Below are positions 1 to 64,000 of a DNA stretch of 64,000 nt, one piece after another. The position numbers and the translations under genes were made by a program. This DNA comes from Haplodiscus bocki. Its lineage: Eukaryota. The stretch's first letter is position 1. Each line of letters starts with the position of its first letter. The stretch is taken from NCBI GenBank assembly GCA_965655095.1, contig OZ296656.1, positions 71,176,001 to 71,240,000 of the forward strand, in the 5' to 3' direction. Under the pieces are notes generated by a model. That model had not been told where the DNA came from and ran no database searches. It saw nothing but the letters and a program-made list of their open reading frames with translations.

Positions 1-3000
1 AGTTGGATTATCAGTTTATGTGAAAGAGCCGAGTGTGTATGCAACTGGATGTGAGGTCAAGTTACATGTGAAGCCGAAGTATTTATTCGCGACATAAATT
101 TTGTCTGGAAAGGTCGACTTCTTACGGAAAATCCTTCGTCCCAGTGACATTCCTAATAAGAATCGGACTGAGAATTCTAATCAGATTCGGGGTTATACTT
201 AGCGGGGGGTCTGTCTGATTGAGAGGGGGGTTCTAACGAGGAGGGGGTCCGAAAAATTTCAGATTCATAATCTTTATTAATCCCAAACATGGAATTTACT
301 CGGGTTTCTATTAACATTTGTAGGATTGAGGTCGCGAAAGCGAAGACTTTGTGAGTCGCGGATTAAGCAAAGTTATGTGAACAAAAAAGGGCAAAACGAT
401 TCTAACGTATTCCAAAAATCTAAAAATCCATACTAGGGGAATCAAAATTGGAGGGAGTAGTTGCCAATTTTGCGGCTCAGACAAGGCGCGAGAGGGTGAC
501 TCTTGATAAGAACTGCAGAGTACGTATTGCCAGATTGGTGGGAAGACTTTAGCGCGAAACTAGATACCAAACAGTATTAGAAAAAACGATATTAGCAGCA
601 ATGATGTAATTTAGCAACAGGACGCCCGGCTAGCACCGGAGTAGTGGGGGAATGGCAATTATAGATAAAATATTTTGAATTTTCTCAAAACGCACATCCG
701 ACATTTTCGCGACTCACTTCGATCGTATCAAAATTATTCCGATCAACAAATTGTTCGAAAATTAAAAACATTTCATCTTTAATTGCCAATTTCCCACTAC
801 TTCTATGTATAAAATATTGTATATGCTAGCATACCTGTGATTGTGATTGGTAATGTATTTTTAACTGTGTTTGTTTTGAGTAATTTTACAAAAATGTGTT
901 TTCATAAATTTGTAGAGCAAAATAAAAACAAAAATGGTCAACGAAATGGTTTGGAGTTTGCTTTTGGTTTGAGTCTGGGTTTAGTTAACATTTGTGAGAA
1001 ATACACCTCCCGCTGCCTAAAATTACGTCAAGTTGCCCTCAGTTTTTCCTTAATATTTTTACAAATTATTATCCGATTGACGTCAAACAAAAACCGTTAT
1101 AATCTACATTGAAATTGGAATGTAACCAAATAAATCCCACCAGAAAACTATCCCTGTAGGTCCAAAGGACACTGGGAAAAGTGGGAAAGGTATGGGTATT
1201 TTTTTGAAGTTCCGAATTCCATAGGGTGTTATACATCAATGGAAAGCTCTTTAATTGTAGGTTTTGGAAACGGTATTTGTTTTGAGTTTCGTTGAAAATA
1301 TGTTTCTCTAGATAGGAAATTCTATGCTCAAGAGATTGAAAAAAAATATTTGAAAAACGTGCTTTCACCAAAATGTTCGATTTCATAGTCTTTCTCACGC
1401 AATTCCATAACAAGACATTCTTTTAATTTTTTTTTCAAATCAAGCAAACATTCATTTCTAGATTTTTTAATACAGATAAAACTGTTTATGATTTTTAGTA
1501 TGTCTTCCAGTCCGTTCATTTAAAGAGCATAAAAATTATGATCTACAAACGACACACTTCACATCTTTTCCTAAAATAAAAGAAGTGTAACAATCCTCAC
1601 ATAAACATTGATGACCGCATTGGGGAAAAACAAAAACACTTGCTTTCCCCTCGTCTAAGCAAATAACACACTTCTGATGAAAAAGTTTTGAAATATCCTA
1701 TTTCCTCTTCACTTTCGAAATCTCGCCCGTTTACTTCTTCATCGTCTACTGCATCTACATCTCAATGAAATGAAAGAATTTTCGTAACTATATTTTCTCC
1801 GCAATTTGATGCATGATATTCATGAGGATCGAGACAAGTATCTGATGGAAAAAAGTACATTGTTAAAAACAACAGATATAGAGTACAGAAAAACGAATCT
1901 GGAAACATAAAATCTTCCCAAAAAGCCGTGTTTCGCGAAGTTTTCTCAGGAAACTCGACTGAATGAGTTTTCACACAAAATGAACACTGAGGAGATGCCG
2001 AGTGTTTTGAAGATACACACACAAATCAGGCAATTTTTGAGGTGATGAGAGTCGCAGTGAAGTAGCACAAACGGCAAAAGCAATTGAAAAAAATAGCTCT
2101 ATATCCAACGAGTACCTTGGTCAGACCACCTATCTACGACCAAGCCTACCCCAAGAAGCTCTCGACTGCTTCTCCAGGGAATCCGGGGGCGTCACGAAGC
2201 CTTGTTCACTTTTATTTCTTGCAAAAAAGGGATAAAAAGTTCTCTGAAGAGTAGACAAGTCTCAAGGAAACCGACTGTTGGACAATTTTCGGCAAAAAAT
2301 GCTTCAGAAAAGTTCACTCAGATTCGAAACTTGCATCACAACCCACTGTTCTACACATTGCTGAACCTTTCCTCATCTCAAGTGATATGCATCACTTTGA
2401 AGCACGCTGAACACGCTAAACTTTAGATATTGCTGACAATTATTTGAAAATTATTTTTCATAGAAACTTTTCGTCCAAAATTTCGTTAAAAAATCAAAAA
2501 ACTTTCGGCTAAAAACTGAATGCAACTAACGCTTCATATTCCATAGCCTAACAAGCATATGGATGCCATACAAGGGATATTAGGCCAGAGAAATGCGACA
2601 ACGTAAGTTGCCCTCTGAAAAAACCTGGGTTTTCAACTATTTTCACCGAAAACTTGCCGGTGAAACACTTTCGTACGCCCAAAATTTCGGCCCCGGTCAA
2701 TTGCGACCTCGCCAATGCAGCTAAGCAATAAGCAAGCGGATCCCCCGAACTCGTTTCTAGAAAATGAGCGTCAAAGTTGAGAAACGCAGTGGGCAATAGG
2801 GAATGTCAAATATGCTTCGAAAAAATTCAAAAACTTCGGTTTTTTTGACGAAAACTGGCCCAATTTTTTTTGGCAAAACATATCACAGCACGCTGCTCAA
2901 CTGAATGGTCTATCATCGATCAGTTCAAAACTGTAGCATTTCCAAGCTTATTGTGGAGACAGGAGTCAAAAATATAGCCTGTGTCCCATAAAAAATCCAA

Positions 3001-3786
3001 AAATTGACTTTTTTCGCGAATAACTCGCCGAAAAAAAACTTCGCCAGCCAAAAACTTGGAATAAGATAAATCGTGATCTCAACCTAGTGTTTATACAAAA
3101 ACTGGATAAATCCGACCAATAGGTGCCGAGAAAATTATATTTAAAGAGATGAAATGCAGAGGGTAGAGGGATGTCATGGGCAGGAAAAACGAAATCATTC
3201 TGACGTGGCTTTGTGCGAATAGAATTCACTCCGCTAGCCCCTACAAAAAAAGAATCGATTACTATATGAAACCAGTGATGACTGTTTTCATCCAATCATT
3301 TGAATTAATTTTACTGATTTATTTAGATGAAAATTTGAACCAAATTTTAGATCAATTAAATGAAATCATTTCAATGCCAATTTCACCATTATAAAATTCT
3401 GCAGCTGTATTCAAAATCCTGTGTCCTGAAAAGTCACCTGTTTGTGCAGCTGATTGTTCCCGGTATAGACAGACGACTTTTTTCGACACTGATTTATACA
3501 AAACAATAATTTGCTTTGACGCATGCTCACCTGCAATAATTTAAACCATTCCATCCAATTTTGAAAATCACTTATAGTGAATTATCATTTAGTGAAAATG
3601 GTCATTACTGAATGCAGCCCTGTAGTGCTTCGCCACCTTTGCTTCAAATCAAAACTCCTTACAATTTTGACGCTTAGTTAGGTCGACAAAAGGTCCCGAA
3701 ACATTTCCCAATAATATTGCATACTTATGGCATCCATATTAAAAACAACCATTAAATTCGGATTTTTGATGACCTTGTTGACTAAC

Positions 3787-3947
3787 TTTGAGAACATGTT
3801 CGGGCACGTTGTCTTTCATTTCCTGAGGCACTTGGAATATGTCGTGACCGAGATCCAACCTGTAAGGACCTCCGATGCCCCCCAATCCGGCTGTGTCAGC
3901 CCCGCCAGAACCTCCAGCCCACGTATTCCCACCAACATGAGGCATGC
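3787..3947 (-). CDS. VWA8: VWA8 exon 8 (Gly-rich motif preceding the vWA domain)
   Basis: cctag|GC ATG CCT CAT...CTC AAA|gttagt; PHVGGNTWAGGSGGADTAGLGGIGGPYRLD. Confidence 0.92.
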
Positions 3948-6900
3948 CTAGGACGATTTCAAACGGTGATGTAAAATAAAATACTAAACGGAAAAAATCT
4001 GCAATGATTCTAATCAGGAAGATCCAAAAAGCTCAACCATAAAAGAGGTCAATGAATTCACGAAAACTAGTGGAAAGTATCACCAATTATTTAGGATCTC
4101 TAATTTCAAAAATTTTGATATTACCAAGTAGTTTACACCGGGAGAACCTCGAAATCCCGTGTTCAAACAATTCCGGTGAAAACAAGAAAAATGGCTATCA
4201 CGCAAGCTTCCGATTCTGTGCAAAATAGCCTGCTTCCCGCATCTAAAATTTCTGCAGCAACATTTTGCTGCCCTGCCCAGCCGGATTAAATATTACTCTG
4301 GACTCCATCATCCATGACACTCACTTATAATTAGTCAATAACAACGTTTACCTGTTGGGTCAAACTTCCCATGTTTTGGACCAGTTGCTTCTTTATCAGA
4401 GTGACGTATCTTGACAGGTTCTTCTGGTTTGCCGACCAGCTCAGTCCACTTGCGATACGAAGAGGCTAACAAGTCATTGTTCACTTCCCATTGTCTAATT
4501 GTACCCCAGGGGTCACACGTGTAGACATACGAATCCCTGTCTGACGTCAGGATGACGTTATCATGACTCATCGGAGAGAGAGGGTGAACTAGGGGGTGCC
4601 TGTAAAAGAGATAATATCTCTAATGGAACAATTTCTGATCATTAGTTTAAACAAGTTTGCAAAATTATTATAAATTTTACTGTTACGAAAAATGCCTTTT
4701 AAACGGAATGGATTAGGCATTATTGGCTGAAATTATTAGCAGCTTTTACAGTTTGGTTAATTTTTTCATACCATTTCTCGGTGATGATATAACTAGGATT
4801 TAATTTCAAGTTCCTCATTTTAGGTAGATTACTCGTAGGTTTGGTTCATTTCTTTCAATTTGGAGAAAACTCACCTGTATCTGTTTTCCGGGAGAGGCAA
4901 GTATCGTATTACTTTTGAATGTACGTCAATCCATTCTAAGGATTTATTGAGAGTTCGAATATCAGTTCCTTCAGGTAAAGCATCTTTAGGCACAAACCGC
5001 GAATCGACCAATGAAATGACTGCATTCGAGGGACTCAAAAAAGTTGAATTCAGTTTCGACTTGATGGGATTACTTCGGCTAATTCCATACAAAGAACCTT
5101 CGTCCAGTTCTGGAAAACCCAAGGATACACCGACTTTGATAGCATTGGTGGTGAAAACTCTGGAAGGGCTTGTTATTTTGCCAATACTCAGCAAATCAGA
5201 AACAAGATTAGAGTCGAACGTATGAGAGAACTTGAAATCACTACCTTCCAGAACGTCCTTTTGGTACTGGTCCACAAAAAGTTCGGCTCCACCTCCGTCT
5301 AAGTTTCTATCGCCGTCAATAATTCTCAAGGAGAACTTTGATAATTTGTCATTTGTGTTTTTGAAACAGACTTCATCTTCAGAAGCGAATTCCAAAGTTT
5401 TAAAATCTGAGGGTAAATCAATCTGCACACATTTTAGTTTTTTGAAGTCAAATATCAGCAACTGATTCTGGTCGTCGGTGAATGCGAGAGATTTCGGCAA
5501 ATCACAAGAGGTATTTTTGATCATTCGAAGGGACGATCCAGCTCGACTTCCAAAAATGGACGACGAAAGAGATGATCCTCTGCTCTTGGGCGTGTAGTGA
5601 TCCTGAACAGCAAATCTGGCTACTGTCTGGGTAGCCAAGCTCCACAACAATAATGTCCCTTTCATTGGCTCATACGAAGCAATGCAAACTTCCTTTTGGG
5701 ATCCCAAAAATTTGGGGGTCTGAATAAGGCTCAACTGAAAAACAGGTTTGTGACCTCGTCCACTAAGCAATATGTCTAGATCAAAAATGCGGCATGAGTC
5801 ATTTTCAGAAGTTCCTTTCAGAGCCAAATCGACATGCACCAAACGTGCTGGGTTGGATAAAACAACGTACAATGAATTCCTATGAACTTCCATGTCACAA
5901 ACTACAGAGTTGTCTTCCATAGGTACTGACCAAATTTTACTGAGTTCTTGAAAGACCTCTGCTCGTGGAAAATGAACGTCCAGTTTTTCCTTTACCGGAA
6001 CCGGACATTGAATGAACGCATTTTTGAAATCGAGCACCGATTCAGTGCAATATGCAATGCTAGAATCAAAAGATGATATCTCCAAATTACCTAGAGGTTC
6101 AAACTTCTCGAGGGGCAACGGTTTCGACATCTGAATACCCAAGTTCCCAAGTTTTACTGGTATGCCATGACGTTTGAGGATCGAATGAACTTCGTTCAGA
6201 TTTTGTTCATCAAACATGTCAAAGTCAAGTACATTCATCATAGCTCGTGTAACCCCTTCTTCTGGAAATCTGTTCAGATGTTTTACAACGTGAACCAACT
6301 CACGAGTTGAGTACGGATATGAAAGGACCCCGTTCTCAGATGCAAACCTCAATTCATCAAACGCATCAACTAGACGCTCAGTTATCTCATGCTCTACATT
6401 CGGTCCATACTTTTGCAGCATCGTCATTTGAGATGATTTACCTGGGTTATTGATGGCTAAACACGTGAACAAATCTCCCATAGATGCAAAGAAGTCGTTT
6501 CCTAGAAACGGATAACCGGGTCGGTTCGCTAGCACGATAACTCTAAATTCTGGATGGCAAACAATGATTTTTGATCGGTCAAAATTCTTGACTTTCGTAT
6601 TATAAGGAACTATTTTTCGGCCATCCGACAAAAACATGGAATTGTCTTCGATTAAACTTTTAAGGACACTTGTTACGTGTGTAGGCGCTTTGTCAGCTTC
6701 GTCTATAACCAAAACATGTCCATATTTGACTGCTTTGACTAAGACGGAATCTTCGTTAACAATGATTCCATCTTTGATATTCGGTTGAGTCGTTAGTGTT
6801 TGAACAGTTGTATCTCTGTGAAGTTGAACGTACTGGCGCGGTCTGTGCAACTGATTCAGAAGCTTGTCAGTTAGTTTGTTTTTGCCCACTCCCTGATTCC

Positions 6901-9900
6901 CAACCAGCAGAAGATGTTCTCCAAGCTCGTAACTTTGAAGCATCTGCTGCAGCAACAAGTTTTGTTCCTCGTTCTCGAAAAACAAAGTTTCAGGAACTAA
7001 TGTTAGATCTGAAGATGTGAGTCTTAGTTCCTCATCTGAGTTGTTGTTTAAATTTGAAGTTTGTTGAGGTAAAAAATGAGATTTCAAGTTTGAGGTTCCA
7101 ACGACGGTTTCGTTTGAGGTGCTTTTAGGGTACCACTTATCCAGGAGATTCAGAAGCGTCTCCTTGGGCAAAGAAGGCAAGAATTGCGGCATGAAAGATC
7201 TTTCCAGACAATCTCTGATATTGGTTGACGGATTACTGCTCACAACTGGAACGAAATAGTCAAAAATGAAATGCCAAAATTTAACAAAGGCGGGAGCAGG
7301 AGAAAACCGCCGATTTCAACAATGAGACTAAACTGCCGTTTGTTACCTAAGAACCGAGAAAGCGTCAGAAGTTTTCAGCTTACTAAAGTGTCTTGACCTA
7401 ATAATCAATAATTAGCAAGTATAGTACCAATATACTAAGAAACTGAAATCCCACTACACAATGAAATTCATTTCAATTTTTGCGGCATACAATTTTCAGC
7501 CTTTTCAAAACGGGCGTAATTAAAAATCTATGGTCCCCCCCCTCCATTTTCTAACTTTTTCTTGACACTCCCTTGCATGGGCCGAATATATCCAAGAAAC
7601 AATTTTTGAATATTTTACAACTTGCGTTTTCGAGGAAATTTTTGGTAAATGTATAAGGGAAGTATTTGGCTTTATTTTTTCCGTATGTGATTTTAAAGGC
7701 ATTGATTTTCGGCATTTGATTTGATGGGGAAAATGTTCGGTGTATGGAAGTTGGAATCACGAAAAAAAAAAAATTAAAAACTGCATATCATGGTATTTTA
7801 GTACATAAATTTACCATAATATTTTTTGTAAGCACTTACTTACTAGTGCTTGTGTTGCAAATCTTAATGCTATTTATACCACAAAAATCAAAACAAATTG
7901 ATTTTTGTAGTGGCATTACAGTTTCATTGGTATTTTATCAGTATAATGGTAAACAACTTGTTAATTATCGACATTTTTACCAAAACGTTTGTACCTTCAA
8001 GAACTCTTATCAAAATTGAAAGAAGTGGTAATTATTATTTTTCCAAATCGGCAGTTTTGTCCCGTTTTCAAAATCGGCAGTTTTTCCCCATTTTGTCTTA
8101 CATCCAGCCAGTTGAATATAAACTGATTTTTGAAATTTTCGTCGGTGAATACAATTTATAGTCAACTCAGCCGTCGTAAAATGGAAAATTGCCTGTAGTA
8201 CTGCTTCAAAAATGAGACATTTTGTGTTTGTTTGCAACTTTTAATAAAATAGTGACAGTAAGTTACCCTAGCCTGAGTATTTGTGGCCTATCTGGCACGG
8301 GAAAAAATTAGATCAAAAGGATTGATACTTCAGAAGAAAGTTTTCCATATCATGATTCGAAAAAAATTGCAATTAAAATTTTATTTTCAATTGATTTCTT
8401 TGTCATCAACAATTTAATAGGTTAAATTTATATTCGAACAAAAATAGAACATCACTGCATCCAAAAAAGCCAATATTTTCTCGTATTTTAAAGCTGAATA
8501 ATGAAGATGTTAAACATTGCAATATCGCCATTATTTAGGTTCGCATGAGAAGAACTTGTAAAGATCTTGAAACGCATTCTTTCATTTTCCAATGACTATC
8601 TCGTAGCAAGTATATGCATAAAGCTATCCCAGGGATTAAATTAGTTTTTCACACAAGGAAAATCAGAGAAATGGTCAATCGAATATTGCGGAAAATGATA
8701 AATTATACTGAAATGATGAATATACCTTTGAGAACTCTTCGGATTTGTTTACAGGAAAGAGATCCCGACAAAGAACGGACTGTATCATCGCTGCTCCGAC
8801 TGAGATAGTCCGAAAATTCACACAGCTTTTGAACCTTCTGTTTGTCCATATTAGGATAGAGCAACCCGAACAACGCGATTTGCTCAGGCAATTGTAATTG
8901 GTTAAGCACGTGAAAATGAAACATTGTCAACACTTCCGATGTGAGCCAATCCGAGTTGAAACTTTTCCAATTCGGCGGTTCCGAAATGGCCACAATTCGG
9001 AAACTCTCAGGAATTTTCATAACTCCCATTCTCTCGAGCTGAGAGGAATCTTTATCCATTCTCTCCATCAATGCCTCGAACTCGCTGTGCTTCAAAAACT
9101 TGGTTCCATCAAACAAAACAATATCTCCGTCCTGTAAAAGCGTTTGAATTGCAGGTAAAGTGTCGGGGTCTACATTATGAAGCCCATCTAAAATAGCAAT
9201 ATTTCCGGAAACAGCAGCTTCTATCAAAGGAGAGTTTGTCCAAAACGTGTCCCCGTTAGCGCGGGTGCTTCTCTGTTGTAGGAGGTCTCGAGCTGTGATA
9301 TCTTTGTACATCATGAAAACTTCGTGATCCAGACCAATTCTGGAAGCGAAGTCGCGACACAGAACTGACTTGCCAGTGCCCCGATTTCCCACGACACAAA
9401 GATGTGCACCTGAGGAGTAGCTTTGGATCATGTCTAAAACCAATCAAAGAACAACTTGGAATCACAAATTGACCCTGAAAGCCATCAGTGTAAAAATCTT
9501 TCAAAAAACGAAATCTTGAATATTGAAACCTGAGAAAACTTCTTTGGAATCTATAGAAATAGCTGTCACTGTTTCTAGAGTTTTGTGACCAACAAATAAT
9601 TTGAAAAATGCAAACAGCATCTTAAATTAAGTCCCTAAATTAATTTCAACTTTTGCTGCTCGGTTATAAGCTTTGTTCTAGACCACAAGCTTCATCTTTT
9701 AAAAACTGTCAGGGCCTAATATTAATACACATAAATGCTTCTATTGCTACTTGCATTGTTGAAATTCAAAAATTTCACACACTGTCTACTCAATGTTTGG
9801 CGCCTTTCATTTTGAACAACAATCTATGAAGAATTCGAAAAGTTAAAAAAAGCTTCACACAGAGGCGAAGCTGGGCTTCGCAACACTTGCGCCAACGGAA

Positions 9901-12900
9901 TACTAGTGAACAAATCGAACAAGTATAACTGATTTTGAAGACACCGCTATTTTGTGAAAACCCTTGATTAAACAGAAGGTCAAAAAATCATTTGTATTTA
10001 TGTAAATTTAACAAGTGCGAACTGCTAGGAGTTAATAATTCGTTTTACATTTAGCGCAGGCTGGAAAGTGAGCCATGTGAACCAATTTTTGCAAGAAAGC
10101 GAGAGCGCATGAACAAAATCTAGGCAACATTAGAATGCAGGCACAAATGCGAGTTGTGAACGGGTCGGGAAAAAAGACTGCGATATAACGCTTGCCAGCC
10201 CAAGTGTAATTAAAGACGTTTTCGTATCAAACTATTGGATTTCAAACGAACAACAATGTAATGATCTCGTGTACTGAGAACCTAACTTGAAGTTTCTAGT
10301 TTTCAAATCCGATGTTAAACTTGATAGAAAAACGTCCATTCTTTCATGACGCTCTTCAAAGCTGAAAACATTCCACCTCAACTTACCATGTATAAAATCT
10401 TCGTGCATCCGATTTGAAACAAACCCAGATTCACTTAATGCAGCTTTCACGTTTTTGAATACTGGCTTCACCACCTTCACATCTTCCATATTTCTCTTGG
10501 AATCATTCTGCGTAGTACTGTCTAACAATCCGCATTTCTTCAATGCATTTTCACTCCTTTTGCTTACGTCATCGCTGAACAACTTTGACGGGTACAACCA
10601 GGATAGACACTTCAGAGACGCTTCACTCGCATCGCTGATTTCCATTTTCATCTTACTGGCCAAAGAAACCAGAGACATCTCTGGAAACGCCGGCAGCCCA
10701 AGATCACTGGAATCCTTGCTGTTTATCACTTGACAGTACGTGACCATAGCCGACATCTGGTCGGACGAAAGATTCGAAGAGTTCCTGGAGATGGAGTTGA
10801 TGGCGTCTTTGAATGGTAATGACGCAATACTGCGGGCTTGAAACCTTGACCTCACGGGTGGATCCAAAGGATTGCCTCGAAAAGCAGGAACTGGTAACCC
10901 CAAAGCGATCACTCTGAAGTTCTCGCTCACGCGCTCCAGTTTTCGATGTTTCAATTCTTTCTGGAACAGAAACAAAACTTCCCAAATTTACTGTCATGCT
11001 GCACCTAAGTATTGGTGCAGGGAACGGACATTATTACCGAATTGGCTAGTGATTGCACTTTTCAGCGCAGTTAAGCTGTAACCACAACTAGCAAATAGCG
11101 AATTGAGGGCACATAATCAAAGTTGCATATTCGATTAGATATTTACGCATATGCAAAAAATTATTCAGAAGGAAATATACATTAGAAAAAGAGAGCACGA
11201 GAAGCAATTTCCAAAAAGTATTTTTGCTTCTAATAGGGTTGAACACCTTTCATCTTTTATCTGCCGAACTTCGAAAAAGTGATTTTTAAACCAAAAATAG
11301 GGCCCTTGGGGGTCAATCATCGAAAGGCAAAGGGAAGTAAAATGTTTGCCACAGAGGCGAAGCTTTGCTACGCAACACTTGCGCCAACAGAATACTAGTG
11401 AACAAATCGACTAAATATCACTGATTTTTGAAAGGGCCCACGATATTACAAATACTACTGATAATAAGTGTACAGAAACTCAGTTAATTCTTGTACATTC
11501 ATATACAAGTAAGAAACGCTATATTTCATTCGCTTGATATTTTAAACAAAAACACTGATTCTGAAGCGACAATGCCAGTCAGTAGAGCATGCGACTGCGG
11601 CGCGAACGTTTCGAGGTTCGAGCCTAGGTTATTTTCTCCTCTTGGGTCAAAATCTAGGAAGTTGTCTCAGTTGTGAACGGATCGGAACAAAAATTGAAGA
11701 CTGTTATAACTGTGTAATGAATTAAAATTTCTGAAGAAAGAGTTTAGAATAATCAAACTTGGATTCAAATTTTAGGGAAAAGCGTTCAGAAATTTGAACT
11801 GAAAGCTGGACTTTCAAGTTCATTTGCAAAAAAACCTACCTCTAAAACTATCAAACTATGGAGATATATCGGAATCTCCATGTTATGCCGGTGCAAAATT
11901 TGGGTGATTTGAAGACCTTGGTGACAGGATAAAAGACTTGAACTTGTCAAAATTTTCTAACGTACTAAAAATTGCTGCATTTTTCAGGTTTCTTTTGCAA
12001 AAAAAGTATCGTAAAATTGTCCGACCGCAACTAAAATTTAGTGTCTGGTACATTACAATCTTGTCGAAACGTTTCCGCAAAATGAAAAAAATCCGACAAA
12101 GATGCAAATTTATTAGCACTCAAAATTTGTCCCATTTGAAAAACTCTGCTGTCCAACGTTGACTGAGAATCTCATCACGTCCGATCACGAACATTGCAGA
12201 CAATTCCATCATATATGAAGCCGACGCATCCAGACAAGTTTACCATTCAAATAAATTTACGATTTCTGACGATCTAAAAATATCAGAAAAAAGTCAAGCC
12301 TCCGTCTTCGATATCAAAAAGTAGCTTATTTTTCCACACCAGCGAAGTTTACCAGCCGGAAACTCAAATATCTCACAGTACCTCAAACTCACAAGTGAAT
12401 GACTCTTCAAAAGGTTGTCGAATCGCGAGGGAGAAACCAGGAACCTTCCATCGTCCAACTGCATTTCGCGGTTCTCCAGTAAATTATTCAGAACAGGTAG
12501 AATGTTTCGCTCCGCTTTTTCAACTCCTTCCACAATCAGAAGACGACCATTGAGAGCAGCTCTTACAGCAGCTTGGTCAATGTAAACAGTTTTGTTGTCC
12601 AAAATTTCTCTGCGCTGTTTTATATCACTCTCGGTGACGTCACGGGTGATGGCCAGATACTCCACTTCTCGGTTGGTCAGTTCTGCATAGCGTAACGCTA
12701 TTCTTCTTCTAAGGGGACCAGGAGGACCGATCAGAAATATATCCTGTTGGAGAAGATCTTTCTGCGCAATCCATCTAAGAAAGAAATATCAAATCAACCT
12801 TAGCGGTAAGTACTGACTCAAGCAATCAATTGAAAATAGGACCTTGGCGGGCCTCAAACATTGAAGCAAAAGAGTCGAAAAATTCTCTTTAATTTCACTC

Positions 12901-15374
12901 ACATTTCAATTAGATCCGAAAATGAAAACAAGATAGATTTTTCCAAAATGACTTGTGAATGTAGGATTAGAAGATGTAGGGTCTTCTAGGATGTAGGATT
13001 AGAAATTGACGAAATGTCTTCAAATAGCTCAATTTCCGAGTATTTTTTAGAAAAAAACCAATTTGACCTCAACCAAAAAGTAGTATCTAGTACATGGGAG
13101 TCTCTTGGCTATTCCTCTGCAAAATGTTGGTCATTGGCTTATCTTCTAAAGTGGCTTTCCCACAAAGCTTTTCCTCGCTGAACTTAGGTGAAGACAATAC
13201 CAAAACATCTCAGTTTTGCATCCAAAGGAAAGACAGACTGATCAACATCGAAAAAAAACAATGATCCACGATACCCATTATGGCACTCTCGATTCTGACC
13301 CACAATTTCCTTGCTTAGAAAAATGTTGATTTTTCCGAGAAGGGAGAAAGCATATCGTTGCATTGGCTTAGTTTGGTTTAGTAGCTAGAAGTCTGCTTTG
13401 GTGGGCAAGGCAGCAAAAATCCCGGACCCATGTAAGCTAATTTTACTGCTTTAAAGCCTGAAGCTTTGCAACAGATTTAATAATTACGCAAAATCAAACA
13501 GAAATTATCATTTCATGTCGATACATGCACGAATAGTTCATAGAAAGATGATTTGAAGGGCGGGAGGACAAAAATCTTCCGAAAAAAGTTTGAGTTAGAT
13601 AATTCTGCCCAGTTTAAAACATGGACAAGATTTTTGCGAAATTTCCATTTTTTAAATTTCTATATTTCCGCATAATTTACCAGAAATTGAAATTAGACAC
13701 GGGTACATGAAGGAATAGTTGGGATGAAGCTAGCTTGACGTTCAAAAAAATAGAAAATTCCCGAAAATTGCTAATTTGGCTAATTGTGACTGCTTTGCTT
13801 TATAAGATGAAGATTTGTAGAAAGTTTTTATTTTTTTTCGAAAGTCAATAGATAAGGTAATTCTATAACAATACAGCATAGACTGTTGCAAAGAAGCTGA
13901 TTGGAAGGGTAACAAGGGCGAATTTCCCCCAAAAAATTGCAAAGATAGTTTATGTTGCCTGTTTTTAAGCACAAACATCCTGGTTTTGTGGCACTTTGCA
14001 CTTTTTTTATAGAAACAGAAAATTTTTAAAAATTTGGATTTTTGTGACGGTTCAGTATGGATTATTAGCTAGAAAATTGATTTCCAGGGCACAAGAAAAT
14101 GTTAAAGCGCAAAATAACATATCTCGTTCAATAAATGAAATTGTGCTGAAGCGAGGTTTGAATGCAATTAAGTAAAGACGAAACACGCTGATTATAAATA
14201 CTATTATATACGATGATAAATGCAGTCGGTTGAAGAAATTGCAGTTGGTTGAACTACTGTGCTTTTTCACCATATTGCTATAATTTATACGCTACAAATG
14301 TCTGAGAAAAAAGGTGAATAGATGTACCCATAATATCGAACACCATCGGCTTCGATATTAAAAATATTTAAGGCTCAAATTTGTAAGAAGACAAACCAGC
14401 AAACCCGAAATTTCGTTGCAATGCATTCTAAATTGTCATTAACTACTAATTAATTTGCTTAACCAGGTTGCATATAACGTTCCGGAGCTAAAACTTTCTC
14501 ACTTTTGTTGCTTTATCATCTTGTTCATTGCTTCGCTGTAGGAAATTGAAAGCTGTTTAGGAAAAGTTGCTTTTGATGTACTTAAATTACAAAAAACTAA
14601 GCCCAGGGATATATACCTGAGGTGTTGGTTAACGAAGTCGCTGTCTTCGGGCAGTTCTACAGCGTGTGGCACCAGTTGGAGCCTCGTAGATTCATGAAAA
14701 GCAACTTCTGTGTCTAAAAATACCATGAAAGATTTCGGCGCTACAGACAACTACCCTTTTGCGTGCTTCCGAGAAACATCTATTTTACTTTGGGAAAGAA
14801 AGTGCGAGGAATTTTCAGTATTTCAGAAACTGGAAGTTGTTCAAGCTGCTTGTCAATTTTGGATGTTAATTGCTCGCTTAAATGAAACGGAACACTTTCC
14901 ACTCAATTCAAGTGCTATGAAGCAAGCTTTCGAATTATTTAAAGGCTCATTCCTCGTCCACATCAGACAACTTGTTATGATGTGATAATAATGAGGAGGT
15001 CTCTTTATCAATTATGTGTATATCCAATGAAATTAACTTTCCTTACTGATATCCAGATGGAGCAAAAGTATAGCTATTGAAAACATGATTTTTGAATTCA
15101 GGTATGAAATATTGAATATGAAAATTAAACGCCAAAATAGGTTTACTCAATCCATATACTTCACTTTCCAAAATGCATTTCAGTGAAAGTACTTTTATAA
15201 GTTACGTATAGAACAAAAACTTTATACCAAGATAAATGGAGGGCCAATGTTTAGCGCCTTACCATTGAAGTAAACTGTTTCTTTGGTTCTTCGCAGCGAC
15301 GCCACACTGGGCTTCCACGACGACTTTGGAATGCCCAAAAACTTCCAGGGCAGTCTCCTTGCGTGAATGATCAT
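3787..15374 (-). CDS. VWA8: VWA8 (von Willebrand factor A domain-containing protein 8, mitochondrial AAA+ ATPase), 3'-partial; join of exons 15263-15374, 14617-14713, 12393-12774, 10387-10960, 8726-9433, 4875-7245, 4352-4599, 3787-3947
   Basis: Translated exons give VWA8 hallmark motifs: QHLRWIAQKDLLQQDIFLIGPPGPLRRR, KAERNILPVLNNLLENREMQLDDGRFL, ENFRVIALGLPVP..GNPLDPPVRSRFQAR, Walker A GNRGTGKS and GNQGVGKN, YPYSTRELV, PKHGK and PHVGGNTWAGGSGG.DTAGLGG.GGPYRLD. All introns are GT-AG and the phases (1,2,0,1,1,2,1,0) chain correctly. The vWA domain exons were not found in the window. Confidence 0.93.
4352..4599 (-). CDS. VWA8: VWA8 exon 7
   Basis: ttacag|G CAC...ACA G|gtaaac; GTIRQWE...PKHGKFDP. 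Confidence 0.88.
4875..7245 (-). CDS. VWA8: VWA8 exon 6 (third AAA module and beta-rich region; 2371-nt exon)
   Basis: ttccag|TT GTG...TAC AG|gtgagt; GEHLLLVGNQGVGKNK, Walker B VLVIDEADK, ANRPGYPFLGNDFF. Confidence 0.93.
8726..9433 (-). CDS. VWA8: VWA8 exon 5 (second AAA module)
   Basis: ttttag|AC ATG...AAA G|gtatat; Walker A GNRGTGKS and ARDLLQQR. Confidence 0.92.
9858..9940. repeat. Intronic dispersed repeat, copy 1
   Basis: CACAGAGGCGAAGC..CGCAACACTTGCGCCAAC.GAATACTAGTGAACAAATCGA recurs at about 11350. Confidence 0.7.
10387..10960 (-). CDS. VWA8: VWA8 exon 4
   Basis: ttccag|AAA GAA...CAT G|gtaagt; contains RVSENFRVIALGLPVP. Confidence 0.92.
11350..11432. repeat. Intronic dispersed repeat, copy 2
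   Basis: Near-identical to 9858-9940. Confidence 0.7.
11574..11628 (+). repeat. Possible tRNA-derived (SINE-head-like) remnant
   Basis: A-box-like CAGTCAGTAGAGC followed by B-box GGTTCGAGCC (11615-11624); no complete cloverleaf seen. Confidence 0.3.
12393..12774 (-). CDS. VWA8: VWA8 exon 3 (first AAA module)
   Basis: tcttag|A TGG ATT GCG CAG...TCA CTT|gtgagt; WIAQKDLL...GPPGP...NLLENREMQL. Confidence 0.92.
14617..14713 (-). CDS. VWA8: VWA8 exon 2
   Basis: tttttag|AC ACA GAA...CAC CTC AG|gtatat; encodes ...LVPHAVELPEDSDFVNQHLR. Confidence 0.85.
15263..15374 (-). CDS. VWA8: VWA8 first coding exon (mitochondrial-presequence-like N-terminus)
   Basis: MIIHARRLPWKFLGIPKSSWKPSVASLRRTKETVYFN is R/K/S-rich and acid-poor. 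It ends G|GTAAGG in phase 1, matching the next exon. Not in the ORF track (too short). Confidence 0.7.
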
Positions 15375-18300
15375 TTTCAATCTTCCGACCAACAGCTAGA
15401 ATTTATTTGCACTCAAACACATGCAGAGTAAAGGAACAATCACAAGCATCATCACGGAGGAATTCCGCATCTGAAAAAAATACACCACATTTTTGCTTTA
15501 TCTTTGAAAGTAGAAAAGCTCTGATTTCATTAATGCTGAGAAAGGTTGCAATACCTCATTCCCCAGGCTGTAGAAATCCAATTCACCGCAAAGTTAATAG
15601 TTGTTACAAGTTTCATTGAAGTTATGGTTTTGGAAATTTCTTATTTCATGTATTTCTCAATTATAGGCCTCGTCATAGTTGCTACATTTCCACATCATGA
15701 AATCACAAATGAAACACCCTCCGCGCAAATTCAAGCGATATTTGTACAACCCTACCTTTTTCTCGCTTTACCGAGTCAACTTCCCGTGTTGAAGTCTCAG
15801 AGCAAATCAGCGCTGAACACTGTAGTTTCAATCACTCTGCGCGTATTTCTTACGCTGCAGAGAACTTTCACAGTTATACATTGGAATTTTCCTATGGCTG
15901 TATTAAAGATTTCTATGTTATATTTATTTACCTATAAGCGGCAATTTGTTTGGCTGAGAAAATAAACTTTCAGCAAAAAAAATTAATCCAGAAAATTTTG
16001 CTCATTTAAATTCTTCTCTCTTTGTGTGGATTTTGTTTTGGCCGACGTTAGAAGTCGAGGGCAGCTATTAAGACTTTCAGTTTTAGTCGTCTCTAGATAA
16101 GAAATGGCGTAATTATCACAGCTCTTTATTTTTAAGTCGACACTCTTACAAACAGGTTTTTTTCATTACAATAGTTTTTCATCTGGTGAAAGTACGAAAT
16201 GCTCAAACTGTTCAGACCACTAATCATCACAAGTAACTCAGGATCTGGTTTTAACATATGATTCCGACCCTCTCTGCTCTCTCCACAGTAAGAAGATTAT
16301 AGAAAAAACGCCCTGATTTCATTTTCCAGAGCGAGCCAATCAGCAAGAAGCTCAGGATGTTGAAGCTTCGAGATGAGACAGGTTAACAACATCAACCTAT
16401 AATGCTCAGTTTGGAACCAGTTCTGAAATTAGACACCTTTCGGAACAACTTTAGAAAAGCCCACTTCGATCACCAGGGATGGATTATCATCTTATGTTTT
16501 CAAAATGATATAATCAAACAAAAAGGAAATATTTAAATTCGAGCCCGATAATTTTGATAAAACTGAGATTTTTACCAACAAAAACGACGGTTTGTTTTGA
16601 AAATGAATTAGATCCATATCGAGCATTTGTTTCAATCAACAATTTTAATTAAAATCTCGAAACAAAACAACAGTTTCGCAACTTAGTTGTTGCCCAGACG
16701 GTTCCGTTGTTCATCATAAACCCATCCGTAAGTTGAGAAGAGTTTTTCCAGAGAAGCAACACTTCGTGTGTAAGACAGCCCACTTTAGATCTTCCGTTTC
16801 AGTTCACTGTCGATATCAAAATATTGCCTCCAATTTTCACAGCTTCATACAGTGGCGTCAAGAAACGCCCCAATTGAGCAATGAATTGGGATTGAACAGC
16901 AATAATAAGCAATCGAGAATCTTCTGTTATGAGATCAAGAACCTGTTGTTTTTAGAAAAATCTAAGATCCAAATGAAAACTCAAGTAATGTGAAGAAGCA
17001 ATATTCATTCTAGATTACAACAGCGTCTAGAAGATTGGTTCTACTCGCTTGTATCTTATTCGATGCCTTTGTTCAATAATGTTTCAGCAACAACCTTCAA
17101 ACTTTCAGTAGTACGAGACTCACTTCCAGTGGAAACAATCTGTAACAGGTTGTAGCTGCAGCACATACCATGGGTTCTTTATAAACTCATTGTCACTTGC
17201 TGATTTTTAAGTAAAATTTCGGCTATGTTTTGAATTTTTTTGTGCAATCCATTCAACAGCTTCGCGCCTATTCTTTTTCTGTCAGGCAGAGGTTGTGTTC
17301 TGTTGGTCGAAGCATATTAACGAGTTTTCAACCCTGTTTCAATCATCTGTCCTTCCACCGAGCCACACGCTGCCCTTTTTGCCGTCAACCCGTTGATCTT
17401 GTCCGTATCTCCTATGCTCCCCTGTGTTCAATTTGCTATCTTGCCCCAGCCGCTTTTCATTGCTTTGATCCCCAATGAATAACTGGCCCAATTTCTATAC
17501 CTAATTGTCCCCTGCTCCCGAACACCATATCACCTCACACATCCCATTTGCCCCTCATGTGCTTCACAGCGACCAATCCCCTTTCAGGAATGGCTCGGAT
17601 GTAAAACACTTTTTGTTACGACCCCCGCAATCATCAAGTCGCAAACTCACCATACGTAAACTTTATTTGTAAAAGAAAATTTGATTTTAGACCCTAGTCT
17701 TAACCAAATTATGAAAAGTTTGACTTTACATTTAAACCCTCTCACACGCCTCGTTTCAGCCCACAACAACGCCTTATCTGTTTCCAAGATAATCCTATGT
17801 TGGTCGTTTTGCACAGCCCAAACGACGTCCCCCAAAAAATTTGCGCTCTCTGTTACGCCCGCCTTTCTCGTTTGAACACCCGACTTTGGCGTTTCTGCCG
17901 TCAGCCGATCCAATTAGCCCCTCCTGGCCCCTATAAAGTCTCCTCTCTTGTTCAGTTCCGCGTCTAACGCCCCCCGGACCGTCTTTCTACTGCTTAATTA
18001 ATTTTGTGCTACTCCTCGCCCCCATTTTTGGTTCATAACTTGCAAAACTGCTGTGTTTTCATTCTTCAGGTATGCCACATTTAAAATTCCTTTTTAGTGC
18101 TTCTTCTCATGCCTGGATTGCATCAGCTAGGGACCTTTTTTGGACTTGCGTTTTGAATGGCCTCACCTATAAGATCACCCATGTTATGATCTTCCTGGAG
18201 GGGGCCCTTCAACTCACCCTCACCGACAATACCGCTGTACACCTCCCTTATTAAAGTAACCAAAGGCGCGAATTTCTTCTCTTTTTATATCACAATGAGT

Positions 18301-21300
18301 TTCTTCCCATAGCAAATCGTTGGGACAAAATCCGCTACCTTTATCTACGCCGCAAACTCCTTCATCTCTATAGAGCTCCATCCAACTTCCGCAAAACTGC
18401 TACAGCCAACGAAGCACGTGTCATACCCGTTCCTGTGCCTCTTGCTGATGGCCGACCAGGCTAGTCTCCTTTTTGTACAAAACACACTCGCCTATTTTCA
18501 ATGTTTATCATATTTTGCCAAAACATTTCGCCCTTTTGTACTCCTTTTAGTAATTCTTGAATTGACCTAGCATACTTTTACTCCTATTGTTTTAGCTCGC
18601 ACCAGTGCCCAAGTATGCCCTCGCGATGTCCAGGCCCTTGTCACCTTTCATACTGTAGCCGATGTCCCTCATAAAGCCTGTTTCCCCTATTACATCTCCC
18701 TCTCAACCTATAAATACTGTTACTCCTGCCCCGCATGTCCCCTGCCTACCCCTCCTCCGCCTCATCCTGCAAATTTTATTACAATTCAGCGCCGCTATCC
18801 CAACCATGACGAAAACAACCGTGACAATGACATTTATTAAACTTTAAATTTCACTAACCGGCTCTTATAGCTCCTCAAATTAAATCAATAACCATTTATA
18901 CACGCTTCCTCACCTAATTGCTTGTATAATTAATTATATTTACTCCAATTTATTTTAATTATTCAGCGAACTCTTTTTACCAGCTTAGCAGCTTCCTTAA
19001 TCAAGAGACCGTTTTGGGTCTCCCTTTGATCATTTCAGCTTACCTTCTCCTTCCATGACCACATGTGATGGCTGGACTCACAACGTCCGTGTGGGTTCTG
19101 TGGTTGGCCTCCTCGATAACCACCCCTATCGTGTCCTCAAAATCACACCACCCTCCGGCCCAGTAGCCTTGAAAAGAACCACCCATTCCACGTATCGAAG
19201 TTTTCTACGGGCCCCGTCCCAACTATCCATTATTGCCCATCGCATGGTCAACCGATCCACTCAAATAGATCCACAACCAACAGACACCGATGACCCCTTA
19301 GCTCGTGATATTCTTCAAGGTTGTAGCCCCGCTGCTGTAGAAGCCTATCATCAAGGCCGCATCTACTGTGTGGGCGATATTCATTGGATCGCACTAGCCA
19401 AGCCCATTCACAGCCATCAACCATAGTTTGTGGGACACAAACTACAAGAAGGAAAGCATTGTGACAATCACAAAAAAGAAATTGACGAATTAATAAACAA
19501 CTTTAAAGTTAAACACGAACTTAAACATGATAACTTGAAAATTTTACGTGCATATCTTAACCGCTTAACCAGGTGCTTATTATACTTGAATAAATGAATT
19601 CTCCTTTGGTGCTTTAAATAAAACATGTGGTCTTTTCGTTATTGATGGCAACATTTCATCACGCCACAACTATGCCAGCCACTCCAGATAATTATCTAAA
19701 AAAATCTCCTTACAAAACAACTTCTATGCTGGAGATGGCCGCCACACTTCAGCAACAAGCCAAAAGAAACCAAAGCAAAATAGACGTGCGTCACCAACGT
19801 AGTTACAAGCTGAAATTAAACTTCAAAATTTACCAACGTCACCAGATTGCATCAGCTAGATCAAATTAGTTATTTTCAAAAAAGTTAATTTCAAAAACGC
19901 TTCAAAAACTAATTACGAAAAATTGCTCGTGCCAACTAGATCAAACTAGTTTTTTTTTCCAGAATTAGTTACTCTTCATAAATAGTTTGAGCATGTCAGT
20001 CTGAGCATGCCGGCCAGAGTACAAAAGCTAAAGTTTCAATACTCTAATTTCAGTGCTCAACTCAATCCTCAACAAACGCGATTCTGACGATTGACGTCTG
20101 GCTGAACTCAGTTCTTCCGCAACCCAATACTGAGGTTCAACGTCTCTTTGCTAAAATATCAAAACTCAGCTTTCAATATTATTTTCACACTCGACGTTCG
20201 ACGTCTATATCTCTTTCTTCCAACCCTTTTGATCAAAAATAAGAGACTAACAGAAGGCAAGGGCCCTCCCTACGAAAAGACAACGCAATATCATCACAAC
20301 TATTCAAATACTATCCAGCTGACAGCTGACCGAATTCACATCTCAACCGTCCAAACACAACCAACCACCATTTGAATCAGCATGTCGTAAGTTATCACCA
20401 AAATTGTAATTGATAAGTGAAACCTGTAAAATTTCATTTGTCTTAATCTGGTAATACAACATTTGCTTTAATAATTGGTTACAGTGAAAGAAAAAGAAAT
20501 TATTCAACAACTTCTCAAATTCGTTTCTTCCACTTTATTACAGCAAGCTGTAAACAAATCCTTCTCAACCAAAAGCAGTTAAAACTACTTTAACAATTCA
20601 ATAGTAGTGGCGAAAATTGAAGCTCGCTACTAACACAACTACACGTGTGACGAGAACCAGAAACGCGCATTCGAAAGAAAACTAGAGAAAGATGAAATTT
20701 GTTCAAAGCTTGCTTAAATTTGAGAAGATAGACAGTCAGAACCACCACCGCCAGTATTTCGTTTGTAAAAGGTTTAATATCATTGAAGTTTACTCTATTC
20801 CGGAGAGATAAAATAAGTAAAAGCCCGCTTAAGTCCTGGTCCGCCAGAGACTGATTGGAAGCCGTGAGCCCAAAGACGGTGAGCTACCAGCGTAGCATCT
20901 CCCTGTCGCGAACCAAGTACAACTTTCAAGGTCTGCAGTTTTGACCAATGCATGGTTGAGAACTGGACGTCTCGTTCTTATTCTAATGGTATAGAGTAAT
21001 TTCTCTGATATAAAAAGAATCAAGAAAGAAAAAAGTTAAGCCACCGCCACTCAATTAAACAAAAACACCTACACATACGTCACACAAAGAACGAAACGTT
21101 TATCGTGATAAGCTGCCATTGCCAGAACTTCACAAAGCCGGAAAGGAGCTACAGTTGAACTTTAATGCCATATGTAGTGTTCAGAAAAACCAATCGACAG
21201 GGTCATTCTGCAAAAAACTCATTTAGGGAATTGACATTGAAATCTTTTCCTGATAACGTACGAAGAGATTGCTGCCTCGCAGTAGAAATCTCGAAACTGC

Positions 21301-24300
21301 TAATAGTGAAAATCGATGCTAGCATTCTGGACAAAAACTTTCGAGAAACCCTTTATTTGGAAAACATTACTGAAAGGCAATCAAAGCTTCGAAACTTCAA
21401 CTAAAACATTTGTTTCAAAAATGAAGTATATCCCTTGCTTCCATCACACCTTCCCAACTGCGACTACTAGGAAAAAAACTTGATAGATTGCTATAAAGAC
21501 AATAGTGTTCCAGAAAAACTCTTTTTTTTTCTTCCATTAAAGTAGCTGAAAACAACTGAATTTTGGAAATTAAATTGAAAAATATCCGCAAAATGCGTGG
21601 AACAGGGCGGACTTGACGAAACTTCCTGAAGTAAATACTATCTATTCCAGAAGACATATGCCAGACAATCAAAGATCTTCGGGTAAATCACATTTGAAAA
21701 CATCATTCTAAAAATAATCTAAATTTCGATGTTTAGATTGAAACACTTGACCAAAACATTAGAGAGTAGTGGCTCTCCACAGACTTTTGTAACTCCAAGT
21801 AGCAAAATGGAAAGTTCAAGATTTCAACCGAAGTAAGTTAATTGAAAAGATTCAGTCTGAAAAAAACTCAGGTAACCTAAAGAATCCTTCCCAGCGTGTT
21901 CAACTTTTATTGCGACTGTTCCTTCTCATTTTGTACATCTACAAGACGGAAAAATGATATTTTCCAGAGACCACTGATTTTCACCACCGCAACAACTCTC
22001 CCTCCTACGCTGTAAAAAAAACAAGCAAATTTTAACTAAATTGAGTTGCTAACGTGCAGACAAAACAGGAACGTCATTCGTACTAAAGTGGCGTTGCCAG
22101 TTTAAACACAGAGGCGAATGGGAGCTTGAAAAAAGTGGCAGCAAGACAAGCTACGATTGAACCTCAATCCACTCAATTATGTTCCGGAAAATCGCCTTCA
22201 AGAACATCAAATTGATAATTATTCAAAATTCGAGGTTTATATAATTTTTCCACATAATAGGCTTTAGGCAGACTTCCCCAATGCAAATAGGATGCCTCAG
22301 CAAAAGAAAGTTGCAATGGAACCAACAGTGTTCACAGAAAGACATTCAAAAAATTAATTCTGCTAAAAGGTAATTTGAGAAAACTTCAAATTGAAACGTT
22401 CGGATGATGTCCGATAATGGACACCGTATTGAAACAAATAGCATTTTGGGGCCTTCCTCAATTCGAAACGCTGCTTCAGTTCCTAGACGGCCAGTAGGGG
22501 TACCTAACTAGTCTGCATCGAGGAAAATATCCGTGGGGTTGAATTGCTCCGCTTTGAAGTCTAGATTAGCCATTTACCCTAAACGCGATTGATGTTTCAA
22601 TTGTTGCATTGTTATGACCAATATTCAATATTGGGGAGCAGAATTCAACTTTTGTCTGAATCCATCTTTTGGATGCGGCTGCTAACCATGGGCGCTTGGC
22701 TTGACTATTTTTCAAAGACATTTGATGCGGCTTCAGTTCGATCGCGGCCATAAATCAATTAAACACGTATCCCATCACTCGTTTCGAACAGACTTTCCAA
22801 ACTGCCAGGACTTGGTTCAAAATTGGTACATTGCAATTAGGCCAATAGTGTTGAAGAAAGTACCTAAGAAATCATTCTACTAAAAATATATATCTAAAAC
22901 ACGACCTTTGAATTGAACTATTTTAAGTTTAATGTATGAAAAAGTAGATCTCTTGCTCTCTGCCGTTATTCCAAAGTGCCCGTAGCTGTATTAAAAATGT
23001 ATGCTTGCAATCTGATCAACAGGTAATGAGAAAAATGCCGTCTGAAAAAAATTTGGTCAAATGAATTACAAGTCATTCGAGCAGTCCCATCTTCAATTTT
23101 GTCTTTTCTCGTCCTATCATCTACTTTCGTGAAAAGGCTTAAAAGACATTTTGTTAGATTTTGAATGCTTTGACCATCGCGGTGATATTCCAACCATCCT
23201 TCTAAGCACTAAGCGGAACAAGCCATCATTAATTAAGGCGAGTTGTTAACGTGCAGATACGAAAATTTCGATCGTAATAAGCTGCCGTTGCATTAACACT
23301 AAGACATTACAGGGCCATTAATTTTGCATATTAATATTTTCGTGACGGTGCTCGTCCAGTGGTTTCAACGGCTGTCACCCACTTGTAGGTCCAAGGCGAC
23401 CAACCCGTTTCTGCACGGAGATCCCAAGGTGCCAGCATTAACGTTGCAAAGCTTGTCATGGTTATGATCCAACTAAGACGGTCTTCGCTGCTCAAACCAT
23501 GGCGTAGTACATACACCTCAAGAGGCCATCTTTATAATTCCAGAAATGAAGCCAGACTAAATGTTAATGAATTCGTGCTTATATATACGATGTTTCTGTT
23601 CTCTGGATTACTGTTTCCAGACTCTTATCAATGGTATATCGAGAGTTGGTTACGGTCTGGCAACTCGCCGATTTTCTTCCCAGCGAAAACTCAAAAAAAC
23701 ATGGTCCATTTTCTATCAAGTTTCCGTATTTTAGTACAGCACACAATGAAGCTGGTTCAATTTTGCGGGCAGGCTGACACGAAATTTATGCAAATGCCAG
23801 CTTTGATTCCAATTTATGACAACAATGAACTTCAAACAAAAATGGAAAGTTGAAATATTTTCATCAGAATTTCATATTTTCATTGAAACGATCAGAGCGT
23901 CATTAAAGAAACTATAGCCGACAACAAGCCGGCAACAGCGCGCAAGGTACAAACCAAAATACTCGAAAGACGAGACGACCCTCTGATGTTCTGTGAATGC
24001 AGGATACCAATGAGGATTATCACATTTTTTCTCGTAAACTTTTACCTCTAATGGTGTTTCTCAGAACATGAGCGTTCAATCGACACCAAAATGGTAAAAA
24101 GAGCCACTTCAAACTTTTATCTAATTTTGTTGAGATTTTTCAGAATTCCCATTGACGATGGGTTTTTATTCGAATTTGTAGACTATAACAAATGGAAACT
24201 TTCTCAAAATTGCATGTTTCAGTCAGTGTGTTGCACCTAATAGCGGAAGAGGCTGGCTAAGCAGAAGCGACGCGAATTCGTTAATGAAGCGTCTCAAAAG

Positions 24301-25547
24301 ACGCCACTGAGCGGGTGCTCGGGTGTTTTTTTCTGCCTTTCTTGAAAACCTAACTTAAAATCTGTCAAGACACCAAATAAACCAATTCGATCTTTTTGTG
24401 TTGCCCAAAGCCGATAGCACTTTCAGGTGATAAAATATACCATTCTGAATATAGCAAACGCGTTTTAAGTCGCATTTTTCTCTGTTTCTGCAATAAAAAA
24501 GTCATGCCCTCGATAGGTCAATGATACCGCAAAAGTTCCAGTCGAGGCGTACCGTTTCGCCCCGACGCAAATAGAATTCACTGAGAAACGAGGTTATATA
24601 AAATTTTTGCTGGAAAACGACAAAGACAAAAGGAGTAGTTTGACGTCTTGGAAAATTTTCACAAGGAAATTCTTCATAAACAACTGCAGGACCTTTCAAA
24701 TGATCAAAAAGCAATTCTGCACGTCTAGGCGAACATTTTGAAGGCTTCCATTTTTTTGGCCAGCACGACAAAATTTTCGGGCAGTGTCGGAAATTTTATT
24801 GTCTCCAGCCAACTTTTTTGGAAACCAAACTAATGCCTAGAAAAAGGCGCCTTGTTGCTTGTAGCCCAGTGTGTGTTGAAACATGCAGTGAGCGTGTAGA
24901 GACGTTGAAGTCTAGAATAAAGAATTGGCCCAATCGCGGAGAAAAATCTACAGGTTTGAAAATTTTGCTTATGCTTCATATGATCCAAAATAATAATCTA
25001 GCAAAAACACAATTTGCTTGCTACCGGAATACTTTTTGCCTGAGTTGTTATTGAAGAGCTTAAGGAAGACGATTGCGATTTCATGTAGCCAAGTAGTTAC
25101 ACGTCTCTCGCTCGGCTGGGGCTCAGTCTCGTGTCACACGTCACCATTTTGTTAGAAATTGTTAATGCATTGAAATGTTCAGAAGTGATCGCCGATTCCA
25201 GGTAGGAAACTCAGTTCTCCAGTAACTTTTGTCCATGAAATGCTTAAAGAAACACATTATTCTCAAAACTAGTACCAAAAATTTGCCATACAACCTATTT
25301 AAAGCGTGAAAGAGTACTTTTCAAGCAAATCAGCGATTATTAGAACAGTAGACTCCGGTCGATTGGAATCCGAATTACTCGGATATCCGTTTAATTCGCA
25401 TTTGATTTTGAGCCCATTGTGAAAGAAATCATGTATTAAGATCTGGTTAATTCGTTTGGCCAGTTATTTGTACAAGGTTATCCAGAGCCAAGCACTACGA
25501 ATTAGCCGGATTCCAATATAGAAAGGGATATCCAATTTAATTTCGTT

Positions 25548-25585
25548 ATCTGACGGTTCAACTTATATAAGTTGAGCCGTCAGAT
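25548..25585. repeat. 38-bp near-perfect palindrome
   Basis: ATCTGACGGTTCAACTTAT|ATAAGTTGAGCCGTCAGAT, one mismatch. Confidence 0.9.
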
Positions 25586-26907
25586 GAAGAAAATAAATTG
25601 AGTCAGGTAGTTCCCATTCTAGTCAGGAAGAAAAGAATGAATAAGAATAATGAATTGAGAGATGAAGAAAAGAAAATTTTTCAATATAATTTGAACGAAT
25701 TCAGTTAGACTATTGTGCACTTTCCCATGCGACAGAAAACATATATTGATAAAACTTTCAAATACATTAAAAGTAAGAATTCATTTGATATAATTGTGAC
25801 AAGACGAAACATCATGAGGAGGGAATGAAACTCTTTGATGTAGATTTTTCGATTTACAAGCAGATACTAGTTTTCTTCTCCTACTCACGTGAGACAGCAC
25901 AACGTACAATAGCAAACTGGTTCCAAATACAATATGACAGCACTTTTGATACCCAAAACAGCTCGAAAATGATTCTATGGAAAAAGTAAATAATACGTCG
26001 CAGATTACATCAGCCGCTAAATATTTCTTTCGAGTTTACTTTTGGTAGCTTTATGCCGAACGATACCTTCAACACCGCCGTTCTGACGCCGATATTTAGC
26101 GAAGTGGTAACACTCGATGTCAATTACTGATTTTTCAGATGGTGAGCCGCAGTTTCGAACACAATGAGCAAATACAAAGATGCCGCATTTTCCAAGATTA
26201 GGCTAGATGAAGTTATGAAACTCGCTAAAACGCGCATTTCCGCGGAAACAATGATTGAAATTCCGATTACATGCACCAAAGTTACGCGCATACACAGAGC
26301 AACTATTAGCAACTATGCATAAAACCCTCCGATAAACTTCATTCAAAAGTTAAATTTTAGGCAAGTATTGCTCGCATTCACATTGAATTTGCAAATATCT
26401 CGGAAAATTAAAAAAAAAAACGTTGCGCGATAGATGGGGGTACATCTATCAAATCGTTATCTAATTACTTGCACAGCTAGCTGATCAAGGATACGTGCCA
26501 GTAGACGGCTACTTTTGACCGTTTCAAAATGATCACTACATCAATTCTCAACCGACGGAATCGCATTTTTCGAAAAATCTGTTCCCAGCGATGCCAACCT
26601 GCAGGCAAAACCTTTTCCATATCAAACTTTTATGATATCATGATATAACTTTTCATTGCAAACAATTTTTCGTAGACATGCTAATCATATCTGAGCCGTC
26701 ACTAATTTATGCATTTCACGGTGTACTACCATTGCATAGTCCAACTTACTATATGCCCTCCAAATCACTTTTTTTTCTGTTAAGAAATGCATAAAAAACA
26801 CTAAATAACAAAATGTGTCTTAACTCAGTCTCCAAGTTGTGCAAGCTGTTATTTGTAGCTTAAGTACTTTTCAAGGAACGCGATCCAAGCAACTATAGTT
26901 CGCTTTT

Positions 26908-26924
26908 AGCCTAATTGTTGTGAT
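26908..26924 (+). repeat. Junction/target 17-mer AGCCTAATTGTTGTGAT, copy 1 (left array boundary)
   Basis: Exact match; preceded by unique flank TAGTTCGCTTTT. Confidence 0.95.
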
Positions 26925-27161
26925 ACTGCTACAGATAAAGATAGCTGTTTGAGCTTGAATCTTGCTTATCGTGACCATATTGCCTGGAGTCTGATTTTTC
27001 AGGATTTCCGGTTACAGTTTTACCATTTCTTTGTGGTGGAAAACATAATCATTCGAAGCTTTACCTCATTGCCTTTCTTGAATCTTTGAACCCGATTCTT
27101 ACTTACATTGCTTCTCGGCTAGCACTTAGTGCTTCCTCTCTTCATTATTCTGGAACGACCA

Positions 27162-28511
27162 ATGGCCCTGCTTAACACCGCCTCTTCTGATATGATGGTA
27201 AACAACTCTCTGACCACGGATCGACAACGTTACTTAACTCCTGAACAACGTGTTCAATTCTATAACCAAGCACCATCGATGAACAACCAAGAACCACAAC
27301 TGCGCAACCAAGAAGAACCACCTCAACTTACCAATGACTACATCACCCAAGCACTTCAACAACCAAGCTACTCGGGCATCGCCTCTAACAACATTCCGCA
27401 ACCAAGAACCATGAATATTCTTAAACTAAAAATCATCCCTCCCTTCAACAAAGACCACTTCGAAACTAAGACAACGTTTGAGACAGCCTCGAATCAATGC
27501 ATTGCTGCGATTCTTCGGCAATTTCCTGTGCAACTAAGAACGAAACTGACTTTATCCAAGACTTTTACTATGGTTGGCACTAGACGACTACACACTCTTC
27601 ACCTTGTGGCACCGAATGAGGCATCAGAAGTAATTACTCGCCTTCATTCTACTGGGATCGAAATGCTGGGCCGAACTGTGATTCCTCAGAGTGACTCCTT
27701 TGAGCGGTTCATCCCAGGCATTTACCCAAAACACGTCCCAGTACGCATACTTCAACTTCCGGCACTTTGTCAAGACCACGAGATTCAAGCACTCCTAGAC
27801 TTACCCGACTCGACTTCTATTACTTCTGTACGGCACCACACTGACGAAATTGACGGTATGAACTTTTATAATGGGCGTGCTTCTGCGATGATCCGTATCA
27901 CGTCCAAAGAACATGAAGAACAACTTAGACAATGGTCCATTACTACTCACGAACATGGGACTCTCCAATGGCATGATATCCCGATCTACGCCTTCATTCC
28001 TGCACTCCACCAATGTACTCACTGCAAAGACCACCGTCGGCCCTTCCATGGTCATGACATTGCCTGGTGTCGCCATGCGAAGGCCGAAGAGCAACAAAGA
28101 CTGACGAATACTATCACTGACTGTAACCAAGTACCTTCCATTCCACCACTTCCAACGAATAACCAAGCCACAATCTCTGAAACTCATGTTCCTGAAACCA
28201 CTACTCCAACGGGTGATGCAACCAATGTGATGACTGAAACTCCTGACGAAACTACTGACAGCAACCAAGACAACCAAGAAGACACTGAAACTACGAGCGA
28301 CGACGATGATGACTCTCAACCATGGCAGACTGCACCTATCCACTCAACCAAGACTCTATCCGCAACCAAGACTCAATCTGCAACCAAGACTCAATCGCAA
28401 CCATGTCCAACTAACACAACCAAGAGGAAAGCACACAACAAAGCACGACTCTTCGCGACGCAGAATCTGCAGACACCTGCTCCCAAGAAGAAAAAGAAGC
28501 CAACGAAATGA
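27162..28511 (+). CDS. E1 ORF1 nucleic-acid-binding protein
   Basis: First ATG at 27162 (the paralogous ATGGAACGAC start reads CTG here). CTHC-x9-H-x4-C knuckle, acidic/Thr tail, PKKKKK C-terminus. Confidence 0.85.
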   Translation: MALLNTASSDMMVNNSLTTDRQRYLTPEQRVQFYNQAPSMNNQEPQLRNQEEPPQLTNDYITQALQQPSYSGIASNNIPQPRTMNILKLKIIPPFNKDHFETKTTFETASNQCIAAILRQFPVQLRTKLTLSKTFTMVGTRRLHTLHLVAPNEASEVITRLHSTGIEMLGRTVIPQSDSFERFIPGIYPKHVPVRILQLPALCQDHEIQALLDLPDSTSITSVRHHTDEIDGMNFYNGRASAMIRITSKEHEEQLRQWSITTHEHGTLQWHDIPIYAFIPALHQCTHCKDHRRPFHGHDIAWCRHAKAEEQQRLTNTITDCNQVPSIPPLPTNNQATISETHVPETTTPTGDATNVMTETPDETTDSNQDNQEDTETTSDDDDDSQPWQTAPIHSTKTLSATKTQSATKTQSQPCPTNTTKRKAHNKARLFATQNLQTPAPKKKKKPTK

Positions 28512-28538
28512 TTTTAGTCTTTGCCTTTTATTTCTTTT

Positions 28539-31500
28539 ATGATGAATGTTTTTTCCTTAAATTGTCGAGGTCTGAAAGACCATAGACGTCTTCAAACTAT
28601 TGTCAATAACTGCATACGAAAACTTTCAGACCTCGACAATCTTTGCATGTGCTTGCAAGAAACTAAGATTTCTAACCTAAGTAATAACCATCTAAAAATC
28701 CTGGCGCACTATCATCTTTCCTATATTCTATATCCTGCTGATGGTCAATCAGGAGGACTCCTCACGATTTTTCCAAAACATTGTACAGTGCTAGGGACAC
28801 ATAAGTCACCTAACACAATAAGTATCCACTTTTCTCAACATACTTTCACATTAACAAACATCTACATCAAACCGACTGACTACCACCTTCAACAATTTCT
28901 ATCAGACATTCTTGTCATCGAGCAATTTCATTGTGAAACTCACATTCTATGTGGTGATTTCAATGCATTACCATCAGCTGACTGCACTTCCAGCTGCCAC
29001 GTTGCAAATAATGATTTTCGACTTCTTAGATATCATCGTATTCTTGACATCCTTCATAATCTTCAGGTGGTACGAGTGGAACCTCACTCATCAATGGCGA
29101 AATTCACACATTTTGACAAGAGAACTAGCTCTGCTAGTCAGATTGATCACTTCTTTACTAGCCAACCCCACTATGTATATAACACAACAAAAATCTCCTT
29201 TTCCGATCATGCTCTTCTTTCTCTAGAAATTTCGAATGTAATTATGACAAGTTCCAGTTACTGGAAACTTAATGACAATGTATTGGTCCATCATGACTAT
29301 ATCACAAGCATCATTTTCGACACTCTGCACTCCTCTCACAATTCCAATAATTTCAATGTACAACATTATGATCGAGTTAAAACCAAAATGAGAGACCATC
29401 TTCGTGCTTTATGCATCTTCTTGCATAAGCAAGCGCTTCATGAAGAGCGATACTTGAATGCCGAAATTTTAAAGCTTGAACATCAAATCTCCAATAATGA
29501 CGTTGACCCTGTTCTGATTAAACAGTTGTCCACTTTAAACTCGCAACTCATGCACTATCAGGGTATGAAAGCGAAAAAAGACTTTAAACAGATCAAACAC
29601 TATTTTACCGATTGTCATCATGGCGACTCACATTCGGTCAAAAAACTTATTTGCTCGCGTCGGCAAAAATCTAACATTGAGTCTCTTGACTTGCCAGATG
29701 GCTCTACCACATCCGACATTGACAACATCTTCTATGAATTTCATCACCACTTTTCTCAACGATTCACACAACCGATCCATACAACTTCCCAACTCTCTGA
29801 CATTGAAAACCTCTTACAACCTTTTCTTAGCACACATTCGAGCGCAATACAAGCTAACATAGCTCAGAATACTCATAACTCGCAGGTAACAGAACAGGAA
29901 GTGGAAGAGGCAATTAAAAAACTTAACTCAGATAGTGCTCCAGGACTAGATGGTTTAACATCTAATTTTTACAAAGCTCATGCAAACTTTTTTACTCCAT
30001 ACTTAACTAATATTTTTAACTTAATGATTTCACATAACTGGGTTCCTGAATCCTTCACACGAACGGTGATTAAGTTAATACCGAAAAAACCGGTTTCGCG
30101 TACGGTCGAGGACTATCGTCCGATTACCCTTATTAACACCGATCAGAAAATTCTCTCGCATCTTCTCGCTAATCGCCTAAAACGATCCTTGACCACTCTC
30201 ATTGGTCCTCACCAAACTGCGTACCTTCCCCAACGGTCAATTCATTCCTCGCTTACCCACGTCAATTTAAACTTAGAATACCTCACTGAGGAGGATTGTC
30301 TAGTTGCCTGTGACTTCAGTAAAGCTTTTGATAAACTCGACCGAACCTATCTTTTTGCTCTCCTACAGCAAATTGGTCTCCATCCAACCACTCTCGGTCT
30401 CATCCAACTCATGTATCACCATACTGATGCTTTTCTTGATATCAACGGTTCGCTATCTCCAGTTGTTAACATAACTAGTGGTGTCCGTCAAGGATGTCCA
30501 CTTTCCTCACTTCTCTTTATTCTTGGCCTCGAACCGTTCTTATTTCATCTCCAACGTAACACCGCCATCCAATCATCGAGTCCTTTCAAAATCATAGCTT
30601 ATGCCGATGATATTACATGTTGTCTTAAAATCAACAGCCTCCAATATCTCTTCGATACTATCAATATTTTCTCGTCGGTCACTAACCTGTATCTGAATCA
30701 ACAGAAAACTGAGATCTTATGTTCCGGCTCACTCCCAAGTGGCTTCCTATCGGTTCCCGCTGTCAAAATCTTAGGTGTTCAGTTTTCAATAAATAACTCA
30801 GCGATTCAACTGAATTCAGCAATCCTGCAGGCAAACAAATCACGGCTTTTCTGTAATCCATATAATACGTTTCTCGCTCGCGCCAAAAACGTTGAGACTT
30901 TGTTATGCAAAAACTCATTCATCAGGTTCGCCATAAATATGTATTGAAAACACAGCTAGAAAGGATTGACAATATCTTTGTTGATTCAATCTGGTTAGGA
31001 CGTAAACATAATATGAAGAAAACGGTTCTCCAAAAACCGTGGGCCTCCATGGGAATTGGTCTTAAAAATTTTACGCAGGTTATCACTGCGGCCAAAACTA
31101 TTGACTACAAGAACTATTTCTACTCGAATCCTACCAGTAATCAATACCGCCTCTTTCGTAATTCGAAACTTTTTTCTAACATGAGACGCTTACTGCGAAC
31201 CTTCAACTGTACACTCAGTTTAGATAATACCTCTCAAATACTTCTCCGTCGATCATCTCAAGTCCTAGTTCTTACTCCACTGACGCGTATTCGCACGGTA
31301 TATCGGTTTCTTAGCTCCACAAATACGCATGATTCTCTATTGCGTCTAACCCAAATAGCGTCTCGCCTCAATTACCCACCCGATCAGATCTTTATGTTTT
31401 TGCGGCGCTTATGGAAACATAAATCGTATGCAGCGTTTGAGAAAAACTATCTCTATCAATTTTTCATGAACTGCTACATGGATAAAACTGTCAAATTTGC

Positions 31501-31783
31501 ACATGGATGGACAGATACTCCTTTCTGTTGTTTCTGTGGCTCTGCCGACGAAACCTTCCACCATCTTTTATCGGAATGTCCGAATATTCCGCATCTGAAC
31601 TTCTTTCCCACAGTAGGTCATCCGCAACTCAACTTCCACCTTCCCAACGACTTTTATCCTTTTAAACGACTCATTGCTCTCCTTATTTGTTCATGGAGCA
31701 ACGACTCACGCAAATTTGCAAAATACTTCATTAACTGTGTGAAACTCAGGCACCCAACCATAAGTTTAAATACTAATCTTTAA
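28539..31783 (+). pseudogene. E1 ORF2 (APE endonuclease + reverse transcriptase + CCHC), 1-nt frameshift near 30900
   Basis: FSLNCRGL, LQET, GDFN, IDHFF, SDH, WKLN, APGLDG, YRPITLINTDQK, DFSKAFD, GVRQGCPLS, YADD, CCFC..ETFHHLLSEC. GAGACTTTG here versus GAGACTTTTG in E7/E8; could be a sequencing error. Confidence 0.88.
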
Positions 31784-31971
31784 GAATGTTAACCTAAGCT
31801 TTCACCATAACCAAGTTTGAATTGTAACCAAGCCTTGTCTGAATTGTAAATACCTTACTCTTAATATAACTAATTTCTGTAAATAATTTCTGTAACTAAT
31901 CATTTGTGTAACTAATCCTTTGTGTAACCAATCATTTGTATAAAGAAACTTCAATGAATTAATTCTTTAAA

Positions 31972-31988
31972 AGCCTAATTGTTGTGAT
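31972..31988 (+). repeat. Junction 17-mer copy 2
   Basis: Exact; preceded by AATTCTTTAAA. Confidence 0.95.
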
Positions 31989-32142
31989 ATTGCTGTGCGA
32001 TTTTGCTTTCGTCAATTCGAACTAGCTTTTACATCACGGTTTCTGCAGTCATTGCAGCTAAACTCTGTGATTCATCGCCTTTACGTTGAATAACGTTGTT
32101 ATTAAACTTACTGTGTATTGATATTACATAATTCATTACATA

Positions 32143-35100
32143 ATGCCAAATTTTCTCAACCACCCACATGTAACGCAAACTTTCCCGAAATATCCATTCT
32201 CTTCTCAAAACAATGCAATTCAACAAACAACATCAACTCTAAATCATCCCCCAAATAGGGGCTATATTCCTCCAGCGGAAAGACTGAGGCTGGCCGCGTT
32301 AGCGGAAGAAATCAACAATCCAAACCCGCAAAACTTCAACCAAAAAGACTTTCCCAACCTCCAAGCCGAGGGACACGGTCCAAGCCAAATCTGCAGCATT
32401 ACTACACCCTCTACAAAAGACGTCCAAGGCAAATCTGATTCTCCGCATGCATCCGAAATGACAAAGAATTCAACAACACCCAACACAGTAACAGAACAGA
32501 ACAAAGAAGTTGCAGCAAATAACTCTTCAAACCCAAATAACTCTTCAGGCCCCAATACAAGCTCCGCGTCAGCTCCGACTCCTGAGTGTATTCAAAACCC
32601 AAACGGAATCGCCCAAACAGATTCCAATACGAATTGCTACAGATCAGCTCTTGGCGTCCAATCTCTACCAGACATACAAAGGATTCTGAAAATGAAGATT
32701 ATCCCCCCTTTTAGAAAAGAACACTTTGAAAATGCTGCTGTATTAGAACGTGAAATTTCAAGAGCGTACTCAGAAATCCTTTTACCTTTTCATCCAAGAC
32801 ACCGTCCTTACATAACTATCTCAAGAACTTTTGAAAAACGAAACAACAAATCGCTCCATACATTACTAGTGACTGCCCCCCAAGAAGCAGAACAAGATGT
32901 CGAAAACATCAAAATCAATGGGCTCCAAATTATGGGGCGAACGGTTTTCCCAACCGGGGAGGACTTCTACCAAATAAGAACATCACAATATCCAAGGAAA
33001 GTTTGGGTACGAATTACTAATTTACCGTATCTCTGCAATGATGTCTCACTAATGGAAATGCTGAACCTACCAAAGCAAATCCAACCTCTCGGGCCCCTCC
33101 AAAGGGAAACCATAAACACTGAATATGGCCAAATCCACAGTGGCAAGGCAAGAATCCAGGTCTCTGTGCCAGATGCCGAATCCATAAACAAACTGAGAGA
33201 GTGGTCCTTTCTAAAAAACGGCCTTGAAATTACACAATGGTGTGACATCCCCATCTACATGTCTGCACCAAGTCTTCATCAATGCACAGCCTGCAAAACC
33301 GAGGGCAGACTCCACGTCGGTCACGATATTCTGTGGTGCAGAATAAACAGAAACAAAATTGATCAAAATGTTACAACACCACCCCAAACCACTGAAGACG
33401 AATCAACTCCAATTGCCATTGAAGAGGACAATATTGCCAGAACCCCCGAAGACCACAATAACAACGGAACTGATCAACAGCAAGGCCAACATGGAACGTC
33501 AGCAGACATACAAAGTGAGGCGGAAGTAGAGAGTGAAAAAGAAGAAAGCGAACCAGAAGAGGAGCAATGGGTAAACAACACTTCTAAAAACAAAAATAAC
33601 TCTGGTATCAAAAGACCCAACCCCCCTTCTGACACATCAGGCACCCCAAGAAAGACCTCCAACAACAAGTTCCAAATCCTTGGCAACTCTTCAGGCGATG
33701 AGACTCCAAATAACAAAGAAAACAAGAAACAAAAAGATACTCAACACACCCGTGTCCAAAAGAAAAAAAACAAAAAACTGTCGATAATGGTGAGAATGGA
33801 TAAAACCTTTGACTTATTCTCCTTTAATGTTAGAGGTTTAGCCTCTCAAAAGGCCAAACTTATCGAGATCTGCAACCTTACTAAAAAACTAAGTAAAAAC
33901 AAAAAATACTTTGTGTTGCTTCAAGAAACAAAACTCGAAAAAATGAAGGAGGAACTTAATAAAATCTTAGAATATCACAATCTGGAGTATGTTATGACTC
34001 CGGCCTATCAAAACTCAGGAGGTTTACTGATCCTTTTCCCCAAAAACTCAAACATCGAAGTACTTGGCAAGACACGATGTTCATTAGTAGTTTTTGATAA
34101 AGAATCCAAAATCGTCATAATGAATATTTACATAAATCCTAAAGATTATTCCCTAGAAATGCTTAAAGCATCAATAGAAGAGCTAAAATTGACACATGAT
34201 CATCAAATAATAATGGCAGGTGACCTCAACTTTATCAACCCTTCGTATACGTCCTCAAACAACATCAAACCAAAATCGATCATAAAACCAAATGACATAC
34301 GAATATTGAGATATAAAAAATTTGTACCTGTCAAATCCAGCCTTCTACTAATAGACCTAGCTCTTCTATTGCAAAACATAGGCCCCACCCATGTTGACAA
34401 AAGACTTGGGAATCATAGTCGTATCGACTACATTTTTAGCAATATAACGAAATTTTCCGTAGATAGCCATAAACTAGATCTTATACCATTTACCTATTCT
34501 GATCACAAAGGCCTACATTTATATGAACTGAATCACACTGAAATCATCCAGCCTCTATGGAAACTAGACAACAATGTGCTCGAACGATCAGAATCAGTAA
34601 ATGATATTCTCCAACATGCAAAAACTGCTAGTAGCAAATTTGGAAACATTGTGTCTTGCCATGACATTTTCAAAGCCAAAGTGAGAGACTGTCTTAAAAC
34701 TCTCAGTGTGAATATCAAACGCTCTAAAGAAGCCGAAATACTTGATATTCAGAATAGGATCACAAAAATTGAAAAAATTTTGCAAAATGCTCAAAATGTA
34801 ACCCTCCCAGAATCTCGTGAAAAACAGTGGAAAAACCTATCTGAACTGGAGCAAAAACTTCAGAAAATAAAAAATATAGAAAACAACAAAGTTGCTAAGC
34901 AAATCAAAGGATTCTTCCGTGAAGCCAACGAAGGCAACCCAAAAATGATAAAACTTTTGGCAAAAAATATAGCCTTAGATAAAGAAATCAAAAAAATCGA
35001 AAAACAAGATGGCTCCTTAACTGAGGACCCCAATGAGATTATCGATGAATTTTTCAACTTTTATAAAACAGTGAGTCAACCAAAATTTGGACAGTCGGAA

Positions 35101-37092
35101 AACATCTCAAAAACTCAACAAAAATACATTGACCGATTTTTTCGCCAAAAACGTAAAGCCATAAAAGATATACAAAAAAACTTCCCAGAAACAACTGAGT
35201 CAGATACAATAACAGAATTTGAAGTAGAACGTGCTATCGGTAAATTAAATCAAGAAAGCGCGCCAGGCTCAGATGGTCTAACCTCGAGTTTATATGTAGC
35301 CAACAAAACTTTTTTTGTACCCTACCTTACCGATCTGTTTAATGAAATTCATACTAACAAACAAGTTCCTCCTTCATTCAAACATGCTATCATAAAAATT
35401 ATTCCAAAAAAAAATGGCTCAATCAAAGTCTCAGAATTCCGTCCTATCAGTCTCATTAACACGGACCAAAAAATTCTTTCAACTGTGCTTGCAGAAAGAA
35501 TTAAACCTAGGCTGGACATATTGCTAGGATGTCATCAAAACGCCCATCTACCAAACAGGAATATACACATAGCAATACAAAAAATCCAAACCTACGCTCA
35601 CGAAACTTCAGTAAGAGAATCTATCGTAGCCATAGACTTCAGCAAAGCCTTTGATTGCATTGAACGAAGCTATCTAAGAAAGATCATCAACCAATCACCA
35701 TTCGATGGAATCACTAAAAAACTAATTGGCCTCACATACGACAATACATCCGCATTTATTGGCATGAGAATTGGTATATCTGAAAGGTTCAAAGTCGAGA
35801 GAGGCGTCCGTCAAGGATGTCCACTATCAGCGCTGATCTTCAACCTGTGCCTAGAGCCTCTTTTACAACGAATACAAAAAACAAAACACATCAAATCCAA
35901 ACAACAAACAAAATGCATTGCTTATGCGGATGATGTTACTATAAGCCTATATAACAAATCTATTAGAAACCTCCTTTTAATTTTGCACGAATTCTATAAT
36001 GTTGCAGGCTTGGAAGTCAATCTCGCTAAAACTGAGGTGCTCTCAAAAGCACAGAGAATTTTCGGAGCAAATCAGCTAAAACGTGTAGAATCAACAAAAA
36101 TCCTAGGCATCTACATTTCGCTGAAGAAAAGCATTAACTATCAAACAAATCAAATAATCGATAACACAATAACTCACTCAGACAAATACATCCAAAAGAT
36201 GAGTTCTTTAAGAGCTAGAGCAAAAAACATAGAAACCTTCATTCTAACCAAAATAATGTTCCATTGCAGACATCTTATTCTAACGAAAAATTTTCTGAAA
36301 AAAATCAACTCTAAAATAGCTGATATGCTCTGGCTACACAAAAAACACAACGTACATAATGAAACTCTAAATCTACAACTTTCAAAAGGAGGTATCAATC
36401 TAAAAAACACAACAATTTATTACCTAGCAAACAAAATTATGAACCTAAAATTTCTAGCCTTCAACCCAAAAGAGGAACATTTCATCCAAAAGTTCAAATC
36501 TTCTGAAACCTTCAAGAAAATGGCCCTGCATCTAACCAAGCACAACATTTTCCTCAATAATTTTGCCCTAAGCCAACTAAATATCCAATATATGATGCAA
36601 TCACTAGAGCTTACTAAACAAACAACATGGAAAGATGTCTATTTCTTCCTTACGAATGCCACTATACAAGTCCCTCCTTTCAATAGAGTAGGAATTAGTG
36701 CAATAAAACAAAATGTCATGCCGGACATCCTATTTAATACACTTAAGAATCTTTGGAAAAATAAAAATCTCCAAACTTTTGACAAAAACTATCTCTACTG
36801 TTTCATCATGAATTCATATTTGGAAAAACAAGAAAAATGGCTCAAGAACCTAAGTCCCCATCCATTATGCTTCGGATGCGAAACCAAATTTGAAACATGG
36901 GATCACCTAATGTTCGAATGCCCACTAACACAACCAATCAGCAAGGCTCTTAACATAAAGAACTGGAAGGATGTCTGGCTTGACAGATCTTGCCGCTCAC
37001 AAAAATTTCTAGTCTCCCTTCTTTTAGCATCGTGGACCGAAAGTTGTGGTCCATACCTACAATTTTTCTTGGACAGAGTACCGCAGGTCTGA
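32143..37092 (+). CDS. E2 ORF1-ORF2 fusion polyprotein (ORF1 domain, zinc knuckle, APE, RT, CCHC); intact
   Basis: ILKMKIIPPFRKEHF...CTAC-x9-H-x4-C...FSFNVRGL, LQET, GDLN, IDYIF, SDH, DFSKAFD, GVRQGCPLS, YADD, CFGC..ETWDHLMFEC in one frame. Confidence 0.93.
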   Translation: MPNFLNHPHVTQTFPKYPFSSQNNAIQQTTSTLNHPPNRGYIPPAERLRLAALAEEINNPNPQNFNQKDFPNLQAEGHGPSQICSITTPSTKDVQGKSDSPHASEMTKNSTTPNTVTEQNKEVAANNSSNPNNSSGPNTSSASAPTPECIQNPNGIAQTDSNTNCYRSALGVQSLPDIQRILKMKIIPPFRKEHFENAAVLEREISRAYSEILLPFHPRHRPYITISRTFEKRNNKSLHTLLVTAPQEAEQDVENIKINGLQIMGRTVFPTGEDFYQIRTSQYPRKVWVRITNLPYLCNDVSLMEMLNLPKQIQPLGPLQRETINTEYGQIHSGKARIQVSVPDAESINKLREWSFLKNGLEITQWCDIPIYMSAPSLHQCTACKTEGRLHVGHDILWCRINRNKIDQNVTTPPQTTEDESTPIAIEEDNIARTPEDHNNNGTDQQQGQHGTSADIQSEAEVESEKEESEPEEEQWVNNTSKNKNNSGIKRPNPPSDTSGTPRKTSNNKFQILGNSSGDETPNNKENKKQKDTQHTRVQKKKNKKLSIMVRMDKTFDLFSFNVRGLASQKAKLIEICNLTKKLSKNKKYFVLLQETKLEKMKEELNKILEYHNLEYVMTPAYQNSGGLLILFPKNSNIEVLGKTRCSLVVFDKESKIVIMNIYINPKDYSLEMLKASIEELKLTHDHQIIMAGDLNFINPSYTSSNNIKPKSIIKPNDIRILRYKKFVPVKSSLLLIDLALLLQNIGPTHVDKRLGNHSRIDYIFSNITKFSVDSHKLDLIPFTYSDHKGLHLYELNHTEIIQPLWKLDNNVLERSESVNDILQHAKTASSKFGNIVSCHDIFKAKVRDCLKTLSVNIKRSKEAEILDIQNRITKIEKILQNAQNVTLPESREKQWKNLSELEQKLQKIKNIENNKVAKQIKGFFREANEGNPKMIKLLAKNIALDKEIKKIEKQDGSLTEDPNEIIDEFFNFYKTVSQPKFGQSENISKTQQKYIDRFFRQKRKAIKDIQKNFPETTESDTITEFEVERAIGKLNQESAPGSDGLTSSLYVANKTFFVPYLTDLFNEIHTNKQVPPSFKHAIIKIIPKKNGSIKVSEFRPISLINTDQKILSTVLAERIKPRLDILLGCHQNAHLPNRNIHIAIQKIQTYAHETSVRESIVAIDFSKAFDCIERSYLRKIINQSPFDGITKKLIGLTYDNTSAFIGMRIGISERFKVERGVRQGCPLSALIFNLCLEPLLQRIQKTKHIKSKQQTKCIAYADDVTISLYNKSIRNLLLILHEFYNVAGLEVNLAKTEVLSKAQRIFGANQLKRVESTKILGIYISLKKSINYQTNQIIDNTITHSDKYIQKMSSLRARAKNIETFILTKIMFHCRHLILTKNFLKKINSKIADMLWLHKKHNVHNETLNLQLSKGGINLKNTTIYYLANKIMNLKFLAFNPKEEHFIQKFKSSETFKKMALHLTKHNIFLNNFALSQLNIQYMMQSLELTKQTTWKDVYFFLTNATIQVPPFNRVGISAIKQNVMPDILFNTLKNLWKNKNLQTFDKNYLYCFIMNSYLEKQEKWLKNLSPHPLCFGCETKFETWDHLMFECPLTQPISKALNIKNWKDVWLDRSCRSQKFLVSLLLASWTESCGPYLQFFLDRVPQV

Positions 37093-37342
37093 GAAAAAAA
37101 AAGAACAAAAAGGAAATTAAATAAAAAAAAAACAAAACAAAACAAAAAACAAAAAAAAAAACTAACAACAAAATACACTACACTACAACACTCATATACA
37201 TGTTGCGGATCTCAAGTGCTTTTTATATTACTTCTCAGTTTTCATTGTTAAATTTGCTTTTACATTATTTTATGTTTATTTTATTTTATTCTTTATTTAA
37301 CAATTTGTTTACATATATACAAGATATAATACATTTTTGAAA

Positions 37343-37359
37343 AGCCTAATTGTTGTGAT
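37343..37359 (+). repeat. Junction 17-mer copy 3
   Basis: Exact; preceded by CATTTTTGAAA. Confidence 0.95.
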
Positions 37360-37522
37360 AACGCCTTTTGATTGTGATAGCTATTACTCGCTTGAATCCT
37401 TGGCTCGCTATTAATTGGCCGTCTCCTGTTGACTCAGGATTCTTGTCAATTTTCACCACATACTATTGTGGTGAAATTATCATTTGGAAATTGGAATTTA
37501 GTTCGCTTTTAGCTTCACAGGA

Positions 37523-38350
37523 ATGGCTAAAGCCGAAGTAATTGTGAAAGATGAAGATACAGAACAAAGACTTCGAAATTGGGCCATGGAATCATACCAA
37601 CTATTCAGAAACTGCCGGAATGCTATATTTCAAGCTTGTGCCTTCAGTATGCTTGAATGCTCTAACTGTAAAGGTGCAAATCTTCAATTTTGTCACCACC
37701 CAAGCCGCTGCAACATTATTTTTGACAATCAACGAAAAGAAAACGAATGTGAAACAAATATTGCAGAAAAAAACAACGCTGATTACGTTATGGAAATCTC
37801 TGGAAATGTAAAACATGGGATTATGGAAAATGATCAGGAAACTATTCTAAGCAATGAAAACTCACCAACAACCAATGCAGAAGAGATGGACAGCAATTCA
37901 GACGAAGAAAGCGACCTAGAAAGTGAAAACGAACCCGCTGAAAAAGCTCAAAAGGCAGAAATTGAAACTACAAATGACGAAATTCAAAAAACATCCGCAA
38001 ATGCTAACCCTAAACAAAATGTGGTACCTTCTACTGCTGTAGTACTTGTTTATGATGCTAAAGCCTTGTGTTCAAAGATACTTCCAACTCAATCTGTCAT
38101 CAAGGACAATCCTCAAATTGAAAAGAAGTTTACAGAAACAAATCCGAAAAACTTTTCAATCGGTGATTTAACATACAATTTGGATTTTAAGCGTATCAAA
38201 ACTAATGATATGAGGAATCTTTTCAAAACACACGCCTGCAGGAAGAAAAACTCGCAAGAAATATACAATAGACACGAAGAAAAGGAAAAAATAATCGGAA
38301 GACTTGATATTTTCTACAATCAAAAAAAACGACAGACTTTATTGTACTAA
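37523..38350 (+). CDS. E3 truncated ORF1-like protein (275 aa)
   Basis: (FTG)MAKAEVIVKDEDTEQRLRNW aligns by eye with ORF1 (FTG)RA..I.....E..LR.W. It has CSNC-x8-H-x4-C and then an acidic region. Confidence 0.65.
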   Translation: MAKAEVIVKDEDTEQRLRNWAMESYQLFRNCRNAIFQACAFSMLECSNCKGANLQFCHHPSRCNIIFDNQRKENECETNIAEKNNADYVMEISGNVKHGIMENDQETILSNENSPTTNAEEMDSNSDEESDLESENEPAEKAQKAEIETTNDEIQKTSANANPKQNVVPSTAVVLVYDAKALCSKILPTQSVIKDNPQIEKKFTETNPKNFSIGDLTYNLDFKRIKTNDMRNLFKTHACRKKNSQEIYNRHEEKEKIIGRLDIFYNQKKRQTLLY

Positions 38351-38691
38351 TCTATATAATGATGTAAAACTTAGATTACAATTCTTTGAACGCTCAAAAC
38401 CCCCTCCTATGACAACTCGCAATTAGTCTTTTTGACCTCACAATTAAAATATCAACCCTATATAACATCTACCAATACCCAAAAAAAAAATTTGCTTTCT
38501 CGCAAACTATCTCGTAGTCCACACTACTATTTTCATTATATTTCATGACCAGTTCCATCTCCATCTTTCTATATAAAAAAAATCATCAGGCTTTTTGGAG
38601 CTAAACTACACTACAAAAATACATAAATTTTTTTCATAATTACTTACTCATTGTACTTGTACATTTATAGTCTCCAAATTTATTCTTTAAA

Positions 38692-38708
38692 AGCCTAATT
38701 GTTGTGAT
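38692..38708 (+). repeat. Junction 17-mer copy 4
   Basis: Exact; preceded by TATTCTTTAAA, followed by AAAC. Confidence 0.95.
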
Positions 38709-38911
38709 AAACATGTTTTTGAACAATGAAAGCTAACCCTCTAGATCTGTAAATCCAGTCGTGAGAAGTTGTTCGATCCATCGAACTCTACGGAGCCTGC
38801 TGGCTAAGTTTGTTACTTGTAACGAACGATAAACCGAGGTAGCTTCTCCCAATCTAAGTGCTGCTAGTTTGTAGAGAGCTAGCCATCAGGCACTGGGTTG
38901 TAACAGAACAT

Positions 38912-39573
38912 CTCTCATTGGTCCTCACCAAACTGCGTACCTTCCCCAACGGTCATTTCATTCCTCGCTTACCCACGTCAATTTAAACTTAGAATACCTC
39001 ACTGAGGAGGATTGTCTAGTTGCCTGTGACTTCAGTAAAGCTTTTGATAAACTCGACCGAACCTATCTTTTTGCTCTCCTACAGCAAATTGGTCTCCATC
39101 CAACCACTCTCGGTCTCATCCAACTCATGTATCACCATACTGATGCTTTTCTTGATATCAACGGTTCGCTATCTCCAGTTGTTAACATAACTAGTGGTGT
39201 CCGTCAAGGATGTCCACTTTCCTCACTTCTCTTTATTCTTGGCCTCGAACCGTTCTTATTTCATCTCCAACGTAACACCGCCATCCAATCATCGAGTCCT
39301 TTCAAAATCATAGCTTATGCCGATGATATTACATGTTGTCTTAAAATCAACAGCCTCCAATATCTCTTCGATACTATCAATATTTTCTCGTCGGTCACTA
39401 ACCTGTATCTGAATCAACAGAAAACTGAGATCTTATGTTCCGGCTCACTCCCAAGTGGCTTCCTATCGGTTCCCGCTGTCAAAATCTTAGGTGTTCAGTT
39501 TTCAATAAATAACTCAGCGATTCAACTGAATTCAGCAATCCTGCAGGCAAACAAATCACGGCTTTTCTGTAAT
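38912..39573 (+). pseudogene. RT-core fragment copied from an E1-type element
   Basis: 662 bp near-identical to 30196-30857; contains DFSKAFD, GVRQGCPLS and YADD codons. Confidence 0.9.
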
Positions 39574-39700
39574 GTGCTTTTTATATTACTTCTCAGTTTT
39601 CATTGTTAAATTTGCTTTTACATTATTTTATGTTTATTTTATTTTATTCTTTATTTAACAATTTGTTTACATATATACAAGATATAATACATTTTTGAAA

Positions 39701-39717
39701 AGCCTAATTGTTGTGAT
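39701..39717 (+). repeat. Junction 17-mer copy 5 (duplicate of copy 3)
   Basis: Exact. Confidence 0.95.
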
Positions 39718-39880
39718 AACGCCTTTTGATTGTGATAGCTATTACTCGCTTGAATCCTTGGCTCGCTATTAATTGGCCGTCTCCTGTTGACTCAGGATTC
39801 TTGTCAATTTTCACCACATACTATTGTGGTGAAATTATCATTTGGAAATTGGAATTTAGTTCACTTTTAGCTTCACAGGA

Positions 39881-40708
39881 ATGGCTAAAGCCGAAGTAAT
39901 TGTGAAAGATGAAGATACAGAACAAAGACTTCGAAATTGGGCCATGGAATCATACCAACTATTCAGAAACTGCCGGAATGCTATATTTCAAGCTTGTGCC
40001 TTCAGTATGCTTGAATTCTCTAACTGTAAAGCTGCAAATCTTCAATTTTGTCACCACCCAAGCCGCTGCAACATTATTTTTGACAATCAACGAAAAGAAA
40101 ACGAATGTGAAACAAATATTGCAGAAAAAAACAACGCTGATTACGTTATGGAAATCTCTGGAAATGTAAAACATGGGATTATGGAAAATGATCAGGAAAC
40201 TATTCTAAGCAATGAAAACTCACCAACAACCAATGCAGAAGAGATGGACAGCAATTCAGACGAAGAAAGCGACCTAGAAAGTGAAAACGAACCCGCTGAA
40301 AAAGCTCAAAAGGCAGAAATTGAAACTACAAATGACGAAATTCAAAAAACATCCGCAAATGCTAACCCTAAACAAAATGTGGTACCTTCTACTGCTGTAG
40401 TACTTGTTTATGATGCTAAAGCCTTGTGTTCAAAGATACTTCCAACTCAATCTGTCATCAAGGACAATCCTCAAATTGAAAAGAAGTTTACAGAAACAAA
40501 TCCGAAAAACTTTTCAATCGGTGATTTAACATACAATTTGGATTTTAAGCGTATCAAAACTAATGATATGAGGAATCTTTTCAAAACACACGCCTGCAGG
40601 AAGAAAAACTCGCAAGAAATATACAATAGACACGAAGAAGTGGAAAAAATAATCGGAAGACTTGATATTTTCTACAATCAAAAAAAACGACAGACTTTAT
40701 TGTACTAA
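39881..40708 (+). CDS. E5 truncated ORF1-like protein (275 aa; first knuckle Cys changed to Phe)
   Basis: Differs from the E3 ORF at three residues (ECSNC>EFSNC, G>A, K>V). Confidence 0.6.
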   Translation: MAKAEVIVKDEDTEQRLRNWAMESYQLFRNCRNAIFQACAFSMLEFSNCKAANLQFCHHPSRCNIIFDNQRKENECETNIAEKNNADYVMEISGNVKHGIMENDQETILSNENSPTTNAEEMDSNSDEESDLESENEPAEKAQKAEIETTNDEIQKTSANANPKQNVVPSTAVVLVYDAKALCSKILPTQSVIKDNPQIEKKFTETNPKNFSIGDLTYNLDFKRIKTNDMRNLFKTHACRKKNSQEIYNRHEEVEKIIGRLDIFYNQKKRQTLLY

Positions 40709-41050
40709 TCTATATAATGATGTAAAACTTAGATTACAATTCTTTGAACGCTCAAAACCCCCTCCTATGACAACTCGCAATTAGTCTTTTTGACCTCACA
40801 ATTAAAATATCAACCCTATATAACATCTACCAATACCCAAAAAAAAAAAATTTGCTTTCTCGCAAACTATCTCGTAGTCCACACTACTACTTTCATTATA
40901 TTTCATGACCAGTTCCATCTCCATCTTTCTATATAAAAAAATCATCAGGCTTTTTGGAGCTAAACTACACTACAAAAATACATAAATTTTTTTCATAATT
41001 ACTTACTCATTGTACTTGTACATTTATAGTCTCCAAATTTATTCTTTAAA

Positions 41051-41067
41051 AGCCTAATTGTTGTGAT
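41051..41067 (+). repeat. Junction 17-mer copy 6 (duplicate of copy 4)
   Basis: Exact. Confidence 0.95.
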
Positions 41068-41439
41068 AAACATGTTTTTGAACAATGAAAGCTAACCCTC
41101 TAGATCTGTAAATCCAGTCGTGAGAAGTTGTTCGATCCATCGAACTCTACGGAGCCTGCTGGCTAAGTTTGTTACTTGTAACGAACGATAAACCGAGGTA
41201 GCTTCTCCCAATCTAAGTGCTGCTAGTTTGTAGAGAGCTAGCCATCAGGCACTGGGTTGTAACAGAACGGGCTGGTGACTTTCAGGAAGTCCCTCAAAAC
41301 CCCTGAGAGTCATTACCTGTTGTGCGGTGCAGTTGGCAGTACCAAACGACAGTTCCCGATAAGAATCCTTTTCCCCCCTTCTTCACTTTGATCAACTATT
41401 CTGTTCTAGCAATCTTCCCCTATCCCTAGAACAATCGTT

Positions 41440-42873
41440 TTGAAGAGAAATGCCAGTTCAAAGACAAAACTTTCTGAAAAAAATCTAGGACCCCAGGTCA
41501 GATTTCCATCCTATGAACCTCAAACGCCTTTCATAAGCTTGGAAGAATTTAATAAACCAGAAAACTCAAATCCAAAAGAAAATGACCCACAATTAGCAAC
41601 AACTCAGAACAGCAAGTCTACTACAAACGATCCTCCACTTGATGAGTCTCACTCTCCTCAATCTGATAATAACCCAGCCGCAGATGTTCCTCCACCTCCT
41701 GTGGGATCAGAATCAGACCAACAACAAAATGCCAGTGTTCAACTCGGGATTGCAACTAGACCTACGTTCAGTGATAAAGTGAAACAGACGAACAACAAAG
41801 AGTACCGGAGGCAGAGAATCTTACGAATGAAAGTGGTACCACCGTTCCGAAAGGAACACTTCATGAATCGACAGAAATTGGAGGCAGACGTGAATTCTGC
41901 AATAAGAGAAATTCTGTGCCTATTCCAACCAAGGTTCAGACCATTGGTCACCATCTCACGAACTAACATAAATCAAAATAACCGCAATACCCAGATACTA
42001 ATGGTAACTGCACCCGAAGAAGCGGAGGAAGATTTAGCGAGAGCAAAGTTGAATGGTATCCAGATTATGGGAAAGACAGTGTTTCCCACAGGGGAAGAAT
42101 TTTGGACGTACGTGCCGTCAGAATACCCTAAAAGAGCATTACTCAGAATCAATAATCTGCCGATACTGTGCTCCGATGATGAATTAGAAGAACTCATGCA
42201 ATTGCCAGATGGCATAGAACTAGCAGGCGATCTCCTACGGGAATCGAATGAGACTGAGTTAGGTAGATGTTTCACAGGACGAGCAATGGTACCCATTGTA
42301 ATACCAACAAAGGAACATGAGAGTCTGGTCAAAAAATGGTCATTGCTCAAAAACTCGGAAAACATTACCACGTGGAACGAAGTTCCCATTTACATGAGTG
42401 TCCCCCGCCTGCATAAATGCAGGTTATGTGAGCAGGAGGGCAGGAGGCAGGTGATCGGACATGACGAAAAATGGTGCAGAATCGTGAGAAACCCGATGAA
42501 AAATGTAATCAGCGACCGCGTAAATGACCAGCAATGTGAACAGAATGAATCAACAGAAACAAATGTCAATGAGAAAGAGGTAGAAGATGTAAACCTGGCA
42601 GATCCTGAAGGTAGAAAAGAAGTGGAAGTAGCTGTGGAAAATGAAGACAACTCGAAAGAAACTGACGCAGTGGAGGAAGGGTTCTCAAATTCAGACGAGA
42701 GTGAGCAAAACAACGAAGAAGACTGGAGCAAACCCAACCAGAAAAAGAGGTTCAACAAGAAGAAACGAAAAAGGACGGACTTGAGTACCACAACATCTGG
42801 CTCGAGAGCAACTGCAACTTCTCCTAAAAAGGGTCCAGAAGCAAAACATCGTAACTTAAACTCTAATGGCTAG
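41440..42873 (+). CDS. E6 ORF1 (probable true start ATG 41450 with a frameshift in the following A-run)
   Basis: ILRMKVVPPFRKEHF, GIQIMGKTVFP, CRLC-x10-H-x4-C, basic tail. The out-of-frame ATG gives MPVQRQNFLKK, resembling the E2 start MPNFLN. Confidence 0.8.
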   Translation: MKRNASSKTKLSEKNLGPQVRFPSYEPQTPFISLEEFNKPENSNPKENDPQLATTQNSKSTTNDPPLDESHSPQSDNNPAADVPPPPVGSESDQQQNASVQLGIATRPTFSDKVKQTNNKEYRRQRILRMKVVPPFRKEHFMNRQKLEADVNSAIREILCLFQPRFRPLVTISRTNINQNNRNTQILMVTAPEEAEEDLARAKLNGIQIMGKTVFPTGEEFWTYVPSEYPKRALLRINNLPILCSDDELEELMQLPDGIELAGDLLRESNETELGRCFTGRAMVPIVIPTKEHESLVKKWSLLKNSENITTWNEVPIYMSVPRLHKCRLCEQEGRRQVIGHDEKWCRIVRNPMKNVISDRVNDQQCEQNESTETNVNEKEVEDVNLADPEGRKEVEVAVENEDNSKETDAVEEGFSNSDESEQNNEEDWSKPNQKKRFNKKKRKRTDLSTTTSGSRATATSPKKGPEAKHRNLNSNG

Positions 42874-45800
42874 TTTCTCTTTTTCGCAGCCTGTAGACTG
42901 TTTTTCTTGTAATGTTAGGGGTCTGAAAAATCCGGAACGTCTAGTAGAAATTTGTGAACTTGTTAAGAACAAAAGCAAAAGTAAAAATAATATAATAACT
43001 ATACAGGAAACAAAAATACAAAATCTGAAAGAGGAACATAAAAGAGTCTTGAAAAACTTTAAACTTGCTTATGATATTGTACCTGCCAGAGGAACTGCTG
43101 GAGGGCTTCTGACACTATTTCCAGAATCGCTAACCGTAAAACCAGTAATAAAAACTGATAATGTGCTAGCTCTTGCTCTGAATCAAAATGGTCCAATAAT
43201 TTGTAATGTTTATATCAACCCAAAAGATTACAATATGAAGGCCTTCGAAATTGCATGTGAAGACCTTCGTGAACTATCAGATGGCGGAATTCTCTTTATG
43301 GGTGACTTTAATGCCATCGATCCAAACCAACATTGCGATAGAGAAAAAATGTTCCCAAAAAACAACGATATCAGAATTACCAGATATCTGCGAATTTCTC
43401 GGTTTTTAAACTTTTTCAATGCCTTCGATCTAGGAAAAGCCTTAAGTATGATGGAAGCCACTCATTTTGATAAAAGAACAAGAACTAGCACTAGAATTGA
43501 CTATTTTTTTGGAAACATCAATGTTCAAAATGTTAAAATGTTTTTACACTCAACCTCTTTCTCAGATCATAAATGCCTTCATCTTATCCATTTTAAGAAT
43601 GAAAATCAAATCGGAAACGGTTCGTGGAAGTTGAACAATGAGATTTTGCTAAAAGAATCTGAGATAAAAGGCATAATACTGAACTGTTTTGAAAAAACCT
43701 CAGATATGGCTAGAAAATATGATATATATAAGTCAAGACTTAGAGACATCCTGCTGCGTCTGCTATGCATTCGGAATGCCAGAGAAAAGAAATCTTTGGG
43801 ATTAAAACTGGAGAGAGAAGTTGATATTTCAACTAAAAACCTGCAATCCAAAAAAGTTTGTTTGAAAAAAGATCTGGAAGATTATGAAGACAAAGTAGAA
43901 AAACTGAAAACTTTTCAGGCTACCAGAGCAAAAGTGATTCTTCATTCTATAAAAAAATTTTATATGGATGTTAATGAAGGTGATCCAAAATCAACAAAAT
44001 CAACGTTGAGAATTTTTGCAGAAAAACGCGAAATAAGAAAAGTCATCAACTCAGAAGGTGTGCCCATTGAAGATGAAAACGACATTCTTGATGAATTTGC
44101 CAGATACTTTGAAAAATGCTACAAACGGCCAAACGATAGCAAAAAAATGGATCAAAAACTGTATGTAAGGAAGAAACACCTTCACAAATTTTTTAAAAAG
44201 AACAGAACGATACTTGAAGACTATAAGCTTTAGAATGAAATCCAAAATGATGACGACAAGCCAATAACAGAATTTGAAGTCGAAAAAGCAGTTATGAAGC
44301 TGAATAGCAAAAGTGCTCCTGGATCGGATGGTCTAACCTCTGACCTATATAAAACCCAAAAAGAAGTGTTTATACCCATTTTGACGGAATTATTTAAAAA
44401 GATCCATGAGACTCAATATGTTCCTCCTTCTTTTAAACAAGCGATCATAAAACTGATACCAAAAAAAGCCCAACAATGTAAACATAGAAAATTTCCGTCC
44501 AATCAGTCTGATCAACACTGATCAGAAAATTCTATCACACATCATAGCAGAAAGGCTGCGCAAGGTCCTAAATGTGTTAATTGGGAGGCATCAAACTGCT
44601 CACTTGACAAACAGGAACATTAATACATCATTAATGAAACTACAAAAGTTCGCAACAGAAATGTCAAAAAGAGAAGGTATAGTAGCACTTGATTTTAATA
44701 AAGCTTTTGACAAAGTAAATAGGGAATACTTAATGGAGATGATAGGACGCCTTCCTTTAGATCGTCAAACAAAAAATATCATTAACAAGACTTATGAGGA
44801 GACAATTGCTTTGATAAATATCAGAGGCTCTTTCTCCCTTCCTTTCAAAACTGAAACCGGTGTTCGACAAGGCTGTCCCATGTCAGCACTAATGCTCAAT
44901 CTTGCAATCGAACCGCTACTACAACGTATTCAAAACACCAACTTTATCAAATCCTCTCAAGAAATTAAATCGATAGCCTTCGCCGATGATATCTCTATAT
45001 GTATGTACACAAGCTCGATCGGAAATCTCTTTGCAATTCTCAAAGACTTTGCGGATATGTCTGATTTAACAGTTAATATCGACAAAAGTAAAACGCTCAC
45101 AGCTGGCAAAATGTATAAAGAGGAAAAATGGAAGCTACAAAAAGTCAAACGAGCAAAAATATTAGGTTTATATATAAATGTTGGCGGAAAACTAGATAAT
45201 GAAACAAAAAATGAAATGATGAGTACAGCGTTGAAAACCTCCCAGTTTATGGGACCCTCAGTTTCCTTGTATGCTAGAGCAAAAAATATTGAGACCTTTA
45301 TCCTTCGCAAACTGATATATTCTCTGAGGCACTATCCAAAAGCCAAATTGTTCATGAAAAAACTGAATGCGGTAATCATTAATCAATTATGGTTAGACAA
45401 AAAACACAATGTTAATCAAGAAATCGTCAACACACCACATCAACAAGGGGGTATAGGTTTGAGAAATCTACAAAAATTAATCTTGACAGCCAAATTGATG
45501 GATCTAAAAAACTTAACGTTCTGTGAACTTGAGAAGTCCTTTGTTCCCACGTACAAAAGCTCAAAAGCTTTCAGTAATCTGTTGAATGATCTGAAACACG
45601 ATGGAATTGAAAAATTAGAGTTCGACATTAGAAGTTTATCTTTTAATTTCTTCTTCCAAAGCTTTGAAGTGACTGAAAAAACAACCTTCAAAGAAATATA
45701 TAAATTCTTAATAGAATCAATCATCGCAATTCCATGTTTCAAAAATATTAACATGAGTGCAATGAAACTCAAGATCTCTCCGAATATAATAATGGACTTC

Positions 45801-46136
45801 CTCAAAAAGCTTTGGAAGAACAGGAGATTAAAATCGTTTGATAAAAACATCCTGTATAACTTTCTAATGAACGCATATTTTGAAAAACTAGAAAAATGGT
45901 TAAAACATTTAGTCCCGCATCCACTATGCTTCTCATGCGGTGAAAAATTTGAAACGTGGGATCACCTAATGTTTGAATGCCGAGATTTTTCGGAAATTCG
46001 TATTTTACTAAACCTAAAAAACTGGTCAGATGTCTTTACAGACACGACTGGCCTAGCACCTAAATTTCTAGTAGCTATAGTACTATCATCATGGACAGAG
46101 GAAAAAGGTAACTATTTGAAATTTCTAACGAAATAA
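42866..46136 (+). pseudogene. E6 ORF2 (APE-RT-CCHC) with in-frame TAG at 44231 and a frameshift near 44465
   Basis: FSCNVRGL, IQET, GDFN, IDYFF, SDH, APGSDG, DFNKAFD, GVRQGCPMS, FADD, CFSC..ETWDHLMFEC split over three ORFs. Confidence 0.9.
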
Positions 46137-46303
46137 GACAACAGTACTAAACTACATCTTCCATTTCAGACCCCTATACTTTTTCTCCTATCACATCTAT
46201 TTTATGACATTTATTGAATATTTATATACTTATGTACTTTATTTATATCTAAAATGTTTGATGTACTTGTAGATTTAGATTTGTTTAGAATAAATTCTTT
46301 AGA

Positions 46304-46320
46304 AGCCTAATTGTTGTGAT
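46304..46320 (+). repeat. Junction 17-mer copy 7
   Basis: Exact; preceded by AATTCTTTAGA. Confidence 0.95.
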
Positions 46321-46563
46321 ATCCGCTAAAGATAGTGATAGCTTTTTGCTGGAATCTTTGGAAACACAGACTTGCGTCACAGCAGCACAGAATTGCTGTT
46401 GTTTTCACATATTCTTGTGGAGTTACAATCTCATCAAATCAATCTTTAGTGTTTCTCTCGTTATTTTGACGTCGTTATCTCAAGCCTTCATTACTCTGCT
46501 CACCTCTCTTGTTGAGCCTTGCTACTATCGGTTAGCACTAAGTGCTTTCTCGACCTTATCTTC

Positions 46564-47895
46564 ATGGAACGACCACCGACCACGATTGACTCTGCCTCTT
46601 CTTCTGCTCTGATGACAAACAACGCTATTCTGAAAACGGCCCACCATGGTTATTTGAATCCTGAACAACGTGTAGAATTCTATCGAAACCAAGAACAACA
46701 ACTGCGCAACCAAGAAGAACCACCTCAACTTCCCAATGACTACATCACCCAAGCACTTCAACAACCAAGCTACTCGGGCATCGCCTCTAACAATCTTCCG
46801 CAACCAAGAACCATGAATATACTTAAACTAAAAATCATCCCTCCCTTCAACAAAGACCACTTCCCAACAAAGGAAACCTTCGAAACAGCTTCTAACCATT
46901 GTATCGCTTCTATCTTACGAAAATTCTCACCGCAACTAAGAACTAAGCTCACGTTATCCAAAACCTTCACTATGGTTGGGACCCGAAGACTACATACTTT
47001 TCACCTCGTGGCTCCAACTGAAGCCTCCGACGTTTTCACCAGACTACAGACTAATGGGATTGAAATGTTGGGAAGAACGGTCATTCCTCAAAGTGACTCT
47101 TTCCCGCGTGTCATCCCTGGACTCTACCCGAAGCATGTTCCTGTACGGATACTTCAACTTCCATCAATTTGTCAGGACTCAGAACTATCAGACATTCTCG
47201 ACTTACCCGACTCCACTCACATTACATCGATTCGACGTGATACTGACGAAATTGACGGTATGCACTTCTTCACTGGACGGGTTTCGGCCATGATTCGTGT
47301 GGTTTCACACGAACACGAAGCGGTGCTACGCCAATGGTCCATCCGCAACCACGAAAATGGAACTTTGACTTGGAATGATATACCCATCTACGCCTTCATT
47401 CCTGCTCTGCACCAGTGTACCCATTGCAGGGAGCACAGACGGCCCTTCCATGGGCACGATGTGGCCTGGTGTCGCCATGCGAAGGCCGAAGAGCAACAAA
47501 GACTGATGACTACTACAACTGACAACCAAGCACCTTCTATTCCACCACCTCCAACAGACAACCAAGCCACAACACCAGACGAAATTGCTCCTACTACCAC
47601 TGAAACCAATGTGACTCCTGATGAAACCACTGACAGCAACCAAGATGAAACCGACAACCAAGACGATACTGACCCAACAAGTGACGACGATGATGACTCT
47701 CAACCATGGCAGACTGCACCTACCCACTCAACCAAGACTCTATCCGCAACCAAGACTCAAGCTGCAACCAAGACTCAATCGCAACCATGTCCAACTAACA
47801 CAACCAAGAGGAAAGCACACAACAAAGCACGACTCTTCGCGACGCAGAATCTGCAGATGCCTGCTCCGAAGAAGAAAAAGAAGCCAACGAAATGA
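46564..47895 (+). CDS. E7 ORF1
   Basis: Conserved ATGGAACGAC start; same motifs as E1 ORF1. Confidence 0.87.
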   Translation: MERPPTTIDSASSSALMTNNAILKTAHHGYLNPEQRVEFYRNQEQQLRNQEEPPQLPNDYITQALQQPSYSGIASNNLPQPRTMNILKLKIIPPFNKDHFPTKETFETASNHCIASILRKFSPQLRTKLTLSKTFTMVGTRRLHTFHLVAPTEASDVFTRLQTNGIEMLGRTVIPQSDSFPRVIPGLYPKHVPVRILQLPSICQDSELSDILDLPDSTHITSIRRDTDEIDGMHFFTGRVSAMIRVVSHEHEAVLRQWSIRNHENGTLTWNDIPIYAFIPALHQCTHCREHRRPFHGHDVAWCRHAKAEEQQRLMTTTTDNQAPSIPPPPTDNQATTPDEIAPTTTETNVTPDETTDSNQDETDNQDDTDPTSDDDDDSQPWQTAPTHSTKTLSATKTQAATKTQSQPCPTNTTKRKAHNKARLFATQNLQMPAPKKKKKPTK

Positions 47896-47922
47896 TTTTA
47901 GTCCTTGGTTTTTATCTATTTT

Positions 47923-50900
47923 ATGATGAATGTTTTCTCCTTAAATTGTCGAGGTCTGAAAGACCATAGACGTCTTCAAACTATTGTCAATAACTGCATA
48001 CGAAAACTTTCAGACCTCGACAATCTTTGCATGTGCTCGCAAGAAACTAAGATTTCTAACCTAAGTAATAACCATCTAAAAATCCTGGCGCACTATCATC
48101 TTTCCTATATTCTATATCCTGCTGATGGTCAATCAGGAGGACTCCTCACGATTTTTCCGAAAAATTTTACAGTGCTAGGGACACATAAGTCACCTAACAC
48201 AATAAGTATCCACTTTTCTCAACATACTTTCACATTAACAAACATCTACATCAAACCGACTGACTACCACCTTCAACAATTTCTATCAGACATTCTTGCT
48301 ATCGAGCAATTTCATTGTGAAAATCACATTTTATGTGGTGATTTCAATGCGTTACCATCAGCTGACTGTACTTCCAGCTGCCATGTTGCAAATAATGATT
48401 TTCGACTTATTAGATATCATCGTATTCTTGACATCCTTCATAATCTTCATGTGGTACGTGTTGAACCTCACTCACCATTGACGAAATTCACACATTTTGA
48501 CAAGAGAACTAGCTCTGCTAGTCAGATTGATCACTTCTTCACTAGCCAACCCCACTATGTATATAACACAACAAAAATCTCCTTTTCCGATCATGCTCTT
48601 CTTTCTCTAGAAGTTTCGAATGTCACTATGACAAATTCCAGCTACTGGAAACTTAATGACAATGCATTGATCCATCATGACTATATCACAAGCATCATCT
48701 TCGACACTCTGCACTCCTCTCACAATTCCAATAATTTCGATGTACAACATTATGATCGAGTTAAAACCAAAATGAGAGACCATCTTCGTGCTTTATGCAT
48801 CTTCTGGCATAAGCAAGCGCTTCATGAAGAGCGATACTTGAATGCCGAAATTTTAAAGCTTGAACATCAAATCTCCAATAATGACGTTGACCCTGTTCTG
48901 ATTAAACAGTTGTCCGCTTTAAACTCGCAACTCATGAACTATCAAAGTGTGAAAGCCAAAAAAGACTTTAAACAGATCAAACACTATTTTACCGACTGTC
49001 ATCATGGAGACTCACACTCGGTCAAAAAACTCATTTGCTCGCGTCGGCAAAAATCTAACATTGAGTCTCTTGACTTGCCAGATGGCTCTACCACATCCAA
49101 CATTGACAACATCTTCTATGAATTTCATCACCACTTTTCTCAACGATTCACACAACCGATCCATACAACTTCCCAACTCTCTGACATTGAAAACCTCTTA
49201 CAACCTTTTCTTAGCACACATTCGAGCGCAATACAAGCTAACATAGCTCAGAATACCCATAACTCGCAGGTAACAGAACAGGAAGTAGAAGAAGCAATTA
49301 AAAAACTTAACTCCGATAGTGCTCCAGGACTAGATGGTTTAACATCTAACTTTTACAAAGCTCATGCAAACTTTTTTATTCCATACTTAACTAATATTTT
49401 TAACTTAATGATTTCACATAACTGGGTTCCTGAATCCTTCACACGAACGGTGATTAAGTTAATACCGAAAAAACCGGTTTCCCGTACGGTCGAAGACTAT
49501 CGTCCGATTACTCTTATTAACACCGATCAAAAAATTCTCTCGCATCTTCTCGCTAATCGCCTAAAAAAGTCCTTGACCACTCTCATTGGTCCCCACCAAA
49601 CTGCGTACCTTCCTCAACGGTCAATTCATTCCTCGCTTACCCAAGTCAATCTTAACTTGGAATACCTAACTGAGGAGGATTGTCTAGTTGCCTGTGACTT
49701 CAGTAAAGCTTTTGATAAACTCGACCGAACCTATCTTTTTGCTCTCCTACAGCGAATTGGCCAACATCCGTCCACTCTTGGTCTTATCAAACTCATGTAT
49801 CATCATACTGATGCATTTCTTGATATCAATGGAGCGCTATCTCCAGTTATTAACATAACTAGTGGTGTCCGTCAAGGATGTCCGCTTTCCTCGCTCCTCT
49901 TTATTCTTGGCCTCGAACCGTTCCTATTTCATCTCCAACGTAACACCGCCATCCAATCATCTAGTCCTTTCAAAATCATAGCGTACGCCGATGACATTAC
50001 ATGTTGTCTTAAAATCAACAGCCTCCAATATCTCTTCGATACTATCAATATTTTCTCGTCGGTCACTAACCTGTATCTGAATCATCAGAAAACTGAGATC
50101 TTATGTTCTGGCTCACTCCCAAGTGGCTTCCTATCAGTTCCCACTGTCCAAATCTTAGGTGTTCAGTTTTCCATAAATAACTCAGCGATTCAACTGAATT
50201 CCGCAATCTTGCAGGCGAACAAATCACGGCTTTTCTGTAATCCATATAATACGTTTCTCGCTCGCGCCAAAAACGTTGAGACTTTTGTTATGCAAAAACT
50301 CATTCATCAAGTTCGCCATAAATATGTATTGAAGACGCAGCTAGAAAGAATTGACAATATCTTTGTTGATTCAATCTGGTTAGGACGTAAACATAATATG
50401 AAGAAAACTATTCTCCAAAAACCATGGGCCTCCATGGGAATTGGTCTTAAAAATTTTACGCAGGTTATCACTGCGGCCAAAACTATTGACTACAAGAATT
50501 TTTTCTATTCGAATCCTACTAGCAATCAGTACCGCCTCTTTCGTAATTCGAAATTTTTCTCTAACATGAGACGCTTACTGCGGACCTTCAACTGTACGCT
50601 CAGTTTAGATAATACCTCTCAAATACTTCTCCGCAGATCATCTCAAGTCTTAGTTCTTACTCCATGGACGCGTACTCGCACGGTCTATCGTTTTCTTAGT
50701 TCCACAAATACGCATGATTCTCTATTGCGTCTAACCCAAATAGCGTCTCGCCTCAATTACCCACCCGATCAGATCTTTATGTTTTTGCGGCGCTTATGGA
50801 AGCATAAATCATATGCAGCGTTTGAGAAAAACTATCTGTATAAATTTTTCATGAATTGTTACATGGATAAAACTGTTAAATTTGAACATGGATGGACTGA

Positions 50901-51012
50901 GACTCCTTTCTGTTGTTTCTGTGGCTCTGCCGCAGAAACCTTCCACCATCTTTTATCGGAATGTCCGAATATTCCGCATCTGAACTTCTTTCCCACAGTA
51001 GGTCATCCGTAA
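47923..51012 (+). CDS. E7 ORF2 (APE-RT-CCHC), nearly intact; premature TAA removes about 50 C-terminal residues
   Basis: All catalytic motifs in frame; CAA>TAA at 51010 relative to E1/E8. Confidence 0.9.
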   Translation: MMNVFSLNCRGLKDHRRLQTIVNNCIRKLSDLDNLCMCSQETKISNLSNNHLKILAHYHLSYILYPADGQSGGLLTIFPKNFTVLGTHKSPNTISIHFSQHTFTLTNIYIKPTDYHLQQFLSDILAIEQFHCENHILCGDFNALPSADCTSSCHVANNDFRLIRYHRILDILHNLHVVRVEPHSPLTKFTHFDKRTSSASQIDHFFTSQPHYVYNTTKISFSDHALLSLEVSNVTMTNSSYWKLNDNALIHHDYITSIIFDTLHSSHNSNNFDVQHYDRVKTKMRDHLRALCIFWHKQALHEERYLNAEILKLEHQISNNDVDPVLIKQLSALNSQLMNYQSVKAKKDFKQIKHYFTDCHHGDSHSVKKLICSRRQKSNIESLDLPDGSTTSNIDNIFYEFHHHFSQRFTQPIHTTSQLSDIENLLQPFLSTHSSAIQANIAQNTHNSQVTEQEVEEAIKKLNSDSAPGLDGLTSNFYKAHANFFIPYLTNIFNLMISHNWVPESFTRTVIKLIPKKPVSRTVEDYRPITLINTDQKILSHLLANRLKKSLTTLIGPHQTAYLPQRSIHSSLTQVNLNLEYLTEEDCLVACDFSKAFDKLDRTYLFALLQRIGQHPSTLGLIKLMYHHTDAFLDINGALSPVINITSGVRQGCPLSSLLFILGLEPFLFHLQRNTAIQSSSPFKIIAYADDITCCLKINSLQYLFDTINIFSSVTNLYLNHQKTEILCSGSLPSGFLSVPTVQILGVQFSINNSAIQLNSAILQANKSRLFCNPYNTFLARAKNVETFVMQKLIHQVRHKYVLKTQLERIDNIFVDSIWLGRKHNMKKTILQKPWASMGIGLKNFTQVITAAKTIDYKNFFYSNPTSNQYRLFRNSKFFSNMRRLLRTFNCTLSLDNTSQILLRRSSQVLVLTPWTRTRTVYRFLSSTNTHDSLLRLTQIASRLNYPPDQIFMFLRRLWKHKSYAAFEKNYLYKFFMNCYMDKTVKFEHGWTETPFCCFCGSAAETFHHLLSECPNIPHLNFFPTVGHP

Positions 51013-51372
51013 ATCAACTTCCACCTTCCCAACGACTTTTATCCTTTTAAGCGACTCATTGCTCTCCTTATTTGTTCGTGGAGTAACGACTCACGCAAAT
51101 TTGCAAAATACTTCATTAACTGTGTGAAACTCAGGAACCCAACTATAAGTTTAAATACTAATCTTTAAGAATGTTAACCTAAGCTTTCATCATAACCAAG
51201 TTTGAATTGTAACTAAGCCTTGTCTGAATTGAAAATACCTTACTCTTGATATAACTAATTTCTGTAACTAATTTCTGTAACTAATCATTTGTGTAACTAA
51301 TCATTTGTGTAACTAATCATTTGTGTAACCAATCATTTGTATAAAGATACTTCAATGAATTAATTCTTTAAA

Positions 51373-51389
51373 AGCCTAATTGTTGTGAT
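51373..51389 (+). repeat. Junction 17-mer copy 8
   Basis: Exact; preceded by AATTCTTTAAA. Confidence 0.95.
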
Positions 51390-51636
51390 ACTCGCGATTG
51401 ATAAAGATAGCTAGCCGTGCTTGAATCTTTGCGAACACAGAACTGCGCCACAGCAACACAGAATTGCTGTTGTTTTCACCACACTTTCTTGTGGTGTTAC
51501 ATTCTCATCGAATTAATCTTCAGTATTTCTATCTTTATTTTGACGACGTTATCTGAAGCCTCCTTACTCTGCTCACATCTCTTGTTGAGCTTTGCTGCTA
51601 TCGGCTAGCACTGAGTGCTTTCTCGACTTTATCTCC

Positions 51637-52989
51637 ATGGAACGACCAACGGCCACGATTGACTCTGCCTCTTCTTCTGCTCTGATGATGACCAACAACA
51701 CTATTCTGACAACGGCTTACCACGGTTATTTGAATCCTGAACAACGTGTAGAATTCTATCAAAACCAAGAATCATCGACTACCCAAGCAGCACCACCGCC
51801 TGAAACTGTAACAAAGTACATCACCCAAGCACTTCAACAACCAAGCTACTCGGGCATCGCCTCTAACAATCTTCCGCAACCAAGAACCATGAATATACTT
51901 AAACTAAAAATCATCCCTCCCTTCAACAAAGACCACTTCCCAACAAAGGAAACCTTCGAAACAGCTTCTAACCATTGTATCGCTTCTATCTTACGAAAAT
52001 TCTCACCGCAACTAAGAACTAAGCTCACGTTATCCAAAACCTTCACTATGGTTGGGACCCGAAGACTACATACTTTTCACCTCGTGGCTCCAACTGAAGC
52101 CTCCGACGTTTTCACCAGACTACAGACTAATGGGATTGAAATGTTGGGAAGAACGGTCATTCCTCAAAGTGACTCTTTCCCGCGTGTCATCCCTGGACTC
52201 TACCCGAAGCATGTTCCTGTACGGATACTTCAACTTCCATCAATTTGTCAGGACTCAGAACTATCAGACATTCTCGACTTACCCGACTCCACTCACATTA
52301 CATCGATTCGACGTGATACTGACGAAATTGACGGTATGCACTTCTTCACTGGACGGGTTTCGGCCATGATTCGTGTGGTTTCACACGAACACGAAGCGGT
52401 GCTACGCCAATGGTCCATCCGCAACCACGAAAATGGAACTTTGACTTGGAATGATATACCCATCTACGCCTTCATTCCTGCTCTGCACCAGTGTACCCAT
52501 TGCAGGGAGCACAGACGGCCCTTCCATGGGCACGATGTGGCCTGGTGTAGGTATGCCAGGGTGGAGGAGCAACAAAGACAGATGACTAACTGCAACCAAG
52601 ACACCACTGTGCAACCACGCAACCAAGATGACACTGTTCCACCATGCAACCAAGATGACACCACTCCAACTAATGACGCAACCACGGTAACCAATGTGAA
52701 TCAAGACGAACCCTCTGACAGCAACCAAGAGACTGATAGCAACCAAGTGGAGATTCAAACTGACAACGAAGATGATGATGATGATGACGATTCCCAACGC
52801 CCATGGCAAACTGCTCCGCCCCACCCAAGAAAAACCATCCCTGCAACCACGTCTCAATCACAACCTCCCACTTTCAACACAACCAAGAGAAAAGCTGACC
52901 ATAACAAAGTAAGATTTTTTGCGTCGAAGAATCTGGCGCTCCAGGCACCCCTCAAAAAGAAGAAGAAGAAACCACCCAAGTCATCTTAA
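51637..52989 (+). CDS. E8 ORF1
   Basis: ATGGAACGAC start; knuckle; KKKKKK tail. Confidence 0.87.
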   Translation: MERPTATIDSASSSALMMTNNTILTTAYHGYLNPEQRVEFYQNQESSTTQAAPPPETVTKYITQALQQPSYSGIASNNLPQPRTMNILKLKIIPPFNKDHFPTKETFETASNHCIASILRKFSPQLRTKLTLSKTFTMVGTRRLHTFHLVAPTEASDVFTRLQTNGIEMLGRTVIPQSDSFPRVIPGLYPKHVPVRILQLPSICQDSELSDILDLPDSTHITSIRRDTDEIDGMHFFTGRVSAMIRVVSHEHEAVLRQWSIRNHENGTLTWNDIPIYAFIPALHQCTHCREHRRPFHGHDVAWCRYARVEEQQRQMTNCNQDTTVQPRNQDDTVPPCNQDDTTPTNDATTVTNVNQDEPSDSNQETDSNQVEIQTDNEDDDDDDDSQRPWQTAPPHPRKTIPATTSQSQPPTFNTTKRKADHNKVRFFASKNLALQAPLKKKKKKPPKSS

Positions 52990-53014
52990 TTCTTAACTTT
53001 CTCCTATTTTTGTA

Positions 53015-56000
53015 ATGAATGTCTTCTCTTTGAATTGTCGAGGTCTGAAAGACCATAGACGCCTTCAAATAATTATTAATAATTGCATACGACAACTTTC
53101 AGACCTCGACAATCTTTGCATGTGCTTGCAAGAAACTAAGATTTCTAACCTAAGTAATAACCATCTAAAAATCCTGGCGCACTATCATCTTTCCTATATT
53201 CTATATCCTGCTGATGGTCAATCAGGAGGACTCCTCACGATTTTTCCAAAACATTGTACAGTGCTAGGGACACATAAGTCACCTAACACAATAAGTATCC
53301 ACTTTTCTCAACATACTTTCACATTAACAAACATCTACATCAAACCGACTGACTACCACCTTCAACAATTTCTATCAGACATTCTTGTCATCGAGCAATT
53401 TCATTGTGAAACTCACATTCTATGTGGTGATTTCAATGCGTTACCATCAGCTGACTGCACTTCCAGCTGCCACGTTGCAAATAATGATTTTCGACTTCTT
53501 AGATATCATCGTATTCTTGACATCCTTCATAATCTTCATGTGGTACGTGTTGAACCTCACTCACCATTGACGAAATTCACACATTTTGACAAGAGAACTA
53601 GCTCTGCTAGTCAGATTGATCACTTCTTCACTAGCCAACCCCACTATGTATATAACACAACAAAAATCTCCTTTTCCGATCATGCTCTTCTTTCTCTAGA
53701 AGTCTCGAATGTCACTATGACAAGTTCCAGCTACTGGAAACTTAATGACAATGCATTGATCCATCATGACTATATCACAAGCATCATCTTCGACACTCTG
53801 CACTCCTCTCACAATCCCAATAATTTCGATGTACAACATTATGATCGGGTTAAAACCAAAATGAGAGACCATCTTCGTGCTTTATGCATCTTCTTGCATA
53901 AGCAAGCGCTTCATGAAGAAAGATACTTGACAGCCGAAATTTCAAAACTTGAACATTGCATATCCAATAATGCTGCTGACCCTGTTCTGATTAAACAGTT
54001 GTCCACTTTAAACTCGCAACTCATGCACTATCAAAGTATGCAAGCCACAAAAGACTTTAAACAGATCAAACACTATTTTACCGATTGTCATCATGGCGAC
54101 TCACATTCGGTCAAAAAACTTATTTGCTCGCGTCGGCAAAAATCTAACATTGAATCTCTTGACTTAACAGATGGCTCTACCACATCCAACATTGACAACA
54201 TCTTCTATGAATTCCACCACCACTTTTCTCAACGATTCACACAACCGATCCATACAACTTCCCAACTCTCTGAATTTGCGAACCTCTTACAACCTTTTCT
54301 TAGCACACATTCGAGCGCAATACAAGCTAACATAGCTCAAAATACCCATAACTCGCAGTTAACAGAACAGGAAGTGGAAGAGGCAATTAAAAAACTCAGA
54401 TAGTGCTCCAGGATTAGATGGTTTAACATCTAACTTTTACAAAGCCCATGCAAACTTTTTTATTCCATACTTAACTAACATGTTTAACTTAATGATCTCA
54501 CATAACTGGGTTCCTGGATCCTTCACACGAACGGTGATTAAGTTAATACCGAAAAAACCGGTTTCGCGTACGGTCGAAGACTATCGTCCGATTACTCTTA
54601 TTAACACCGATCAAAAAATTCTCTCGCATCTTCTTGCTAATCGCCTAAAAAAGTCCTTGACCACTCTCATTGGTCCTCACCAAACTGCATACCTTCCCCA
54701 ACGGTCCATTCATTCCTCGCTTACCCACGTCAATTTAAACTTAGAATACCTCACTGAGGAGGATTGTTTAGTTACTTGTGACTTCAGTAAAGCTTTTGAT
54801 GAACTCGACCGAACCTATCTTTTTGCTCTCCTACAACAAATTGGCCTCCATCCGTCCACTCTCGGCCTCATCAAACTCATGCATCACCATACTGACGCAT
54901 TTCTTGATATCAACGGATCGCTATCTCCAGTTGTTAACATAACTAGTGGTGTCCGTCAAGGATGTCCACTTTCCTCGCTCCTCTTTATTCTTGGCCTCGA
55001 ACCGTTCCTATTTCATCTCCAACGTAACACCGCCATCCAATCATCTAGTCCATTCAAAATCATAGCGTACGCCGATGACATTACATGTTGTCTTAAAATC
55101 AACAGCCTCCAATATCTCTTCGATACTATCAATATTTTCTCGTCGGTCACTAACCTGTATCTGAATCAACAGAAAACTGAGATCTTATGTTCTGGCTCAC
55201 TCCCAAGTGGCTTCCTATCAGTTCCCACTGTCCAAATCTTAGGTGTTCAGTTTTCCATAAATAACTCAGCGATTCAACTGAATTCCGCAATCTTGCAGGC
55301 AAACAAATCACGGCTTTTCTGTAATCCATATAATACGTTTCTCGCTCGCGCCAAAAACGTTGAGACTTTTGTTATGCAAAAACTCATTCATCAAGTTCGC
55401 CATAAATATGTATTGAAGACGCAGCTAGAAAGAATTGACAATATCTTTGTTGATTCAATCTGGTTAGGACGTAAACATAATATGAAGAAAACTATTCTCC
55501 AAAAACCATGGGCCTCCATGGGAATTGGTCTTAAAAATTTTACGCAGGTTATCACTGCGGCCAAAATTATTGACTACAAGAATTTTTTCTATTCGAATCC
55601 TACTAGCAATCAGTACCGCCTCTTTCGTAATTCGAAACTTTTCTCTAACATGAGACGCTTACTGCGGACCTTCAACTGTACGCTCAGTTTAGATAATACC
55701 TCTCAAATACTTCTCCGCAGATCATCTCAAGTCTTAGTTCTTACTCCACTGATGCGTACTCGCACGGTCTATCGGTTTCTTAGCTCCACAAATACGCATG
55801 ATTCTCTATTGCGTCTAACCCAAATAGCGTCTCGCCTCAATTACCCACCCGATCAGATCTTTATGTTTTTGCGGCGCTTATGGAAGCATAAATCATATGC
55901 AGCGTTTGAGAAAAACTATCTGTATCAATTTTTCATGAATTGTTACATGGATAAAACTGTTAAATTTGAACATGGATGGACTGAGACTCCTTTCTGTTGT

Positions 56001-56252
56001 TTCTGTGGCTCTGCCGCAGAAACCTTCCACCATCTTTTATCGGAATGTCCGAATATTCCGCATCTGAACTTCTTTCCCACAGTAGGTCATCCGCAACTCA
56101 TCTTCCACCTTCCCAATGACTTTTATCCTTTTAAACGACTCATTGCTCTCCTTATTTGTTCGTGGAGTAACGACTCACGCAAATTTGCAAAATACTTCAT
56201 TAACTGTGTGAAATTCAGGAACCCAACTATAAGTTTATATACTAATCTTTAA
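53015..56252 (+). pseudogene. E8 ORF2 with a 5-nt deletion frameshift near 54395
   Basis: AAAAAACTCAGAT here versus AAAAAACTTAACTCAGAT in E1. Confidence 0.9.
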
Positions 56253-56452
56253 GAATGTTAACCTAAGCTTTTATCATAACCAAGTTTGAATTGTAACTAA
56301 GCCTTGTCTGAATTGTAAATACCTTACTCTTGATATAACTTTCTGGATTTCTAATTTCTGTAACTAATTTCTGTAACTAATCATTTGTGTAACTAATCAT
56401 TTGTGTAACCAATCATTTGTATAAAGATACTTCAATGAATTAATTCTTTAAA

Positions 56453-56469
56453 AGCCTAATTGTTGTGAT
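56453..56469 (+). repeat. Junction 17-mer copy 9
   Basis: Exact; preceded by AATTCTTTAAA. Confidence 0.95.
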
Positions 56470-56792
56470 CGCCTTTGATAAAGAGAGCTTTCCTTGCTTG
56501 AATCGAAGTGATTGTGACCATATTGTGACCATAGATTGGCCAGAATTTCATCTGTGACTTCTATTGGTTACTACTATTCATCACTTTTTGTGGTGAAAAG
56601 TCTTATCATTGAATCGACCTTTACTTCATTCAGCACAGACTTGCAACACAGCAACACAGAATTGCGGCGTGGACTACGGATTCTTCTCTTCTACTTCTGT
56701 GACGTGACTTCTCATTGAAAACTTCTGACACAGCTTTCCCGCTGATTAATACTGATTTTTCATTCAGTATTTCAGCTCAAAATTTTTGAAAA

Positions 56793-58091
56793 ATGGAACG
56801 ACAAATGGCCATGGCAGACGATGTTTCTCTCTACCCCCCTCTCAAAAATAGCTCTTCTGACACAGTTCAACACTACATGACACCTGAACAACGCGTAAAC
56901 TTCTATAATAACCAAGAAATGTCACTTTGCAACCAAGAAAGAACAAACAATGTCAACCAAGAAAACAAGCAACCAAGTTATTCTGGAATTACTTCTCAAA
57001 ACACTCCGCAACCAAGAACAATGAGCATATTGAAACTAAAGATTATTCCCCCCTTTAACAAAGACCACTTCGTAACTAAGACTACCTTTGAAACCGCTTC
57101 CAATCAGTGTATTTCAGCAATCTTACGACAATTTTCCCCGCAACTAAGATCAAAACTCACAATATCCAAGACCTTCACCATAGTAGGAACCCGAAGACTT
57201 CACACTTTCCACATTGTTGCACCAATCGAAGCCTCAGAAGTAATCTCTCGTCTCCAGTCCAGTGGAATTGAAATGCTTGGACGAACAGTCATCCCACGAA
57301 GTGACTCTTTTGAGCGCTATATCCCGGGTATCTACCCAAAACACATCCCAATACGAATCTTACAACTTCCCTCACTCTGCAACGAACAAGACCTTCCTGA
57401 CATTCTTAATTTGCCCGAATCAACACAAATTACATCTCTGCGACACAACACGGAACTGATTGACGGAATGAACTTCTTCAATGGGCGAGCATCGGCCATG
57501 ATTCGAGTGGTGTCAAAGGAACACGAGCAGATGCTACGAGAATGGTCCATTCACAACCACGAAAATGGGACACTTGAATGGAATGGCATTCCAATTTACG
57601 CATTCATACCAGCTCTTCATCAATGTCAGCATTGTAAGAACAACCGTCGGCCGTTCCAAGGACATGATATTGCTTGGTGTAGGTATGCGAAAGATGAAAA
57701 ACAACAAAGTCCAAATAATCTTCCCAACAATCCGAACCAAGCTCTTACACAAAACTGCAACCAAGACGAATCACAACACCACAGCAACCAAGTCACAACA
57801 CCTGAAAACCCTACTAATTCCAACGATGAAACCAACATGACCCAAGATGACGACTCTGAAAGCAACAAAGACCCTGATGGCAATCAAGTAGACATTGAAA
57901 CAAACAGTGACACCGATGATGATATACAACAACCATGGCAAACAACACAACCAAGAAAAACAACAACCGCAACCAAGACACTATCCCAACCAGCCGATTT
58001 CAAGCATACTAAGAGGAAAGCTCGACTTTTTATGGCGAAGAATCTTTCGATTCAAACGCCTGTAACTAAGAAAAAAAAACCTGCGAAATGA
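56793..58091 (+). CDS. E9 ORF1
   Basis: 432 aa; conserved ORF1 motifs; CQHC-x9-H-x4-C. Confidence 0.87.
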   Translation: MERQMAMADDVSLYPPLKNSSSDTVQHYMTPEQRVNFYNNQEMSLCNQERTNNVNQENKQPSYSGITSQNTPQPRTMSILKLKIIPPFNKDHFVTKTTFETASNQCISAILRQFSPQLRSKLTISKTFTIVGTRRLHTFHIVAPIEASEVISRLQSSGIEMLGRTVIPRSDSFERYIPGIYPKHIPIRILQLPSLCNEQDLPDILNLPESTQITSLRHNTELIDGMNFFNGRASAMIRVVSKEHEQMLREWSIHNHENGTLEWNGIPIYAFIPALHQCQHCKNNRRPFQGHDIAWCRYAKDEKQQSPNNLPNNPNQALTQNCNQDESQHHSNQVTTPENPTNSNDETNMTQDDDSESNKDPDGNQVDIETNSDTDDDIQQPWQTTQPRKTTTATKTLSQPADFKHTKRKARLFMAKNLSIQTPVTKKKKPAK

Positions 58092-58112
58092 TCTTTTCTT
58101 ATATTTTCCAAA

Positions 58113-61100
58113 ATGAATGTTTTTTCGTTTAATTGTCGAGGTCTGAAAGACCATCGACGTCTTCAAACAATTGTAAATCAATGTCTCCAAAAACAATCAG
58201 ACCTCGACAATCTTAGCATTTGCTTGCACGAAACTAAGATTACTAATATCACTAACAACCATCTAAAAATCCTGGAGCACTATCACCTTTCATATCATAT
58301 ATATCCATCGGAAGGTCAATCTGGAGGACTGCTAACGATTTTTCCAGAAAAATACAAAATGCTCAACATGCATAAATCATCAAACACAATAAGTATCCAC
58401 TTTTCTCAACACAACTTCACACTAACAAACACATACATTAAACCGACTGACTACCAACTCCAACAATTTTTATCGGATACTCTTGCTATTGAAAACTTCG
58501 AATGCAACACTCACGTCATATGTGGTGACATCAACGCGCTCCCATCATCTAGCTGCACATCTAATCGTAATGTGGCAAATAATGACTTCCGTCTTCTCAG
58601 ATATCATCGTATTATTGACATTCTCCATAATCTTCATGTAGTACATGTTGAACCTGCATCTCCATCAACAAGATTCACGCATTTTGATAAAAGATCTAGC
58701 TCTTCCAGTCAAATTGACCATTTTTTCACTAGTCAATCTCACTATGTCTATGAGACCACAAAAATTTCTTTCTCCGATCATGCCCTTCTCTCTCTTAGAC
58801 CTTCCAACGTAGTTATGACAAGTACTAGCTATTGGAAACTTAACGACAATGCACTGCAACACTATGCTTATATAGCAACCATTATCACAGAATCCCTACA
58901 AACGTCTCATGATCTAAATAATTCCCACTTACACCATTATGATCTTGTTAAAAATACCATGAGAGACCGTCTTCGTTCTCTATGCATTTTCCTACATCGA
59001 CAAGCAGTTCATGAAGAGAGATTTTTAATAGCAGAAATGTCAAAGGTAGAAAATGAAATCTCTAATAATGGTGCAGACACTGTTCTGATTAAACAGTTAT
59101 CAACTCAACTCACAATTCCTTAATTACCAAAATATGAAAGCCAAAAAAGATTTCAAACAAATCAAACAATATTTTACAGATTGTCATCATGGAGATTCAC
59201 ACTCTGTCAGAAAACTCCTCTGCTCACGTCGACAAAAATCAAACATTGAATCAATTGACCTACCAGACGGTTCCTCCACATTCAACATTGACAGTATCTT
59301 CCATGAATTCCACAACCATTTCTCTCAACGATTCACACAATCAACTCACACAACATCAGATACGACCTCTCATCTCTCCAACATTAACAACATTCTACAA
59401 TCATTTCTCACAACACATTGGCATGCGATACAAGATAATATTGCTCAAAATACCCATCATTCACAAATAACAGAACAAGAAGTAGAAGAAGCAATTAAAA
59501 AACTTAACTCAGATAGTGCTCTAGGATTAGATGGTTTAACATCTAACTTCTATAAAGCAAATGCAATTTTTTTTGTTCCGTACTTAACTACTATATTTAA
59601 CTTGATAATTATTTATAATTGGGTTCGTGAATCCTTCACAAGAACAGTGATTAAACTAATTCCGAAAAAACCGTTTCCACGTATGGTCGAAGACTATCGT
59701 CCGATTAGCCTTATTAACACTGATCAAAAGATTCTCTCTCATCTCCTTGCTAATCGCCTCAAAAGCTCCCTGACCAGTCTTATTGGCTCTCACCAAACTG
59801 CTTACCTCCCTCAACGCTCAATTCACTCCTCGCTTACCCAAGTTAATCTAAACTTAGAACAACTCACTGATGAGGATTGTCTTGTTGCTTGTGATTTTAG
59901 CAAAGCTTTTGATAAACTCGACCGAACCTATCTTTTTGCTCTTCTAGAGCAAATTGGCCTCCATCCGTCCACGCTTGGTATCATCAAAACAATGTATCAC
60001 CATACTGATGCATTTCTTGATATAAATGGATCGCTATCTCCAATTATTAATATGACTAACGGTGTCCGTCAGGGCTGTCCACTTTCTCTTCTTTTTATTC
60101 TTGGCATTGAACCTTTCCTGTTTCATCTCCAGAAAAATACTTCCATTCTATCAACTAGTCCTTTCAAAATCATAGCCTATGCAGATGACATTACATGTTG
60201 TCTTAAAATCAACAGCCTCCAACATCTCTTCTATACTATCAACACTTTCTCTTCAGTTACCAATCTCTATCTTAATCTACAGAAGACTGAGATCTTATGC
60301 TCTGGATCACTTCCAAATGGTTTCGTTTCGGTTCCTTCTATCAAAATTTTAGGTGTGGAGTTTTCCTTGAACAATTTTAGCAATTCAAATGAATTCGGCA
60401 ATCTTGCAAGCACACAAATCACGAATGTTTTGCAACCCATATAATACCTTTCTTGCTAGAGCCAAAAACATTGAAACATTTGTTATGCATAAACTCATTC
60501 ATCAAATTCGACATAAATATGTATTAAAGACGCAGCTCGAAAGAATTGATAATATCTTAGTTGATTCAATCTGGTTAGGACGTAAACACAATCTGAAAAA
60601 AACTATCCTCCAAAAACCATGGGTCTCCATGGGAATTGGTCTTAAAAATTTTACACAGGTTATCACTGCGGCCAAAACCATTGACTATGAAAATTTTCTT
60701 TACTCAAATCCTACTAGTAATCAATATAACTTTTTTCGTCATTGTAAACTTTTCTCTAATTTGAGACGCCTATTGCGAACTTTCAACTGTACCCTCAATA
60801 CAGATAATTCTTCTCAAGTCGCTCTCCGCAAATCATCTCATACCCTCATTCTCACTCCATGAACGCGTACTCGTGAAGTTTATCGTTTCATTAGCTCCAC
60901 TAATACTCATGAATCTGTCTCGCGTCTAACACAACTTGCGTCTCGCCTCAACTATCCACCAGACTTAATCTTTTTATTTCTGCGGCGCCTATGGAAACAT
61001 AAAGCATATGCAGCATTTGAGAAAAATTATCTCTACCAATTTTTCATGAATTGTTACATGGACAAAAGCATTAAATTCCAACATGGATGGAGTGACACTC

Positions 61101-61363
61101 CCTTCTGCTGTTTCTGCGGCTCTGCTGAAGAAACTTTTCACCACTTACTCTCCGAATGTACCAACATTCCTCATTTGAATTTCTTTCCAACAATAGGCCA
61201 TCCGCAGTTAAACTTCCAAAATTCAACTGACATATATCCTTTCAAACGACTCATTGCGCTACTCATTTGCTCGTGGAGTAACGACTCACATAAATTTCGA
61301 AAATACTTTGTAAATTGTGTGAGGCTCAGGAACCCAACTATTAGTCTACATATTAATACATAA
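58113..61363 (+). pseudogene. E9 ORF2 with multiple frameshifts and a nonsense codon
   Basis: ORF pieces 58113-59123, 59134-60444, 60389-60862 and 61046-61363 are collinear with E7 ORF2. Confidence 0.9.
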
Positions 61364-61540
61364 AAACTTAAGACTATGCCCTCAACATAACCAAGCCCTT
61401 GAACATTACAATGGATTTTTTTGTTAACTTAGATTTTTTCAATAAATTATTCGAATGTTTGATTGCTTGATTTATGATGCCTTACTTTGATTTGTTTATT
61501 TGATTTGATTTAGAGCACTTAAATGAATTAATTCTTTATA

Positions 61541-61557
61541 AGCCTAATTGTTGTGAT
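61541..61557 (+). repeat. Junction 17-mer copy 10
   Basis: Exact; preceded by AATTCTTTATA. Confidence 0.95.
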
Positions 61558-61896
61558 CGCTTATGATAAAGATAGCTTTCCTTGCTTGAATCGAAGTGAT
61601 CTTGACGATATTGTGACCATAGATTGGCCAGAATTCCATCTGTGACTTCTATTGGTTACTACTATTCATCACTTTTTGTGGTGAAAAACCTTATCTTTGA
61701 ATCAACCTGCAACTTCAGCATTCTTTCATTCTTCAGCACAGACTTGCAACTCAGCAACACAGACTTGCGGCGTGGACTACGGATTCTTCTCTTCGACTTC
61801 TGTGACGTGACTTCTCATTGAAAACTTCTCACACAGCTTTCCCGCTGATTAATACTGAATTTTCATTCAGTATTTCAGCTCAAAAATTTTTGAAAA

Positions 61897-63157
61897 ATGG
61901 AACGACAAATGGCCCTGACTGACAATGTTTCCTTCTACCCCCCCTCTCAATAATGGCTCTTCTGACACGGTTCAACACTACATGACACCTGAACAACGCG
62001 TAAACTTCTACAATAACCAAGAAATGTCACTTTACAACCAAGAAACAACAAACAATGTCAACCAAGAAATAATGAAACCAAGTTATTCTGGAATTGCGTC
62101 GAACAATGTACCACCACCAAGAATTACGAACTTTTTAAAACTCAAGATCATTCCTCCATTCAACAAAGAGCATTTTGTAACAAAGAACACATTCGAATCG
62201 GCTTCCAATCAATGTATTGCTACAATCCTAAGACAATTCTCTCCGGAACAACGAACAAAAATTACTCTGTCCAACACTTTTACGATTGTTGGAACCCGGC
62301 GCCTGCATACATTTCATCTTGTTGCACCCACTGAGGCCGCGAGTACTGTTGAACGGTTACTATCTTCTGGAATCGAGTTACTTGGGAGAACTGTGTTCCC
62401 CCAAAGTGACTCATTTGAACGGTGTATCCCTGGGATCTATCCAAAGTTTGTCCACATTCGCATCTTGCAATTACCATCAATTTGCCAGGATGACGAACTG
62501 TCCGACCTCCTCCAACTTCCTGACTCAACGCAAATTACCTCGGTAAAGCACAATACAGAGGTATCAGCAATGATTCGTGTGGTATCCAAAGACCATGAAG
62601 AGGAACTAAGACAATGGTCAATCAGGAATCATGAGAATGGAAATCTGCAATGGCATGATATCCCAATTTATGCATTCATCCCTGCGTTGCACCAGTGCCA
62701 GCACTGTAAGGACAACAAACGACCTTTCCATGGGCATGACATTGCATGGTGTCGCCATGCAAGAGACGAAACGCAACAAAGAACAACAATTACCACAAAT
62801 GACTGCAACCAAGAAGAACAAGTTTCACTCGGCAACCAAGCAACTATTCATGAAGTCTCCATTCCTGCTACTGGAGAAACCAATGACATTAACATGAACC
62901 AAGATAACACTTCTGATAGCAACCAAGATAACAATGACAACCAAGAAGAAATCGAAGCTAACACCGAAACTGATGATGAACCTCAGAACCAATGGCAAAC
63001 AGCGCAACCAAGACATACAACAACAGCAACCAAGTCTCAGTCACAACCACCCAATCTCAAGCAGACTAAAAGGAAAGCGGACAAAGCTCGACTTTTTATG
63101 ACCAAGAATTTTTCGACTCATACGCCTGTAACTAAGAGGAAAAAACCTGCAAAATAA
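61897..63157 (+). pseudogene. E10 ORF1 (+1 C in a poly-C run near the start; about 10-codon internal deletion)
   Basis: ATGGAACGAC at 61897 is out of frame with the main ORF; lacks the IDGMNFFNGR segment. Confidence 0.75.
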
Positions 63158-63180
63158 TCTTTTTTCTTTCATGATTCCAA

Positions 63181-64000
63181 ATGAATGTTTTCTCTTTAAA
63201 TTGTCGAGGTCTGAAAGACCATCGACGTCTTCAAATAATTGTGAATCAATATCTAAAACACTCAGACCTCGACAATCTTTGCATTTGCTTGCAAGAAACT
63301 AAGATTTCTAATATAACTAATAACCATCTAAAAATCCTGGAGCACTATCACCTTTCATACAATATATATCCATCAGAAGGTCAATCTGGGGGACTTCTGA
63401 CAATTTTTCCAGAAAACTACATACTGCTCAACTCGTATAAATCATCAAACACAATAAGTCTCCACTTTTCTCAACATAATTACACAATAACTAATACATA
63501 CATCAAACCGACTGACTACCACCTCCAACAATTTTTATCGGATATTCTTGTTATTGAAAACTTTCAATGCAATACTCACGTCATTTGTGGAGACTTCAAC
63601 GCCCTCCCATCATCTGACTGCACTTCCAATCGTCATGTGCCACATAATGACTTCCGTCTTCTCAGATATCATCGTATTATTGACATTCTTCAAAATCTTC
63701 ATGTTGTACGTGTTGAAGCTCAATCACCATCAACTAAATTCACACATTTTGATAAAAGATGTAACTCTTCCAGTCAAATTGACCACTTTTTCACTAACCA
63801 ACCTCACTTTGTCTATGAGACAACCAAAATCTCTTTCTCTGATCATGCTCTTCTTTCTCTTGTTATTTCCAATGTAGCTATGACTGGTACCAGCTACTGG
63901 AAACTTAATGATAATGCATTGCAACATCATGCCTATATAGCAAGCATTCTCTCGGATTCCCTACAAATGTCTCACAATCAGAGTAATTTGCACTTGCACT
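63181..64000 (+). CDS. E10 ORF2 N-terminus (APE endonuclease), partial
   Basis: MNVFSLNCRGLKDHRRLQ...LQET...GDFN...IDHFF...SDH...WKLN, running off the window. Confidence 0.85.
   Translation, partial: MNVFSLNCRGLKDHRRLQIIVNQYLKHSDLDNLCICLQETKISNITNNHLKILEHYHLSYNIYPSEGQSGGLLTIFPENYILLNSYKSSNTISLHFSQHNYTITNTYIKPTDYHLQQFLSDILVIENFQCNTHVICGDFNALPSSDCTSNRHVPHNDFRLLRYHRIIDILQNLHVVRVEAQSPSTKFTHFDKRCNSSSQIDHFFTNQPHFVYETTKISFSDHALLSLVISNVAMTGTSYWKLNDNALQHHAYIASILSDSLQMSHNQSNLHLH

What the first reader, a model, noticed from the sequence alone, without database searches (positions are those of the whole stretch)
26908..64000. Self-perpetuating head-to-tail array of site-specific L1/Tx1 retrotransposons joined by an invariant 17-bp target
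Seen: more than 37 kb made only of same-strand non-LTR elements abutting end to start. AGCCTAATTGTTGTGAT is exact at all 10 boundaries (26908, 31972, 37343, 38692, 39701, 41051, 46304, 51373, 56453, 61541), and I saw it nowhere else. No unit is nested inside another. Known: target-primed reverse transcription (TPRT) duplicates the target, and some Tx1-clade APE elements are sequence-specific for multicopy RNA genes or repeats. Inference: the 17-mer is the target-site duplication (TSD). Each insertion leaves two usable targets, so one site grows into a retrotransposon 'parking array' beside a housekeeping gene without damaging resident elements.
Basis: partly seen in the sequence, partly recalled or inferred. 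Interest (0 to 1): 0.92.

Follow-up and report, generated by a model that had tools for sequence, protein, structure and literature searches.

The report
LINEs stacked inside spliced-leader RNA genes
The repeated 17 bases are the first 17 bases of an acoel worm's spliced-leader RNA gene, and the array is a pile-up of L1-like jumping genes that insert only at the start of that gene and duplicate those 17 bases each time, a known lifestyle with a target that is new for this type of element.

Summary
The 17-mer is exact at all 10 window sites. All units lie on the + strand, head to tail, and the run continues for at least 137 kb.

The 17-mer is not private to the array. The genome holds 1,420 copies, and it is nt 1-17 of the 32-nt spliced-leader (SL) exon published for the acoel Symsagittifera roscoffensis. 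About 640 intact SL genes lie in SL+5S tandem repeats 1.2 Mb away on the same chromosome. Each array here starts at a diverged SL promoter.

Single insertions in two other assemblies show a true 17-bp target-site duplication:
- The layout is promoter + SL1-17 + element + complete SL gene.
- One case has the same variant base in both flanks.
- One 5'-truncated copy still carries the 17-mer.

The elements encode an AP endonuclease and a reverse transcriptase, are L1-like, and form one acoel clade with several deep lineages. Tx1 membership was not tested.

"Two usable targets" is doubtful: none of 21 exact 3' junctions lies at the ~318 dispersed SL retrocopies. The arrays were also remodelled by duplication and deletion.

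SL-gene targeting is described for restriction-like-endonuclease LINEs, and TSD-separated arrays for Drosophila R1. The scan reached the same reading on adjacent DNA.

The parts
21010..26486 (+). Spacer upstream of the orphan SL promoter. Together with the promoter it is duplicated at 99.7% identity 52 kb to the right, at the head of the second array.
   Evidence: only two full copies in the genome, and it holds small dispersed repeats
26487..26907 (+). Diverged spliced-leader RNA gene promoter, 74% identical to the canonical SL+5S unit upstream region. It ends in GCTTTT directly before SL nt +1.
26908..31971 (+). Unit 1: SL nt 1-17, then a lineage-1 element. ORF1 is open; ORF2 (APE+RT) is split once. 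The 3' end reads ...AATTCTTTAAA.
31972..37342 (+). Unit 2: SL nt 1-17, then a lineage-2 element with one open 1,656-codon frame (ORF1-like part, APE, RT, CCHC). ORF2 is 33% identical to lineage 1.
37343..38691 (+). Unit 3: SL nt 1-17, then a 1.35-kb non-autonomous unit. It has a 158-bp 5' UTR of an autonomous family, 1.2 kb of unrelated sequence with a 275-aa ORF, and the shared 3' motif.
38692..39700 (+). Unit 4: SL nt 1-17, then a chimeric fragment. It joins 218 bp of the lineage-3 5' end, a lineage-1 RT piece, and 127 bp of the lineage-2 3' end.
39701..41050 (+). Unit 5: second copy of the 1.35-kb non-autonomous unit. It is part of the local duplication 37216-38909 to 39574-41268.
41051..46303 (+). 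Unit 6: SL nt 1-17 (the match to SL runs to nt 21), then a lineage-3 element. ORF1 is present and ORF2 is split into two frames.
46304..51372 (+). Unit 7: SL nt 1-17, then a lineage-1 element with both frames open (ORF1 459 and ORF2 1,036 codons). It shows APE motifs, YADD and a C-terminal CCHC.
51373..56452 (+). Unit 8: SL nt 1-17, then a lineage-1 element with ORF2 split once.
56453..61540 (+). Unit 9: SL nt 1-17, then a lineage-1 subfamily (79% aa identity to unit 7) with ORF2 in several pieces.
61541..64000 (+). Unit 10: SL nt 1-17, then a lineage-1 subfamily element cut by the window end. It runs to 66602 in the extended sequence.

Best explanation
The array is a stack of spliced-leader (SL) RNA gene-specific non-LTR retrotransposons of the L1 group, carrying an N-terminal AP-type endonuclease, a reverse transcriptase and a C-terminal CCHC. 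Shown: every element lies in the orientation of the SL gene. Its 3' end (conserved ...ATTCTTTAAA-like, no poly(A) tail) abuts SL nt +1. Its 5' end follows SL nt 17 or 18. SL nt 1-17 is duplicated as a 17-bp TSD. Inferred: the endonuclease nicks the bottom strand exactly at the SL transcription start (-1/+1), and reverse transcription is primed there. The top strand is cut 17 nt downstream. An inserted element therefore sits directly behind the SL promoter plus a 17-nt leader and can be transcribed from it, while the displaced complete SL gene loses its promoter. Repeated insertion into the same gene gives head-to-tail units separated only by the 17-mer. Local duplication, unequal exchange and deletion then remodel the stack. 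The three arrays studied here sit in diverged orphan SL genes 1.2 Mb from the main SL+5S array.
For: The 17-mer equals nt 1-17 of the SL exon: the genome has 986 full SL copies, 668 of them followed by GT, and 619 with the promoter end and the intron start. The published S. roscoffensis SL matches (PMC9911081). SL units carry 5S rRNA. SL promoter homology lies directly left of 26908, 79342 and 149602. Single insertions with both junctions occur in two other assemblies. L071 has junctions at 8675 and 13395. L076 has junctions at 8345 and 13435, and both flanks share the variant AGCCTAAATG.... A 5'-truncated copy at L072:5353 still follows promoter + 17-mer. In this genome, 20 of 21 '3' end + full SL' junctions continue into the SL intron. 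An internal unit, 138823-144008 in extended coordinates, is flanked by the same variant 17-mer on both sides. APE and RT domains are present. Human L1 ORF2p is the best solved relative, E = 6e-51 over EN and RT. All acoel elements form one clade with 100% SH-aLRT support, and it includes every element shown to sit in an SL gene. The 3' terminal motif is conserved between lineages that share only 33% ORF2 identity.
Against: No RNA data were available, so transcription from the SL promoter is an inference. The nick positions are deduced from junctions and were not assayed. The >100-kb arrays are seen in one assembly only, and the public runs gave only 150-370-nt unitigs that break at the 17-mer. 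Twelve of the 48 best ORF2 matches lie on other chromosomes without an exact 17-mer nearby where the lists let me check. Comparable older copies in another assembly do sit in decayed SL gene arrays. Array 1 does not end in the rest of an SL gene; it ends in a 435-bp 5' fragment joined to a duplicated spacer.
Confidence: 0.9

Rival explanations
1. The 17-mer is simply the element's own 5' (or 3') terminus. On this view the arrays are satellite-like tandem amplifications of ordinary, non-specific LINEs.
For: Local tandem duplications do exist: an 8,985-bp repeat, at least five 1.76-kb units, and the 37216-38909 duplicate. A 3'-truncated unit is fused exactly to the first base of a 17-mer at 68111. 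One 5' UTR holds three tandem partial SL copies at 95194. Both fit the RNA itself carrying the 17-mer.
Against: A copy truncated inside the RT still has promoter + 17-mer. The 3' flank continues into SL nt 18-32 and the intron at 20 sites. The first unit of each array follows an SL promoter. At least three lineages with about 33% ORF2 identity and unrelated 5' UTRs share the same 17-mer.
Confidence: 0.03
2. The 17-mer comes from trans-splicing. Element RNAs received the spliced leader before reverse transcription, as many other LINE families of this genome did.
For: Hundreds of dispersed loci carry the full 32-nt SL directly in front of diverse TE-like sequences.
Against: Only nt 1-17 or 1-18 are present here, never the full leader ending in AG. 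The sequence to the left is the SL gene promoter and the sequence to the right is the complete SL gene with its intron. A DNA-level insertion explains this; splicing does not.
Confidence: 0.02
3. The long arrays are mainly an assembly artefact, with collapsed or mis-joined repeats. Only single insertions in SL genes would then be real.
For: No long read was available, and the unitigs break at each 17-mer. Near-identical blocks (99.7% D/D', 99.8% 11-kb repeat) are the kind of sequence that assemblers mis-place.
Against: Neighbouring units belong to different lineages and subfamilies with unique 5' UTRs, which is hard to produce by collapse. A second assembly shows two elements in tandem before a decayed SL gene (L074). 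An 8-nt deleted 5' junction and other junction variants look biological.
Confidence: 0.07
4. The arrays grow chiefly by unequal exchange between the 17-mers or between homologous elements. A few double insertions would start them, as proposed for the Drosophila R1 array.
For: Repeated blocks whose boundaries fall within units, units with the same variant 17-mers in series (156258-163289), and duplicated promoter+spacer blocks. The R1 precedent is in PMC5932611.
Against: Array 1 alone holds about eight different elements from three deep lineages, which needs many independent insertions.
Confidence: 0.35

Closest known systems
SL-gene-specific non-LTR retrotransposons CRE1/CRE2, SLACS and CZAR (trypanosomatids) and NeSL-1 (nematodes)
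   Same: They insert site-specifically into the spliced-leader exon of tandem SL RNA genes, in the gene's orientation, so the element lies behind the SL promoter. The target class is named in PMC4640811; the orientation and promoter details are from my own knowledge.
   Different: Those elements carry a restriction-like endonuclease C-terminal to the RT and belong to early-branching clades. The elements here have an N-terminal AP-type endonuclease and group with L1. The hosts are unrelated (kinetoplastids and nematodes versus an acoel), so the shared target is convergent.
Tx1-clade target-specific APE LINEs (Tx1L, Keno, Dewa, Mutsu, Kibi, Koshi)
   Same: They are APE-type, L1-group elements that target multicopy small RNA genes or repeats. 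The Tx1 clade is named as one of three groups of target-specific LINEs in PMC4640811; the individual family names are from my own knowledge.
   Different: Their recorded targets are U2 snRNA, 5S rRNA, a DNA transposon and microsatellites, not SL genes. Membership of the acoel clade in Tx1 was not tested, because no labelled Tx1 reference was at hand.
Drosophila melanogaster R1 tandem array
   Same: Head-to-tail site-specific APE LINEs are separated only by a short duplicated piece of the target (33 nt of 28S rDNA). This is explained by double insertion into one target followed by unequal exchange (PMC5932611).
   Different: The R1 array is essentially one family expanded to about a megabase. 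Here several deep lineages and many subfamilies alternate, so many independent insertions are needed. The target is an SL gene and the spacer is the 17-bp TSD.
Human L1 ORF2p
   Same: It is the best solved relative over endonuclease and RT (E = 6e-51). It has the same domain order and a C-terminal Cys-rich motif.
   Different: Human L1 has a loose target preference, a poly(A) tail and variable TSDs. Here the site is fixed, the 3' end is a fixed ...TTCTTTAAA with no poly(A), and the TSD is a fixed 17 bp.

Membership tests
L1-group APE-type non-LTR retrotransposon | N-terminal AP-like endonuclease followed by a reverse transcriptase in ORF2 | tested here: met
   Pfam Exo_endo_phos and RVT_1 appear in that order in three lineages. 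YADD and a C-terminal CCHC are present.
L1-group APE-type non-LTR retrotransposon | Closest relatives are L1-type rather than R2, jockey or CR1-type | tested here: met
   Human L1 ORF2p scores E = 6e-51 over EN and RT, against 3e-19 for R2 over RT only. The nearest named outgroups are Anolis and Equus L1.
Tx1 clade | RT phylogeny places the element inside Tx1 with labelled Tx1 references | not tested
   No labelled Tx1 sequence was available in the tools. The tree shows only a separate acoel clade beside L1-like sequences.
Target-specific LINE | Independent insertions at the same nucleotide position of the same target, with a TSD | tested here: met
   L071, L072, L073 and L076 show both junctions, and 20 genomic sites show the 3' junction. 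Both flanks share a variant base in L076.
CRE/SLACS/CZAR/NeSL (SL-specific RLE elements) | Restriction-like endonuclease domain C-terminal to the RT, with no APE | tested here: not met
   An APE domain is present at the N-terminus, and only a CCHC motif follows the RT. The elements work like this family but are not members.
Spliced-leader RNA gene (the target) | Exon identical to the leader found on mRNAs, followed by a GT donor | tested here: met
   The 32-nt exon matches the published S. roscoffensis leader. GT follows it in 668 copies.
Spliced-leader RNA gene (the target) | Tandem multicopy organisation, often linked to 5S rRNA | tested here: met
   Units of 1.7-2.6 kb lie at C9:72.47 Mb. 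5S rRNA is found in the SL units of three assemblies.
Spliced-leader RNA gene (the target) | Sm-binding site and SL RNA fold | not tested
   A U-rich stretch followed by a GC stem is visible, but it was not folded or modelled here.
TSD-separated tandem TE array (R1 type) | Head-to-tail units separated only by target-derived sequence of TSD length | tested here: met
   About 43 junctions carry the 17-mer and nothing else between the 3' end and the next 5' UTR.

The most novel reading that the evidence does not exclude
The insertion point at the exact transcription start makes a 'last in, first transcribed' stack. Each new element would land between the SL promoter and the older elements and capture the snRNA-type promoter and a 17-nt leader. 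It would push older copies out of expression. The leader would travel with the RNA at the 5' end, and by read-through at the 3' end, and would guide both junctions by annealing to the nicked SL gene. Four hints support this: dispersed SL exons are never hit; unit integrity falls from left to right in array 1; a 3'-truncated unit is fused exactly to base 1 of a 17-mer; and SL relics lie inside 5' UTRs.
Probability: 0.3. Interest if true: 0.7.

Novelty: new variant of a known kind. Interest (0 to 1): 0.56.

Why it matters
Spliced-leader genes were known as a safe-harbour target only for LINEs with a restriction-like endonuclease, in trypanosomatids and nematodes. An old, diversified clade of AP-endonuclease, L1-like LINEs in an acoel has evolved the same target independently. 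This shows that the niche is found again whenever trans-splicing creates a multicopy SL locus.

The clade also offers a natural L1-type endonuclease with single-site specificity for study. The insertion point at the transcription start, the fixed 17-bp TSD and the multi-lineage stacks give a clean system. With it one could ask how APE-type LINEs read a target, how they obtain a promoter, and how TE pile-ups turn into satellite-like arrays.

Tried and rejected
- **Read support.** Only Logan unitigs of 150-370 nt were available. They break at the 17-mer and neither confirm nor refute the long-range order. No RNA run was listed.
- **Rfam at gathering thresholds on the window.** No hits, so no known ribozyme (HDV-like, hammerhead) was detected at unit starts.
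- **Pfam on ORF1 and on the 275-aa ORF of the short unit.** No family was found.
- **Protein atlas.** It returned only unnamed RVT/APE clusters and did not help to tell L1 from Tx1.
- **Right end of array 1.** No SL nt 18-32 or intron lies within 164 kb. Array 1 ends in a rearrangement.
- **Copies on other chromosomes.** For the same reason their flanks were not read.
- **Growth polarity.** The longest ORF2 frame falls from left to right in array 1, and the last element of array 2 is the most decayed. Array 2 as a whole shows no trend, so I do not claim a direction.
- **'Element terminus' and 'trans-spliced leader' readings.** I considered both and rejected them (see the rival explanations).
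Full report
**1. Observation**

The 17-mer AGCCTAATTGTTGTGAT is exact at the ten stated positions, always on the + strand. Chance expectation is 0.02 hits. Each interval holds + strand coding sequence for an AP-type endonuclease plus reverse transcriptase, for an ORF1-like protein, or a short derivative. I fetched 100 kb to the right of the window. The run goes on to at least 164000 in extended coordinates, with 34 exact junctions and about 9 slightly mutated ones and none on the minus strand.

**2. What the 17-mer is**

- The genome (1.5 Gb) holds 1,420 copies of the 17-mer. In most dispersed copies it continues as one 32-nt sequence ending in AG, followed by unrelated sequences.
- The same 32-mer followed by GT occurs 668 times. 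Most of these lie in a tandem array of 1.7-2.6-kb units at C9:72.47 Mb, 1.2 Mb right of the window. Each unit also carries a 5S rRNA gene.
- A full-text search found the 3' half of the 32-mer in the genome paper of the acoel Symsagittifera roscoffensis. That paper gives this sequence as the trans-spliced leader (PMC9911081).
- The 17-mer is therefore nt 1-17 of the spliced-leader (SL) exon.
- The 420 bp left of 26908 are 74% identical to the region upstream of canonical SL genes and end in the same GCTTTT. The same block heads a second array at 79342, and a 90% identical promoter heads a third at 149602.

**3. The 17-mer is a target-site duplication**

Relatives of the ORF2 protein led to contigs of two other public assemblies.

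- **L071:** an element lies in one unit of a regular SL+5S array. The promoter and SL nt 1-16 are followed by the element 5' end at 8675. The element 3' end is followed by the complete SL exon and intron at 13395.
- **L076:** an element with both frames open is flanked on both sides by the same variant, AGCCTAAATG.... On the left it follows the promoter; on the right it continues into SL nt 18-32 and the intron. The shared variant shows that one flank is a copy of the other.
- **L072:** a copy truncated inside the RT still follows promoter + 17-mer, so the 17-mer is target, not element terminus. Another copy has an 8-nt deletion at the 5' junction, the usual untidiness of 5' joining.
- **This genome:** 21 sites join the element 3' end to a full SL, and 20 of them continue into the intron. 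There are 619 uninterrupted SL genes with promoter end and intron start.
- **Inside the arrays:** unit 138823-144008 is flanked on both sides by the same variant 17-mer.

From the junctions I infer a bottom-strand nick at -1/+1, which is the SL transcription start, and a top-strand cut after nt 17 or 18. These nick positions are deduced from sequence, not assayed.

**4. The elements**

- ORF2 has Exo_endo_phos and RVT_1 domains, YADD and a C-terminal CCHC. ORF1 has no Pfam family.
- Human L1 ORF2p is the best solved relative, with E = 6e-51 over both the endonuclease and the RT. R2 proteins match the RT only.
- In a maximum-likelihood tree of 40 ORF2 proteins all acoel sequences form one clade with 100% SH-aLRT support. 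A 20-member subclade (99%) holds the three window lineages and every element that I saw inside an SL gene.
- The window lineages share only 31-34% ORF2 identity, so the specificity is old.
- Their 3' ends nevertheless share a terminal motif of about 10 nt...ATTCTTTAAA and close variants, without a poly(A) tail.
- I could not test whether the clade belongs to Tx1, because no labelled Tx1 reference was available.

**5. Anatomy of the arrays**

- **Array 1 (26908-73440):** about eight full-length elements of three lineages plus short units. Two elements have all frames open (31972-37342 and 46304-51372). The others carry one to several frame breaks.
- **Rearrangements:**
  - 37216-38909 is duplicated at 39574-41268.
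  - An 8,985-bp block is repeated at 112329-132323.
  - At least five 1.76-kb ORF1-only units follow 154940.
  - A 3'-truncated unit is fused exactly to base 1 of the 17-mer at 68111.
- **End of array 1:** it does not end in the rest of an SL gene. It ends in a 435-bp 5' fragment joined to a 99.7% copy of window 21010-26907, which is spacer plus promoter. This block exists only twice in the genome.
- **Conclusion:** growth is by repeated insertion and also by local duplication and deletion.

**6. Is the 17-mer alone a sufficient target?**

About 318 full SL copies are dispersed retrocopies without a GT. If the exon alone were enough, about a third of insertions should lie there. None of the 21 exact 3' junctions does: all are in the C9 SL region or on unplaced contigs that carry several such junctions. 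My own binomial arithmetic gives 0.68 to the power 21, about 3e-4. Context beyond the exon therefore seems to matter. That context could be the promoter, the intron or active transcription. 'Two usable targets per insertion' is unproven.

Integrity falls from left to right in array 1, and the last element of array 2 is the most decayed. This hints at insertion next to the promoter, but array 2 as a whole shows no trend.

**7. Limits**

- The public runs gave only short unitigs that break at the 17-mer, so the long-range order rests on one assembly.
- No RNA data were available.
- Twelve of the 48 best ORF2 matches lie on other chromosomes. Older copies in another assembly sit in decayed SL gene arrays, so these may too.

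**8. Comparison with what is known**

- SL exons are a listed target of site-specific LINEs (PMC4640811). The known cases (CRE, SLACS, CZAR, NeSL) carry a restriction-like endonuclease.
- My literature searches found no AP-endonuclease LINE that targets SL genes and nothing on this in acoels.
- Head-to-tail arrays separated by a duplicated piece of target are described for Drosophila R1 and are explained by double insertion plus unequal exchange (PMC5932611).
- The finding is therefore a new target for this endonuclease class and a new host group, within a known lifestyle.
- Earlier notes of this scan reached the same reading on adjacent DNA.

Noticed in passing
L001-L030 (dispersed loci on C1): The full 32-nt spliced leader sits directly in front of many unrelated repeated sequences. 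Several families recur (for example L003/L006/L012/L018 and L023/L026/L028). These look like retrocopies of trans-spliced RNAs. L016 and L031 carry a partial SL relic just upstream of a full SL.
   Followed up: partly
L076:13622-18515: A minus-strand element of the sister acoel clade (P0072 type) is inserted between the SL RNA gene and the 5S gene of an SL+5S unit. The flanks overlap by about 17 bp of canonical unit sequence (positions 770-786), which suggests a second insertion site in the same repeat.
   Followed up: partly
window 4871-10975 (- strand): ORF pieces with AAA_5 (dynein-related AAA) domains, probably exons of a midasin-like or similar large AAA ATPase gene. It is the only host gene seen left of the array.
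   Followed up: partly
window 37343-38691 and 39701-41050: A 1.35-kb unit combines the first 158 bp of an autonomous element's 5' UTR, 1.2 kb of otherwise unique sequence with a 275-aa ORF of no known family, and the shared 3' motif. It may be a non-autonomous passenger or a transduced host sequence.
   Followed up: partly
window 32122-37092: The lineage-2 element has one continuous 1,656-codon frame in which the ORF1-like part is fused to ORF2. Relatives in the protein database have a separate ORF2 of about 1,098 aa.
   Followed up: no
extended sequence 95194-95240 (31 kb right of the window end): One element starts with three tandem partial copies of the SL 5' part. Other 5' UTRs contain a degenerate SL-like stretch (...GATTGTGATAGCT). 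These are possible relics of leaders carried by the RNA.
   Followed up: partly
L035-L060 (C9:72.47 Mb): Canonical SL+5S units differ in length by multiples of about 168 bp (1732, 1900, 2068, 2236, 2404, 2572 bp). The cause is a variable number of a spacer subrepeat.
   Followed up: no
L075:5945, 11415, 16744, 18155: This is a divergent SL-like gene family. The exon starts GGCCGAATTG..., and the sequence after nt 24 differs from the canonical SL. The copies are in tandem and are also occupied by elements of this clade. One 3' junction lies 7 nt upstream of the usual position.
   Followed up: no

What the first reader, a model, noticed from the sequence alone, without database searches (positions are those of the whole stretch)
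31955..61557. Divergent lineages share a poly(A)-less 3' terminus that rebuilds an endonuclease site
Seen: the 3' ends read AATTCTTTAAA (E1, E7, E8), TATTCTTTAAA (E3/E5), AATTCTTTAGA (E6), AATTCTTTATA (E9) and CATTTTTGAAA (E2), directly followed by the 17-mer. The rest of the 3'UTRs largely differ and there is no terminal poly(A). Known: L1-type endonucleases nick 5'-TTTT/AA on the bottom strand, and TTTAAAAG at several junctions is that consensus. Inference: each tail recreates the upstream half of the cleavage site, keeping the downstream TSD targetable. Read-through RNA into the 17-mer could also anneal to the nicked primer.
Basis: partly seen in the sequence, partly recalled or inferred. 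Interest (0 to 1): 0.7.

Follow-up and report, generated by a model that had tools for sequence, protein, structure and literature searches.

The report
Shared poly(A)-less tail of spliced-leader LINEs
A whole clade of L1-like jumping genes that insert into an acoel worm's spliced-leader RNA genes ends in the same 15-letter A/T-rich block instead of a poly(A) tail; this block is most likely their own copying signal and does not copy the native upstream flank of their cutting site.

Summary
The window holds a head-to-tail array of L1-type (AP-endonuclease plus RT) LINEs separated by an exact 17-mer. That 17-mer is one A plus the first 16 bases of the published Symsagittifera roscoffensis spliced leader (SL). 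It is a true 17-bp target-site duplication.

The shared terminus is 15 nt long, not 11: AAT-W-N-ATTCTTY-AAA. It ends 11 deep lineages, autonomous and non-autonomous, from three assemblies. It never carries more than three A's and loses all conservation at -16. The lineages form one clade, so the tail is inherited and kept by selection.

It has no conserved RNA structure. It does not resemble the native upstream flank (YGCTTTT|AGCC), and single insertions into native SL genes carry it too.

My best reading (about 0.45) is a single-stranded template signal that replaces poly(A). Read-through into the downstream 17-mer would anneal to the nicked strand and fix the start of copying. A polyadenylation-signal reading is a real rival.

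The scan had already noted this terminus and the SL target on adjacent DNA of the same contig.

The parts
26892..26907 (+). Native upstream flank of the SL RNA gene at the head of the array (...AGTTCGCTTTT, then AGCC).
   Evidence: A paralogous or allelic version seen in read contigs varies at 26863-26891, but no difference was listed in the last 16 nt. Four other native flanks end in TTGCTTTT.
26908..26924 (+). First copy of the 17-mer (A plus SL nt 1-16). It is the 5' target-site duplication of E1.
   Evidence: Matches the published SL.
26925..31971 (+). E1, lineage A. ORF1 is present; the ORF2 reading frame is split in two. The 15-nt tail is at 31957-31971.
31972..31988 (+). 17-mer between E1 and E2.
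31989..37342 (+). E2, lineage B, with one 1649-aa ORF covering the ORF1-like part, APE and RT. Tail AATACATTTTTGAAA at 37328-37342.
37343..37359 (+). 17-mer between E2 and E3.
37360..38691 (+). E3, lineage D, non-autonomous (1.3 kb). Its first 141 nt match a lineage-A 5' end. It holds a 275-aa ORF with no relatives found. Tail AATTTATTCTTTAAA at 38677-38691.
38692..38708 (+). 17-mer between E3 and E4. It is followed by AAAC, so 21 nt match the SL.
38709..39700 (+). E4, a chimeric unit: lineage-C 5' end (201 nt), then a lineage-A internal piece (662 nt), then the lineage-B 3' end (127 nt) with its tail at 39686-39700.
39701..39717 (+). 17-mer between E4 and E5.
39718..41050 (+). E5, a duplicate of E3 (99.3% identical). 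Tail at 41036-41050.
41051..41067 (+). 17-mer between E5 and E6.
41068..46303 (+). E6, lineage C, with ORFs broken into three pieces. Tail AATAAATTCTTTAGA at 46289-46303.
46304..46320 (+). 17-mer between E6 and E7.
46321..51372 (+). E7, lineage A, with uninterrupted ORF1 (458 aa) and ORF2 (1035 aa). Tail AATTAATTCTTTAAA at 51358-51372.
51373..51389 (+). 17-mer between E7 and E8.
51390..56452 (+). E8, lineage A, with ORF2 split. Tail at 56438-56452.
56453..56469 (+). 17-mer between E8 and E9.
56470..61540 (+). E9, a lineage-A sub-lineage (77% nt identity to E7). Tail AATTAATTCTTTATA at 61526-61540.
61541..61557 (+). 17-mer between E9 and E10.
61558..64000 (+). E10, a lineage-A sub-lineage that runs off the window. 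In the parent contig it ends in AATAAATTCTTTAAA before a degenerate 17-mer.

Best explanation
The block AAUWNAUUCUUYAAA is the inherited 3'-terminal cis signal of one clade of L1-type LINEs specific for the spliced-leader RNA gene.

Shown. The endonuclease nicks the bottom strand just 5' of SL position +1 (5'-GGCT|AAAA) and the top strand 17 nt further on (5'-GTGAT|AAAC). This gives a 17-bp duplication.

Inferred. Element transcripts run on into the downstream copy of the 17-mer. That stretch pairs with the freed bottom-strand end (...AATTAGGCT-3'), so cDNA synthesis starts exactly at the last A of the block. This would explain why there is no poly(A) and no extra base at any junction. The unstructured last 15 nt would be read base by base by ORF2p, taking the place that poly(A) has in human L1. 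That would explain why the block is kept in every autonomous lineage and in the non-autonomous riders while the rest of the 3'UTR drifts.

A cDNA that reaches the 5' end of an RNA starting at the 17-mer ends in that same 17-nt primer. It could therefore re-prime on another read-through RNA. This offers a way to build mixed arrays without cutting array junctions.
For: Eleven deep lineages from three assemblies share the block, with a sharp boundary at -16.

All lineages form one clade (SH-aLRT 97), with RT-domain path lengths above one change per site. Tail variants follow that tree: K and L share G at -9 and -3, and F and G share C at -4. This points to inheritance with purifying selection.

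Non-autonomous D and I share the tail with the autonomous lineages; D also shares a lineage-A 5' end, like LINE/SINE tail sharing.

There is no conserved structure. Mean MFE z-scores are 0.1 without and 1.3 with the 17-mer, and RNAalifold predicts 0 pairs. The tract would therefore be single-stranded.

Human L1 ORF2p reads the single-stranded template tract sequence-specifically through five domains. Templates with 25N or 20N5A tails fail in TPRT. ORF2 here is most like L1 ORF2p (E = 6e-51).

All 24 tail junctions are exact, with at most three A's. In R2Ol, lengthening the downstream target sequence on the RNA from 4 to 100 nt raised precise insertion from 12% to 96%, and removing the vector sequence raised it to 98%.

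Single insertions in otherwise intact SL-5S repeats carry the same tail.
Against: No RNA data were available. All runs found behave as DNA contigs, so neither read-through nor the true RNA 3' end is shown.

No protein-RNA contact has been tested. The parallel with human L1 is an analogy only.

Positions -15 to -10 look like a polyadenylation hexamer, which this reading does not require.

The palindromic TTTAAA next to the target, and T|AAA at both native nicks, leave room for a DNA-level role.
Confidence: 0.45

Rival explanations
1. Endonuclease-site regeneration. At array junctions the endonuclease nicks 3 nt further upstream, at 5'-GGCTTTT|AAAG on the bottom strand. The tail's TTTAAA then supplies the T|AAA step that the native flank supplies as GGCT|AAAA, and this keeps the duplicated 17-mer usable.
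For: Both native nicks are T|AAA. About 18 tail-flanked 17-mers in the contig have a further unit behind them. TTTAAA is its own reverse complement and lies next to the 17-mer. A C-T-T-T run sits 1-3 nt from AGCC in both the native flanks and the tails.
Against: The tail weight matrix finds nothing in five native flanks, so the 15-nt block as a whole is not a site copy. Position -4, whose complement would lie directly 3' of the shifted nick, varies between T, C and G. The invariant AAT at -15 to -13 and A at -10 are left unexplained. In the tandem SL repeats of L010 and L011, none of 4 tail-flanked 17-mers against 3 of 21 native-flanked ones carries an insertion. Arrays could also arise by re-priming or template switching. 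The benefit to the element itself is indirect.
Confidence: 0.15
2. Polyadenylation module. Positions -15 to -10 are an AAUAAA-type hexamer, -9 to -4 a U-rich spacer and AAA the cleavage region. The UUGUUGUG inside the target 17-mer would act as a GU-rich downstream element. Cleavage at or a few bases into the 17-mer would leave a short target-complementary end that fixes the cDNA start.
For: The hexamers are AATAAA (4 lineages), AATTAA (3), AATACA (2), AATATA (1) and AATTTA (1). They vary only at hexamer positions 4 and 5. From my own knowledge, not checked here, those are the positions where polyadenylation-signal variants are tolerated. The spacing from hexamer to junction (15 nt) and to the GU-rich run (about 23 nt) fits the canonical layout, and L1-type elements usually carry a signal at their extreme 3' end; both points also rest on general knowledge.
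Against: No poly(A) is present in any of 24 copies. Spacers between signal and cleavage site are not normally invariant base by base, yet -8, -6, -5 and -1 are invariant. AAUUAA and AAUUUA are weak variants. No RNA ends were available.
Confidence: 0.2
3. Replacement promoter or initiator. The element's 3' end carries SL-promoter-like sequence. This would re-drive the displaced SL remainder, or the next unit in an array, from the A of the 17-mer.
For: The 3'-terminal 100 nt is the best-scoring part of the whole element against a native upstream region in lineages A, C, I and K. Lineage K holds an exact 12-nt copy of native positions -21 to -10. One 3'-truncated unit is fused exactly to the first base of a 17-mer, as if RNAs start there.
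Against: The blocks conserved among native promoters (GCTG.TA.T.G at about -66 to -52, CGCG.TCCAA at -31 to -20, TGCTTTT at -7 to -1) are absent from the last 200 nt of nearly all lineages. The local similarities hit different parts of the promoter in different lineages. Their scores (22-25) are also reached elsewhere inside the elements.
Confidence: 0.05
4. No function. The block is spread among lineages by template switching or gene conversion that starts in the identical 17-mer.
For: Chimeric units exist, for example E4, which carries the last 127 nt of lineage B on other sequence.
Against: The boundary at -16 is the same in all 11 lineages. Internal variants are lineage-specific and follow the RT tree. 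The block is also kept in single insertions from two other assemblies.
Confidence: 0.05

Closest known systems
R1Bm and R2Ol: site-specific LINEs whose read-through RNA anneals to the target
   Same: Precise 3' junction and no poly(A) in the copy. The downstream target sequence on the RNA is proposed to pair with the nicked strand (for R2Ol, citing R1Bm).
   Different: These are the R1 clade and the restriction-like R2, and they target 28S rDNA. R2 binds a structured 3'UTR. Here the protein is L1-type, the target is the SL RNA gene, and the tail is unstructured.
Tx1-clade target-specific LINEs (Tx1L, Keno in U2 genes, Mutsu in 5S genes, Kibi, Koshi)
   Same: APE-type L1-group LINEs with strict targets in multicopy small-RNA genes or repeats.
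   Different: No SL-gene target is reported for them in the papers I could read. Clade membership could not be tested because I had no reference sequences. Their 3' ends could not be compared.
Stringent-type LINE/SINE shared 3' tails (Kajikawa and Okada 2002, as cited)
   Same: Autonomous and non-autonomous elements share only a short 3' tail, taken as the RT recognition site.
   Different: From my own knowledge, not checked here, the classic cases (L2 and CR1 clades) use a stem-loop plus terminal short repeats. No stem is conserved here, and the block sits in an L1-group clade.
Human L1 ORF2p reading of poly(A)
   Same: Closest solved protein. The single-stranded 3' template tract is read sequence-specifically, and random tails fail in TPRT. 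The nick is at T|A.
   Different: Human L1 needs poly(A) and inserts almost anywhere. Here a fixed 15-mer replaces poly(A) and the target is one 17-bp site.
SL-gene-specific elements NeSL-1, SLACS, CZAR and CRE
   Same: Same kind of target, the spliced-leader exon.
   Different: Those encode a restriction-like endonuclease and belong to early-branching clades. The elements here carry an AP-type endonuclease.

Membership tests
L1-group (L1/Tx1) APE-type non-LTR retrotransposon | N-terminal AP-like endonuclease followed by a reverse transcriptase in ORF2 | tested here: met
   Pfam Exo_endo_phos and RVT_1 in lineages A, B and C.
L1-group (L1/Tx1) APE-type non-LTR retrotransposon | Closest solved relative is L1 ORF2p over the EN, RT and following regions | tested here: met
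   E = 6e-51 over residues 38-879, against 3e-19 for R2.
L1-group (L1/Tx1) APE-type non-LTR retrotransposon | C-terminal Cys-rich zf-RVT segment | tested here: inconclusive
   PF13966 hits at E = 5e-4 to 8e-4, below the gathering score. Relatives carry it in precomputed Pfam.
L1-group (L1/Tx1) APE-type non-LTR retrotransposon | Terminal poly(A) tail | tested here: not met
   At most three A's at 24 junctions.
Tx1 clade | RT phylogeny groups it with Tx1 reference elements | not testable with these tools
   No named Tx1 references were available. Outgroup hits are unnamed or generic.
Tx1 clade | Target-specific insertion with a fixed target-site duplication | tested here: met
   Exact 17-bp duplication at SL positions 0 to +16, including around a 5'-truncated copy.
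Read-through annealing mechanism (R1Bm/R2Ol type) | Precise 3' junction without poly(A) or untemplated bases | tested here: met
Read-through annealing mechanism (R1Bm/R2Ol type) | Template RNA extends into the downstream target sequence | not testable with these tools
   No RNA runs were found.
Stringent-type 3' tail recognition | Tail shared by autonomous and non-autonomous partners | tested here: met
   Lineages D and I share the tail with the autonomous lineages. D also shares a 141-nt lineage-A 5' end.
Stringent-type 3' tail recognition | Conserved stem-loop in the tail | tested here: not met
   No consensus pairs. MFE z-scores are about 0 to +1.3.
L1 endonuclease consensus (5'-TTTT|AA on the nicked strand) | T|A step with A's 3' of the nick at the native target | tested here: met
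   Bottom strand GGCT|AAAAGC and top strand GTGAT|AAAC.
L1 endonuclease consensus (5'-TTTT|AA on the nicked strand) | The same step at array junctions at the same register | tested here: not met
   The bottom strand reads GGCT|TTTAAAG there. T|AAA appears only if the nick shifts by 3 nt. The sequences cannot decide.
Canonical polyadenylation signal | AAUAAA-type hexamer 10-30 nt before the RNA end, and poly(A) in retro-copies | tested here: inconclusive
   A hexamer-like AAUWNA is present in all lineages, but no poly(A) in the copies. RNA ends are unknown.

The most novel reading that the evidence does not exclude
The tail and the 17-mer together form a self-renewing insertion module. Each insertion, through its TTTAAA, leaves behind a fresh T|AAA nick site next to a perfect copy of the target. 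Each finished cDNA also ends in the very primer needed to start on the next RNA. One SL gene can therefore seed an ever-growing mixed array that spares the remaining functional SL genes.
Probability: 0.15. Interest if true: 0.7.

Novelty: new variant of a known kind. Interest (0 to 1): 0.45.

Why it matters
L1-type proteins are thought to depend on poly(A). A natural L1-group clade that has replaced poly(A) with a fixed, unstructured 15-mer would show how ORF2p template choice can be re-specified. That bears on the design of targeted, RNA-templated insertion tools.

The clade has many diverged lineages, has non-autonomous riders, and uses a strict 17-bp target. Together with the exact duplication and the T|AAA nicks on both strands, this gives a compact, testable model of site-specific TPRT in an L1 relative.

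The idea of a rebuilt endonuclease site, if true in its shifted form, would explain how safe-haven arrays grow.

Tried and rejected
1. Tail as a mimic of the native upstream flank. I ran local alignments of 11 tails against 4 native flanks with shuffles. I compared them with sliding windows over whole elements and scanned with a weight matrix. There is no general resemblance. The few good scores (A-window, I-L008, K-L011) hit different promoter parts and are matched by scores elsewhere in the elements.

2. A conserved RNA hairpin. RNAalifold and single-sequence folds gave nothing. My first fold_alignment call also had some wrong coordinates, so I redid it.

3. An SL promoter carried in the 3'UTR. 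The conserved promoter blocks are absent.

4. Resemblances of the tail to the 3' part of the SL exon, to ATTGTT inside the 17-mer, and to an snRNA 3' box. I inspected these by hand only. Each is within what A/T-rich sequence gives by chance over the possible offsets, so I do not claim any of them.

5. RNA evidence. Both run searches found only DNA-like contigs. Read laying could not show RNA ends.

6. Rfam on the window found nothing.

7. Kojima and Fujiwara 2004 and Anzai et al. 2005 were not held, so the 3' ends of Tx1-clade elements could not be compared.

8. The 275-aa ORF of lineage D had no Pfam or Atlas relatives.
Full report
**What is in the window.** The 17-mer AGCCTAATTGTTGTGAT occurs ten times exactly, always on the + strand, between 26908 and 61557. 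Chance expectation is 0.32. It separates ten units, E1 to E10.

The long units encode an ORF1, then an ORF2 with an AP-type endonuclease, a reverse transcriptase and a weak C-terminal zf-RVT match. ORF2 of E7 is most like human L1 ORF2p (E = 6e-51), far ahead of R2 proteins.

Three autonomous lineages in the window are deeply diverged. ORF2 identity is 33% for A against B, about 30% for A against C, and 32-46% for B against C. E3 and E5 are a 1.3-kb non-autonomous lineage (D). E4 is a chimera.

**The target.** The published spliced leader of the acoel Symsagittifera roscoffensis is GCCTAATTGTTGTGATAAACTTATTAAATAGA (PMC9911081). The 17-mer is an A plus its first 16 bases.

The window proved to be part of a 212-kb ENA contig, which I walked for a further 55 kb. 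Relatives of ORF2 led to four more loci in three assemblies.

- L008 holds a single element inside an SL gene. The element is followed by the 17-mer, the rest of the SL exon, a GT donor and a 5S rRNA gene.
- L010 and L011 hold tandem SL-5S repeats of 1076 and 904 bp. Most units are uninterrupted, with single insertions.
- L012 is another single insertion.

A 5'-truncated copy in L010 is flanked by exactly 17 duplicated bases. The 17-mer is therefore a true staggered-nick duplication. The bottom strand is cut at 5'-GGCT|AAAAGC, just before SL +1. The top strand is cut at 5'-GTGAT|AAAC. Both are T|AAA steps, as expected of an L1-type endonuclease.

Read contigs laid on the window also show the SL remainder following a lineage-A tail plus 17-mer elsewhere in the genome.

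**The observation.** With the extra loci I have 24 tail junctions and 11 deep lineages:

- A, B, C, D, F, G, H and I in the window's contig;
- J, K and L in two other assemblies.

Right-anchored comparison shows a 15-nt block, AAT-W-N-A-T-T-C-T-T-Y-A-A-A. It is invariant at -15, -14, -13, -10, -8, -6, -5 and -1, and nearly invariant at -9, -7, -4, -3 and -2. Conservation stops abruptly at -16.

A weight matrix of the block scores 14.9 bits or more at 23 + strand sites in about 170 kb, including the sites it was built from. All 23 lie directly before a 17-mer. The run of A's before AGCC is never longer than three.

**Descent.** An RT-domain tree puts all SL-site lineages in one clade (SH-aLRT 97), apart from about 24 more distant L1-group proteins. 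Paths between the two sub-clades exceed one change per site.

Variants inside the block follow this tree. K and L share G at -9 and -3, and F and G share C at -4. The shared terminus is therefore inherited from the clade's ancestor and kept by purifying selection. It is neither convergent nor recently exchanged.

**Does the tail rebuild the upstream half of the site?** Five native upstream flanks from three assemblies end in YGCTTTT before AGCC. At the same register the tail (TCTTTAAA) shares almost nothing with them. The weight matrix finds no match in any native flank; the best score is -0.6 bits.

Local alignments of tails against native flanks are mostly at chance level. The few better ones hit different promoter parts and are equalled elsewhere in the elements. 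Lineages A and C insert behind both kinds of flank. As stated, then, the inference is not supported.

A weaker form survives. At array junctions the bottom strand reads GGCT|TTTAAAG at the native register. It reads GGCTTTT|AAAG if the nick moves 3 nt. With that shift the duplication would be 20 bp, and the product would look identical to what is seen. The few AGA and ATA variants cannot decide between the two.

Against the weaker form: position -4 varies between T, C and G, the invariant AAT at -15 to -13 is unexplained, and none of the four tail-flanked 17-mers in the tandem repeats of L010 and L011 has been hit again.

**Other readings tested.**

- RNA structure. The last 50 nt fold no better than shuffles, and worse once the 17-mer is added. 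RNAalifold predicts no pairs.
- Carried promoter. The blocks conserved among native SL promoters are absent from the elements' 3' ends.
- Polyadenylation signal. Positions -15 to -10 are an AAUAAA-like hexamer that varies only at its fourth and fifth bases. The UUGUUGUG of the target could act as a GU-rich downstream element. This is a real rival, but it fits poorly with base-by-base invariance of the spacer and with the absence of poly(A).

**Best explanation.** The block is the clade's 3' template signal. In human L1 the single-stranded poly(A) tract is read sequence-specifically by five ORF2p domains, and templates with random 3' tracts fail (PMC10830416). A fixed, unstructured 15-mer at the extreme 3' end is what a poly(A) substitute should look like, and here the non-autonomous riders keep it too.

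The exact junctions are best explained by transcripts that run into the downstream 17-mer and pair with the nicked strand. This has been shown experimentally to raise precise insertion of R2Ol (PMC6530143).

A cDNA that copies an RNA beginning at the 17-mer ends in the same primer. Re-priming could therefore build arrays. The 3'-truncated unit fused exactly to a 17-mer and the chimera E4 show that template switching does occur. These mechanistic steps are inferred, because no RNA data were available.

**Novelty and score.** Conserved 3' tails, poly(A)-less site-specific LINEs and read-through annealing are all known. An L1-group clade with a fixed 15-mer in place of poly(A), on an SL-gene target, is a new variant.

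The scan had already noted the terminus (s1-354098) and the SL target (s1-354047) on adjacent DNA of the same contig. I score interest at 0.45.

Noticed in passing
window 38709-39700: E4 is a three-part chimera: 201 nt of the lineage-C 5' end, 662 nt of lineage-A internal sequence (99.8% identical to E1) and the last 127 nt of lineage B. It sits inside a roughly 2358-bp tandem duplication: 37216-38875 is repeated at 39574-41234.
   Followed up: partly
window 21010-26907: This 5.9-kb stretch upstream of the array head recurs at 99.7% identity about 52 kb downstream in the parent contig, where it heads a second array. The two array heads are therefore one segmental duplication and not independent targets. 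The first array ends in a unit cut off after 417 bp. No SL remainder is present anywhere in the 119 kb read.
   Followed up: yes
window 26925-26970, 46321-46365, 51390-51435, 56470-56510, 61558-61600, 37360-37400: The 5' ends of lineage A and D units share motifs (A, then 1-3 bases, then CGC or TGC; GATAGCT; GCTTGAATC). Most units start with A right after the 17-mer. This may be an internal promoter or a 5' junction signal.
   Followed up: no
window 37523-38350 (and 39881-40708): The non-autonomous lineage D carries an uninterrupted 275-aa ORF with no similarity to the other elements' ORFs, to Pfam or to the ESM Atlas.
   Followed up: partly
L011:11365-11376 versus L011:1230-1241: The 3'UTR of lineage K holds an exact 12-nt copy (AAAAATTGACTC) of positions -21 to -10 of the native SL upstream flank in the same repeat. 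This may be a relic of 3' transduction through a neighbouring SL unit (p about 0.001 before multiple testing).
   Followed up: partly
L010 and L011 (whole loci), L008:6478-6596: SL RNA genes are linked to 5S rRNA genes in tandem units of 904 and 1076 bp. Conserved candidate promoter blocks lie at about -66 to -52 and -31 to -20, and TGCTTTT lies just before the start.
   Followed up: partly
about 2.6 kb and 4.1 kb beyond the window's end (in L002/L003): E10 ends in a normal tail before a degenerate 17-mer (AGCCTAACTGTTGAT). The next unit is the first 1.5 kb of a lineage-A element, 3'-truncated and joined exactly to the first base of the following 17-mer. This is as expected from a template jump off the 5' end of an RNA that begins with the 17-mer.
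   Followed up: partly
about 31.2 kb beyond the window's end (in L005/L006): One unit's 5' end carries two partial repeats of the 17-mer (TTGTTGTGAT and TAATTGTTGTGAT) after the full copy. This suggests slippage or repeated microhomology joins at the 5' junction.
   Followed up: no
window versus L001 (for example near 40930): The window differs from the public ENA contig by single-base homopolymer indels, so the two are different versions of the same assembly region.
   Followed up: no
window 4871-7243, 8703-9443, 10232-10975 (- strand): Long ORFs on the opposite strand upstream of the array were not examined.
   Followed up: no

What the first reader, a model, noticed from the sequence alone, without database searches (positions are those of the whole stretch)
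38692..38712. The target 17-mer may be the 5' part of a spliced-leader (SL) exon, implying SL-gene-targeting APE retrotransposons
Seen: after the 17-mer, units continue to match a common string for different lengths (+0 in E9/E10, +A in E1/E2/E7/E8, +AA in E3/E5, +AAAC in E4/E6). This fits variable-length TSDs of a target reading AGCCTAATTGTTGTGATAAAC.... Recollection, not verified here: the trans-splicing leader reported for acoel flatworms begins GCCTAATTGTTGTGATAAAC. Known: the SL-targeting retrotransposons NeSL (nematodes) and CRE/SLACS/CZAR (trypanosomatids) use restriction-like endonucleases. Inference: an APE-bearing L1/Tx1 group may have reached the same niche independently, gaining the SL promoter and an SL-like capped 5' end.
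Basis: partly seen in the sequence, partly recalled or inferred. Interest (0 to 1): 0.88.

Follow-up and report, generated by a model that had tools for sequence, protein, structure and literature searches.

The report
LINEs that insert into spliced-leader genes
The repeated 17-mer is the first 17 bases of an acoel worm's spliced-leader RNA gene, and the window holds a head-to-tail pile-up of L1-type jumping genes that insert only at that spot, a niche previously known only for LINEs with a different kind of endonuclease.

Summary
Observation confirmed; interpretation largely supported.

- **The motif.** GCCTAATTGTTGTGAT occurs 10 times in the window (0.07 expected), always at unit junctions. 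It is nt 1-16 of the 31-nt spliced leader published for Symsagittifera roscoffensis.
- **The target gene.** The genome holds 673 copies of SL exon+GT, mostly in an SL-5S tandem array 1.2 Mb downstream on the same chromosome.
- **Left flank.** Window 26487-26925 is 74% identical over 453 bp to the SL gene upstream region.
- **Insertion anatomy.** 21 sites read element 3' end (AATTCTTTAAAA) + complete SL exon + GTAAGT. 23 sites read SL promoter + SL nt 1-17 + element. These pair up as single insertions. Five more single insertions lie in SL-5S repeats of three other assemblies.
- **The elements.** They encode two RRMs, APE, an L1-like RT and a C-terminal domain. Lineages sharing the site are only 28-50% identical in protein, so the array grew by repeated insertion.
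- **Relatives.** Clade members sit in U2 and next to U1 snRNA genes.

Not tested: expression (no RNA runs), use of the SL promoter, and Tx1-versus-L1 placement. This array's right end could not be fetched. The scan reached the same reading earlier on adjacent DNA (s1-364264).

The parts
26487..26908 (+). Relic upstream/promoter region of an SL RNA gene, forming the left flank of the pile-up. Shares the motifs TGCAAGCTGTTATTT (about -70), CGATCCAA and GCTTTTA|+1 with intact SL genes.
   Evidence: blastn gives 74.4% over 453 bp to the region upstream of SL genes in the C9 SL-5S array. Alignment A2. The same promoter variant recurs once, at C9:71255316, 52.4 kb downstream.
26909..31972 (+). Unit E1: SL nt 1-17 plus a lineage-A LINE with a broken reading frame (pieces at 27129-28511, 28521-30947, 30905-31783). 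Ends ...AATTCTTTAAAA.
31973..37343 (+). Unit E2: SL nt 1-17 plus a lineage-B LINE with one intact 1649-aa ORF (32143-37092). Domains: ORF1-like RRM region fused in frame, APE at aa 560-790, RT at 1087-1323, zf-RVT-like C-terminus. Ends ...ATTTTTGAAAA.
   Evidence: Pfam. PDB best hit is L1 ORF2p, 2.9e-51. 28-50% aa identity to the other lineages.
37344..38692 (+). Unit E3: SL nt 1-16 + AA, then a short 1.35-kb lineage-D derivative with a 275-aa ORF and no RT.
38692..38712 (+). The flagged 21-mer, AGCCTAATTGTTGTGATAAAC. One A from the element tail or position -1, then SL nt 1-20. It is the junction between E3 and E4.
38693..39701 (+). Unit E4: chimeric 1.0-kb unit. First 217 bp equal the start of E6, then 662 bp are 99.8% identical to E1 3288-3949, then an E2-type 3' end.
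39702..41051 (+). Unit E5: a duplicate of E3 (99.3%).
41052..46304 (+). Unit E6: SL nt 1-20 plus a lineage-C LINE with its ORF in three pieces (41440-42873, 42866-44233, 44574-46136). 35-50% aa identity to E2.
46305..51373 (+). Unit E7: SL nt 1-17 plus a lineage-A LINE. ORF1 (46519-47895) and ORF2 (47905-51012, 1035 aa) are in the same frame, separated by one stop. 80% aa identity to P0016, which sits in an SL gene in another assembly.
51374..56453 (+). Unit E8: SL nt 1-17 plus a lineage-A LINE, frame broken.
56454..61541 (+). Unit E9: SL nt 1-16 plus a diverged lineage-A relative (76% nt identity to E1/E7/E8), frame broken.
61542..64000 (+). Unit E10 (start only): SL nt 1-16 plus a further diverged relative. 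It continues 2603 bp beyond the window, and the pile-up goes on to about C9:71.254 Mb.

Best explanation
The window holds the left end and first ten units of a pile-up of about 51 kb. The units are site-specific non-LTR retrotransposons of the L1 group (ORF1 with two RRMs, APE endonuclease, L1-like RT), and their only target is the 5' end of the spliced-leader RNA gene.

Shown:
- The 3' junction of every element is exactly at SL nt 1.
- The 5' junction lies at SL nt 15-20, most often nt 17.
- One insertion therefore gives: SL promoter - SL nt 1-17 - element - short A-tail - complete SL gene (exon, intron, then 5S rRNA).

Inferred from the target-primed reverse transcription model for APE LINEs:
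- The first (bottom-strand) nick falls at the transcription start, between -2/-1 or -1/+1.
- The second nick falls 15-17 nt downstream.
- SL nt 1-17 is therefore a target-site duplication.

Because the downstream copy is again a full target, further insertions stack head to tail, separated only by the 16-20-nt duplication. That is what the window shows.

Inferred and untested:
- The upstream copy leaves the external snRNA-type SL promoter driving the first element. Its RNA would then start with SL nt 1-17.
- Each insertion silences one of about 650 SL gene copies, which the host can tolerate.
For: - **SL identity.** Identical to the published leader. 673 genomic copies of SL exon+GT. The SL RNA folds into the canonical shape, z = -4.6. 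A 5S rRNA gene is linked in each repeat.
- **Left flank.** Homologous to the SL upstream region.
- **Insertions in this genome.** 21 right ends carry a complete SL gene and 23 left ends carry the SL promoter. They pair at 0.8, 1.6 or 5.5 kb. Intact 1090-aa ORF2s lie between them on C235, C299, C300 and C764; the C9:72.82 Mb pair encloses a partial ORF2 with one stop.
- **Other assemblies.** Five single insertions in SL-5S repeats of three other assemblies (L063, L064, L069, L072, L073). One assembly has a promoter type absent from this genome.
- **Lineage diversity.** Units in one array are 28-50% identical in protein, so the insertions were independent.
- **Distribution.** Junction-type 16-mers cluster at SL loci. 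Dispersed non-AAAC 16-mers are mostly point-mutated retroposed SL copies.
- **Enzymes.** APE and RT catalytic motifs are invariant in 18 relatives.
- **Nick position.** A 3'-truncated unit still joins exactly at SL nt 1 (L061:4112). This fits reverse transcription being primed at that nick.
Against: - No RNA data could be laid. Transcription from the SL promoter and current activity are therefore not shown.
- This array's own right end (about C9:71.250-71.255 Mb) could not be fetched. No exact 'AAA + SL31 + G' lies there, so its terminal SL copy must be mutated or absent.
- Some relatives lie on other chromosomes away from exact SL 16-mers. They may be other-target lineages or off-target copies.
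- E3-E6 show that segmental duplication also shaped the array.
- Only the leftmost unit of a pile-up sits next to a promoter.
Confidence: 0.9

Rival explanations
1. Same target, different mechanism. The flanking SL pieces are carried by the RNA template, which would be a read-through co-transcript running SL1-17 - element - downstream SL. They would then be placed by annealing to the target, as proposed for R1/R2. Both DNA nicks would lie near SL nt 17, and the 'TSD' would not come from staggered nicks.
For: - The 5' extension (+0, +A, +AA, +AAAC) tracks element lineage rather than varying freely.
- Several 5' UTRs hold a second partial SL copy (TTGTGATA, TGATAAA, AATTGTTGT) just after the junction. 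6 of 17 have 7 nt or more, against 1.6 expected. This hints that templates start inside the SL.
- The 3' junction is perfectly precise in all lineages.
Against: - A 3'-truncated unit is still joined exactly at SL nt 1 (L061:4112). That is expected if the nick is at nt 1, not at nt 17.
- The U2-targeting relative makes an ordinary 7-bp TSD.
- A 15-17-bp TSD is normal for L1-type elements.
- The shuffle test ignores shared descent, so it is weak.
Confidence: 0.2
2. The SL piece at each 5' end comes from trans-splicing. Element transcripts would receive the leader and be retrotransposed with it, as seems to happen for other LINE families in this genome. There would be no site specificity.
For: About 600 dispersed genomic copies of the full 31-nt leader sit at the 5' ends of diverse repeated sequences. 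Other readers of this scan noted SL-capped LINEs.
Against: - Only nt 1-15/20 of the 31-nt leader are present, never the AG-terminated full exon.
- The flank upstream of the first unit is the SL promoter.
- The flank downstream of single insertions is the SL gene with its GTAAGT intron and 5S rRNA, which mature mRNA never carries.
Confidence: 0.02
3. One chance insertion into an SL gene was later amplified by unequal crossing-over or segmental duplication. The repeated 17-mer would then be just a copied junction.
For: E3/E5 and the starts of E4/E6 are 99-100% identical duplicates. Arrays of near-identical short units with 2.0-3.3-kb spacing occur on C10, and identical 1.6-kb insertions recur in the C9 SL array.
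Against: - Neighbouring units belong to lineages with 28-50% aa identity and unrelated UTRs.
- The same junction is found in different SL repeat types and in three other assemblies.
- A tree puts SL-inserted elements in at least two deep clades.
Confidence: 0.03

Closest known systems
Keno and other target-specific Tx1-clade LINEs (APE type; Keno inserts in U2 snRNA genes of frogs, fish, lancelet and hydra; PMC4494074, PMC4640811)
   Same: An APE endonuclease N-terminal to an L1-like RT, with an RRM-type ORF1. Strict insertion into a multicopy Sm-class small-RNA gene transcribed from an external promoter. Short TSD. A relative in the same well-supported clade sits in a U2 snRNA tandem array with a 7-bp TSD at U2 nt 19-25 (L070).
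   Different: The target is the SL RNA gene, which held literature does not list for any APE LINE. The TSD starts exactly at the transcription start. Pile-ups exceed 50 kb. Grouping with reference Tx1/Keno sequences could not be tested, because no labelled reference was reachable.
NeSL (nematodes) and CRE/SLACS/CZAR (trypanosomatids): SL-exon-specific non-LTR retrotransposons
   Same: The same ecological niche: insertion into the spliced-leader exon of tandem SL RNA genes. The host tolerates it because the gene is highly repeated.
   Different: Those elements carry a restriction-like endonuclease C-terminal to the RT and belong to early-branching groups (PMC4640811). The elements here carry an APE N-terminal to an L1-like RT. 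The niche was therefore reached independently.
R1/R2 in rDNA
   Same: Several old, diverged lineages coexist at one conserved site of a tandem multicopy RNA gene. A few percent of units are occupied, and the elements probably depend on the host gene's promoter.
   Different: The target and clade differ. R2 uses an RLE and a self-cleaving ribozyme, and R1 belongs to another APE clade. No ribozyme was found in the window by Rfam.

Membership tests
Spliced-leader RNA gene (identity of the target) | The exon sequence is the leader found on mRNA 5' ends | tested here: met
   Identical to nt 1-31 of the leader reconstructed from the S. roscoffensis transcriptome (PMC9911081). I could not lay RNA reads myself.
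Spliced-leader RNA gene (identity of the target) | GT donor after the exon, a hairpin spanning the donor, an Sm-like single-stranded site, a 3' hairpin, and a multicopy tandem arrangement | tested here: met
   SL31|GTAAGT occurs in 673 copies. MFE -27.2 kcal/mol, z = -4.64, two hairpins flanking UUUUAUUUGA. Tandem repeats of 0.9-3.5 kb each carry a 5S rRNA gene.
Site-specific non-LTR retrotransposon | Independent insertions at the same nucleotide position, with target sequence on both sides | tested here: met
   21 right ends and 23 left ends in this genome. Five single insertions in three other assemblies. Diverged lineages share the site.
L1 group (L1/Tx1) of non-LTR retrotransposons | APE endonuclease N-terminal to the RT, with an L1-like RT and C-terminal domain | tested here: met
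   Pfam Exo_endo_phos at aa 560-788, RVT_1 at 1087-1323 and a weak zf-RVT. PDB best hits are L1 ORF2p at 2.9e-51, against R2 at 5e-19. Catalytic E, D/N, D/H and the ADD motif are invariant.
L1 group (L1/Tx1) of non-LTR retrotransposons | ORF1 protein with RRM domain(s) and a zinc knuckle | tested here: met
   AF2 model with pLDDT 75.6. Foldseek top hits are tandem RRM1-2 proteins (4e-6, probability 1.00). Invariant C..C..H..C follows the RRMs.
Tx1 clade / Keno | RT phylogeny groups the element with reference Tx1/Keno sequences | not testable with these tools
   No labelled Tx1 or Keno protein could be retrieved. The nearest named outgroups are unlabelled fish, frog and coral ORF2s, one annotated 'LINE-1 ORF2'. 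Plant L1 is more distant.
NeSL / CRE (SL-specific RLE elements) | A PD-(D/E)xK restriction-like endonuclease C-terminal to the RT | tested here: not met
   The endonuclease is an APE placed N-terminal to the RT, and no RLE domain was found. The elements work like NeSL/CRE in target choice but are not members.

The most novel reading that the evidence does not exclude
Placing the target-site duplication exactly at the SL transcription start may be an adaptation rather than an accident. Each element would capture the external snRNA-type SL promoter. Its mRNA would begin with SL nt 1-17, and in some lineages a second partial SL copy follows. Such an mRNA would mimic a trans-spliced message for capping and translation. 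At the same time each insertion regenerates its own target, which drives the self-extending pile-ups. The clade would then be a radiation of LINEs that parasitise promoters of Sm-class snRNA genes and switch among U1, U2 and SL.
Probability: 0.3. Interest if true: 0.72.

Novelty: new variant of a known kind. Interest (0 to 1): 0.58.

Why it matters
Spliced-leader genes were known as a retrotransposon niche only for early-branching LINEs with restriction-like endonucleases, in nematodes and trypanosomatids. Here an APE-bearing, L1-type clade has reached the same niche in an acoel and diversified deeply there. It builds pile-ups of 50 kb or more and has relatives in U2 and next to U1 snRNA genes.

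This is a clear case of convergent target choice. It also gives a natural series for studying how APE LINEs retarget, and a practical warning for annotating SL loci and SL-bearing repeats in acoel genomes. An endonuclease/RT pair that recognises a 17-20-bp site could interest people who build site-specific insertion tools.

Tried and rejected
- **Fetching the rest of the array.** I did not try to get those letters another way.
- **Pattern searches for this array's right end.** None of the 25 places with 'AAA + exact SL31 + G' lies in C9:71.2-71.33 Mb. One search was spoiled by my own end anchor, which excluded the full leader. Another returned too many rows to reach C9.
- **RNA evidence.** No RNA runs are indexed. 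The four runs I laid are contig sets of unknown kind and say nothing about expression.
- **Apparent structural variants in those runs.** One contig joined the window-type promoter to an E3-type unit. A joint skipped E2. The first is explained by a second copy of that promoter at C9:71255316. I reject both as evidence of polymorphism.
- **Tx1 versus L1 assignment.** Two profile or sequence searches, a cluster look-up and the ESM Atlas gave no labelled Tx1 reference.
- **Rfam on the window.** No hits, so no ribozyme, 5S or snRNA.
- **tRNA search near P0010 and other relatives.** None found.
- **Second partial SL copy in 5' UTRs.** The statistical signal is weak and confounded by shared descent. 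I keep it only as a lead.

Full report
**1. The observation**

Window 38692-38712 reads AGCCTAATTGTTGTGATAAAC. The 16-mer GCCTAATTGTTGTGAT occurs ten times, all on the + strand. Shuffles give 0.07 on average and none reaches ten.

The ten sites are the junctions of head-to-tail units of 1.0-5.4 kb. Nine junctions are preceded by an element 3' terminus (...AATTCTTTAAAA...ATTTTTGAAAA...TTCTTTAGAA...TTCTTTATAA). The first, at 26909, is preceded by unique sequence ending GCTTTTA.

However, E3/E5 and E4/E6 are duplicates, so +AA and +AAAC are single events.

**2. The 17-mer is the start of the spliced leader**

- The genome (1.5 Gb) has 1500 copies of the 16-mer, and 1281 continue with AAAC.
- In 30 sampled loci the string runs on as GCCTAATTGTTGTGATAAACTTATTAAATAG and is then followed by diverse sequences.
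- That 31-mer equals the trans-splicing leader reconstructed from the Symsagittifera roscoffensis transcriptome. In that species 30.2% of genes are SL trans-spliced (PMC9911081).
- 673 copies are followed by GT. Most lie in a tandem array starting at C9:72,473,736, on the same chromosome and strand as the window (C9:71,176,001-71,240,000).
- Each repeat of that array also carries a 5S rRNA gene.
- The gene reads promoter...GCTTTTA|SL exon|GTAAGTATTCC.... It folds into a hairpin across the donor site, a single-stranded UUUUAUUUGA stretch and a 3' hairpin (-27.2 kcal/mol, z = -4.64).

I cannot name the species. The leader is identical to that of S. roscoffensis, so the genome is that worm or a close relative.

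**3. The array sits in an SL gene**

Window 26487-26925 is 74% identical over 453 bp to the region upstream of the intact SL genes. It shares TGCAAGCTGTTATTT, CGATCCAA and GCTTTTA immediately before +1.

The window-type promoter recurs once, 52.4 kb downstream, and another left end lies at C9:71,325,596. This stretch is therefore a row of relic SL genes, each filled with a LINE pile-up of 50-70 kb (junction list).

**4. Anatomy of single insertions**

In this genome:
- 21 places read AATTCTTTAAAA + complete SL exon + GTAAGT.
- 23 places read GCTTTTA + SL nt 1-17 + non-SL sequence.
- These pair up 0.8, 1.6 or 5.5 kb apart, at C9:72.82-72.88 Mb and on unplaced contigs C235, C299, C300, C392, C734, C764 and C1304.
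- Four of the 5.5-kb pairs (C235, C299, C300, C764) enclose an ORF2 of 1090 aa without stops. The C9:72.82 Mb pair encloses only a partial ORF2 match (aa 388-1086) with one stop.

In three other public assemblies, relatives of the window's proteins sit as single insertions in SL-5S tandem repeats (L063, L064, L069, L072, L073). Each has the promoter and SL nt 1-15/17 on the left. Each has the element tail followed by the whole SL gene and 5S on the right. The promoter type of one of these assemblies is not found in this genome, so it is probably a different genome.

The 3' junction is therefore always at SL nt 1, and the 5' junction lies at nt 15-20. SL nt 1-17 is duplicated. After an insertion, what resumes is a complete SL gene, not merely its remainder.

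**5. The elements**

- E2 has an intact 1649-aa ORF with an APE domain, RVT_1 and a weak zf-RVT match.
- Its best solved relatives are L1 ORF2p (2.9e-51), far ahead of R2.
- The N-terminal (ORF1) core is conserved across the clade. It is predicted to form two tandem RRMs followed by an invariant C..C..H..C.
- APE and RT catalytic residues are invariant in 18 relatives.

The units fall into deep lineages:
- A: E1, E7 and E8 (87-92% nt identity), with E9 and E10 at 71-78%.
- B: E2.
- C: E6.
- D: the short units E3 and E5.
- A further lineage just beyond the window, at L061:4112.

Protein identity between lineages is 28-50%. Repeated independent insertion, not copying of one unit, must have built the array. 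The E3-E6 block shows that local duplication happened as well.

**6. Relatives and phylogeny**

A quick maximum-likelihood tree gives a clade of 22 sequences with 100% SH-aLRT support and a long stem, which holds:
- all SL-inserted elements, in at least two deep groups;
- P0011, which sits in a U2 snRNA tandem array with a 7-bp TSD at U2 nt 19-25;
- P0017, whose 3' end abuts U1 snRNA near nt 8.

The branching order of the U2 element and the two SL groups is unresolved. Outgroups are ORF2s of about 1250 aa from fish, frog and coral, and then plant L1.

I could not obtain a labelled Tx1 or Keno sequence. 'L1 group' is therefore shown, and 'Tx1 clade' is only plausible. Literature states that Tx1-clade members are APE elements with target preference, and that Keno inserts in U2 genes (PMC4494074; PMC4640811).

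**7. Mechanism**

Applying the target-primed reverse transcription model for APE LINEs (established knowledge):
- The fixed 3' junction marks the first, bottom-strand nick at the SL transcription start.
- The variable 5' junction marks the top-strand nick 15-17 nt downstream.
- A 3'-truncated unit still joined exactly at SL nt 1 (L061:4112) supports priming at that nick.

The downstream copy regenerates the target, which explains the head-to-tail stacks.

The upstream copy leaves the external SL promoter in front of the first element. snRNA-type promoters have no reported internal part (PMC4494074). That the element uses this promoter, and that its RNA gains any SL-like cap property, is inference only, since no RNA runs were available.

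A variant mechanism is not excluded. The SL pieces could ride on a read-through RNA and be placed by annealing. The 5' extension tracks lineage, and some 5' UTRs hold a second partial SL copy (weak evidence).

**8. Rivals rejected**

- Trans-splicing as the source of the SL piece. Only nt 1-15/20 are present, and the flanks are the promoter and the intron plus 5S.
- Pure amplification of one insertion. Lineage divergence and the independent insertions in other repeat types and other assemblies rule it out.

**9. Caveats**

- Relatives also occur on other chromosomes, not next to exact SL 16-mers. Their targets are unknown.
- The right end of this particular array was not seen.
- Most dispersed non-AAAC 16-mers are mutated retroposed leaders, not junctions.

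**10. Novelty**

Held literature lists SL exons as targets only of RLE elements (CRE, NeSL). It names Keno, Utopia and Dada as the only transposons that target snRNA genes. An APE/L1-type SL-specific clade is therefore a new target for a known lifestyle.

The scan's own follow-up on adjacent DNA (s1-364264) reached the same reading. I reproduced it independently. I added the paired single insertions, the other assemblies, the U2 and U1 relatives and the ORF1 fold.

Noticed in passing
L001-L030 (sampled from 1281 genomic sites; e.g. G000:C1:9615177, C1:15470382): About 600 dispersed copies of the full 31-nt leader sit directly at the 5' ends of diverse sequences, and several of those sequences recur as repeat families. 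They look like retroposed copies of trans-spliced RNAs, including transposon RNAs. Many are preceded by AA (185 sites).
   Followed up: partly
L070:2700-7560 (assembly ERZ25074608): A relative (P0011, 35% aa identity to E2) is inserted in a U2 snRNA tandem array. The left junction is after U2 nt 25, the right junction resumes at nt 19, and the TSD is GGCTAAG.
   Followed up: partly
L067:4287-4494 (Tara metagenome scaffold): A relative (P0017, 30% aa identity) ends ...ATATTTAAAA directly against a U1 snRNA gene at about nt 8. Held literature lists only the DNA transposon Dada-U1 as U1-specific.
   Followed up: partly
L065:2081-7594: A more distant relative (P0019) is flanked by a perfect 382-bp direct repeat. 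That is far longer than a normal TSD, and no snRNA or SL lies nearby.
   Followed up: no
G000:C10:82,994,653-83,096,558 (- strand); also C2:8,172,988-8,183,042: There are 34 junction 16-mers spaced mostly 2.0-3.3 kb apart, nearly all starting with SL nt 1-17 + CGGCGTTACGCTGATGGA. A second array has a 3345-bp period on C2. These appear to be large tandem arrays of short SL-headed units away from the SL-5S cluster.
   Followed up: no
G000:C9:72,473,736 onward (L040-L060): SL-5S repeat lengths step by about 168 bp (1732, 1900, 2068, 2236, 2404, 2572 ...). This suggests a 168-bp satellite of variable copy number in the spacer.
   Followed up: no
window 37344-41268: The E3-E4 block is repeated as E5 plus the start of E6 (99.3-100% identity). 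E4 is a chimera of an E6 head, an E1-like RT fragment and an E2-type tail. This is either local rearrangement or an assembly duplication.
   Followed up: partly
window 32143-37092, 46519-51012, 27129-30947: ORF1 and ORF2 lie in the same frame. They are fused without a stop in E2 and separated by a single in-frame stop in E7 and E1. In another assembly (L063) they overlap in different frames.
   Followed up: no
window 26926-26960, 37361-37385, 51391-51415, 56470-56490; L072:44-52: Several 5' UTRs carry a second partial SL copy (TTGTGATA, TGATAAA, AATTGTTGT) 5-12 nt after the junction. In lineage A this is followed by a conserved GATAGCT...TGCTTGAATC.
   Followed up: partly
window 4871-10975 (- strand): Exon-like ORFs encode AAA_5 (dynein-related) ATPase domains. 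They probably belong to a host gene for a large multi-AAA protein upstream of the SL relic.
   Followed up: no
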